From assembly GCA_003344405.1 (NCBI GenBank), contig NOWV01000121.1, positions 124,001 to 188,000 on the forward strand: a DNA stretch of 64,000 nt. The letters run 5' to 3'. Position numbers and translations under genes: made by a program. Shown piece after piece: positions 1 through 64,000 of this stretch; the first letter of the stretch is position 1, and each line of letters starts with the position of its first letter. The stretch comes from Trichoplax sp. H2. Its lineage: Eukaryota. The notes below the pieces were generated by a model. The model saw only the letters and a program-made list of their open reading frames with translations, ran no database searches and was not told the origin of the DNA.

Positions 1-361
1 ACAATTGTTCAATTATACTGTATATTCATTATTCATCGATTGCAGTTGAATCTAGAGTTGTCGATATTAAGAGTTTTTGTTACTATGATACACCATGGAC
101 AACCAAATACCATTGTTGTACGGTAGTAGTCTGTGTATTCAAGTATTCAATGCCTACAGGTTATTGGTTATAAGCTGTACGGATAGACTAAAATTGTACT
201 CTCATTCCTATTCTCTACTTGCATTAAAACTATTTTCCTGTTGATGTAAAGCACACTAGTTTGCAGTACATGTCGTTGTTGTAGTACTTTTATTTTACTG
301 TTAAAATAAACTTATTAGAGTATCTAAGCTGAACGTAATTTCTGCTTTACTATGACTTCAG

Positions 362-3300
362 TCAAGAGCGAGACCAATGAAAGAAATACTGAATCGCTTG
401 CGTAAATATGATTCGCTACAAATTATTACCTTCCAAGATGACGTCATTCTTAATGAACCGGTCGAAAAATGGCCCTGTTGTGATTGCTTGATAGCTTTCT
501 ACTCTTCTGGATTTCCCTTGAAGAAGGCGATAGAGTATGCACAGTTACGAAAGCCGTTTCTCCTTAATGATTTAACGATGCAATACGACTTGATGGACAG
601 GTACGAAAATACTATCTTAAAAATTTTCAGGCTATCTAATTGAACTTTAACAAGCTCACGTTTGTCCAATTTCCGTATACATTTTATGCAAATGTTGGAT
701 AGAATAAACTTTAATCTGTACGATTTATAAATGTGCCCTTTGTAATAATCAATATGTCTTGTTTACGATATCCAGAGCAAAGGTCTACAGGATTTTAAAA
801 AAACATGAGATACCAATACCTAGATATACCATCTTGGAAAGAAATTTAGACAATGAAAATGATGGTCAGAGTAAGTTTTACTGTATAAAGACTGTAAACT
901 TATAATTACCTTAACCATGGACTACTAGATATCTAGTAGTCCATTCCCTAACTGATTAAAGCATATGCCCATCTTGTAAATAGTATCAAAGATAAGTCCA
1001 ATTAGGAATCCATGGAAAGGTACTAGTTTAGTGTAGACTAGTGAAACCTTTGCTATTTGACCTAAAATCTAGTAGAAAGTGTACATCAAGGCACATTTTA
1101 GAAATTTGAAGGATGCAGCAATAACATATGCAATAAAGCTAATGTATTAGCTACCTATATTCAGAAAGAATCCTAATTTCCTCTAATTACTAATAACCCA
1201 CCAAATCTTATTTATCGTACATCACAATAATAACTTACAGACATTGATGAACTTGAAGATATCTTAAAAGTTAGTGGGGAAATATTCCACAAACCCTTTG
1301 TTGAAAAACCAGTATCGGCTGAAGATCATAATATTGTCATATATTATCCTTCTTCCGCTGGAGGTGGAAGCCAGCGACTATTTCGTAAGGTTAGCAAGAT
1401 CCTCTGCAAGTATATTCAACTTCTGCACGCTAAAATTATTAAGGTGCTTAAATTACAGTTCAATATACTTGATTGATGGCCAAAGTTTATATATATACTA
1501 GATCGGCTCAAAATCAAGTGTTTACAAGCAAGAAAGCCACGTTAGAAGAGATGGGTCATACCTTTACGAGGAATTCATGCCCACAGAAGGAGTCGATGTT
1601 AAGGTACTAGACTTACTTGTCCACTTGCATAGCATTGTGCTCAACAAGTATGCAAGAGACTGCATCATTACAGAACAATTACAGCTTTACAGCGTTATAA
1701 TAGTGAGGTACTCATATAACTTTAGATCTACACAGTTGGACCAGAATATGCTCATGCTGAAGCTCGAAAATCACCAGTAAGTTACGACATCACCATTCGA
1801 GTAAATTATTGAAAAGTCACTTGTTGTAAACGATTGCATTGCCTACGCAAAATTCAGATACAGTATCAAAAAAGTAGCTTTTTTATATGTATTTTTATTT
1901 AAATAAAATTTAAATTTTTTTACTCACCTTTACAGGCATTAGATGGAGTTGTTGAGAGAGATATACAAGGGAAAGAAGTTCGATATCCTATCATTTTGAC
2001 AGCTGCTGAAAAAACTATTGCCAGAAAAGTGTGTCTAGCGTTTAAGGTGATTTGTAATATTGCAATTGCAAATTAAACTGTTTAGGAAAGCTGACTTCAT
2101 TGGAATGCGTAACCGCCTTATTGAAATGATTTGTAAAAATTGTAGCAAACTGTTTGCGGTTTTGATTTACTAAGAGCAAACGGTAAATCGTATGTCTGTG
2201 ATGTAAATGGCTTTAGCTTCGTCAAAACATCTCAAAAGTATTATAACGACTGTGCACAAATTCTAGGGTAATGACCAATTTTTATTTCTATTGCCACAGT
2301 ACTAATCATAGACATCCTATACTTTAAACAATTTTTTTTTTGTCTTATAGTAATTTAACTGCTAACAGTGTCATTAAATTTTTCCCTAGACATATGATTT
2401 TGTCACATTTCTCACCTCAGCAGCCCATCCCCCTAGTAATATCTCGCAAGATGGATGATGTACCTTTAAGTATTAAAGTTAAGAATGGGTTGGTATTCTC
2501 AATTTGCACTATACTACGTATTAATACTCTTGTTGATATTGGTACCCTAATTCATTTAGCCTAGAACTCCGTTGTGTTATCGCTATAATGCGTCACGGTG
2601 ATCGTACGCCAAAGCAGAAGCTCAAAATGCATGTAAACCATGAAAAGTAAGCAGAATTTCATGTACTAATATAGAATATACTTCTTAGCAACTACAGAAA
2701 TTATATAGTGAACTAACTATAGCATTGGATTGTTCTTTAGATTTATCGAAATCTTTCGAAAATATGGTGGAAGTGAACGTAAAAATTTGAAATTAAAAAA
2801 ACCGAAACAATTACAAGTAATCCAATCGAAACTAAATTACCTATTCTCTTCACTCATTCGTTAATAAAACTTATTTCTATGCCTTAAAATACGACTAACA
2901 TTATCTTACACATCATTTTGGTTAGGAAATTTTAGACATTGTTCGAGAATTGCTATTTACCTTTGACTCGAACCAGGACAAGACTATCTTTGAATCTTAC
3001 GAAAAATTACAACAGCTGCGCGCAGTCCTAGAAATGTACAACATAAAAATGAAACATTACGTTATCTTTCTAATCTTACTACTTTAAATGTTTTATTTCA
3101 ACTCTGTAGTAGGTATTTACAACAACTCCAGTCTTTGTAACACATGGATATTTTCACTGAAAATATAGGTACGGTCATTTCTCTGGTATAAATAGAAAGG
3201 TCCAATTAAAGTGTATGAACAAAAGAATTAGAGCTGACGGTAACAGCAACAGTAGCGACGATAACAGAGGTGACTATTAAAAAGAGAGAGAAAAATGCTT

Positions 3301-6300
3301 GTAAATATTTATAGAGCAAAAATTATTCCTTTACATCAAACAATGAACTTTTCGATCTTAAGCTTCTAGGCCTAGCTTACTCTTGATTGCAAAGTGGGGA
3401 GGTGAACTAACACCTTTAGGACGTAGTGAAGCTGAGCGCTTGGGTTGTGCTTTTAGATGTATATACCCAAGTGGTCAAGGTGCATTATCTACTTCTTATT
3501 TTAATACGAGGATAAGTTGAAAAATTTGGTTAAACTCCTATAAATAAGCATTCCTTTTATGTAAATATTATAGGAGAGTATAGTAACTATCCAGGATCCG
3601 GCTTCCTGAGATTACACAGCACTTATCGACACGACCTGAAGATTTATTCTTCCGATGAGGGTCGTGTGCAAACGACTGCCGCCAGCTTTGCGAAAGTATA
3701 TAATTATTAAATGTTTGATTTACAAGTTTTATTATAGTTACGAACTATTTATCGCTATCCCCAATTAATTTGGAAGATGCTCTGCTTTTATTTTGTTAGG
3801 GTTTACTCGACCTTGAGTGTGGCTTAACTCCCATACTGGTCCATTTAGTGAAGAGTAACCACACCAATAGGATGTTAGACACGTCAACGCATGCAGAAAG
3901 CCTCATGATGGAGTAAGCACCTTTTTGTTAATTGATCACTGCAATGGGATCAGATATATACTAAGTCTATTCTGCTAGAGTAAAAAGTCGTTTACATGAG
4001 ATCTTGCAAAAAGATGAAAACTTTACAGAAGAAGACTATGCTTATGTACGTTAGGATTTTAATTTTTAGTACTTATAACAAAGATTTGGTGTCCTCTTTC
4101 TCCTTCTTAAATAAGTAATTTCCTATTACGTGAATTAATTTATTACTCTTATAGCTTTCATCTGTGAAATCAAATTCCATTATTGCAGCAATGAAAATGA
4201 TAGGAAATCCTCGCAGAGCTTGTCAAAAAGTGTTTGAATTAGTTCGATCTCTTACCAAACAATTAAAAGGTCTTATAGAAATTTCTGAAAACCAAACAGA
4301 AGGTAATAGATAATTCAGTTTTATGTTCAGATGTCGTTATAAATATCGTTACTAATTATTGATGGCACTTTCTATACATCTTTATAAGAGCCGTTGTTGT
4401 ATATGGGTGAAAGTTTGGTAATGATGTATAAAAGATGGACAAAACTGGAAAAGGTTAAGCCAATTAAATTCATTCAAATTTTATTCTTCTCAGAACGTAT
4501 AAGTTTCATTCGTAATGCCACAATTTAGGAATTTAAGAGAAATGATTTATTCGAAATTAGTAAGATACCGGATATTTACGATTGCATTAAATATGATGCT
4601 CTGCATAACAGGTCAGAATATGAACTTGCTTGCTATACAATAAATGTAGATATATATATAATTCGATCATTTCTAAATATGAGTCCGTGTTACCGCAATG
4701 CACCATAAAATTACATTATCATCAAGCTTATTTATCCAATGTTAATAATAAGCCTTGTAAAATATTTTTTTTAAATTGGACTCGCTCTCATTTACTTACC
4801 AGAAACTAATAGTTATTATACTATACCTGCTATCTTGACAGTCAACTCAGTATAGTAAGCTACAGGAATATACTATCAGAAATATACAGCAACATGGCTA
4901 TGTATAATTTAATAGAATTCTGCAACTACATGTATACTTCATTAACTATAATGTGATACGAATTTATAGTAAAGCTTGCTACAATTTTACTATAAATTTC
5001 GTATCTTAGTAGCTATAACTAATAGTATTAGGAACGTAAGCATAATGATCACTATCAAGGAACAGCGTAAAGAGTACGATAATTGTGAAATTTATGTATA
5101 ATTTTGCTGTCGGCCTAAGTTCAGTGAATTACATTTGTATCATTATAGGGCTTCTTTGCAGTAATATGACGTAGCCCTGTTAATATCTTTTACAATAACA
5201 TAATTGCAAAACGAGAATTAGTGTACTTATTTCAAATATCCAAATAATTAACAGATCTCAATTGTTAATTAACTTTTTACCATCTAGAGATTTACGACTT
5301 GATAATATACACGATCTTTATAAAGCCGTAAAACCTTTAGCTGATATTGTAATTCCACTGGTAAGATTAGTATCATGCCTTTTTTCTTTGACTTCAATAA
5401 TTAATCTATTACTTCATTTAGATTCTTAAACCATAAATTGCATTTGTTGTAACGATATAGGAATACGGCATTACCGGTGAAGAGAAACACGAAATAAGCG
5501 AAAAGATTTGTCATAATCTTTTTCGGAAGTTGCGAGCTGATTTGCAGCATAACATCTGCTGCGATACGGAGTCTAGTAACAGGCTCAATCCGAAGTAATT
5601 TCAATTATAATCAATACGCAAAAAAATACAACAAGCTTTCGTAGATTTAAAATAGCCAGTTTAACCAGTGTGTTTTAGCTCTGGAGTAAACTGGTACTAA
5701 CAACGGATTACTTGACCTATTATAAAATTTGCAAAATAAAAATTAGATACTCCCAAGGTGTCATTACGCCTGATCGGCACGTTCGGACGCGACTTTATTT
5801 TACCAGTGAAAGTCATATCCACACCCTATTATCTGCTATCCGCGATAGCAAATTATGTGATGTAAGAAAAAATTCTACAGCACTGCAACTACTCATATGT
5901 GCCTTTAATAAACTCCGGTTCATAATACTATATCTTTCAGGCGTCTGATAAACAATGGACTAAGTCAATGGAATGTATGGAAGATATCTCTGAATTGAAT
6001 TATCTGACTCAAATTGTTTTCATGCTGTATGAGGATCCCAGTCAAGATGTTAGTTCGGAACAGAAATATAGAGTTACACTACACTTTAGTGCAGGAGATC
6101 GGCTGCTAGAAGAGCAACTTGGTGAAAAGTCCATTTATAGAAAGGTATCAGAAAATAGTAATTTTAACGATAAAACGTCAGTTAAAGAGGCTCCTTCCAA
6201 AAAAGATGGAACTGATGCTCCTATCGAAAGTAGCACAGATGACAATTCAGGTAAGAAGTTCATATTCACTTTAAATACTGTACAGTATGTACTGTATGCT

Positions 6301-7983
6301 GCCAAATAGCGTAATTACTTTACGCAACTTTTAGACTTTTGTGAATGAATGAATGAATGAATTCAGTGGGCCCCACTATTAATTAATTTTTTTATCCTCT
6401 ACTTTTAATTACCATAGTTTTCAAAGCTAGACGCTACTCATCAGATAACGGTTTGTAATACATAAATATTCGGTGAGTCAGTACTTTTTTCAAGTTTTTA
6501 TAACACAATTATTATTATAATATTTAATAGACATAGCCAGAATCAGAGCTACTAAAAAAGTGACAGGATATAGCAGTGATGTTTCGTCATTGCTTGATCA
6601 GGCAACCCTTGAACAACCAATCCCAATGAACGGACTTATTGGTGATTAATTTACGCGCTATTATGTTAAAATACATTTTATTCGATGTCAATTTTTGAAA
6701 ATTTTAATTTTTATTAGCGTTATATGGCCCAATTACTGTGGGTCGGTAATTACTGACAATTTTTGGGGTCCCGTAATACCAGTTTCGCCTATAACCGTCG
6801 AAGAATTTAGTCATTTTATATCATTTATAGTCCTTTACCATGATTTATATACTGCGTTTTACCCCTGAAAATAATAGTGGAATACAGTAGTTGGACTGCC
6901 CCATACGAGTAATACTTATTTATTTTTTTGTTGTTTGTATAAGTGCATCAGTTTTACAGCTTTAGAATGTAGTAACTTTTCCATTAGCTCGCCATGTTTA
7001 TATCGTTCATCGTAAATTAATCGGGATATATCACATTATCAGAATTTTCTATATTTAGAATTAAAATTCGTAATGGGTAAAAATAGTTAAGGTAGTCATA
7101 ATCAGCATACTGAGACCTACCGATTGGTCTTATAAGTCAATAATTCTACGACTACTATAGTATATGATACACGCTTAGCAGTCGTTGCATATGGCGCGCT
7201 TGGGTCAAGGACATTTAATGACCACTTCAACATGGCTTCCGTGAGTGTATTAGACTACCATCTTTCTCTTCCTCATTAAATAGATGATGATGAGGAGTAC
7301 GATAGTAGTTTTACAGCAGATAATCTGTGGAAGAAATGCCACGGATTGTGATTATCGATGATTCTAATGGATAATCCACCAAATCGTCGATTACAAATCA
7401 TCCATAGGTAAATGGAGAAAAAGGAAAGACATCCAAGATTGAGCAAGGAACCTAACTCCGCTAAAATACCGATCGTTACTGTAATACATATGAGATTCTA
7501 GCTTCTCTTTATACAATAGTACTACTGAAACTTTATTTTTCACTTAATTGTTATTATTTTAATGTTAAATGTATTTGCTTCATTCTGGGCAGAAACAAAT
7601 CGGTTGTAGTCAATTAAGTAAATTACTATGGGCGTTTCTTTGTATAGGGTTTTTTGTTTTTTGAGTAGATTGTTTTATTTTTAGTTTAAATTTACACTGT
7701 TATGTACGGTGGTGGTCCACGAAAGTTATCATTCTTAATTGAATACTATGTAATACGTTTAGAATACCTAGTATTTTAGTCTTTATTTTTCTAAAAGCTA
7801 CTAACATATATGCCTTGCTATTATTTCTTTTATTTAATTAATCTAGGTGTATCAAGTCAACCTCTAATCCCTACTGTTTATCCTTTAATGACAATACACA
7901 ACTCGTTAACATTGAGCCAAGTAAATAGCTTTTTAGAAGCCGCCATAAAATCACAAGATAAATTTTTTGAAGTATTAACTTAA
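362..7983 (+). CDS. PPIP5K: Inositol hexakisphosphate / diphosphoinositol-pentakisphosphate kinase (PPIP5K/VIP1), multi-exon, first exon(s) outside the window
   Basis: Spliced exons give [90 protein letters not shown] (ATP-grasp kinase), [34 protein letters not shown] and [14 protein letters not shown] (histidine-phosphatase-like domain). The last exon 7847-7983 has [19 protein letters not shown] and ends in TAA. Confidence 0.97.
917..944. repeat. Perfect 28-bp palindrome in a PPIP5K intron
   Basis: ATGGACTACTAGAT|ATCTAGTAGTCCAT. Confidence 0.9.
6343..6362. repeat. (GAAT)n microsatellite, intronic
   Basis: gaatgaatgaatgaatgaat. Confidence 0.8.
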
Positions 7984-8159
7984 TCCTATTGCTTTATACA
8001 GTGTATGGTAATCTGTACTATTATACTGTAATTTTACAATAAGTATTATGCAATGTAATTTAATATAATTAAGAAATAAATACACTGATTAATAGTTCTG
8101 TAATCCATTATCGTGCCATATCTGTATATTTTAGATATCAATTGAACTTAGAAATTTAT

Positions 8160-11100
8160 CTAATCATCACCATGATCAATATTAGATCCGTTCTTTGCTT
8201 TAATATCATCAAAAAGATATACCATCTTATCTATTGTGGCTTCCATCATGTTATAAACCTGTGAAATATGAATACAGTACAGTATTTGTATTAAAATTAG
8301 CCGTAATTCATAAGTAATAAAAGCACTACAATTCGCGTAGATAGAATATGAACATTTGAATGTACCAGCACGTTACATTCGACAAAACTATTAACTTGGA
8401 CAAAAATTTATATTTACAAAATCCCAATAAATTATTTATCAAATTTCAAATTTAAATCTCACTTGACTGTATAGCTTCTCCTTGTATTTCAATTCTATCG
8501 TCGGATCCGTTTTATCAACTGGAGTGGATGCTCGTGTTTGCTACAGAGGCATGTTAGAAAAAAACATACTTAATGCATCTAACTCATAAGAGGGGTAATT
8601 ACATTGTATACCATTTGTAGCTGAATATAAATGAAGCAAGTTGTACACTCGCTATGGCAGCTGATTCAATCTCTAAATTAATATCGGTAATTACATACGT
8701 CATGATATTCTTGTGATGAAGTCGTTGTTGATTTTAGTCGATCTAAAAAATAATGTAGGATTTTAACTTGGTCGTGTAAATCATGAAAACTTTTTATCAT
8801 CAGACAAGAAGATGTTCATATCTTCGAAGATCACCTCTGTGTTTTGACTTAGAGGTTCGAATCGTCCTTGATTGAGGTCTAAGGCTGTCCTGTATTATAC
8901 ATAAAGGGTACAGTTAAGTTTGTTAAATGATATGGTTTTCATCAAGAACAGCATTATCTTAAATTTTCGAAACACTATTTTTCATGAGTTTATACTACTA
9001 AATTTGTAGCCGATAGAGTTATTTATTACTGATTAAATAACAGATACTTTACTTTAACTTACAAAGTCTTTATCATCCTTTTTGTTTGGCTTTTTACTTC
9101 TTGATTCCGATTTCTTTGTAGATTCTGACCGCGTAGTTTCGGATGCTGTCATTTTCTTTTTAGTTGTCGTAGCTGTACGAAATTATATGGTAAGTATTGT
9201 ATGATCTGATAGCATCCTTTGTTTATTAATATTAAATAATGTTTTTCATTAGTAGTATTAAGTAATGTAAGCCTATATCTCATAATTGTAACGTACTGTT
9301 GTACACGTAGTTACAATCAGAAACTAGTTCATGGTCCTAATTATTTAATCACAAAATGGTATCGTGAAGGCAACAAATTTTAGTTACCTACCCCAGCCCT
9401 CCAGTTCTAGTGATTCCTGACTAATCTTATTTGCTACTACTATTTGAATTGTAATATTATCTTTCTCAATTACATGAGTTATAAATCTAATTATATATAG
9501 CATGCTCTATTTTGGGTTAAATCATTTAGATCTCATTGTAAAACATTTATACGCAACTCTACGGTAAATCTACAATCTGCCTACAATGCGCAACCCACGT
9601 TCTTAATTACAATATCACTATGAATACAATCTAAGGTACTGGCTCTATAACTAAGTAAACTTATGTATCTTCACAATGTCGAAAACAAAGTATTGTTTAC
9701 CTGCATCTTCCTCTTCTAAACTTTCTTTTTCGGGTAATCCTAGTATACTCCTCAACGTAACTCCATAATTTGCTATGGAGTCCATTAAATTAATTAACAG
9801 ACTATATCTAAATAAATAAATATAAAATTAAGATAATTTATTTGATCCTAATTCATTAATGAATGATGATAAATAAAATATTCCAATGATAGTAAAGATT
9901 AAACTTTTCAATAAAAGGTGAGATATAGTCCTTATTCTGAGCATATACGTACCCAACCGAATACATTTGTTGTTTTAATGGTGTAAGTATTGGGAATGAC
10001 AGCATATTGATTGCGTTGTTCATTCGTTGCAGACAATCATTCTTCCAACTGTCATCCTCTAAGGTTAATATTTTCTATTCATGGAAAGTTTAATTGGTTA
10101 TCAATAAATATAATTTAATTTTTCACAACCATTCCTTCTGCATTAAAGGTGTAATCATAGGATTTCAAATTATCCTAAAATCAAGTACTCCTTGCACACT
10201 TCTACTAGTGACACTTCTTTACATATAAATTATCCTGATTAAATTAAGTTGCAGTCTTTCCTGAATAAGTTTTATTACCGAGCTGATAATTAACTAATTT
10301 AAATTAAATTCCATTCCATATAAAAATAATATTTTTCTTTCAATATCTTGAGTAATTAATATTTTAAATGGTAGCTACTACCTCAGAATGAAAGTACTAG
10401 TTGAGCTACGAATTTGATATGGTTTATAATAAGTAAGTTTACATTGATTATCCGATAGTTAGCTACCAATTTTACCTCCTCAAGCATATCAATGCTCCAA
10501 TCCCACGGTACATCGGGCTCAGGTGGCTCAAAATAATCGTTCTGTCGATCTGCTAAATCATTCTTAGCTCCTCTAAAATTTTTATCTTGTTTATCTTGCT
10601 TATCAGATTTAGACATCTTGTCATATCGATCACTTTTCCCAGATTTATCCTTAATTCAAAAAATCAGCTCAGACTTGGTAACTCACTTTGCAAAACAAAT
10701 TTAAAACAATTGCTAACTACAAAATAGTCAAAACATACGTCATCTTATGTTATCGAATCGCAACTTATTATAATAATCACTATTAATCAGATAGCTTATA
10801 ATGCTCGAAAGTTACTATTAACGAATCCTGTGGTTCGGTTCGTAGATCCAACCTGTTTGCTTCCTTTTTCGATCTTGACATCTTCGGTATTTTCTAGATA
10901 TTCCGGAGGTATCGGCTGATGAATGTGGTACCATATCATTTTTAGTTCATTAATGCCGTCCGGGCGATAATATAGCTGTATAAATTTAATTTAATTTAAT
11001 CGAAGATAATCAGATTAAAAATGACTACCAATCACAATCAGATGCAAAAAATTGAAATCGATGATTATCCAATACATGAAAGTCAAAAAGATTAATTTAG

Positions 11101-14100
11101 ATAATAAATTTCATGAACATTACACCTCATACTAATTTTTTTAGCTGGTAACAGCGATAGCTATATTTACGTGTTATCAAGTCCTTATCTAAACTTATAT
11201 ATAATCTAATTTAGAAATTTTGACTTCTATTACATATGTAGTAAATATACGTAAATCTTTATGAACATTACAATCTAAGGAAAACTTACACCAGGATTCC
11301 GTCTTTCAAATAATTCTTCTGGTGTAATATGAGCATCTACTGGAGATAAAGAACGTGGAGGTGTTTTCACATCCTCAATAATATCATCAAGTAGTTGATT
11401 TACGGCATAAAGAGCCTGTTTTCTTCTTAATTCTGCCTGCAAATTTGTTATCAAAAAGGAATGTGTATTTAAATACCATTTAAATTATAAAATTCATTTA
11501 CGAATACGAAAAACAAAAATTAGAGCATAAAGCACAAATTTTAACTAAGTTTTCTCATCATTCATGTTAGCATATGATGCGAATTCATTTGAAATTCTGT
11601 AAGTATACATTGTAATATTGATTGTATTTTGCTTTACCTCAATTTTTGATCTTTTATCTTTATTAATATCTTCTTCCAGTGCAACGCCTCGTAAAACAAC
11701 TTTGATTGCAGCACCGCCACATAATGTCGGTTTAGTATTCATGCACCATGTTTCCGTAAATATTCCAGGATTAGATGACTTAAAGGTAAATGGAAACTTC
11801 ATCTTCTGTCCGGGCATGATCATATCTTAAGGTAGCACAATAATAAAAATTTCAGTGATTTCGTCGAGTTATTTCACACTTATAGCTATCTTACATTAAA
11901 TTACTAAAATTAATAGTTGCATACTACGAATTAAAATTGTGCTACCATCTTGTTTCATTGCAATAGCAGGTATTGCTCTATTTTCAGTTGCATTTTATTG
12001 AAATTTATAAGACTGCAAACGGATTTTATGTAATAGCACTGAAGATATGAAACTGCACTTTAGATTGCATAGATTTAGCTTTTGTTGTGTATAATATTGT
12101 AATAACATCATTACGTAAACCATAACGCGGAATTTATATTACTGCCAATATTAGAGAGAATGTAGCATTTTAGTTAATGAATTAAAATGATTCACTAATA
12201 TTTTACTTTAGTCTAAGGTCATATTGCCACTAGTTGGACTTCAGCGCGGAAATAGATTAATGTTGCCTATAGAAATGTTGCTATACTCTTATAGGCAAAA
12301 ATTGAGACAAACAGCTTTTGCTAACTATTCATGTTAGCACATGTGATGATAATGCTTGTAATCAACTAACTCGTAATATGATCACTATTACATAGTTGTT
12401 GATCAATTAGAACATTGAGTAAGATAATAACACTTTTTAAAGGAACAAATTGAAATGGTATAATCATAATATCTACATAACGTCTACATACCAACGCCCG
12501 TATTGAAGTAAAATCTTTGAGCTTTACCATACAAGATGCTATCGAGGGATTTATCGCTTGGTAAGTTCTGCAATGAGTACATAAATTTAAGATATCATAA
12601 GTTAGATAAAGTAAAACCAAGATTGTTTCTCTTAATAATCGTATTTGCAAGTAAGGATAACTTACCGTCCATGAGAAGTAGATAGTTGATGTGCCTAGGT
12701 TTTCGATATCTAGTGTCGTTGTGCTAACTTTGCCAGCGTAGGTTTCGAATAATACACGCGTAATAATAGCGACATCACTTTCAAGGCCACAATTTTCACC
12801 TTCCCAACGCACAGTTTGGCCGGCTACTGTAATACAGGGTCCAAGTATAGGTTGAGGTACACAGTCTGCATGCTGTTTAAATGGATCACTGAATAGAAAA
12901 TTAATTAATGGACTAATATTACTGAAATTGTCACGCGGTTTAATATATGTTACCGTATTAAAGTTAAATGAAATTCATTGACTTTTAACTCTTTAACACT
13001 AGATCTGAGTGGATTAGTATAGGTCATAACTTTCATATTTGAAGTAAAATCAAAAAATTATTTTTTTAAAGCATAAGCTATCATACTTACTTTATTTCAC
13101 TATCTGCTTCAGATAGGCTATCATCATTATATAATGAAGTATTAATATCAGATTGTTCACGCCCATCTTCCCAAAGCTTAGATCTTCCAATAACTGCTAA
13201 ACTTGAAATATCCTATCACAATAACAATAACATCAAAAATAAAAGTACTGTCAGAATTCACGGATAGAATTTGGTTCTACAAGGTAGTAATTTTGATATA
13301 TAGTTTATAAGTATTTGTTGTGATACCAATTATTTGACCTCATATTTATCTCATTACAAAGCTATACAGTTTATGCTATAAAGTTGTAGTAGAATCTAGA
13401 CATGAACAATTACGATATATATTATTACCGGCTTGTGAGGATCAATCAGTTTCATGCTCTCCTCTAACTCTTTCTTCCTATTTTGGAGATAGAGAGACTT
13501 ATCCCACGGATAATGAACGGTTGAGGAAGATCGAAAATTAATGCCTAAAATAAGATTTATTTTAAATACTTGTTATTTTGTTCTAAACCAGATCCTATTA
13601 TTGCCTATGCAGAGTCATGGTGATAAGTTCATTCAGTATAAACTTATAGCTGCTTTTATTAATTTAAGGCACTACTTAAATGATGAAAAAACTGTGTAAC
13701 TATACCCATTTCCTCTTTGATTAACGGATGTTTATCGATATGTTCAACAGGAACTCTTTGGCCTCGTTGACTTTTACCTAAAGTTAAACTTTGAAGTAGC
13801 AATATATTTTGATTTCGTTTAGTAATCTAGCGTAGCTTGCAGCCGATCGATAATTGTAGCTATAATTTGATCGCCTTTCTACTTCAATTTTTTACTATTA
13901 AATTAAAGGACCCAGCGCAATTTAAAATTTAGCGATAATATTACGTAATTTTAATTCTAGCAATTTGTGTAGATCAGCTTTTTGAGTTTTATTATGTAAG
14001 CTTGTAGCAATCCTTTTCAGCATAGTATCGTATTAAAATATCATTTGACCATGATGTTTACCTTATGCCGTTATCTTCGTTGCCAAGTCGGTCAGGTTGC

Positions 14101-16652
14101 ATCCAAAACTCACTACCTACACGATCTAAATTTGTAATAAATAATGCCAGTCAATTCGAAACTGTATACTCAACTTAGCTAGTAGGTAAAAGCATTTGTC
14201 AACGTCTTGCTAGAGTATAACTAACATCCTTTGCCTTTATCCATCGTCGGTATTGCTAAATCGATAATTTCTCTAATTATGAGACAGTAGCGTAAATTAA
14301 TAAATAATTCAGTGAAATCATCGTTAATAGATCGCTGAATAAAGCAGTTATTGTTGATACTGCAATCAAAAGCTTCGTCATCTTTACAGTCTATCGGTCG
14401 TAAGATTACCTTTCTTCTTGGTTTTTACGATAATCTTCGCTTTGATTCATGACTAACATGGCTGGATTAGTTTCCAGTATTTCTAGATTTTGAAATTAAA
14501 TAAAAACAATTATTATTTCACTAATCTGATGTATGTTATTCGTCTACAGTCCTAATATAAAACCTATCTTATATGTTTCTACTTAAGTAATTAGTAAACT
14601 AGTCAATAAACTGCATTATAGGATTACAAATTATTTTACACAGTTCAATGATAGTGCTACATACTGTATTATTGCATGATTCGTAAGTCTATATTATTAA
14701 ACAAACTTTGATTACTGGAAGTGATTATAAAGTACCGGTACCAAGTTAGTACTTATTAACTGGGTTAGATCACAGAATATGATATATAATAATTGTGTGT
14801 TTGCATAACATTAAAATATTTTCTAAGTTAAGCATCGGTTATAAGTTATATTGGATTAGCAACGAAATAGAGAATCAACTAGTTCTATATAATTTTAATA
14901 TCATTTAGTTTAAATCAATCGTGTGCCAAACTATTTTTACTTGCACAACGTTAAATTGATCTAACTCAGATGAAAAGTAATCTATAATTTAAATCATAAC
15001 GGATTCTGAATTTAACCTTACTCATAAAAATGATAATTTATTCCCTGGAATATAATAAAATCTAGTATAAAGTTATTTTTTAAACATAATGAACGTTATG
15101 TATGTTTACATATGAGCTATCTTGTTACACTTTTGCTCTCAGCTTTATGAAGATTTAAGTTTGTCCTACTACTATTCTGTTTCACTTTGTAAAGATTGCA
15201 GTTCTGGAACATATTTCTATCCTCAAAACTCTGTACCACTTTTTGTTTAAATGCATTATTTCGATTTCTTCAAAGCTTATTTTTAGTTTTAAGTAATTCC
15301 ATATATTGTATGACAATATTAGATATAACAAAAGCGATGTTTAACCAATAACGTACTAGATAAATACTGCTGTTGTGATTTTCGGTATCTCATATGCCTT
15401 TTCCAATTATCTAGAGCAGCTTCTTCATTTGCCTGAATTAACAATTGAAGTATTAACGGTTTAAAATGTTTTTATTATAGCGATTAATATCGTGATATTT
15501 AGAAATAATAAAAAGTTTCTTACACTTTTTGACATTGTAATATTATTATTTCCAGCAGTATCACTATCATTCGTATGTTGAACCGGTGATTCAATTATCT
15601 ATTTTAATAAAGCAATTTTACAGCATATTCGTATATAATTCAACGATCGTTAGCATCTATGATAAGTTTACTTACGAGATCGTATACTTCAGGTGATTTT
15701 AATGGCTAAAAAAAAGGATATATTAATAGCTATATATAATATATTTACATGTATGTTGATAGATAATGATATTAAAATTCGTAAGAAGTTTATGATTGAT
15801 CCTTCGTAAGTGCTCTTATAAAAATAAGTAAATCTTACTTGCTGCTGCTTTTTTAATGAAGTCGAATTAAAATCAGAAATGGAACCGAGAATGCTGTGAG
15901 GTATTAGTTGTCCTTTTCTATCTAGCCTTGGACCAGAGTGTAAAGGCTCTTTCGATGCTATCATTAGATGGAATGTACATAATACATCATATATATAATG
16001 TAACGATATTAATAGCTTTAAGATAGTTGATAATAGTTGATAAATAAAATCCTTACCATCCATACTCAGCATCACTGCAGATTCTGTAGCTTCCGATGCG
16101 GTAACCTTCGCTACGTATATACTATTTATAAGAAAGTTAAATATAGTTAATGTCGCAATATTTTTTAGAAAGATCTTTAGTTACGAATAATGCGCGATTC
16201 AAAAACAGACCATTTAGTTTTCGTATCAACCCCTGTATTGGTTATAACATTATCCGCTGGTTGCTTCCGAATCTTATATGTTACTGTAGGCTTCGAAGTT
16301 GCTGATTTATCCTCTTTCGGTTGATGTATCTAAGATTATTGTCAATACCCATACGCATTAATATGACATAAGATATATTTGCTAACCTATTAATATCACA
16401 ATAATACTTTGACAAATCAAACATCATTCCTACCTTAAATAGATCCTCATCTTTGATAATAAGCGGATCAAGGCTATTAACTGTGTTATGACCAATCTTT
16501 TGATTATTATTTGAATAGCTAGTTGTACTGAATTGAGGTAACGGTTTGTCTTCAGTTAAAGTGCTGTTATTGGTTGGGGCACCTTGTCCAGTACTATCTG
16601 GCGGTGTAGCTACCTTGTCCGGTGTCAAATCACGTTTCGGACGAGATTTCAT
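8160..16652 (-). CDS. MYCBPAP: MYCBP-associated protein (AMAP-1 family), multi-exon
   Basis: Exons encode GPRLDRKGQLIPHSILGS, EAALDNWKRHM, RVGSEFWMQPDRLG, LDIENLGTSTIYFSW, IMPGQKMKFPFTFKSSNPGIFTETWCMNTKPTLCGG and a C-terminal KYKEKLYSQVYNMM, all resembling MYCBPAP. ATG at 16652, TAG at 8160-8162. Confidence 0.88.
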
Positions 16653-17529
16653 TTTATCTACGTTGTAATATTCATTTAATATGTTAGAAATAATTTCTAA
16701 TCGATAATTTTAATTCCTGATTTAAAAAATAAATTTTAACTATTGTTTTTTTAACGTACTCAAAAATTTTGACATACGTATACTGTGCAATGTGCATGTA
16801 GTTACTTTTTTACGCTACTACCCAAATTTTTACTCAACAAGTGCTTGAAAGATATAATTCTATCATTCCTGTACTTATTTATTCAATATCCTATAAATAT
16901 TAATTCTACCGGTAGACTTGGGCCTTTCCTTCTTATTCGGTTTTACAGATGGCATTTTCGCTATGATATATTATACACACCAATATATATAATATGGTCT
17001 ATGTTTTAAATGTCCTACGATTGCAATAAAATATGAGCAGTTTTAAACATAGGTAGATTAAACCAGATTGGCAAAAATAATAAAATTTCTAGAGACAGAG
17101 ACTACGCGACATGTATATCCTAATCATAGTGACATGAGTGATACATTAAATTTCATTATCTTTTCGTGCTGCTCTACAGTATAAATAAATAAATTAACTT
17201 TTATCCAGATGTTATCGTTATAGTAAGAATACATTTTACGTATAGTCGCCATAGGAGAAAGATTGAGTACAATCAATACATCACTTTGTAGTTACCGATA
17301 ACTTACCCTGTGCCTATTCCTATCTATAACACATACACGAAACGATAATGAGTAACGAAATTTGGAGCTAGACTGTATGATGCATACATTTACTCGCATA
17401 AGACTATGCATGTAAAATTTAAACTATCGGCTTCTAATTTTATTTGGACACTTCTGTAGATAGATATTTTAATTTAAAAAAATCGATTACTATCTTCTAT
17501 ACCTTGATTTTAGTACGGGCATTAGCCAC

Positions 17530-18617
17530 AAATCATCCCTTATTCAAATGTTTCAATATTTACCACTGTTAGTATCGATTACTCCGTATTTGCTTGGTGT
17601 ATTCTGATCGTAAACGTCCGTTTGCCCTGGTCTCTAGTAGCCATAGCAACGATGGTCTAGTTTTATGCACTGTGTTTAGTGTGAATTGTACTGTAGACTT
17701 TCTCCTTAAGTACTGTATGATTAAGGTGAAGAGCGACAGCCCATACAGCGCAGTAGAGAAATTGATGATTGATAGAGACATTGTATAGTCCACGTGTACA
17801 GTACAGTACAGTATACATTGTACTGTAGCCCGGATTGTTCGTAATGACGTACTGTACAATGGTACATACTCTACTGTCCGATACTACAGGTAGTAGTATA
17901 CAAGATACTATAGCTGTATAATACAGTAGTTCAGCCAAAGTGAGCCAGCAGACAGACTACCGCTACAGCTAGTGACTTGACTTGACCAGACCNNNNNNNN
18001 NNNNNNNNNNNNAAATCATCCCTTATTCAAATGTTTCAATATTTACCACTGTTAGTATCGATTACTCCGTATTTGCTTGGTGTATTCTGATCGTAAACGT
18101 CCGTTTGCCCTGGTCTCTAGTAGCCATAGCAACGATGGTCTAATTTTATGCACTGTGTTTAGTGTGAATTGTACTGTAGACTTTCTCCTTAAGTACAGTA
18201 CTGTATGATTAAGGTTAAGAGCGATAGCCCATACAGTGCAGTAGAGAAATTGATGATTGATAGAGACATTGTATAGTCCACGTGTACAGTACAGTACAGT
18301 ACAGCGTGTATGGGAAGTTTTTGGAGATATAAATGTGTATTTCTATGAAACTGGGTGCTTACATTTCGATTATTTAACAATACCTGTACTGTACTGTACT
18401 GTACAGTACTGTACAGTATAGTACAGTATACAGTACATTGTACTGTAGCCCGGATTGTTCGTAATGACGTACTGTACAGTACAATGGTACATACTCTACT
18501 GTCCGATACTACAGGTAGTAGTATACAAGATACTATAGCTGTATAATACAGTAGTTCAGCCAAAGTGAGCCAGCAGACAGACTACCGCTACAGCTAGTGA
18601 CTTGACTTGACCAGACC
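17530..18617. repeat. Near-identical direct duplication (17530-17992 vs 18013-18617) flanking a 20-N gap; probably two uncollapsed haplotypes
   Basis: Both copies run from aaatcatcccttattc to cttgaccagacc. They differ by SNPs, two 5-bp indels and an ~130-bp indel. Confidence 0.85.
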
Positions 18618-18765
18618 GAGTACTGTACTGTAGATCTTGTATCAGAGGGTATGTACTCAGTCGGGACTACTTATTCCTAGGTCTTGTACCTATTTGAGTA
18701 CAGGCGGCGCCCACCTTGACGGGTACCATGCTTAGTACTGTACTGTACAGTGTACAGTACCTGCA
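17685..18765. promoter_or_regulatory. TACTG/CAGTA pentamer array in the divergent MYCBPAP / Sel1-A upstream region
   Basis: Dense gtacagtacag and ctgtactgtac tracts between two head-to-head genes. Function is inferred from position only. Confidence 0.5.
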
Positions 18766-19029
18766 GAGCTGCCATCGAGGACATCCAGCTTCAAAGGGCA
18801 ATTTCGAGGCTGGACGATTTCATCTTGGTGATCATTCTGTTTAAAACTACGTCGATTAATTGGATCTGATGTAAGTAATCTTGATAGCTTTCTTTCCTAT
18901 AGCGATTGTTGTTTATACACATAGTTAGATTGTGTAAGTACGTTAGTGTGCAGGTGCTATTTATTGTTTAACATCAGCAAGTAAAACAATCGACGTACTC
19001 AATTATACTTGTATTATAGACAGTACATT

Positions 19030-20580
19030 ATGATGGATGCAAGCCAGCCAGGCAAATTAGAGGATTACCAACGATTACTTTTGCAACCTTTCCTGTCCAA
19101 GAGATTGGAAAATGAGCTATATAATAAATTGATGAACTATTGTGAGAAGGAACGCGATTCCCATAGTTTATTTCAGCTAGGTTGCCTATATCAACAAGGT
19201 CTCGGCAAGTGCGAAAAGGATTTACATAAAGCTAAGCAGTTACTTGATAATGCAGCTAGACTGGGTCATGCTAGAGCTATGTACAATCTCTGTCAGCTTT
19301 ATGGAAGCCAACCATCTGCTCAATTTGCCAATGTTGTTAGTGAAAGTGAATTAATTGATATCAAAGTACATTGGTATATAGAATCTTCCTCTCAGGCTCT
19401 AGTCTATTCTAACTCTGGAATCGAGTTATGGAGTAATTATAATGCTTCAGTAGCTTGGCGTAAGGCTGTTATGGCAGAAAGGGCACGTTTGCTAGATAGA
19501 ATTTCCAAGAAAGATTACCAAGATATTCTCCAATTAGGCAAACTCATGAATCAGGTCAGTTACATTGCCCTACAACTAAGTACAGATGATAGCGGCTATA
19601 AGACTGCAATAGACGGCTTGGAATCGGCATGTCGTCTTGGTAGTGCTGATGCCTATTGGAATCTGGCTGCATTAGTATACCACAATGGTCTTGGTGTAAA
19701 CAAAGATGAGGAAAAAAAACTTCAACTCATGTATCAAGCAGCTGATAGCAACCATGTTAGAGCTCAATTTTGGTTAGGAGAGTATCTATTTTCATCATTA
19801 GTTGGTATGGAAGAACAGTGTACAAAGGCTTTGAAGTATATGAAGCAATCATTGCAATATCCTTTTGCTAGTACCCTATTCTGGATTGGCTATGGTCATT
19901 TGTTAGGTACCGGTGTAAGTCAAAATTATGCCCTTGCAGTACAATACTTTCAACTTGCTGCTGTTTCCTCCGATTACCTATTTGGCATCGGAAATAGTTC
20001 AGCTTGTAGTTGGTTGGCTTTTATGTATACCAAGGGGCTAGGTATGACAATAGACTTTACGATGGCGTCTCATTATTACGCTATGGCAGCAAAATCAGGA
20101 AATAAGCATTCATTTAATGATTTAGCCAAACTAATAGAAAAAAGGAAAATTTCTTGTTGCGAGTTAGATATCGCGATTAAATTATACAGCATAGGTGCTG
20201 GGGAGAACGTGGAAGATACGTCGTCTTATTATGCCAGACTTAGACTTGGAAAAATATACTCGAACAAACGCTATCATAAAATTTACAATCAAGAGAAAGC
20301 TACTGAGTACTTTACTCAAGCATTACACTTACTGAAATCGTCTGTTTGTAAGGATACACGTTCCTATCGTTACTATCACTTGGGAATCATTTACGAAAAT
20401 GGATATAATACTGATGTAGATTATTCTCAAGCAGCTAAATATTATTCATTGGCGAAAGAAGCAGCTGCTAAGGTTTATGATATATTAGATAGATATTACG
20501 GAAAGAAGGCCGAAAAAAGACTTACTAAAATTATGAATTTAACGCTAGCAAAAAAAGAAAGTAAACAAACAACAGTTTAA
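19030..20580 (+). CDS. Sel1-like repeat (SLR/TPR) protein A, single coding exon, ~516 aa
   Basis: Long ORF with repeated SLR motifs: LFQLGCLYQQGLG..KDLHKA, AMYNL, AQFWLG, LGTGVSQNYALAVQYF, LGIIYENGYNTDVDYSQAAKYY. First ATG is at 19030, after a putative 5'UTR intron 18871-19019. Confidence 0.9.
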   Translation: MMDASQPGKLEDYQRLLLQPFLSKRLENELYNKLMNYCEKERDSHSLFQLGCLYQQGLGKCEKDLHKAKQLLDNAARLGHARAMYNLCQLYGSQPSAQFANVVSESELIDIKVHWYIESSSQALVYSNSGIELWSNYNASVAWRKAVMAERARLLDRISKKDYQDILQLGKLMNQVSYIALQLSTDDSGYKTAIDGLESACRLGSADAYWNLAALVYHNGLGVNKDEEKKLQLMYQAADSNHVRAQFWLGEYLFSSLVGMEEQCTKALKYMKQSLQYPFASTLFWIGYGHLLGTGVSQNYALAVQYFQLAAVSSDYLFGIGNSSACSWLAFMYTKGLGMTIDFTMASHYYAMAAKSGNKHSFNDLAKLIEKRKISCCELDIAIKLYSIGAGENVEDTSSYYARLRLGKIYSNKRYHKIYNQEKATEYFTQALHLLKSSVCKDTRSYRYYHLGIIYENGYNTDVDYSQAAKYYSLAKEAAAKVYDILDRYYGKKAEKRLTKIMNLTLAKKESKQTTV

Positions 20581-20889
20581 AACACTAAAGATAAATCATA
20601 AATTTATAAAATACTGTAAAAAGATCGATACTTGGACGATACATAGAAATATTACGATTGAACATTTTTGATTTTCTTTATTCAATTTACTTATTTATAT
20701 GCGTAGAATGAAATGTAATATCTTTTATATACTTCAAATACCCACATTGTTGACACTACACTGAAGGGGTGTCAACTACTTATGCAAAATATAGTAAAAT
20801 ATTGCAGGCGCAAGGTATATATATATACATCAGGGATAGATCTTATTGTCATTTGTTAATAAAACTTTCTCCGGAACCCTTTATAGTTC

Positions 20890-23800
20890 TCATAAACTGA
20901 ATTCGTCACATTCACTTGATGATATTAAATATGATGTTGAAAGCTCGCTGTTACTTGTATTATCCTGATGGTCAGTTCCTATTTTTATTGTAGACAAATA
21001 AATAAATTAAATTCTTTTCAGAAATTAAATCGTAAAATATTATCTTTAAAGATTGCAAAGTACTGAAATCAAAAAGTTTACCTTCATGAACATTGAAACT
21101 ATGAGCAATCGCTGAAACATTAAAATTTGGCATTTCGTTCGAAGCAGACATAGTCCATATGTACGGTTCATCACTATCGCAATGTAAAAAAAGGTACTAC
21201 GAATTCATAATCACGACAATTTTAGTAATAACAACAAGACTATGTTATCATCTTACGCAGGCACTATACTTTTTCCGTCACAAAATGCTGGCAATGAAAG
21301 AGCGAAAGCCATTAACTGATGGCTATCCTTGTAATATTGAAGTGCGGCTCTAATAAGTTTAAAAAAATATAAATATTTTACCTATCTTATTAAAATGTAT
21401 CGCTTAAACCACCTAATTCACTATCATCTACAAACTTTAGCAGCTTTTCGATTATAGATCCACTTGGGTTTAGTTGAGTTTTAACGATAGCTAACATATC
21501 AAGGATTGAATGCATTTTCTTTAGATACTGTAATTTATCTTCCATATTTCCACCATACTGCAAATAATCATCCAATTGCTGCATCATCCTCACTGTTGAG
21601 ATGTCTTCAGATAGTTTAATAAAACATATCTGTAAACTTTCATGGTTACATTTAGGTACTAACCTTAATTGGTTCTTTAATAAATAACCTTATAATACTA
21701 ATAACTTATTACCCGCTATATAATTCAGATAATCTTTTCTGAGTTTGTCCAAACCAATTTCTACTAAACAATCAATAGGTCGTTTATCTCCAGGCCTAAT
21801 ATAATGTAATTATATATTTTAATCCAAGATAACCAATATATATACAAGGCGAAGTAATTTCACTTTGCTATTGAATCAATTAGATACCCTTACCAATTGA
21901 ATTTGAAATTCGTTTCATTTTTATCCTTAATTAGTCCAGACTTTAAATTTAAAGTGAAACTTTAATGAAATCTAATGGAAGCACAGATTATCGTATTTTT
22001 TAATAAATATTTTACAATACCAAATTAGTTAGAGTTATTTCTAGTAATCTTCCAATTGCAGTGGCTAGCGAATTTTGATGCAACGGGTCAAGCTAATCCA
22101 AAAAAATACAATAAACTCTTTCGATGTTATTTAATTAAAACTGCATATTTTACGAAATGTAATAGCTCATCGCTACCTGTGGCAATAATCTTCCGTCTGC
22201 AAGTTTTTGGGCAATGTAGGAAACTGCCTCGGTAAGTTCATTTAGGTTATTACAATCTAATTAGCAAATGACTGCATTAGAAATGACAGGATACATCGCA
22301 ACACTTCGCAGTAACGTAGTAAATTATATACATAATACTGAGCTTGCATGTATACGTATGTTCGTATCTATTTTAGCAATCATGGATGTTAAGTTAGCAT
22401 CTGTCTATTACAGGTACGTCTCGAGACTAATAAGGCATACATTTTAAAATTATCCATATTTTATCAACGAAGTCAAAATCAGATCGAGGACATATTATAT
22501 ACGATGAAATTGAAGAGTCCAAGCAGGAATCTGATTTATCAAGAAACTAGAAAACAAATAATATACGTATTATTGCCAATCATAATAATTAAATAAATGT
22601 CTAAAAAGTACTGCATATTTTAACTACGACATACTTCATCATTGGATGAAATTTGAATAGGTTTGCTTGGATCTGAAGAGTAAAGAGAAAGAAATTTACT
22701 TGTACATATGTTGTCATCAAACACCAAGTTTATCTTAGTGCTGCTTTTGAATATTTTAGGAGAAATATGAATCAATCTTGTCTTAACTGGATAATTATAA
22801 ACATTAACATCCTACGCACCTTGAAGGAATGATTTTACCGACGACATTACGTCGACCTTGTAACCACAATGAGTCGGCCATATTTCTACATCTTTGTTAG
22901 AATACATCCAATATTTCTGATACAGAAATATTATAATCAGGCAAAATACGATGTAGATGTAAACAACATGGTCTAACTTGAAAGTTATTAAGTTATAAGT
23001 TGTTACTTCAAGAATTTCGAACTCTTTGTAAGCCCAGTTTATCGGAGATCTAGGATCGCCTGGGAACCCTTTAATAGTCTAGGCACATAATAACATGTTT
23101 AGTATCCTGCAAATATAAAGCAAATACCGCATTAAAAGGATAACCTTACTAGGATTGCATCGGACATCAAGGCCGGTTTTTCAATTAATGTATTTAAGCC
23201 TTGCCATACTAACTCCAGCGTTAAACTACTCTTCAACTTGGAGTCCTGTTACATAAACAAATATCATTAATTGTTGAAAGTGAAACATGACACTAAATTC
23301 GATAGTTGTAAGTAACATAAATTAAATGCCCATGTGGTTCTTTAGCAAGTATCTGAATTAAATCTTACCTCACTAATCGGGCTAAGTAGTCGATACTGTG
23401 CATATCCTTGCGCTTTCATCTAATACAAAGTTAGCTCAGAATTAAGAATTGTTTATAAGAATTTTAATGCTGATATTTGCCAATTTTTGGCGGGATCGTA
23501 CTTTAGATTCGGCCGTCATTCCTCTAGCTGTAAGACGATTCTCTAATTTTGGTACATCACTTCGCTTATATAATTTTTCTGTGTAACACAACCATTCATA
23601 CTAATTTAAGCTAATACATTTTTAGCGGAATAAATAATCTCTCCTTAAAATATAGAGTTTAATAGTATCAATCACCTTCAGTCGAAACGGTCCATGTCGA
23701 CAGCTTTGTGACTGTGAGTTCAATCGGTTTATGAAACGAATTAGATATTAAAAAACTATCATTAGAAAAAGTAGAGACTGTACTGATTCAATCCTATTGG

Positions 23801-26513
23801 TATAACATTTTAATCTATGGAAATTATGGGTATCTTACAACTATCCTGTACGGAAGTCACGATTCCTAAGTATATCGAAGCACCATTCTTCGTAGTTAAA
23901 ATCCAGCAGGGTTTTGCAATCGTTTGCCCATTTCTGACAGGGCTAGTATGAGATAACGCAAAATACGATAACAGTTGCCTGCAACAATAGCAAGAAATAC
24001 CACGATGACATACCATTTCGATTTTCTCATATCTAACTAGTAATACAAGAAAAAAAATAAATTTGAACTAACGTTCTTACCTAGCGCTAGCATATGGTAG
24101 TGGGATCATAGAATCAGCTGCAATATTCCATGAAACAACTTCATGTAAGTTATCTGAGTGAAATGTCTAGACAGTTATAAAAATAAAAAATAAAAATATT
24201 TTAAAAATGGTTTCGTCAATAACACGGTATTTCTTATCAGTAACATCACGAAAATATTAACTGTTCTAAAGTATAAGGCGTTAACTTCATTTCTAAGCTT
24301 AGATACTTAACCTCGAAAATATTGATCATTTGGCCAAGGGCATCATTTGCTGGACCTATGCGAACGAATCTTTCTGCCGTCAGGGTCAATGAGACAGGAT
24401 ATTCTTCACCGTCTTCTTCTTCGAAGGACGTAGATTCGTAACTGTTATTGAACTGATTTTGATCATTTACTGACGATACTTCATCTTGAATTAATGCCTA
24501 AATTGAAAATAAATATTACATTATAATAAGCGCAACACTATGCAACATTCTCTATTGATACCTATCAGTCTATCACTCTCAGTAATGCCATTCTTGAGAT
24601 AATTTAATTAAAGTACATATATCGCACTATAAGCCAAAAATTTACTGTAAGTACTAACAGTTCGCGAATATCCAGTTACGAGATAAAATCCACTTTTACC
24701 CGAAGCCAAATTAACTTTAGGATGGTTTACACCCTCTGGTATCATATAAACGTTGCAAATTTCCTTTAAAGTTAAAATAATTAAATTAACCGAGAATATT
24801 ATTATAATTCGTTTTGACATTATCTACAGGTATACTATACAGTATATATAAGTTATACCTAGGAAGAAAAAAGAAATAATTATCACAAAATTTATATCTG
24901 ACGTATCGAAATATCCTGTTACTCTAATAGTACATATATATATATATACTGCTCCAGGCGAGGACTTCTAAGAGGAAATTTGTAAAAAGTCTCTGACTGT
25001 AATTATACAGACATTCTGGCATATCAGTGCCATATAGGATGTTTATACAATACAAAGTATAAGTTAAATAATCTAGCTTAGCAATAGCCGTTGTAAACCG
25101 GATACAGTCAAATTATGGTCCACTCAGATGAATGGATAGTATTTCTATCTATTACATCGTACAATATTATTTATTAAGTAATGTAGAGTTGCAGACTTCA
25201 TGCAATGTTAAACGGTTATACGTTCCGCGTACGATACAAATATTCTAATACCTTACACATTTACATGTAGTAAAATGCTGGATGAGAGGAAAATTTTCTA
25301 ATTACATCATGCATCAGCAAGTTCACTATTCTCGTAAACATAAGGTCGAAAACGCTATTTTTGCGCCCTGTAACACTAGTAAGAATTGAGAGAGTTGCCC
25401 AACTCCTAGCCTGCTATTTCAATATTACTGAATAATGTAGCATTGAGGCGTTAACTACTCGATTTCTGCAATAGTTGGCGGATTTAATTTTATCTCACCT
25501 TTGTCTTTCCACTAGCTATCCTTTTACAGTACGATGCATGCATTTACAACTGCACATGCATAACTAATTGATCACTTTATTGGGGCTGATAAATCCTACG
25601 TTATATATTACAATAAATATTATATTTTATAAGATCCTAGTGTACTTATAGTGAATAATAAATAATGTATTGGGCGAAGCTAATTTGGAATGAAGATTCA
25701 GCGAAATTAAATATCGTTGTGCGCACGAAGCAGTTATGTCTATGCTAGTTGACTGCTGTACCTTGAATTGGGTCGGGAAAATCTGAAAGCTATTTCTCGA
25801 CTCATGTCGTAAATCTTCGGCTTTCAAACTACCTCAGAAAAAAATAAAAGCAATTTAGTCATGGATTGTATAGCACACAGTTTAGTAAAATTGCTTCTTT
25901 ATATTCTTCTTCTTCTTTTAATACGAACATCGCAAAGTGCTTCTGTATACGCTTACTCCTATCTTACACAATTACAGAAGCTAAAACAACTATACAGTCT
26001 CATAGTACTGCATTTAAGTAAATATCCTTCAGTTGTATGTATGGCACACAGTTTAGTAAAATTGCTTCTTTATATCCTTCTTCTTTTAATACGAACATCG
26101 CAAAGTGCATCTGTATACGCTTACTCCTATCTTACACAATTACAGAAGCTAAAAAAAAAACTATACTGTCTCACAGTACTGCATTTGAGTAATGTAAATA
26201 TCCTTCAGTTGTATGTATGGCACACAGTTTAGTAAAATTGCTTCTTTATATCCTTCTTCTTTTAATACGAACATCGTAAAGTGCTTCTGTATACGCTTAC
26301 TCCTCCTATCTTACACAATTACAGAAGCTAAAAAAACTATACTGTCTCACAGTACTGCATTTGAGTAATGTAAATATCCTTCAGTAGTATGTATTTAGTC
26401 CTACTATAATAAAATGTAAGCAAGATTTGAGAAATGAAATGATAGACCATCATTTTATTGTACCTTATAAGAAATTGAAGAAAGTTCTCAGAATCGCTTT
26501 GCAACCTTTCCAT
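20890..26513 (-). CDS. ZWILCH: Kinetochore RZZ-complex subunit Zwilch, multi-exon
   Basis: First exon MERLQSDSENFLQFLI (26464-26513) resembles the vertebrate Zwilch N-terminus. Internal PRSDFDFVDKIWIILK, CNNLNELTEAV..KLADGRLLPQ and PIDCLVEIGLDKLRKDYLNY match Zwilch motifs. TGA at 20890-20892. Exons at 24.8-25.9 kb are less certain. Confidence 0.85.
25868..26395. repeat. Tandem repeat, 3 units of ~175 bp, in ZWILCH intron 1
   Basis: The unit gcacacagtttagtaaaattgcttc...cttcagt recurs at about 25870, 26040 and 26218. Confidence 0.9.
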
Positions 26514-26664
26514 TTTACATCACCCGCCAAATTTTGTACTTCAATACTGATCGTATAAATTGTATTGTTTCCATACGGCAATAACAAGTCGAAGAGCAAT
26601 TGCGACAGCGGCTGCGCGACTTAAAGGGACCTTGAATGAAAACAGTGCCAGCACACTGATTACA

Positions 26665-26960
26665 GACTGTACAGTACAGTACTAGAGCCTCTAAGGATCT
26701 GCACTGTACTGTACACTGTACCGTACAGTGTACAATACTAAGCTGTACAGTGTACAATACTAAGCTATACTAGTGTACTGTATTGGTTCGATTTGTAATT
26801 ACTGTACAGTCAGTACCTTACTGTATAAATTCCCTTATACTGTACAGTATTGAGAAAATTCATAGTTACGCAACTGTACTGTACCTTATAATTCTCTTAT
26901 ATTGAGAAATTCATAATTACATACAGTAGGTCCTTTCTATACTGTACAGTGTACAGTACA
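26665..26960. promoter_or_regulatory. TACTG/CAGTA array upstream of ZWILCH
   Basis: Dense ctgtacagtacag-type tracts 150-450 bp upstream of the ATG. Confidence 0.5.
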
Positions 26961-27851
26961 TATTTTCCTGTAATGGCGTAGCCCCAAATTTGTTTCTTTT
27001 GAATGATATGGTACTTTTTCAATTTGCGCAGTGCACATGGATACTACTGTAAATAATGCAGTCTTATGTACAAAGTGGTCTTTATTCGATACTACGCTAT
27101 AGTTGTTCGATTTGTAATTAGAATGCGTTGTAAGTGTCAACGGCGTACGTACAGTATATAAGCCGCCGCTTTTCATTACAGTAAAGAGAGAGAGTAGGAG
27201 TTAGTTGTTACTTTGACAATAACTTCAACCACGCCTACAATCTCTTGTCTCCCATGTTGATGGAGAGCAGGACGAAGCTTCAACACGGTTGTTAGTATTA
27301 ACTCTCCATAGCAATAACACAACAGTTTTCATGGTCTCCGGACCAGACTCTGCTGAGAATAGAAATGATGAACAACTTTGAACTCGGGTTTGCAACCCGT
27401 CCCAATTTTGTTACTCGGCTATGAAAACCCGGGTGCAATCCTTAGTCACAACTAGTCCACTTTATTATTGAAAGTTTGAGTCATTCACTGAGCATTATAC
27501 AGTAAATTAAAATTCTGTAGTTGGATTGTATTATTTTACAAAAGGTTAAAATTTTACAACTACAATATTTTTTATTTTATAGTAATTTGGTAAGGAGAAA
27601 TAATTGAAAGATATTACATCATTTTTGGACATTTTCAAGTATTGCATTCCATTCATATTGCTAGGTATACAATATTAACTAGACCCTTTCTATTTGAAAG
27701 TTCCGTATGCTTGAAGACGGTTTAATCAGATATCATGATTTCTCGAACAACATACAGTACGACATCTCATACATAGAGATATCTCTAAATATGCCTGGAG
27801 TTCGGTGGCGTACGGGGGGAAAAAATAGGTTTTATCGTTGTGAAGAATAAA

Positions 27852-28185
27852 AAAAGTACGATAATCATCTGTTAGCGTTATACTTGTACATTGGTGCGGC
27901 ATAACATTAGAAGATGAGAATCAACGTACAAGACACCAACGATAGTTATATACAGTATAAGAAAGTGTCTTTCTGCCGGTGGTATGATAGTTGTAATAAA
28001 TGATAAAAGTACGATAATGATAATTATATTTATTTAAGAAAGTGTCTTTCTGTCGGTGGTATGGTAGTTGTAATAAATGATAAAAGTACGATAATCATCT
28101 GTTAGCGTTGTACTTGTAAATTGGTACAGCATAATATTGGGAGATGAGAATCAACGTACAAGACACCAATAATAATTACAGTATA
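27852..28185. repeat. Interleaved local duplications (~105-bp and ~60-bp units)
   Basis: aaaagtacgataatcatctgttagcg...caagacaccaa occurs at ~27852 and ~28082; aagaaagtgtctttctg..ggtggtatg..tagttgtaataaatgat occurs at ~27959 and ~28035. Confidence 0.85.
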
Positions 28186-31123
28186 TAATCAATCAAGAAA
28201 AATGGATATTTTCAAGGAGTGACCGATATTCTTAATAATCTTTATTTGGGCCCGTCTATGATATTGCTCACCTTTTATGACTGAATTTAACTATATACGT
28301 ACTGTACTACTTCAAAATTTAAAACAGTTAATGGAATTTTTACTTGACGATCGCTGAATTTAGATAGTTGGACATCTTGATGTGCTTTGTACATCGCCTT
28401 TAAATCCGTATACCATCGAACAAGACAGGAAAGAGTTCTAACTTCTAACCTTTGATCTATGATTATACATCGTATATTTACATTGATATTGGTGTACTAT
28501 ACAGTAGTAATATTCCCAGTTCTACGAGTATATAGCAAATTGATTACAACTTTGAAGAATAAATCTTTATTGGGCAGTAGCAGTAGTCTGTACTCTATCT
28601 CTAAGCTACTCTTAACTGGTACAATGTATTCGTATACCAGTATCCGAATACATGATAAGGTACTTCGAAAACGAATTCGCCGAATTTCTTTGGCTAAAGA
28701 GCGCACTAAATATAAAATGTGCAATACTGCACTGTTATATGTGAAAACTAGATTTTTCAAACTTGGACACCATAAGGATTATGGAAGGAGTCATAAAGGC
28801 TTACGGGATATCTGTGTGATAGCTATTAACTGTCAATGTAGTAAACTGTACTTATTTTATTATACACGATTTTCCTTTGGCAGTAATATTTACATGTGTG
28901 ATATAGAATATCGAAAGTAAATAATCGCAAGGAATCTTTGTTCGCATTACTAGTACTACGAATACTTTAAGGATCTGACCAACTTTGTATCTAATTGCAC
29001 CGTACATTCTTTTTGTCATTAGTATTAAAATGCCTTGTCACTTAAGGATATATAATACATTTAAGCGGACTAGCTCATCTATGGATTACATTGTAAGATC
29101 GTCGTTAAATTTTTGACTATATTTTTTTAATATATCTCCACGAGACAACAGTTACAGGCATATTGAACAGCATTGGGTAAGTGACGCAAGATCTACCTAC
29201 AGTGTACTTACGTCTCTTATCGTATCAATAGTATCAAGCAATGAAAAATTTAGTTGTAGTTATTCTACATTTACATATTAAATCCCGGCTTAAAAATTAA
29301 ATTAACTGTCTATTATCCTTAAAGCTAAAAACTGCTCTAATAAACTAATTTTAACAATTATTCAAATATTCTTACGCTCCTACTCGACTAACATACGCAC
29401 AGTACGTTTGGCAATATATTCTATAAGGTTAGAATAAGATTTTAAGTCTCTATTCTTAAATCGTCCGATGATACCATTGTGATTCTTATGTAGACTTGTC
29501 TTAATAACTGCTTGACTAAGAGATTCAAAAATGCAGTGGTTACAGTTAATTCTTTGCACAATACTAATCTTAATAAGGATAATAATTTACTGTGATAATT
29601 CTACGATAACAATATGACATATGTTACTTTCATCATTCTTTATAGTTATTGTAAATGACGAGTCTCTTGCATTTTCTTAGAGCTTGATTTGCAAATCAAT
29701 GATTCTCGAAATATCACAATCATATCTAGCTAATAGCTTGAATTAAATTAGGTTCTGCGTATGAATAGGATACGTATACTTGATTGCATTTTATGTAATA
29801 TTATATACTGTATGTGCGCTTTAATCAGTAACGTTTAACCATACTGTAACTGATGAAATATCCTGGACACCATCATTATACTGTGCACGGAACTCCGAAA
29901 ATGCAACGCCTCCTTTAGAGCATCATAGCTAGATCGATGGTAATAACGCCAGTTTGACCAATAATGTACGCACTAAATCGGTCTCGTCATAATAATAAAT
30001 AAAAAATCAGAACTTCATAGGATATTACATATGATAAACGCGTAAATCAGCTCATTTTTTTTATCTACCACTGTATTAACGACAGATATTGATATTAATA
30101 GTAAACCACTTTCATTTGACAAAACAAATACGTATTTACGTAGCCTCCAGGTTAACTTTCGACTTCGATTGCTAGATTCTAGGTATCGCAGTACCATAAT
30201 AAATATTTGATAAATAAAAACCTCGACCCAACTCGCAAACTGAGATCAAAATCGGTTAAAAGAAGGATTGCAATTTGAATTTGAAACGAGATCGAACCAG
30301 TCTATATATATATTAAACATCTATTACTACAAAATGAAGTCGAATAAGTCTAAAAACCAACGTAAGCAAATTGCAGTACAATAATTATGTAATTGGCAAT
30401 AGATATCAGCTATAGGTTCAAAATTCGATAAATAATAACAATATATAATCCCGTCGTCGAAAGTTAATCAAGCATCGTTAGAGCAAACTTTTGAACATGT
30501 GCACTGAACAGAACTATACTGGAATTGCTTATTATAATTAGAGATCCTGTATAGTCTTTATATAACATCGCTACTGCACGCTATATTATTATTATCAATA
30601 TGTACTATACTGTTGCATACAATAAATAATAAATACTGTAGAATACACGATTGTTGAATGTGATCAAATCCAAAGTATCATCAGTCTTGCTAGTTTGGAT
30701 GCAAATATATTGTAAAATTTGCTTGCCATACACTACTCACAATATTAGCGCCATTTCGGCCATACTTAGGAAAGATAGGCCAAAAAGACGTGCGTAGAGA
30801 GATCCAGATGTATTATTTAAAATCTTTAATTTTACGGTATATACCGTATATACGAATATGTGCATATACATTAGTATATACTCATATATACAAACACAAA
30901 TACTCTGTTACAGTGCCGACGAGAAGAGAATATTTAAACCAATTCTAATCAGTGCTCCATTGAGTAGTAGCTTGGAATCGAAATATCCTTGACTTCATTG
31001 TAACTTTTAAATTAATTTATCAGTTGGCTATGTATCCCTAATTTCAATTACAGCTCTCTAATCATACTATATCCTTCAATTATGTAACGATAATCATACT
31101 AACGTACCGCGCTGCTTTACGAT

Positions 31124-32749
31124 TTAGTCATCGATGTTAACGTGAATATCCTTATTGCTAGAATCGAAACAATCAGGTTTGACAGTTTTCAATTTTTCCA
31201 ATCTTTTTCTGGCTTTCTTACTGTAGTAGATTGGAATATATCTATAGTATTTTTCAGCTTGACTTATAGTAATTTGGTAAAAATCGGAAGCCTTAACATG
31301 ATCCATTTCAATATTACCGTAACCATGTTGATGAATAATGCCTAAATGATAGCAAACACGTGGTGACTTATACTGCAATTGATCCTCAGCAATAGTTAGA
31401 AAATTTTGCAAGTATTCAAGATGTTTGTCTTTGTCTACTTGCAAGTGCTGATAATGATTCATGTATAATTTACCCAAGCGGTAATTGGCATAACACGATG
31501 CTTCTAAATTAGTCGATTGGCATATCATGTCATAAAATGGAATAGCGTCTTTTTTCTCCTTTGATTTAATTTTATCTTTCTCTATTAATTTGGCCAAACG
31601 AATACAGGCTTCATCATGTTGTAATTCTGCGGCAGTTGCTAAGTAATGGCTAGCAGTCGTATAATTTACTTCAACGCCCCAACCTTTTTCATGCATAAAT
31701 CCTAAACATATACTGGCTGACTTGCATCCAATACCACCTACATAATCAGCCGAAACAACAGCTTGCTCAAAATATTCTATCGCTGTCGTATAGTTCTGTG
31801 GTGTATTACCCATGCCACACAAATGAAATAAACCTAGATAGTATAATGTGCTAGAAAATGAATACTTTGACGATTTGAGTAAATAATCATAAGCCTTTTT
31901 ACATTCTCTTTCTTTGCCTACTTCTTCATTATAATGATTGTCTATGGCTAGCCGAAATTGCGCTTCATGATGACCAGCGACGGCAGCTTTATATGTGAAC
32001 TCATAGTCACGAACATGTGGTGTGCTATTATCGGTGGAGTTATTAATATGGCTGTTATTATTTTGGCGTGCATCATTGTTATTGCTATCGTCGATTAAAT
32101 TAGCGATATTCCAAAACGCAGCGGCGTTAGATAGACGACCGGCCATAACAAAACACTGTTCAGCGTCAAGATCGTGATCGACCGGTCCTAACACGTACGT
32201 TAAATAACCCAATTGATTATAAAATTCACCTAATTCGTCTGCATGACTATAACTTGATTTTTTAACTCGATCAATGGACTGGTGTACAACATATTGCACT
32301 CTTTCTTGCCATTTTCTTGTTGTTTGGTATAATTTCCAGAATTCTTCGGCAGCGTTGCAGTAATTTTTTGATTGTGACGCAGATTTAAGATAATTGTCAA
32401 CCTGCATTTTTAACAAATCTTTACGATTGATATTTTTACTGCTCCTTATAGCTTCATCGGTATGAATATTGCATAATAAATATTGAGCTGCAGGGTGATT
32501 TTCCTTGGCTGCAACTTCGTAATACTCAAGGGCTTTGTAAAGATCTTTTTTAGTATTTCCAAAACCATAATGGTTAATTCGTCCTAGTTCAAAATTTGAA
32601 TGGGGATCATCGTCTTTATTGATATTTTTTTGATAGATCTTTTTGGCTTTTTCATACAATAACTGCTGAATTTCAGTTGATATAAATTCATCAAAGTAAT
32701 TTATAGATTCACTTTTTTGAGAAACTTTGCGTGTCAACGGTATTCCCAT
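31124..32749 (-). CDS. Sel1-like repeat protein B, single coding exon, 541 aa, paralog of 19030-20580
   Basis: SLR motifs FELGRINHYGFG..KDLYKALEYY, AQYLL, AQFRLA, LYYLGLFHLCGMG..QNYTTAIEYF, LGIIHQHGYG. Collinear with paralog A along its length. Confidence 0.9.
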   Translation of the reverse strand: MGIPLTRKVSQKSESINYFDEFISTEIQQLLYEKAKKIYQKNINKDDDPHSNFELGRINHYGFGNTKKDLYKALEYYEVAAKENHPAAQYLLCNIHTDEAIRSSKNINRKDLLKMQVDNYLKSASQSKNYCNAAEEFWKLYQTTRKWQERVQYVVHQSIDRVKKSSYSHADELGEFYNQLGYLTYVLGPVDHDLDAEQCFVMAGRLSNAAAFWNIANLIDDSNNNDARQNNNSHINNSTDNSTPHVRDYEFTYKAAVAGHHEAQFRLAIDNHYNEEVGKERECKKAYDYLLKSSKYSFSSTLYYLGLFHLCGMGNTPQNYTTAIEYFEQAVVSADYVGGIGCKSASICLGFMHEKGWGVEVNYTTASHYLATAAELQHDEACIRLAKLIEKDKIKSKEKKDAIPFYDMICQSTNLEASCYANYRLGKLYMNHYQHLQVDKDKHLEYLQNFLTIAEDQLQYKSPRVCYHLGIIHQHGYGNIEMDHVKASDFYQITISQAEKYYRYIPIYYSKKARKRLEKLKTVKPDCFDSSNKDIHVNIDD

Positions 32750-35014
32750 AGTCTAATGTGATTTCTTTTTAGTGTTGTATTTGTTGTTTAATTAGAGAAT
32801 CTTACTAGCTGCAGGTACTGTATTAGCTGATATTATTTATAGTTGCTTAAATCATATTGTTGCTTGCTATTGAGTCATAATTTTAACACAGAACGACGGT
32901 ATCGAAGCGGTTGTTACTGTAAAGAACGTTACAAATGGATTAAAATGGAAAAAAAAAATTGGCGATAGTTGGTATTGGTTTACTGTTGCAATAAAACTAA
33001 CAGGAATAGAGAGTGAAAAAATAACGACTGTATGTATACAATTACTGAACTTTTTATACATAAGTGGGGGTGTAAGATAAAGTTTCTCGATTATTTCAAA
33101 ATGCGAATATACAAAAGATTCCAGGTATACTATAGACAATGAAAAAGCAGGATACGATCTCAGACGTCATGGAAACACATATTTACATCATAATAGGCCA
33201 GATAATTAAACTCCTGCAGATGGGATTCATACTATAATACTAGTGGTATAATACCCTACTGCTTATATATGATCAGTAAATCAGTTACTTACGACCATGC
33301 TCAATTAGCTTATGTTATCTATTATACTGTACATGTTTATGGATACTAAATATATATGTATAGTATAATATAAACATATACGTACGAATGTAAGCATCAA
33401 CGTCTGCATCCATTGAAAATAGCACAATAAAATCATTAAGTGATAGAAAATATTCTTTTTTTACTTATTTTCTTAAAAAATCATTTTTTCCATCAGCAGT
33501 TGACGATATAATACATAACGGTAGTCTCTAGTGAAATATACTGTAGAAAATTGATAGTTCATTTTATTATAATTTTGTTTTTCTTTAAAAATGCACTAAA
33601 ATCCGAGCGTATGAAATGTATCCGCACGTATAAGTAGCGATGCTCTATAGCCTATTCTTCTCTTCTTTTCCTTTCAATTATGATAACGAATAGTATTCGC
33701 TGCTGTAGTGACGTCTAAATCAATTGTTAGATAGTTTCAAGATTATTATGGTAAACTGTAAACGATGTAACAATGCCTAATGGGATGGTGAAAGTTACCA
33801 CGCTACATAAAGCGATTATTATAAGTATTTCGAAAGAATCCAATTGACTAACAACGTATTAGCTGTATTATGGGATTCCTACCGATGGTGAGGTAAATGA
33901 ACAAATAGACAAGACTTGTAGTAATATCACTAAGTAAAATAAAAAAATAGATATCGGTAATTATGTGATTTATTAGGAATGGTAGGTGTAAATAGATTAT
34001 TCTTTAATATTAAAATAGATCGGATCATTTTGATAGTATAATTATACGGTAATAACACGATCGAACTCGCTTTGTATACTAGAGTATTGCTTAAAAATAC
34101 TGGGTATTGTACTTATCATCATTACATTCGGAAAATGAAATATCTATGCTCATAAATGTAAATAAAGGTCTTTACGATATATCACAGATCCAAGAAAAAT
34201 ATAACGTTAATAGCAAGGCATACACTCTATTGCCTACGACGGGAATGTTTATCCTGTATTTAGTATGTGTTCGCATATTATTGATCTGGTTTTGAAATAG
34301 ACATTCAATTTAATTAGTGAATTAGGAATAGTATGTATATGGTATTAATAAGTAGTCAACGCAGTATAAAATATTACGTGCGGTAACACATTTACAATTG
34401 ACTATTACTTTCTGTTATTTGGGCAAAGACAGCTTTGGCGATGTATTAGCTAATATGCTATCAGTCATTCTAGGCAAAGGTAGAAGAAGACCGGTTCCTA
34501 TTCGGATTATAAATGTATCAATGTAGTCAGCCGTGAAGCCTACATTGCAAATACCGCGGTAAAATATAATTTTTTTATACACGTTCATATAGTGAATTAT
34601 TATCGTTTATTGAATCATCTAATAGAGAATTAAAATAATCCTCAGAATCGATGCATACAATTATTTCTATCTTATATTTGCTGCTTTTCGCAACGTTTTT
34701 CAGATATTTCGTAAAATATGATACACGGTAGTAAAATGTAAATCCGAGATAGGAAATAAATTACGTCAAAAGTAACGCTAAAAAGAATTTATTACAATAG
34801 TCCGCATAATCGCCTTAATAACTGCACATAAAGAATTTCTCCTGATAAGAACATGCCTTTGCTTTCAGCTGCCATCATTTCTATTCCCCTATACCTATCA
34901 TCCGCTAATTTTTTAGTCAATTAACACAATCGATTCTTATCCTTAAAAACAAATTATACAGTATCAAGACTATAGCATAAATATCGTTAGAAATTTTGAG
35001 AAATTCAAACAGAG

Positions 35015-38000
35015 TCAGCTAGGTGCAATAATTGCACCGATGTTACTATCAATCTTAGCAGACAATATTGTGCCAAATCTTCTGTCCTATAAAATTTAAG
35101 AATTTGACGCAATGGTTACACACGCCATATTACTCGAGATTTAAGTTTTAAATAAAAAAATGTATTGAAAGTTTTATGCGTTCTTTAATAATCCAATATA
35201 CAAACGCAATGTATGCTTCTGTTTCGCCTTAAATAGTTAATTAATAAAAGTGACCTTAATACCTGCGATGTTACCAAAGACTTTTTTGTAAAAATTAATT
35301 GATCGCTTGAAACTTGGAAACCTATAATCGCAAAATGTCAAGAATGTAAACTGACGTTAAGCAATGCAGAAATTCTTTAAAATATAAAGCACTTATGTGA
35401 TGATTTGACCGCAGTCCTTTTACAGTAATGTCAAATATTACAGGACAACATTAGTTAACATCTACAGTATGTAATAATTTTATAATATTAAAATAAGGAA
35501 ATCGCAATATTACTTACCGTGAACCGTAGAAAACTCTTCAGCTAACGAATAGTCCTTGAATTGTAGTATTTGTGTTAATTTTCTTAAAGTAGATAGATCA
35601 CGTTATCATCTTGATTGAATTTTTTAGAGTAAATGTTTAATAATATACTACAGTAACGAAAATTTTATAGTTTAAGTTTAACTAACTTGATCGGAAATTT
35701 GCTTTTGTGACTACTGTAGGCGATACTCATTGTTTGCATTGCATTCCTATTATTAATTGCAATATAAGAATGGTGAAATTTTAGAAGCTTAAAGTACTGA
35801 TAATTAACTTAAAGCATTACATGAAACGATAGAGTTATAGAGGTTACTAATTTAAGATTCGACCTTCGTATTTGATAGATGTGCCTTGATACAGCGCATT
35901 GGCAAAGGTATGTGGATTTGCTAACCATTCTAAAAAACCTAACATAATTTTTGAGCCATGCTGCTTTACAAATGAGTAATGAATGTTGAAAGATTGGTGA
36001 TTCACTGTAATAAATATAAATAATAAAACTAGTAAGATTTAATGATGTCGTAATTAGGATTATTCCTGTAAAATCCAATTATAATACAGTACATTGGCGA
36101 AAACAATATAGTTACAGTGACCTGAATTGCATGGCTTTTAATGTTATTTCCATCTTAATATGCTCTACACCTACATTGTAATTACAGTAATATTAGTAAC
36201 AGAATATACGTGTTTATTATAAAAATTTCTCTGCTGTATAAATCTGCATACACTTATATACGCATGACATATCTCACCCAGATTATATAATATATAGTAT
36301 GATTCGAACTCCGCACGATTACTACAGTCTGTCGCTTCTCTGGCATAAAGTTCAAATAATTTGTACATTGTATCAACTAGCTGATCCCTATTCAGCACTG
36401 GATCGAACTCTTCTGTGGAAGTATCTGCCATACTTAATAAATATTTATGAATTGAAATTACTTTCTTGTATGTATTATAATAATATCAAACTTCAAGCGA
36501 GATCACTAACCGTGATTCTGAGTATAAATAGAATCTGGCAGCCAACTCGAGCACGCGAACTGCTTTATTGCATTTGCACCTCTAATTGGTAAAAGATGTA
36601 ACTTAACGTAAGCTTTATTATTAGACATCTTGTAACCAAAGGATCAGGCACTATCCACTTTTACATGTTGCCTTTAAAGTGCAACATGTAGACAACAAAA
36701 TTTTAATACCTGAATTGTAAGGTCTTGCTTTATAGCTCTAATTCTATTGCTCACGAAAGAATAGATTGCTGACCAAGACTTGTCATGCCTACATGCTACA
36801 CTTATATTGGTATGTCATAAGATAGTATAGTTACAATATAATTTGGTTATGGTATAGAGAGATAGCTGTACAGATCTGCTACGTAATGCAAATATACCAG
36901 GCCTAAATTTTATCGCGGGAGTATTTCTATAATAATATGACTAAGGTTTAGGTCTCATGATGGGCATACAAAAGTATATAGTACCTGTCCGGAAGTCGCA
37001 TGAAGAATTAAATATTGCTTGATAATAATTAATAATTTGAATTAATTGCGAGTTACAAGACCTATACTTCATTGTCTAAATTCGGCGTAGTGAAAGCTGA
37101 TCTGTAGATGTATACAACAACACGGCTATAATGTAAGATATAGTGAATTTTTTAAGGAATAAAATTATACATTAACTGATTCACTGTGGCAGCTAGTGTT
37201 GTGACTAATTTTGTTCTGGACACAGGAATTACATTAACGTACGACTACGTATTTACGGAATACACTTAGGCGAACAGTCTAATATAAGCTCTTCATTATT
37301 CGTTAACAGGTTGCTAAGTTGCTAGTATTGATTTCAATAGGAGGGTAAATACTTTTAAACTTTTGGAATGGTATTGTATTCGTAGCTTACTAAAAAAATT
37401 TAGTGATTTAGGCACTAAAGCTACCGAGTTCCAAAGGGTGATCTCAGAAAATGATTCGCTTAATGTCATCTGAAATTGACGGCTACCTTGTATGTCAAAT
37501 TGAATGAATTCCATACAATTGGGGCGAAGTTAGCACATTACAATGATCTTTGTTAACTTTTTGTACCACTTTTGAACCAATCCTACTCGATTTAGCTATT
37601 TTCAACTATTATGAATTCAATTTTTACAGGAATGATATACTGTATACTCGCGTTGAATACAATTCTAAATGATTGCGATGTTTTAATTGTATTACATCTA
37701 CATATGATACTAATATAGAGTCTATAAAATAAAGTATCAATCCGCTATACCTGTTAATTAAATATTCGATGGTTTTTAGTAAAACCTCAACAGGACGAAT
37801 TAATTCTAGGTCAATTTCTTTACCAGCAGCTGGACGAGAGTATTCTTTAACTGCCTTATTTTCATCTACACGCGGCCTAGGTAAGGAAATATATAAACAC
37901 GCAATTGATTTAAAGTTACGTGTTATTTTAAATTATTGCTTTACAATATAACGTTTAATTACTGTGGATATATAGCGTTTAAATATTTAGGGCACTAAGA

Positions 38001-39113
38001 CATACGCGTCCATAAAGAAGTGACATTTTAATAAGACAGTTTGTGTACAGTAGAAAGTTATACGAATTGTAATCCTATGCGTATGGTACATGATCTTATG
38101 AATTCGGATGCCAACATAAAGAATGCACGAATTTTGCTTTTTAGACAATTCTACGTATGCTAAAAGTGTAGTACACATTAATTAATTAAAGTGCATAAAT
38201 CTGGTAACAGGATATGCAATACGCCGTATTAACGAGAATATTACGCGTATATGAGAACAAATGACAAATCGCGTTACAACGTCACAACTGTGCTACCTTG
38301 CATTAAGATTTTTACTGTATTTCGTTGCAAATTTTTAATGATGGAGTTTATGATTATAATGTATGAATGAAATACAAGTTTGTTAAATCCTAACAATGCA
38401 TTGCACTCTATACAGTACAGTAAAAATATCATGTATACTGCCAATTTTTTATAGTGCAGGTCATATCGTTAATGCTTTTATCATGCATAACATATATACT
38501 GTCAATGTTTGGATTTACGCTTCTGTTCGATTACGTTGTCCAACCTAGACGATCCCCTTGTGGTGATAGGTAAAATTTCAAAAACGCTCAACCGATTCTG
38601 TTCCTGTCTCCTAAATTAATGACAATGTATCAATAGCAACATGAGATTTTTAAAGAGAAATTTTAACATTTGGCAACTCGTAGATTTGGGTATAAGATTA
38701 TGATTGGGTGAATATGTATAAGGACTTAATAATAAAGTCATAATATGTTTTATAAATCATGATATCACTGATATTAGAAATGTATACTGCATTTGCTGTA
38801 TTGTGTACGGTTACTGGATTGGAATTGACTTTACAATCCAATTGCAATTATTCCAGTGATATAGTACAACAAAATATTAAGATACAAACGTGTAGGTGAT
38901 TAGGTAAAAAAATTGAATTTATTGCAATCGACTGCTTGTTACGACTTACCAAGGACTACTAGTAGATTTGCCTTCTAGTAGTCCTTGGATTTGCCTATAG
39001 AGGTAATCTTCGATAACTGTAAGCTTATTAGGGTTTAGTGTACTGTACCTTCTCTGCTCCGATAAAGGGCACATCCTAGTGCATTTGCCTTTCAGAATTT
39101 CTTCGTCCATCAT
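35015..39113 (-). CDS. SAC3D1: SAC3/GANP-domain protein (SAC3D1-like), multi-exon
   Basis: KGKCTRMCPLSEQRRRQEQNRLSVFE, AVKEYSRPAAGKE, RPVEVLLKTIEYL, IYSFVSNRIRAIKQDLTIQ, NRAEFESYYILYNLG, NYVRFF. The short length favours SAC3D1 over GANP/MCM3AP. TGA at 35015-35017. Confidence 0.85.
38949..38988. repeat. Hairpin with a perfect 14-bp stem in SAC3D1 intron 1
   Basis: CCAAGGACTACTAG-N12-CTAGTAGTCCTTGG. Confidence 0.9.
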
Positions 39114-39318
39114 CAATTTACTGACTGCCACAGATCAAGCGCTAATTGGAAACTACAGCAACTTACTGTTGTAATTTATTGTACAGTTTATTATTATTTA
39201 TTTCCAATTTATTACTGTGCTAAGATGGGAGTAGAGGCCGTAGAACAATTTTTGCTATTGGTGGTAAATTTCTCTCCACTATGTCGATCTCTATGGTACT
39301 GAAAGCTGCTGCATTGCA

Positions 39319-39487
39319 TTACAGTACAATAGTACAGTACTATACAGTACTGTACACTACATTGTACAGTATACCACAGTACATCGTACTGTATGGTACA
39401 GTACAGTACAATACGGTACTGTTACCCGGTCTCTTCTCTCTTTGGTAGTCTCTACTATTATCGTAGCCATAGTAGTACAGTACTGCA
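39319..39487. promoter_or_regulatory. TACTG/CAGTA array in the SAC3D1 / MTFMT divergent region
   Basis: Dense pentamer tracts in the ~700-bp head-to-head gap. Confidence 0.55.
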
Positions 39488-39817
39488 CGTGAATGTCTTT
39501 TATGCACATTGCGCACTAGACAGTTCTTGTATGGATTTTGCATCACCTGCATGCACCATTGCACCTTGCCATTTTAGCTGACAGTTTTGCCTGGACAGAT
39601 TAGTACAGCGCAAGCCATTTTGCGATCAAATTGGAACTGATGGGAGGGATCCCTCAAATCAAACTGCAATCAAATGAATCATGTTAATCACTACAAGATA
39701 ACGTTTCACTGTATTCACTTTTTTATGTACTATTAGCTAGTTATAATTATGCTTAAAATAATAATCATAACTAGATAGTTGATTAATTAATGATTAGTCC
39801 TGATAAAGAAAGATACA

Positions 39818-42726
39818 ATGCAAGTTAAGCACAATCGAGTGCTATCTGTTCTCTTATTTGGAAACGATGCTTTCTCAACGATAGTTCTCGATGCTGTACA
39901 TTTAAATAGGTGAAGTTACATTGCGAAATGATCAAATTATTACAGTTTTGATTCGAAATTTGAATTAGATCCTAGCCTCTATGTGCATTGTCAGTTTATT
40001 TACTGTATTAATTATATTATTATAGATACCTATGCAGTATACTGTATAGACGTATAGACGTAGATGGATGTCATATAAAGTATGCACTGTACAGTATTAA
40101 TTCAATTGATTTTACTTGTACAGTTTAAATCGATGTAAGTATTCCTATCAACGTATCGTCGATAAAGTCGAAATAGTATACTCGGGTTTTAAGGTTAGTA
40201 ACGACTTCGCTAAAATAGACTACAAACTGTATCTTAAGCTCATAACTAAATTAGCTTGAAACTGTCTTTCAACAGAATAGCAAGAAATCATCTTCAGTAT
40301 TGAAATACGCTCGAAATAATGGCCTTGTTGCGCATAATTATAACGACTACAGCGATATGATTCCTAGTAACAGGGAATTCTGTGACCTCAGGTTGATAAA
40401 ATTAAAATTAAAAAAGACATTTTTATACTTTTTAGCAGTTTACGATTTTAACGATTACTCAACTTCGATTGCATTCAATTACAGTATAATTAAAAAATGC
40501 TTTTTGCCTCTTTATTGAGTGCAACAGGAATCGTTTCGATGTTGGTATCGTAGTTTCATTTGGACACCTACTTAGCAAAAGATGGATAGATTTATTTGTA
40601 CGGTATGGTATACGTGTTGCAATATTATTCTGTGCTGATATACTATTTATGCATTTTTGGTTACCATTTCTACTTTCTACTGTTAATAATGAAACAGTTG
40701 CAGTACTGTACAGTCTCGTATATAGTCATTTCTCATCGGTTTCAATCTACACTACACTGTTAATTCGACGATGTTAGGTATTAAAAAAAATATACACTTA
40801 CGGCTTACAATCAGTGAAATTTTAGACAGATATTAATATTAACAGGAGGTAACATACGATTATGATATTGAGTAAAAATTACCACCCATTATTACCTACC
40901 GTCGCATATTTATTGTATTAAATTTGCAAAATTTCCTGAGGTTGCATAAGGTCTATATTTGGGCTTATTGATGCCTTAAAGTGTGCATGTTTGACACTAA
41001 TACGGTACTATAAAAAATGTTTAACTTTCTTTTACACATATATCCAGTAGATGATCATATACTATAGATTAGTTTTACCAGAGTAGCATGCTAAAGGCGC
41101 CAAGACTCGTTATTTGCAGTTTGATGTGGAGATTAGTATATATTTAAGCTTACTAGTCTACTGTGTTAATTGATATATCGAGATCACTTTTAATTTCCGA
41201 TGCAAAAAATAAATTGTAATTGTAATTTGTAGTTAATAACCTGATATACTTATATTGGCTCAATGTATTGCAGAGGGGCAATTAATGTTCATCCTTCGTT
41301 ACTCCCAAGATGGAGAGGAGCGTCTCCAATTCAATTCGCTTTGTTGCATGGTGACAATGTGACCGGCGTGACGATTGCTGATGTTTTACCAGATAAGTTA
41401 GTGAACGAAATATTTTAATATTTCAAACTTTGTCATGAATATAAATACTAAATATCTGTATTGAAACAGATACGACAGAGGGCGTATATTAATGCAGGAA
41501 AGTTTAAAGGTATAAGCATATATTGGAGATGTCATTCTGTTTGGCATTTCTGTAATGAGATTTTTGGATTCTTTATTAGTAACTTTTAAACTAACTGCAC
41601 ATAACAGTAGATAAGATACTTCAACATGTCTCATTAATAGTTGTATAAGAATTAGTGTAACAATAATGCCATGGTGATTGGGATCTTTCTACACTTTTGC
41701 AGATAAATGATAGGGAAACGTACATCCAGCTTCATAATCGTCTAGCTGACCTAAGTTCAAATCTAGTATGCTATCGGCAAAATGCCCCATACTATTTATT
41801 TGTACATTTACCTCTAGCGTAAGGATATAATTAATGCAAAATTTTGGTATATTGTTTATAGTTATTACGAGCATTGTTAGATTTAGCGAATTTGCATCGG
41901 AAAGCCCAGAAGCAGAATGAAAGGAACGTAACTTATGGTAAAGCGATCATTATACAGTAAACTGTAAATTTGTAAACAACGTGTGAATAGCATTAGTCTT
42001 ATGTAATCGTTCGGAAATAAGCCTACAGCTTATTACAAGTTCATACATTAATCTTATACTTAAAAGCAAGTAAAATTAATCAAAATATGGATTGGATTAA
42101 TTGGTCTGAACATAGTAATAAATTCATAAATAGAATGTGGAGAGCCCTTGGTTACCAGGTATATCTCTAGTTCGTTGTTTGCGAAATTATTTTCGTAAAT
42201 ATTGTAGGACACACTTGCTACAAAATTTTCTTAATAAGCTATATTATTTACCTACTTAGAAGGGCTTAAAAACAACATGGAGGGGAACCGTTGTGAAATT
42301 AATAGATTTTTGTTATCTTGAGAATTATGAAGCTAATTTAAGTGGTAAGATTACTATATTACTGCTCATTCCACACAACGGAGGACGATTGCCTCAAACT
42401 GCTACTTACTAACTTTTAGATATAAACCATACGAACATGAAGCATGGATTCGTTAAATATGATGAGGATTTAAACGCAATTATTATTAAATGCAAGGTAA
42501 ATATTCATATTTAAATCTGGACTAAAAGTATTTCAAGATTATTGACGTTATTAGAAGTTAATTTGAAGAAAATTAATTTGATTTGCAGGATGGTCTAGTG
42601 GCTTTTAGGAAAGTTCAGTTTGCATGTCGAAAAGTAATTACTGCTTTGGATTTTTATAATGCTTATTTAACACGAATAGAAGAATCGAAACGATATTTTG
42701 GTGCACCTGGCAATAGGCCCACTTAA
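39818..42726 (+). CDS. MTFMT: Mitochondrial methionyl-tRNA formyltransferase; true start may lie in an upstream exon
   Basis: [66 protein letters not shown] and C-terminal [14 protein letters not shown] at 42724-42726. Confidence 0.93.
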
Positions 42727-43537
42727 AGCTAATATCACCATTACGGGAAGTTAATAATTTATTTCATAATTGAAACCAGAATAACTTTTTATCGTAACTT
42801 GACGGCATCAAAGATAATTTTTTTAGCGACATTCTTGTTAATGTTTATAGGCATTGTACAAGAGTTTGATGTAAGCATATTTTGATAACTGTTCTCAGAT
42901 GTAGAGTTATTATTGGTTAAACACCACTCATTAGTTGCTACCGTATAGTTTAAAATAAAATAAAAATAACTTACAGTAGTTGTAGATTTTTTTATACGGT
43001 TATTGTTCTTAAGGTGATATCAGTAGGAGAGAGTCCGCTACATTGTACATACTTTATCGTCTATCACTAAGTTAACTTAGCGATACACACTTACCTCTAA
43101 AAATTTTCTGTATCTGTAGCATGATGTTACATAAGATAAACATAGGCTGACAAATAATAAACAGAACACGGCAACCGTACTCTGTGCTATCGATACAATG
43201 TATAAATACTTCATAATATCTAATAATATGGGATTACCAGTAATGACAATAATAATGGATAAAGGATAACATTGGTAAAGTACCGTATTTTCAACAGTTA
43301 CATACCTATAGATACGCCATAGCCGACGTATTACAAGCTTATCGGCATTATACGTATTAATACATGGAAAAACCCAATCCCAAGAATATTAAGAACGGTT
43401 AAATCATAGAACAGAAAGCTACTTAGAAATAAACTACCGGTAACTATAAACTGCTATCGCATTACTAATATTGCAAGTAGATAGCGTTTTAATTTATCCG
43501 TAAAATAATCAGACGAAAACTTCACTCATTACATATT

Positions 43538-46500
43538 CTATATTGCTACATTTGAATTTCCTTTATCATTTTCTAATGCATATCTTTTAAAGATGATATG
43601 CCTTTTCCAATACAGCGTAACAGCTACAACTATAGCTACGAAAGCCACAATCGACATGATGATAGCTGCAATATCACCACCTAAATTAAGATAATACGGC
43701 GATATTTAAATTTAGTGAGCTATCCTGTTACAGTATTTGAAGTCAAGCTTCTACCAACACGTTAGAGATTAATCTAAAAATATATAAAACTTACCTGATA
43801 ATGGGCTGCTTTGCCCGATAGGTTGATTCGTTGCCCCTCCTACGTTCGAAGTTTTTGTCATCATAGTTGTACCACCCGGTGGAATTTCGTCTTAAATGAA
43901 ATGTAGTAAACATATTATCACAATTGTGTCTGACGCTAGCATGATTATTAAATTGCATTTTAATAAAGTATCAATTTTATGTACGACTGCCAAGAAATTC
44001 TATTTTCGCAAGATAATTTGTTGGGTATTACAAAAGAGACTTTCGACGATTGAATTCGATACATAACAGATTTACTGCAGTATAGTAGCGTAAAGTTGCT
44101 TCGGAAGCTAGTAATTGTCCCATAATATCCTTGAATGCATGGACTTATATATAACCTATTTTTACTGTGCATTGTACAGTAGTACTGTATATGCGATCAC
44201 AGTAATCATAAATATAGTTTAGCGTATGATAAGCCTGAAAGGCTCTCATAAGCATTAAGAGAGTGCACGCATCATCGTGTTATCATCAGATATAACAATT
44301 TCGAAAAATGTAGTATAGCATTACAACAATGTAATCAGTTAATATGGACCGTACATAATCAATAGCAAGTGATCAGCCAGCTAAGCAGTTTTTTGAGAGT
44401 ATATATACGAAGTTAGAACACATGTAAGTAATAGTGCTTACCACCACAGCGTGTAGTGTCAACATTTATGACTCTGTTATTGAGGATATTGAACGGTGGT
44501 GGCACTATAGGCGAGGGCACATCAAGCTTCGGTATAATACCAGCCTAGAAAATATATCACAGATCCACAAGAGATAAGCTAATTTTTACAGCATAATCTG
44601 TACAATGTACAACTATGACATTTTAATATTGATTTTAAACATTTTTCGTATATTGCAATTATGCTATGTGATACCATGGAATGGTGCATTAGACAGTTAA
44701 CCTGAAAGAGTCACTCAATATCCACTTAAACGATAAGTACTAATAATAATTGGCATTTACTGAACGCTTGACGTTTTTGGTCAAATCTTAGTACTTTGGT
44801 AAGTTAACGTGTATACTACTGACAGTAAGTAAATCAAGAGCAAGTTTAGCATACGGTAATTATGTAAGCAAAGCGATGCAAACAAATTTGAACGAGAATA
44901 TTGCATGGACGTTTCATGAAAATTGTTCAAATCTTTGTTTTAAAAGCTAGCATTTGCGAATCTAGTTAGCTATTAGAGGTGGCATCAATATTTTAAAATT
45001 AGCGGGCAAATAGTAAACTTTTTGTACTAATAACGACCATACAAATCAAATGCCATTAAGTATCAATTACCGTAACGGTTACTTTTCCAGGTGATCGCGT
45101 CATACTTATTTTCCCAAACAATTTGACAGGAACTGTCACGTTAATAGTAGGTATGACGAAGGAAATCTTAGTTATGAAAAATTCATCTGCGTGCTTTATA
45201 TTTCTGATAATGGTAATATTCTCAGCTGGATAAGCTGCCTGTAAAAGAATTTAGATTAAAGAAAACAATTTACTACATTCTAAGACTCTTTAAGTGAGTC
45301 AATATTCGATTAATAGTTCTGAAATACACTTTAGCAGGGTGTTAACAGCAGTTTACGTTTAATCATAAATGAATAGTAAACAACCATTTATAACTAACAC
45401 TATTGCTAGTAAATATGTAAAATTTTATCATAAAATTAAGGCGAATCTGATATGTCACCAAGTTAAAAAACAACATCTTCACGTAACGGTAACTAGCATA
45501 TCATCAATGTAAGAGTAAAAGGTGATTTAGCTAAATATCAGACATTTAAAGTTGTAGAAAAAGCATGACATTGCTGATTCGAGTATATATAGTAATTGCA
45601 TGCATTATAACTGAAATCTTGCATTACTGTACCGATGACAGTGACCAGTACTAAACATAACCTCTAGTATACTATCAGATATCTCTCCCATTGCTGTATA
45701 TAAATTTGCCGTAAGTAAAAGGCTATCATAAGGGTAGTCAGGTAAAATTTCTCATAATTAAATATGATTACTGAAACCATGAAGATAGGATAAGACACAA
45801 TCGTTATAAAATTCTAATTTGCTGATTTATATACCGTAATATTTGCTGTAACCGGTTTGGTGCAGTAGTTCAAATTGAAAGAGAATTGCATATGGCGTCC
45901 GTAAATTTTTCCACTGCAGTTAAACCCATTACAATTTTGATATTCATAACACTGCAAAGTTGTCTTCTTGGAAGGGTCAAGTCCAGGTATCGGCACCAAG
46001 TTGAGAGGTATCTGATCTAGCCGTTGCTTTAAGAAGTTTATCAGATCGGCTAGACTCTGGCACTCTGGATTGACTGTAGGGGCTGAAGGATGGATAAATT
46101 AAGAAATTTTTTAGGATCGTGAGCAAAATATGATATAAAATATGAAATTAGATCAATAAGGGTACAGACTGATTTCGTTTAGTTATCCTAAAATGAGATC
46201 GAACGCACCTACTTTCTAAATGAACACCAATCCACAAATGATAGTATAGTAGTCTATATTATTCATGTAGAATTGATGATCTCTATACTATATTAATTGT
46301 GCTATAGTTACGTATCAATAACTTGGTACAGCAATTAACTCATATTTTAACTTAATTCTGGTCAATGATAGGAGAGAAGAAACTGTATAGTACTTCAAAA
46401 ACGGCGGTCTCTGAAATTCACACGAATCGAGTCTGAAATTTGTCTCACTATTCACTTGCTGCATTGCTGCATTGCCCAGTAATAATCAAAACGAGGATGC

Positions 46501-47648
46501 TGTAATATTTAGTAGAAGTTTTTCACAGTCGACAGACTACTAACGCTTTATTATAACTCAGGGGCTAGCCGTGCTTTATTCATTTTAGGGGAATTGATAG
46601 CGTATATCAAGAATGATTTGAATCGTGTAATATTTTAATTTCCCGAAATTGAATTAATTGATGGAAAAATTTCAATACTGAAGATCTGTGACAGACTAAA
46701 ACCAGGAATAAGAAGCCTTGGCAGTCTGACTGGTAGTGATGGTGATCGTGCCAGGTACAATACTGTACGAGCTCAAATCGAGAGCGAATGAGTAATACGG
46801 TACTGTACTGTAGAAGAGCAGCTACGGTCACGCTTTACGGACTACAGTATATACTGTACAGTACAGTATATTGTAGCGTACTGTATACTGTACACTGTAC
46901 AGTACAGTCTGTACTGAACTAACAGCAACAAAATTCAATAGAGTCTTTATTTATTTAATATGCGTATATTTACTAATTATTATTATCAGTGCTATGACGT
47001 ATATAATATCACGTCTGACTGCGATACCATTTTACAGTAAAAAGGATAGTGTTTTTGGTCAGTAAAAAAAGGAACAGAGAGGTCATTTTTGATTACCTCG
47101 ATGACTGTAGTTACTTGAGATAGATATAAGAAATTAGATGATTTTAATCATTATTGTAATATACTTTCAGAAAAATGAATGGTTTTTCTATACAGTTTAT
47201 ACTAAATGATGATAATCATTATGATAGCTATTTGAAGTTAGGACAAATTCGATGTTGTAAAAGTGATGATTAAACCGGCATAAGTACAGTACACACAGTA
47301 TTATATTGCTGGTCTGCTGAGAACAGTAAGAAATAATCTCAACGGATTACAGTAACGAAATGTTATACTTTACTTTCCTCAGAGAAATCTTTGGTTCAAG
47401 TAGTACTACGATCAGATTTTATAGTATTCGCAAATCAACTTTTAAATAAACGAATGAAAACATTGAAAATTTCACAGATACTATACTGTGCAAAGTACAG
47501 TATCGTAATTTACATATTCAGTAATTCTGAATAGAATAATTAATTTCTATATATATTACTGTATATCAATGTATCATCACTTACTTGCACATTCGCCATG
47601 ATATACGTAGAAGGTATAAAAAATTAGGAATAGGGATAGAAACTTCAT
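43538..47648 (-). CDS. Uncharacterised type-I single-pass membrane protein with a Cys-rich ectodomain (6 exons)
   Basis: Signal-peptide exon 47585-47648 (MKFLSLFLIFYTFYVYHGECA|gtaagt, phase 1) splices in phase to exons at ~45836-46084, 45072-45238, 44442-44544, 43795-43890 and 43538-43680. TM segment IAAIIMSIVAFVAIVVAVTLYW is followed by KRH and a short tail. Confidence 0.8.
46755..46916. promoter_or_regulatory. TACTG/CAGTA array inside intron 1 of the membrane-protein gene
   Basis: Dense pentamer tracts with no called gene start next to them. Confidence 0.35.
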
Positions 47649-47814
47649 TTCTGATAGGTTCAGCTGCTCGCCGCTTAGATTAGTAGATCCTTTTCGTCCG
47701 ACTAACAATAAAGTTCAATTGGCGTGTTCCATCAACGACCACACACAAAAAATGGGTACAGTATGTTCAGTAGTTGCTTATTAAAAAAGGGGTCGCTGTT
47801 TCTGTTTACAGCAC

Positions 47815-48652
47815 GTACAGTACCGTTGAGTCCTGCAGTAAAAATACGCCGAACCGGCTGTACTGTACTGTACTGTACTGTACTCTGTACTGAATAGTGT
47901 ACTGTACAGTACATTGTACAGTCTACAATGTACAGTCCACAATGTACAGTCTACTGTACTGTACTGTACTGTACTGTACCGGTAGGCCCAGCCATACTGT
48001 AATAACCCCGATTACTCAGATACTGTACACTGTACAGTACAGTACAGTACTCAGCGTAAATAAAGTAGCTTCAAAGATGATACAGTACATTATACTGTAC
48101 GGTCACAGTACACATACTGTACTGTACTGTAATTATGGTACAGTAGAGCAATGCGCACAAATTAAAAGGCGGTGATTCCAATGGACTACAGGCTGACTGT
48201 CTACAGCACTAAATAATGATGCTGTAAGAAAATAAGAATAAAGATCTCTAGAGGCAGTAGTATAAGAAAAATATATCTTATCTTTTACCTCTACTTTAGT
48301 AAAATCATACTCAAAATGACCTCTTTTCCAAAAATTGAAGGAATAGGGGATAAGAGTGATGGCTTTAGTGTCACATTTTGGGACGGAGACGACTCTACAG
48401 TGTACAGTGCACAGTACTGTACAGTACACTGGTAATTAGTGCACAGCAATGGTGACATCATTTTTTAATACTGCACAAGCTACAGTACGCAATCTACAGT
48501 ACTGTACTGTCGATTCTGTACTGTAGAGCTTCTAAATACTGTAAGTATGCTTTGCCTCTCTACAGTACAGTACTGTACAGTACTGTACAACTTTTCTCAC
48601 ATTATCACCGCAATGTCGGTACTGTAGGGATAGACTGTACTAAGTACAGTAT
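47815..48652. promoter_or_regulatory. Two TACTG/CAGTA arrays (47815-48135, 48395-48652) in the membrane-protein / PIP5K1 divergent region
   Basis: (CTGTA)n and (TACAG)n runs, one block next to each head-to-head gene. Confidence 0.55.
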
Positions 48653-48855
48653 GCACATTTATTGATGATTAGCCAAGGGTGCCTTTAAAGGGATACCTTT
48701 TGCGGAAAGATATCCTACCGATAGTATCGAGAACTGTCGTCTTGCACGCTTCGTTTCATGTTTGCCAAGTGTGATTTATTATAGTTACACTTGGCATTGC
48801 CACCATCAGCAGAAAGGAAAGATCCGTTACGGTAGCGATCCGCTGTTAATTTAGT

Positions 48856-51800
48856 ATGGAAAATGAGAATCCACGTGCAGATAATGAAGGACTCCAACGC
48901 AGATACAAAAATGTAAGATTTTTCATGATACAGTATCAAATTTGATTGCTAATAGCTAATGGAAGTACAGCCCAACAGTACCACAATTAAGAACTACGGT
49001 ATTGAGTAATACAATATCATCAAGGCTAGGCAATGATGTTACCATTAGTATGAAGTCGAGTCACAATGATATAGGATAGTGTACTGGATTATTCTCCGAT
49101 TGTAAGGTTTGTCACTTCGTTGAGAATACACTAGTTCAAAGGCGATAGCTTTTAACGACAGCTCCATCATAAAGTATATGATAGGATTATTGATTGTACT
49201 GTAGATTGGGGTATGCGCGAATGATACGGGTGTTTGTTATATTATACTAGGAGGGGCAGTATAGTAAATAGCTGTAGATAACTGAATTAAAATTGTGATT
49301 AGTTAGTGTAATGTATACTGTACACTACATGAAACGCGTGAACTGCATTGTACAGTACTGTCTACTACAAATCTGTACACCACAACATGGTTCCCTGCTT
49401 GCAAATATAATTTGACTTTACTTATACCCGCATAGCAATATCAGGAAATATACTTTTGATAACTTTGTTCGATCTTTGATTGTAGCTCTCTTCCTACGGC
49501 ATATTTTTATGTTACATGCTATTGCTTTCTGTCATTAGGCGACTCCGTCCGACATATCTACAGCGCTGCAATTAGGTATAGAGCACTCGGTAAGTAGGTT
49601 TTCTCCTTTACGATCTATAACATAATTAATTTATGCCTTATGATGGTTAAGAATACAGCTATTAGTAACCTTGTATACCTACGCCTTAACATTTTATGAA
49701 ATCTACTTGTATGGTTTATGAATAATCATGTAGGTTGGGAAATTGTCTTCTAAACATGAAAGAGATGTTCTTATGCAGGACTTTCAAGATATTGATGTGG
49801 TTTTCTTTCCGAGGTTTCTTTATTAGATGATTCTGCATACATTATACATTTAGGAAGATTATTCTTTTTCTCATTGTTTTGATGGATCAACTTTGAACCG
49901 TTTTGACTATAATTGTATGCATAGTTAACTATCCTAATATTAACAGTGCAATAGTTAGTTGCTTGCGTATAAACCAGAACCACTTAACAAATATGATATA
50001 CTATTGCAAGATTACTTTAATAGCAAGATGAAACTCATCTAATCTATATCGGTTCCAGAGATGGAAGTACGTCAACTCCCGCACATCATCACGCCGATTT
50101 TACCTTTAAAACATACGCACCGATAGCGTTCAGGTATAAGCTGGGAAATATTATTTGAGTTATCTACGTAATTTGTAAAACGCTGCGTACTGTATTTCAT
50201 GTAATAATGCAGTTATATCATTGCATGAGTTTTGATCGTTCCAAAATAATGGTCAGTTTCTCTCTACGTTTATTTTAGATTTTTTCGTGAGCTATTTGGT
50301 ATCAAACCGCAAGACTTTATGGTAAGTGTATTGAAGAAATGATTAGCGTAAACTTATATCAGTAGCTCTGGGCAATGTTAGAGAATTAGAGCTGCTATAT
50401 TCCTAAGTCACTTTATATTGTACTACAATGAAGATATCCATGTGTGATAAACGCTTGAAAGAAATACGCAATCCTGGAGCAAGTGGATCCTTATTTTTCT
50501 TAACCAATGACGACAGATTCATAATCAAGACTGTACAAAAAAAAGAAGCCCAGTTCTTACAAGAGTTACTACCAGGATATTATTTGGTAAATTTTATAAT
50601 ATCACTTACTTAACTCGAGTAATAAATATTTTCGGACATGTAGGAATTTTAACTATTGTTGTTGTATACTAAATTAGCGATTTTACTACTCAATAATGTT
50701 GTATTTACTAAATTTGTAGCTAATAATTACATATTATTTTAGAATTTTAGTCAGAATAAAAAGACTCTCCTTCCGAAGTTTTTTGGTCTATATTCTTATT
50801 CTACAAGTAGTGGCCAAAGAAACATCCGCATCGTAGTCATGAATAATCTTTTACCATCAGTTTATCAGTATCAAGTAAAATTCGATTTAAAGGTACATTG
50901 TAACATTTCTAGTTAGCCTTGCTCATTTATTTGAATATTTCCTGAAACTGTTAGACTGAATAGTGATATCGCCTAAGGCTGCTGTCTATGTTATAATCAA
51001 ATACTAGGTATCTTTTTTAGTTAATCTTCGTATAATTTCAGGGTTCGACCCACAAACGAAAAGCCTCAAAGAATGAAAGAGAAAAAAAATGCCCAACCTT
51101 AAAAGACTTAGATTTCAAGACGGAACTTCCTGAGGTGATATTATATATTAATTTTAAATGTAGCATTAATCATGTTTCTTACATTAATAAGTTCATTCAC
51201 TAATTTTGTTCGTTTGGGTAGGGATTCGGTGTTGACCCTACTATATATGACTCCTTAACAAGAACCTTGGAAAGAGACGTTAGGGTAAAGGCTGTTATCA
51301 TAACCTGCTACTATATGTACTGTTCAATAAAGACCGAGTCTGGTTAATTTTACTATTCTATTAATATATGCAGGTATTGAGAAGTTTTAAGATTATGGAT
51401 TATAGTTTATTAATTGGTGTACATAAATTGACTGAAGTTTCAAGATCATGGTCCGTAAGTGAAGCTGACTCTAGGTTACGATCGGCGTCTGGTGGTGCCT
51501 CTTCCATAGATGCGGTCACGGCAACGGCAAGGTAGCTTGATCTGTTAGCCTGTAGTCTTTTTCAAATAAGAATTACGATTTCTGTGACAAGTCTAAAGTA
51601 GAATATTAAACAGAGTATTCTATGATAATGCAGATTGGGGCGCATTCACGCATATACTACATCTGGAGAAGCCGTAATGTTATTCATCGGAATAATTGAT
51701 ATACTTCAAAGTTACAGGTATGATATCTTGGTCTTAGTTCTGAATCTATTCTGACTTGCATTTAATGAGAAACCAAAATTTGTCAATTTCAAGATTTATT

Positions 51801-52675
51801 AAGAAACTAGAGCATACATATAAATCAATTCTTCACGATGGTGTAAGTACGAGATATTATCGTTGAACTACGGTAGTTATTTGGAAGTTTATTACAACAC
51901 TGAAAGGGTAATTAATCGACTAATCAATGATATAAAATCTCACTAACGGCACTATTATAGGATGCGGTATCAGTCACTAGTCCAGGATTTTACAGTGAAC
52001 GATTTGTTAATTTTTGTAAAAGTAGTGTATTTACGAAACGAATTGGTAAGAAGCTGAGATATTATTACCTATAAAGAAATGTAGTATAAATCAACGGGTT
52101 AACCATTAGTGGATTTTTATTTAGTTGCAAAATCGCAGCAAAAGAGAAGGTTGTTGCGTCCACGAAAGTCACTTGCTGATGATACTGTAACAAGTGATAG
52201 ATTAGATAAGTCTTTCAATGGACAGGTAAGTATGAGACCGTTAGAATAATTGTTTTGGAATTTATCATAACTAGCAGTAAGTACCTGTTATGTTTGATGG
52301 AAAATTGCAATTTTAATTCCCGAAATTTTACAGGAAAGCCTTATGGAAGATCTTCACGTATTTAAAAATGCGGATAACTGTCGAACGAATGAAGCCGTGA
52401 ATAAGGACTCTTCAACATCCACATCTATGAAGGAGATAGTTGTAGATGTCCATAACTTTGGCATTATCGATAGTAAAACAATATTGTCCAGTAGGTAGGT
52501 CGTTAAATAATGTAGCTTAAGTATCATAGACTAGTTAGTAAGTATATATCTATATTGATAATTCTGTATAGCTAATAGCTCTGTTCTGTAATATAATAAT
52601 TTTAGCCCTCAAAGTGGAAGAAGGAAAACAAAATCTGTCTATAATGATGACCAGAAAACTGAGACGATCGTCTAA
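48856..52675 (+). CDS. PIP5K1: Type I phosphatidylinositol-4-phosphate 5-kinase, multi-exon
   Basis: [128 protein letters not shown] at 52673-52675. Confidence 0.96.
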
Positions 52676-53601
52676 ACATGATTACTGGCAAATTTATAAT
52701 TATTTCATGAAAGAATGTATACTTTTCTTTGTAAAGAATTTAGAATTAATTGGAATAAGGGTTCTAAGTTGTGTGACTTTATTTCTATATAGCCATTTGA
52801 AATAAACTATATCTGTATATTTTCATAGCATTGCAATTAAGGAAAGCTGTTATAATGTTCCCTACAATTTATCAGTGTGAGCTTATTATTTGTACTACAG
52901 TAAAACTTTTATGTCAAATTTTCAGTAAGAGAGCAATGGTATGGTAACATGACGTATTAAATTCAAATTTTATTTGGATAATCAGATTGCGTGCTTCGCA
53001 CCGCATTTATTATGCTAAGAACTTCTCCACCAATGACTACTGTAGACTTGATTGGCAAGGATTTTCTAATCGAAATTTTTTGCATTGTAATCCGAAAACT
53101 ATGCTAAATTGCCTTCTGTGTATATTCTATATTCTATATACTGTAGCATTGTAAATCTTGAATTACATAAAAATTTAATTTACACTATCATTTATGGATG
53201 AGAGCTATTTTCTTTTTGACTTTAGCCAATAGGTATCGTAAAACAATTTAAATTAATTTGGCACCATGCAAGTCTTCAAATATACTGTACGTGTAGTTTT
53301 TTAATCAGTGGGCAGGGTTTAGCAATTACGAGCTATTATACTGTACTGTATCATGATAATGACAACAGCAGATGATAAACTGAAGTCCTATTAGAAAGAA
53401 AGAGTTTATGATTGTGTATTCGTATTATTTGGGTATAGCATGGGCAATGGAATAGAAAAGTATTGATGATATGCTACAATTAATGTGCAGTACTGTACTG
53501 TACTTTATGATAATGTGAAATGCGATCGGATATGAAAGCTGAGCCCAGATCATCTGTGCTTCCGCTTAATTCTAGTATTAGAATCTTTCTTATTAATTAG
53601 G

Positions 53602-53767
53602 ACGGGGGACCGCGCGAACGCAAGTCCCCCACTACCAGAAATTGTACGCTCGAGTCTCCCCTATTTGGGGAGATCGCAGGGGTCAGCCTAACCGAAGTGC
53701 AATGGAAAGGCCTCACCCTGGGGGAACACCCTTCTTGATCAGCGTTACCCCCGCGTCAGGTAAGTAT
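53602..53767 (-). ncRNA. RNU1: U1 spliceosomal snRNA
   Basis: Reverse strand starts ATACTTACCTG and has loop I GATCAAGAAG (U1-70K site), loop II ATTGCACTTCG (U1A site), Sm site AATTTCTGG and a terminal stem-loop with a TTCG tetraloop; ~166 nt. Confidence 0.97.
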
Positions 53768-53810
53768 GAGTTTTAGACGTTCAAAGCTGTATTATATACA
53801 AGTCAATAAT

Positions 53811-53829
53811 CCCTTCAATTATGGGTGTC
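53811..53829 (-). promoter_or_regulatory. Putative snRNA proximal sequence element (PSE)
   Basis: GACACCCATAATTGAAGGG lies at about -62 to -44 of U1, the expected position, and resembles metazoan PSEs. Confidence 0.55.
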
Positions 53830-53930
53830 AAGTTTTGAATTTTTAATGAAATAATTTGTATTATTGTTATTAATATTATTATCATATGTGCATTATACTG
53901 TAGTACAGTACTGTATTGTACTGTATTATT

Positions 53931-54086
53931 GAGCTTTCAAGCATGCTCAGTTATGATACATGATTCTTTCTTGAACTGTGCGTACTGAACAGTCAACACT
54001 ACCATTATTATGGAGCTTTCAAGCATGCTCAGTTATGATGTATGATTCTTTCTTGACTGTGCGTACTGAACAGTCAACACTACCAT
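53931..54086. repeat. Tandem duplication, 2 x ~75 bp, between U1 and ACP6
   Basis: gagctttcaagcatgctcagttatgat...cagtcaacactaccat at 53931 and 54013. Confidence 0.9.
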
Positions 54087-54102
54087 GATGAATCTTGTGT
54101 AG

Positions 54103-54299
54103 CATGGATAGGGACTGCAGTATTCAAATAAAATGAAATATAACCCCATTTTTCTACCATCTACTTCTCTCTCTCTTACTTTACTGTATAATCCAGGATT
54201 ATTTAGTAAGAGAGAGGGAGACGGAGGAGGGGGATTTGTAGAAAAAGGGTCACGTTTTTACTTGAGTACTGTAGTCCAATGCCATGGACTACAGTACTC
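54103..54299. repeat. Long imperfect inverted repeat (fold-back / MITE-like) with an overlapping perfect 15-bp stem
   Basis: Arm pairs: ggactgcagtattcaa/ttgagtactgtagtcc, tttttctac/gtagaaaaa, ctctctcttact/agtaagagagag. Also gagtactgtagtcca-N6-tggactacagtactc at 54264-54299. Confidence 0.75.
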
Positions 54300-54591
54300 C
54301 AATTTACCGGTAAATTGAGTAGTCTGTGAATGCGTATAGTATAGTACTGTACTGTACAAAGTAAGCTCTCTATTGAATAATTGTACAGTACCTGTACTGG
54401 AACAGTACTAGAAATTCGAAGATTAACTAACTACTATCATAACAGTATTCTTGTAGCATTGGCCACTATCGGTGCTGAGTTAGCGGAATCTACGATTCTA
54501 TTCCTAATCGCTATTAGGTAATCCCATTCCTGCAAAATTGACTGTCGTCGCAGGAGAATAGATTAATTAACCAACAGCAGAATCCAGTATT

Positions 54592-57500
54592 ATGATAGCT
54601 CGATTGAACGCTGCCATCGGGGCAGCTATTTCTTTCTATGTTATTGCTAATAATAATAAAAAGAAGAATCGAAATGAGAACTTCAATCCATCTAGAAACG
54701 GCAGAAGGCAACTAGGGCGCTATCCTGGCCACGAGAAATTGGTTATGGCTTCGGTTGTAATTCGCCATGGCAGTAGAACGCCTGTAGCGACTACTCCCAA
54801 TTGCGAGCAGGCAAACTGGGATAGTAGTATACTCTTACAAACGTTACCACACGCCGATTGCCCTCACAAAGTTGTCAGCCTTGATGGCGGTCCGCAGCCT
54901 CCGTTAAATTTTGATCTAGCATACAACAAGGACAAAGTACTAAAAGTACGTATGTTGCTCTGCATAATACCTCGTTAGCTCGCATCAGATATTGTATAAA
55001 CATGCTGACTTAATGCTCAAATAGGGTGGATGTCCAGGTGGGCAACTAACTATTCTAGGACAGGAACAAATGGTCCAATTAGGAAAGCGATTGCGGGAAC
55101 GTTATATTGATCAATTTAACCTTCTTGAGCCATCATTCCAGGCGGATAGCATCTAGTAATTGCTTATATACCAATAACTTTTCTGGTACTGTACGAGTAT
55201 CATGTATTCTCACTCTATCGAAACTACCTTTGATATGCTGCAGAAAATTGGACAGTGCCGAAACTTAGCAGCGTGCAATAGTGTGCATTGAAGTTGATTA
55301 ATTTCTATCAGCTTTAACAACACAGTACTCAAATATCTATTATAATACAGTACGTTGGAATACATGAAAATAATGATATACTGTACAGTACTTCTGGCAG
55401 TAGATTTGCGGAAAATATTGACATTCGACAGATGCATCCATGTACAGTATAACAACTTAAATAACGTTAGTTAGCTTGGTGGTAATGTCATAGACAAAGT
55501 ACCAATTTTTATAAAATAGACCGGATTTCTAATATCGACGCCTCGCGACGGAAAATTCGCCCATAAGGCTATTAAATACCTTTCATACATGTACCAGTAT
55601 AGAAGTTCTTTGCTACTTATGATTTTTAAGTTAGTTGATCTAGTCGGCGTTACATATTATAATCATCATTATGTTGAATGTTTTATAAGAATAAACGAAC
55701 TGAGCACTCAGAGGCACACCATTAACTTGATTGATAGCGCTGTATGTAGACGCTTTAACAATTTATACGTATTTTGGTAATCATCGCATACACCTGTTAA
55801 CATCGTAAAGCTTTAATTATAATCAGAATATAGTAACTTCAATTAAAATTTATATTACTATTACCGGTATTTCTGCGCCGGAAATTTTTAGTTTAACTTG
55901 AAAATCTTCCAAATGCGGTGCTAATTATAATATCACCAAATGTTATCTAAATAGTATAAGGACCTCCAATATCTTGCGATCCATCAACTCTGCCAAATGC
56001 TTTATGGTAGGCTTATACAGTGAGCTAACTGAAAGATCAAAAGGTCAGCTAATCTCCATTTAAGCTTTAATAATCATGTCTATCATGCAATATCTATTAT
56101 TGCATAATTGGTATCATTTGATTATTTATAATTCTGAAGATATAATTTATGACTTTGTCAGATATGTTAGCAGTAAAACCCTAAGCCTAAACTGTATAAT
56201 AGCCATAATTGCTTCTTTATTACCATAATGCTCTACAAACACGAAGTAGGGGCATTAATGATAACGTATAATTACTTTAAATTTTCTTTGCCTTCTAGGC
56301 TGCCATTAAATATTATTTATAATGCCTACTATTTAAACGTCAGCTATCAGACTAATTTCATACTAATAGCAAATACAAAATTAAAAAATTCGAAAGCAAT
56401 AAAAGCTATCACTTCTGTTGCAGATGATCCAATTATCCTACATACAACTGAATCTAAAAATGAATTTCTTTACCCAAACGTTGGCTCTTGTCCACTTATG
56501 AAAAAATTTTATAGAGCTGTACACAAACATAATGAGTTTGAGTCAGCAGGTCGTAGAATCTTTCATGACGTCCTTCAAATTGATGACATGAAGAGTCTCT
56601 ATGAAAATAAACTTTTGGCTAAGAATCATATTGATATATTAGATGATTTAGAGAGTAGGAGGGTGACTTTTTAAAGCATAGATATAGTGTATCTAAAATA
56701 CCGGTTTTAACATGTAGCATATTAAAGTTGATATTGATAATGTAGAGCTATACGCAGCCAAGAAATTTTTAGAATATAAGGATTTTAAAATTTTATACTT
56801 ACAATTAGGCTCATGGTATGGCATTACCGGATGTCCTTATTGATCACTACAGCCAAATTAAAGAAATTGGCTACAAAGCGTTATGTAGCTTATTCAGTGA
56901 AAAGTAATAGACCGCTAGCAGTTTTCACAGTATATTCGTACTCGTATGTAGCACACGGTATCGTTAGCCGAATGTCACACATCAGTGCCATAGAATTTAG
57001 CATAATAAAGGATTAACATAAGACTGTATGACTAAATGTAATATACGTGTAGTTTACAAGAGGCAATAAATTTATGTGAAAATAGTGATTTGTGAAGGTA
57101 AATCTCTAATTTTTTTATGCAACTTTTGAATTTTACGGATTATAGTGTATTACTGAAAGTCTCCAGCGGAAGATTTATGGATGATATTCTAAAAAGAATG
57201 GATGCTGTAGTAAACAATCAAAGGTGGAGAGTTAGTTTCATGTCGTCTACGTTGAAAAATTTTATACTTTCTCGTAATTTAATTTAGAATTATGGATTTA
57301 CCAATCATGTTAATTACATGCTTTCGTAATAGCCCTACTAGACTATGTCTTTATTCTGCTCATGATACCTCATTAATCGTACTATCGGCTGCGGTGACTG
57401 GAAAGTTACCAAATGCATGGCCACCATTTGCCTCGTTTTTGGTGTTTGAGCTCTATCGCACATTTGTGAGTACAGTATTTCCATTACAGATCATTGTTAG

Positions 57501-58002
57501 CGAAGATCAGATATCTTTCTGAGTATCTGAGGCGCTGAATCATTGCAATTGATTCAACTATGCTTTAATTCTTGATAGAGTGGAAAACACTATGTTAAAG
57601 TGAAATTCGAAAATCAGGTTATTTATAAGTATTCTTATGTATTCATGAGTATTAGTTATGCTATGATAAACTGGAATAACTTTCATAGTCAAATTACTTT
57701 ATACTATTTATTGTGATATTTGAAGGATTTGGTAATCAATAACTGTGGCGGTTCTACAGAATGCCCTTATAATCGGTACGTAAATATTAAGCAGTACAGG
57801 TAGTACGATACTTTAGACGGATTCCGCATTAAGTCGCTTTTTGCACTTAAAATAAATATTCAATACTTTGAACAGTCGTAAGATCATGGTTAAATCTCCT
57901 AATTTTGTAATATTCGCCGTTAGGTTTCGGGAAATTGTATCGGAACTAGCTCTAGAAAGCAAGGAGTTTGAAGAACTATGCAGTATACAGGATGGGAATT
58001 AA
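54592..58002 (+). CDS. ACP6: Lysophosphatidic acid phosphatase type 6 (histidine acid phosphatase), multi-exon
   Basis: VVIRHGSRTP, LKGGCPGGQLTILGQEQMVQLGKRLRERYI, YIRTSNILRSINSA, EFLYPNVGSC, LYSAHDTSL, WPPFAS. TAA at 58000-58002. Confidence 0.9.
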
Positions 58003-61000
58003 TTTACTGTATGGGACACAAATTGTGATAAGAAATGTTCGATAATCTCCTGTACTCATGCGCATAGAACGATTTTCATAATAATTTAGTAGCGCAGTAT
58101 ACGAATTCACATCATATTAATGAAATAGAATATTCACCGGTGATCAATAAAATATATATAATCATCTTTACTATATTAAATCTATGTCAGAAAATTATGC
58201 TTATACATTGACTTTTAGTCTGATCTGTATTTGCTTGCTTATTGTATCTGTCATATTCTTCACCATAATGGCCCATGATGATACTTCATACACGACAATA
58301 ATAATTTAAAAATATCATTCTAATTGCTTCTACTGCATGTTGATCTATAGTACTATTTACCTGCCGTTATTCATGTGATTTAGTAAATCATATGAAGTTT
58401 ATTTAATAGTCAGATCGTGGCAACCGTAAGATCGTTATTGATTGTGACACTTTAATTGCAAGACTGTATATTTTAATAACTATAGAAATTTGACCTTGAT
58501 GACAGTGCCCGTAAAAATTAATTTAAATGGGGTAACTACTTGTAATGCTAAATTGGTTATGGGAAGATTCTCAAGATATTTGCTTAATTAATGTCAATAC
58601 GTAGTATTACTAAAATTTTAAATAATACTCTTGTTTTAATACAAATGGTGATATAAACCCCGATGCAGTTTATTTCGCAACTTAATTTAGTTGAAGAAAT
58701 ACACTTTACACAGTTTCAATTGACAGTTTATCTGTGTTTTTGATATCTTCTGACGCATACTACAATGTTACATATGTTAACTAGGAGAATATTGTCAGTA
58801 CAATAATTATATTATTATATATCAATTCTAGATTACGGATCGTAAGAGTTAACATTTTCGTTAGATCCTTCGAACTTTAAATGCTCCATGACTATAAGAT
58901 CTACAAATAAGGAATTTAAGCAAATGATGATTACTGCGTAGTAGTGCTTCATAAGAAGCTAAAGAATTAGTCAGATGCAAAATATGAATGTTATCGAGAC
59001 TTCAGTGTTAACGTCTACTTACGTTTCATTATTGGGGTACGTGTGTAAATACTCCATAGAGAGCTTGAGTTTGAAAGAACGTTACAAATGCATCGTGTAC
59101 ATTTTAGGATTGATTTCTTTCAGCAGGAAAAGGATGATGAACGTGGTTAATTTTAACCCTTAGTAGGATATAAGGGTGTGATACTGGCTAGACTATTATC
59201 GGAGTATTAGAAATACTCTATTTACTCATCGATACAGTTTTAAATTAAGTTGCTTACAGTACAACGAAAATTAAATTTTAAGAAGAGTCGGATAGTTTTA
59301 TCGGATTTAATGACTTATTACCTTAAAATAATACTAATATCATAAATTTTTTTCGCTTATTTTAGTCTTATAAACAGTCTAAATCCATGCAGATATTGAT
59401 ATTATAATAGGCGATCAGCAATTCAAATATATATGTACCTTCTATTTTACCAGCCTAATTCCTTCTATAAATATGCTCTCCAGGAAGATCGTATAAGAAA
59501 TTTGAAACTCTGGCTTATTTGAATATAAAAGTTTACTACTACTCATTCGTCATTTACAACATCACACTTGTTCATTTTGCTCAACTATTTTGAATGTAAA
59601 TTCATTAATTGCTATCATCATTCTTTGAACAAGAGAATTAATGATCTTGTGCATTTAGTAGTATTGAGCGATACTTTTCTATAAATTTTATAATATAACT
59701 TGTAGTATTATGAGAATTTCGGAGCAATTGCAAAAGTTCTAGGTCTCAATCTCAGAGTATCTCAACTCGTTTACAATTTCTTTTTTGGAGGAGGAAACGT
59801 GAAGTCTTTATATTCCTAAATACTGAGGCCTACATCGCTCAATGTGTACAATACTATAATCTTAAAAGTTTCATTCATACAGTCAAAAGAAAAAGTATTT
59901 TCTTTTACCTCTATAGACTCATTGAGGTTATACAAATCCTGACTAAAATGGATGACCGTAAGTACTACTGTAATCATTTAGACCTGAATTAATCAATAAA
60001 AATTATCGGTAATATTCACATTAGTAGACTGAAAATTATTATGTATTAACAAATACTCTCAAGCTGTACGCTCATTCGTGGGCACAATTGTACATTTCAA
60101 GGATCTTAAGACATTGCCACGGGTTTATTTGACATATTTTATAACGATCTAATACACTGTCGAAATTGATTGAATCTAATAATTTCGATTTATTTAGAGG
60201 ATCAACGCAAATACAAGTTTTCATAACGTTAATTGTGTAGTTCAATGATATATAATTAATCTAACAATGAATATTAATCATTAAATAGAACATTGATTTT
60301 ACGGAATTTTCGTGTAATTCATTCAACATATCTTTTAATAGGATGACAATAAATATGACTTAAGGATTTTAGATTAATAAAAATTGCAAATAAATTATTA
60401 TACCTCACCACCACACCGTATTTGGTGATGCAGATGGTTGTTTTAATTACAGAAAAGACAATAGCTGAACTCTAGATCATAATGACGATATAAATTAATG
60501 TTAAATTAGTATCTTTTTGTGAAATGATTACGACGTTGAGATCATATTTCATACAGAATATGTATACCGTACCGTAAATTTAACAGATAAAAAAATCGAT
60601 TAGGTGAATAATAGTACAGTATATAATAATAATATGCGCATAGGCCCGTATATACATATACATATATATATTTTTATATATTCATATAATATATGCAATA
60701 TATTAGAATATAATTTAAATAATTGTAATAGAACAGATTCGAGTGCTTTCGAATCTTAAAACCTTCAGTTTCTACTGTACATGGATTAAAAGATTTATAT
60801 AAAGTTAAACTAGTTATAAAACTAATAAAAGTGATGATCGCAGAAGTAAAATATCAGAACTAAATGTAATTGTAGCTGTATTTTATGAAGAGGAAAGTGC
60901 ATTAACTAGCATCATCGTTAGTATGTCGGCTTAATCTTTTATACAAGAACTCAATTTACATTACTTTAGTTCACCGACAATTCGTCCTCAAGAGCTGTTT

Positions 61001-61334
61001 AGTGATATACATAGATTTCATCAAATATATACTGTATTAAAAGCAGCTGCTATCTCGATGGAATTCAATATATTTCAATTGTAATAATTTCCATCAATGT
61101 ACTCAAATACTTTACATTGAATCAAAATAAGGTCGAATAGTACAAGGATATACTAAAATCTTAAATTTTATAAGTTTCAGCTATGGAATAACATTTTACT
61201 TAAATAATGCAGTAAGTCCAAAACTGGCTTAGTCATATTATAAAGACATGGAATACCAGGACAAAATTTCCATTTACGATGAAAGATTATTTCGATGAAT
61301 TGTAATGTCACTATTAGATACACTTTTATTAGGA

Positions 61335-64000
61335 TCATCGGATTTTAGGGCTGCAGTTGTCTCTTTTTCTTTCGTTCTATTAAAATAGATTTAAAGCTTA
61401 GTTATGATTATAGCGTGCCTTATATCCGCAAATGTATCTGAAGACTACCTTTCGCTTTCTTTACATTGGCTATCTTTCAAAGGTTCGGAACGATTACCAG
61501 ACTGTAAACTATTAATCCCTTCTGATTTACATCTCTGTAATTTATTAACTTTCGCAGTAGGGTATCGAGATTGAAAATTTTGAGAATTCGCAGTTATACC
61601 ATCATGTTTCTTTATTGTAACTGATTCTATGTTGGTAACTTTTTTGACCGGCAATTCAACACACTTAAACCTATAAATAAAAAATAAGTGTGAAATTATT
61701 AGATTTTACGCAACGTGGGTTGCTATATACAGCAAAATATTAGCAATTTAGTTACCTTCGAATCGTACATAAGGTGATGATAACCAATAAAATTATTCCA
61801 CATATTCCACCACATACAATACCGACGATTACTAAGGATTCCTGAAATATATTTTTCTTGGTGACTGCTTCTGAGCTGGCGGTGGATACTGGGCGAGTTA
61901 CAATTAGACCGAATGACGGCACTTCTAAATTAAAAAAATTCTCTTTTAAGAATAAAGAGGGGAAAGCGATCCTAAAAAGTTTTACTCACCTGTCTTATTC
62001 AAAAAAATCTTAATTGTGCTATAGGGACCTACTCCAGCAGTAGTTACAGCAGCTATACTGAATTCATAAAATTCCTCCGGGGCGATATTCCTTAAAGCGA
62101 TATGATTCAGTTTCGTCGACTCCTTATTCCAAATAGTTTCGCTTTCGCTTTTGTACTTAATCTTATACAAGGTTATAATACCATTAGCTAGTTTTGGAAC
62201 ATTCCAAGTAACAGATATCATTCCTGACGATAATTCTTTCACTGAATCAATGATCGGTGGTGATTCGGGAGCGTCTTGTTTTGTTTGAATTATAACTGAT
62301 TTCGAAGCTTTACTCGGTAACTCGCCACTATACCTTGAGTAAACAAAGTATGATACATATATTTCATAAGATGTATATGGTCTAAGATTATTTATTCTCG
62401 TGTAATTTGTATCTCTTTCAACGTTGATCATCGTTAAATTGCCGATATTATTCCTTGATATTGATCGATAACTCAACAAATATCTTGTTAGTGTGACAGA
62501 ATTTGCAATTTTCGGCCGTTGCCATACCACTTTTAACGATCTACTCTCGATCGTGTTTGCAGATATGTCCTTTATTCTATTCGGTGCTGATATGCTAATA
62601 TCTAGTAAGGATTTTAGAAGACATCTCCATTATAAAAATATTAAAGAATAGTGCTCAAACTGATGAAAGTTCTTAAACTATGCAAAAAGCATGAAAAAAT
62701 ATTTGACGTATTAAAGATCTAATCCACTTACTGCCGGGTGTTGTAGAAATAATTCGATACGCTGAGGGACCATAGCCGCTTTCATTAGCTGTTTTATACA
62801 TTCCACTAATTGAGATGTCATATTCTGTCAAAGATTCTGATAGATACAGATTAGTTGTTACCAAGTGAGCTTTGTTATCAATAAATACGCTTCAGTTATT
62901 TATACAACAAAAATCATTTCAGAATTAGGCTTCCGTAAATTTACTTACGTAGTCCTATGAGGGAATAATTTATTGCCTTCGAACTTAGCATTAGAGTCTC
63001 CTTAGATTTGGATATGCCATAAGGTCTGTAATCTAATTGGTACCCTATCAAGTGCTGTTTGCTTTCATTCTCAACGTCCCAAGTAAAAGTTATCGTTGAT
63101 GCGTTGATAAACAAGATTTTCAAATTAACGGAAGCGAACGCTATATTAACAAAAACAACTATCGTTACTACCACGCAACTTATAATGACACCCAAGCTAA
63201 AAGATGTCATACAGCTCTATAAGGGTAGTTAGTTGACTCACTATTACGGATATCTTCTGAACTAGTTTTAATTTGTTCTGTCCTTGAAAATGGTCCTAAA
63301 CCAACTGACGTTGCAGCGGCAACTTTGATTGAATATAGCGAATCCGGTAGAACGTCTGGAATTTTAAAATTTTTTAAGTAGCTGGGGGTATCGTAGACAT
63401 TGTTAGTTCCAGTCCCTATGTCGGTGCAACTGATATAGTATCTAGTAATTTTTCCATTTTCATACAGTGGATCAACTCTTTCCCACTTCACTAAGATTGA
63501 CTATAAAAATAGCCATATAAAATTTTAAGTGTTTTGTTACGTAAAATTGAACTCTTTTAGACATTTAGAAGTTAAACAAAAGCTAGACTTACCAATGAAA
63601 CCAATGATAATTTTAGTGTTCGTGGTGATGCTGTCGGTGCTGAAAATAAACGAAGTATAGTATATTTGAGCTTTAACCAGAATCAAAAATTACAACAAGC
63701 ATACGATAGCGATCGTACCATCTTCCGCTGTTTTTACGATTAATTTGTTTGAAGGTTGACTCGCCGTACGATAATTCCATGCTTTTACAACAAACGTATA
63801 CTTTCGCCACGGCTTCAGATCTTTCTTAATGGCTACGCTTTCTTCAGAGCGGGAGGTAGTCTGACTATATATGAGGGCTGGGTTATCAACTGGCCAAAAG
63901 TCGATCGTATAATATATTTCAGGATTCAAATTAGACGGTGAAGCATTCCAAGCAAGGGTGACAGTATAGGCCGTAACACTAACACTTCTTAAATTCTGCG
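61335..64000 (-). CDS. Fibronectin type III-repeat single-pass membrane protein, 5'-partial
   Basis: About five FN3 domains (LKPWRKYTFVVKAWN, NGKITRYYI..VAAATSVGLGPFS, LRPYTSYEIYV, NGIITLYKIKY..AAVTTAGVGPYS). TM segment LVIVGIVCGGICGIILLVIITLCTI at ~61760-61835, then an ~90-aa tail ending in TGA at 61335-61337. Confidence 0.85.

Follow-up and report, generated by a model that had tools for sequence, protein, structure and literature searches.

The TACAG/CTGTA pentamer arrays of Trichoplax sp. H2 are built of a unit whose insertions are identical to the scars of cut-and-paste transposons, and for this reason it is suggested that the repeats mark where DNA has been open and are not a promoter code by design. 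The explanation preferred here, with confidence slightly above even, is that the arrays are stacked excision scars of Tc1/mariner type, gathered in open chromatin, lengthened by slippage and perhaps later co-opted. The occurrence of arrays at promoters was already known; what is added here is a polarised insertion test.

The array unit and its neighbouring genes

The window, which is the whole 64-kb stretch of DNA analysed, contains 202 copies of TACWGTA, against 17.9 on average and at most 28 in 100 dinucleotide shuffles, and the dense arrays reported by the original prediction are thus real. The unit is this palindrome. Richness in GTAC palindromes, earlier taken as a feature in itself, is a by-product: outside TACWGTA, GTAC is barely enriched (4438 against 3897 expected), which rules it out as the core unit. 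The gene labels are supported by Pfam and Rfam matches (MYCBPAP, Sel1 twice, Zwilch, SAC3_GANP, Formyl_trans_N, PIP5K, His_Phos_2 and U1), and start codons were read from the sequence.

Clusters were defined as neighbouring matches no more than 150 bp apart. An array of 23 matches (18172-18759) lies between the divergent genes MYCBPAP (minus strand, ATG at 16652 or 17252) and Sel1-A (plus strand, ATG 19030), whose ORF is 100% identical to a T. adhaerens protein. A 20-N assembly gap precedes this array, and the stretch on the other side of the gap, 17530-17992, duplicates 18013-18620, probably as its allelic copy. It has its own cluster of 8 matches (17689-17928), and some of the first array therefore enters the count a second time. 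Fifteen matches (26670-27183) are found upstream of ZWILCH (minus, ATG 26513), and nine (39320-39482) between the divergent SAC3D1 (minus, ATG 39113) and an MTFMT-like formyltransferase gene (plus), whose first recognisable coding exon lies near 39850. The largest array (24 matches, 47757-48145) separates a membrane-protein gene (minus, ATG 47648) from the divergent PIP5K1, and a further 14 matches (48415-48651) lie 0.2-0.45 kb upstream of the PIP5K1 ATG (48856, plus), possibly in its 5′UTR. Exon 1 of the membrane-protein gene, as read from the letters, is coding from 47648 to 47585 and is in frame with an exon starting at about 46076; a contig from an RNA run stops at about 47743, by this array, a weak hint. 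Finally, two small clusters (53896-54390; 4 matches at 53896-53925 and 6 at 54182-54390) are located between the U1 snRNA gene (53603-53767, minus; Rfam RF00003, 158 bits) and the divergent gene for an ACP6-like phosphatase (plus, ATG 54592). The single-exon gene Sel1-B (31124-32749, minus) was correctly singled out as a start without an array, with 4 scattered TACWGTA in 1 kb and no cluster.

The earlier view that introns and 3′ gaps have only short scattered copies overstates the case. Indeed, 11 matches (46761-47039) form an array within the first intron of the membrane-protein gene, 0.6-0.9 kb past the start codon of that gene, and the convergent gap between PIP5K1 and U1 holds 8 matches in 0.9 kb, grouped in a looser cluster (52896-53502). 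Density nevertheless rises at gene starts, as had been expected: 105 of the 202 matches fall within the 1 kb before one of 10 gene or RNA starts, which gives 13.6/kb in 7.7 kb of upstream DNA versus 1.7/kb in the rest of the window. In a circular-shift test, 7 of 1280 shifts reached the upstream count.

Vertebrate CpG islands are a strand-symmetric, sequence-visible mark of broadly active promoters that persists by escaping methylation-driven loss. The Trichoplax arrays likewise mark broad promoters, but insertion is what makes them grow, and they show no notable rise in CG counts.

Word composition and the ACAGT microsatellite

The arrays of the window and the (ACAGT)n microsatellite of Wang 2010 (PMC2871265) are one feature. 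They share the letters (ACAGT is a rotation of TACAG), the genus, the upstream location and the housekeeping bias, and the window belongs to a Trichoplax genome in which tandem ACAGT pentamers are enriched within 1 kb upstream of genes. According to the available part of that paper, 54% of the repeats lie no more than 1 kb upstream of genes, with enrichment at translation and kinase genes. It differs from the present account in counting perfect repeats and proposing a transcription-factor site, and in that part mixed orientation, the TACWGTA unit and insertion at TA do not appear.

A slippage microsatellite kept by selection, through multivalent binding of a factor to TACWGTA or through nucleosome exclusion in the manner of a CpG island, is a rather unlikely origin for the arrays. 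The strong promoter association, seen in the window as well as in PMC2871265, speaks in its favour, as do a model trained on T. adhaerens Micro-C data, which recovers a repeating ACAGT motif (PMC12817080, in the part available), and the motif enriched at loop anchors of placozoan housekeeping promoters (available part of PMC12221973), if its identity with TACWGTA is assumed. The composition of the arrays points elsewhere. Adjoining units have the same orientation in 275 of 489 pairs and the opposite in 214, nearly a coin toss that slippage does not explain, with same-orientation neighbours slightly over-represented (56%, p=0.007). Single-mismatch variants are in excess, and they are mostly transitions spread across all positions, as in decay. 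Because no G precedes and no C follows them, 318 of 512 isolated copies cannot come from a 5-bp duplication.

When the 64 TA-xyz-TA words are compared over 664 kb, strong enrichment is confined to CAG/CTG (11.3x), followed by CCG/CGG (3.5x) and by all others at no more than 1.7x. The 9-letter class TACASTGTA shows 11x enrichment, and none is seen for TACACAGTA, its twin by slippage (106 vs 16). The words TACGCGTA, TACGAGTA and TACCGGTA are enriched 3-7x, but outside arrays. The sole polarised 7-bp insertion (L078/L079) is also close to a duplication, and no inference on element ends was drawn from it.

The 5-bp period, previously related to half a helical turn, is accounted for in full by three inserted bases together with the duplication of TA; the peaks at distances of 5, 10, 15 and 20 fade to a flat background, with no longer-range phasing. 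Cruciform formation is equally unsupported, since the hairpin potential (z -7.2) follows automatically from a self-complementary unit.

Polarised insertions in a dispersed repeat

A natural experiment is offered by an unrelated dispersed repeat, about 500 bp long when whole and present in at least 40 copies in the genome. In a truncated copy in the window (27112-27325, plus), TA has become TACAGTA by a de novo insertion (27150-27156). Each copy was aligned to 5 real copies from array-poor sites, and an event was kept if at least 4 agreed; the near-identical copies L079 and L110 and the partial L096b were left out, and L081b was counted for two private events only. In 38-40 real copies, 11 of 14 five-base insertions were exact changes of TA to TA-CWG-TA, to which one 15-base triple is added. 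None of these 12 motif insertions is a tandem duplication, as microhomology is 2-4 bases and a duplication needs 5. Slippage cannot make such polarised, non-duplicative insertions, and the selected-microsatellite reading may still be right on present function while wrong on origin.

Motif insertions were more frequent in array-rich copies (7 in 2781 bp) than in array-poor ones (2 in 6121 bp, p=0.006), with a threshold for array-rich chosen by eye; a rank test makes the effect of context a modest one (Spearman p=0.058), and other insertions are also raised 1.7-fold in array-rich copies. A second, younger repeat family showed no TA to TACWGTA insertion in 30 copies, which were top BLAST matches, biased against indels, and came from array-poor sites.

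Allelic differences were of two kinds. Two unpolarised indels in 20 kb, TA/TACAGTA at 48481 and TA/TACTGTA at 53283, are not duplications and suggest recent activity. Where the duplicate across the gap differs from its partner by 5 bp, and likewise at 39039, the difference is compatible with duplication by simple slippage, as the microsatellite reading would have it.

A writer belonging to the host also has to be weighed. Repair by polymerase-theta-like templated insertion or template switching, re-priming on TA and copying CWGTA from other units, would make the arrays autocatalytic, and it would account for the higher frequency of insertions near existing arrays and for the one or two extra bases of microhomology in 8 of 12 events. 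However, 46% of TA sites in the repeat already offer such bases, and the excess is not significant (p=0.16). Moreover, some events have no local template: the L096 insertion sits in a 2.3-kb locus without any other TACWGTA, and the nearest copy to the L098 insertion is 800 bp off. Just one of the 64 TA-xyz-TA word pairs is strongly amplified, which also speaks against repair as the source. Overall, host repair is judged unlikely.

Excision scars as the proposed mechanism

Sleeping Beauty inserts at TA and duplicates it, and it excises leaving 3-base overhangs that are joined through repair of an A:A mismatch. By analogy, a Tc1/mariner-type element with CAG...CTG ends would insert at TA, duplicate it and excise with overhangs of three bases, and resolution of the central A:A mismatch either way would leave a CAG or a CTG centre. 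The change of TA to TA-CAG-TA or TA-CTG-TA is the step seen in the repeat copies, and the arrays consist of this one small insertion piled up repeatedly. Scars would accumulate in accessible non-coding DNA because each supplies a fresh TA target and coding insertions would be purged as frameshifts; the observed places of accumulation are chiefly broadly expressed promoters and tRNA flanks, for which accessibility is the putative cause. Slippage would then extend the runs, as some allelic differences indicate. An array would in the first place be a record of chromatin open in the germline, and later co-option as a binding or insulating element is possible.

The canonical Sleeping Beauty footprints are TACAGTA and TACTGTA, according to the available part of 10.1101/659086. 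The Trichoplax unit has the same 7-mers, the TA target, a random A/T centre and a net insertion of 5 bp without local template; TA is duplicated around CAG or CTG at plain TA sites, and both centres are similarly frequent. In contrast, the Sleeping Beauty footprints are engineered single events, whereas in Trichoplax promoters thousands are stacked. In the assay described in that part of the paper, more than half of the scars were non-canonical (TACATA, TATGTA and others), while in Trichoplax the 6-letter TA-xy-TA words of the TACATA, TATGTA and TACGTA types reach no more than 1.4x, on a high background that lowers sensitivity. Their lack of enrichment fits host repair. An explanation of the ACAGT repeat by footprints was not found in the published literature searched; PMC6067683 contains the motif letters solely within a primer.

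The donor has likewise not been found in the DNA covered, which favours host repair. No element with TA|CAG inverted ends was present in about 0.85 Mb (less than 1% of the genome) or around 11 Tc1/mariner/pogo transposase loci. Clear inverted repeats are missing from these loci, and a stop or a frameshift is present wherever the catalytic core is Tc1-like or DD37D; the only Tc1-linked inverted ends seen are TA|CGG (L115). Searches with the profiles PF13358, PF01498, PF03184 and PF10551 and a tblastn-type search returned relics or TIR-less genes. Full-length DD37D transposases in which the triad is intact are present in two records; they share 78% identity and come closest to the G000:C808 relic. 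An active DNA transposon was also not found in Trichoplax by Wang 2010, as stated in the available part (PMC2871265). It is distinctly improbable that TACWGTA is still being stamped into open placozoan promoters, be it by a mariner-type transposase that has been domesticated or by a CAG-ended element of short life, with scar fields co-opted as 3D promoter-hub anchors; the intact DD37D transposases and the non-duplicative allelic indels are leads in this direction.

Distribution beyond the window

The original prediction placed arrays at almost every 5′ end, which holds in the window and fails genome-wide. A survey of 600 kb of other DNA contained 32 arrays, and one 100-kb stretch had none. None of 8 regions upstream of GPCRs (8 of 147 GPCR matches) had an array, with 3 TACWGTA in 5.6 kb, and clusters of at least 8 matches were upstream of only 3 of 15 Ras-family matches starting at the N-terminus, where 5′UTR introns may hide some. 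Long ORFs are at background level (13 in 48.8 kb). For 18 of 50 tRNA genes, density is 8.3/kb upstream and 4.8/kb downstream, and 11 of the 18 have at least 3 TACWGTA in 600 bp. A motif that flanks Pol III tRNA genes on either side is more in keeping with open chromatin than with an element of Pol II promoters, and its presence there and in an intron counts against a selected promoter microsatellite.

A splice-word strand test around the 32 arrays gave no outward bias and is uninformative because known genes, used as a positive control, were not told apart by these words either (53 vs 50). A weak 4-mer strand classifier (25 of 37 blocks right) called 10 divergent, 8 convergent and 14 tandem arrays. 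Four sequencing runs compared with the window were swamped by repeat matches, and contig depth cannot rank accessibility.

Mutator elements and placozoan promoter hubs

The available text of Kim et al. 2025 (PMC12221973) describes a promoter-hub motif at the promoters of about one third of placozoan genes, mostly housekeeping, which the authors link to a DNA transposon. Like the arrays, it marks promoters with a housekeeping bias, and its match to TACWGTA is putative. It is assigned there to Mutator TIRs, and EDTA-annotated Mutator TIRs are reported to contain it in four placozoans. The available part of Wang 2010 lists 6 MuDR fragments (PMC2871265). If the motif is the same, the arrays would be Mutator TIRs inserted at promoters; for the window arrays this reading is disfavoured and regarded as very improbable. 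The 47.7-48.7 kb region matches other loci essentially via motif-rich stretches only (best 74% over 217 bp), no multi-copy family has homologous ends beyond the simple motif, and the MULE transposase profile PF10551 has no match in the genome (G000), a lower bound. Apparent 9-bp direct repeats arise trivially in arrays, the Mutator target duplication being 9-11 bp. A naive rule of 9-bp direct plus 12-bp inverted repeats yields 272 pseudo-elements in 664 kb, and for 259 of them each end falls in array context, which makes up 6.4% of the DNA; several that conflict are often called in a single array, and arrays alone would thus trigger structural Mutator calls.

The available part of the Chimaera paper (PMC12817080) reports repeating ACAGT and ACGG motifs in T. 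adhaerens, ACAGT being predictive of the Micro-C pattern. This is an in silico association, and it is ACGG, not ACAGT, that is tied there to the transposon motif of Kim et al. The minor class TACSGTA (3.5x) is the one that ACGG would correspond to. Of the lineage-specific, orientation-independent promoter mark originally proposed, the promoter association stands, the idea of such a mark is compatible with what is available of these two chromatin papers, and the mechanisms offered for it are unsupported.

Biological significance

Where the ACAGT repeat comes from and what it does have been open questions since 2010, and the repeat may be the anchor motif of placozoan promoter hubs, which feature in the debate on when animal genome looping arose. 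If the arrays are excision scars, their promoter location would at first be a consequence of openness and not its cause, the link with Mutator may be an annotation artefact, and motif density would be a fossil map of germline-accessible chromatin. If the writer is still active, the housekeeping promoters of Trichoplax would be marked by a self-reinforcing record of transposition.

Abundance and Placement of the Arrays

The ten most over-represented 5-mers in the window are TACAG/CTGTA and their rotations, and the top 7-mers are TACAGTA/TACTGTA. Together (TACWGTA) the latter occur in 202 copies, whereas 100 shuffles average 17.9 and never exceed 28. Within the 7.7 kb that precede ten gene or RNA starts there are 105 of these copies (13.6 versus 1.7 per kb), a count equalled or exceeded by 7 of 1280 circular shifts; its start anchors lie at most 3 bases from the sequence-read starts, or at most 60 for the formyltransferase. 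The original prediction of arrays at almost every 5′ end is sustained for the window but not genome-wide, and Sel1-B, one of two Sel1-repeat genes, is the sole start without an array, as had been stated. Copies in introns and 3′ gaps had been described as merely short and scattered, which is too strong a description in view of the 46.8-kb array, situated in the membrane-protein gene's first intron, and of the convergent PIP5K1/U1 gap, which is not empty (8.7 TACWGTA per kb).

Other contigs (600 kb) contain 32 arrays, ranging from 22 in 200 kb down to none in 100 kb. All 30 Ras loci pooled show 117 TACWGTA upstream versus 50 downstream, but just 3 of 15 Ras-family matches beginning at the N-terminus have at least 8 within 1.5 kb upstream, and the array is absent upstream of 8 of 8 GPCR genes. 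The 18 tRNA genes examined of 50 have 45 TACWGTA in 5.4 kb upstream and 26 downstream; this enrichment on both sides is more in keeping with openness than with a Pol II element.

The array feature is real and previously published. According to Wang et al. 2010 (PMC2871265), ACAGT makes up 78% of Trichoplax pentanucleotide repeats, 54% lie no more than 1 kb upstream of a gene, and genes for translation and for kinases are enriched in them. From T. adhaerens Micro-C, Chimaera (PMC12817080) recovered ACAGT and ACGG as repeating motifs.

Genes and Assembly

Pfam matches to PPIP5K2, MYCBPAP, Sel1 (twice), Zwilch, SAC3_GANP, Formyl_trans_N, PIP5K, His_Phos_2, and fn3 fall at the expected places and Rfam locates U1 at 53603-53767, which bears out the gene labels. 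Start codons were read from the sequence and are uncertain for MYCBPAP and the formyltransferase. A Sel1-repeat frame at 18985-20580 (531 codons) matches a Trichoplax adhaerens protein at 100% identity, which marks the window as placozoan. The assembly is double at 17530-18620 across a 20-N gap, 17.5-18.0 kb being a duplicate of 18.0-18.6 kb; what distinguishes the copies is 4 substitutions, two 5-bp units, and a 132-bp segment that has array units at its borders.

On the minus strand, the membrane-protein transcript has a long 3′ end, which is covered by an RNA-run contig at 41603-43678. Plus-strand exons at 41600-42700, which from resemblance by eye we take to be C-terminal formyltransferase, apparently overlap this 3′ end. 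Recent tandem repeats are present in ZWILCH intron 1 (25867-26394; 176 bp, 3 copies) and upstream of U1 (53924-54086; 82 bp, 2 copies). The window's longest perfect palindrome (28 bp, 917-944, PPIP5K2 intron) is unrelated to the pentamer.

Grammar of the Unit

In a 664-kb sample (the window plus the other contigs), the unit is the 7-mer TACWGTA, enriched 11.3-fold; TACSGTA reaches 3.5 and other TA-xyz-TA words at most 1.7. GTAC, TGTACA, and AGTACT, in which the arrays had been called rich, are nearly at background in this sample after masking of TACWGTA and are thus junction products. Adjacent unit pairs there number 275 in the same and 214 in opposite orientation. Isolated units account for 512 of 1812, and 318 of the 512 have neither a preceding G nor a following C. 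Long ORFs carry TACWGTA at background level only. Spacing peaks at multiples of five are gone by ~30 bp, so that no sign of the suggested helical phasing (5 bp as half a turn) is seen. Folding of the array strand is much stronger than that of shuffled sequence (z −7.2), an inevitable consequence of chaining a self-complementary unit.

Outside arrays, TACGCGTA (6.8-fold), TACCGGTA (5.3-fold), and TACGAGTA/TACTCGTA (3.0-fold) are also enriched in the same sample. They are possibly a second scar class, of Minos-like type, or binding sites.

Insertion into Dispersed Repeats

Adjoining the ZWILCH array is a truncated copy (27112-27325) of an unclassified dispersed repeat, unrelated to the pentamer, which is ~500 bp when whole and has at least 40 copies of ~80% identity and a sharp right end. 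Five real copies from sites poor in arrays served as the alignment reference for each copy, and insertions were kept if at least 4 agreed; two near-identical copies and a partial one were dropped, and a tandem pair was counted for private events only. Units are inserted at TA: 11 of 14 five-base insertions and one 15-base insertion have the form TA then (CWGTA)n. Their microhomology is 2 (four), 3 (seven), or 4 (one), whereas tandem duplication requires 5, and one has no further TACWGTA in its 2.3-kb locus. At 48481 and 53283, allelic indels of 5 bp likewise read TA versus TACWGTA without duplication. Some slippage also occurs, with which the 5-bp differences at 39039 and across the N gap are compatible.

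Array-rich copies have 7 motif insertions in 2781 bp versus 2 in 6121 bp of array-poor copies (p=0.006); the rank correlation with array context is borderline (p=0.058), and other insertions are likewise up 1.7-fold. A younger repeat family shows 0 motif insertions in 30 copies, a weak negative because best-scoring copies exclude indels. A young 443-bp family (L120-L149, e.g., G000:C186:221121-221600; 490 candidates, ~95% identical) has TG...CA ends and short direct repeats, and is possibly a solo LTR or a small TIR element.

Origin of the Units

TACAGTA and TACTGTA, identical to the array units, are the two canonical Sleeping Beauty footprints, produced by overhangs of 3 bases whose central mismatch is ambiguous (10.1101/659086). 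Such footprint chemistry explains why units are anchored at TA, why they come in steps of 5 bp, why their centre is random, and why a local template is lacking, and we infer a transposon as the source of the insertions. Excision would leave a TACWGTA scar at TA, and every scar would supply new TA sites. Scars in coding sequence would be frameshifts, and the excising enzymes would presumably act in open chromatin. A footprint origin of the arrays was not found in the literature searched.

No TA|CAG-ended element was found in the ~0.85 Mb examined nor around eleven transposase loci. A Tc1-like locus on contig C323 carries a stop; a DD37D mariner-type relic (L152, G000:C808:56600-59950), whose closest full-length relatives are protein records P0036 and P0037, retains the catalytic triad but has one frameshift; the remaining loci have degenerate catalytic motifs or the DNA-binding part alone. 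The 664-kb sample shows no excess of non-canonical Sleeping Beauty scars. On these grounds, a host repair process that writes TACWGTA units remains a serious rival to transposon excision.

Among the transposase-derived sequences, a single-copy Tc1-derived gene on contig C1 (L115:1501-2467) encodes the DNA-binding part only. It is preceded by two degenerate inverted arms with inner ends TA|CGG, which could be related to the minor TACSGTA class. Five intact TIR-less frames (L072, L116, L117, L118, L151; IS630/Tc1-like and pogo/CENP-B-like), in several of which the catalytic motifs are altered, are candidate domesticated DNA-binding proteins.

Kim et al. 2025 (PMC12221973) describe a loop-anchor motif at housekeeping promoters of about one third of genes and place it in Mutator TIRs; its letters appear in the figures alone and may or may not be TACWGTA. 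The reading of these arrays as Mutator TIRs fares worse: they share no sequence past the TACWGTA motif, no MULE match was found in G000, the genome examined (a lower bound), and 259 of 272 naive TIR-plus-duplication calls sit in array context. Given the published chromatin associations, the arrays may have been co-opted.
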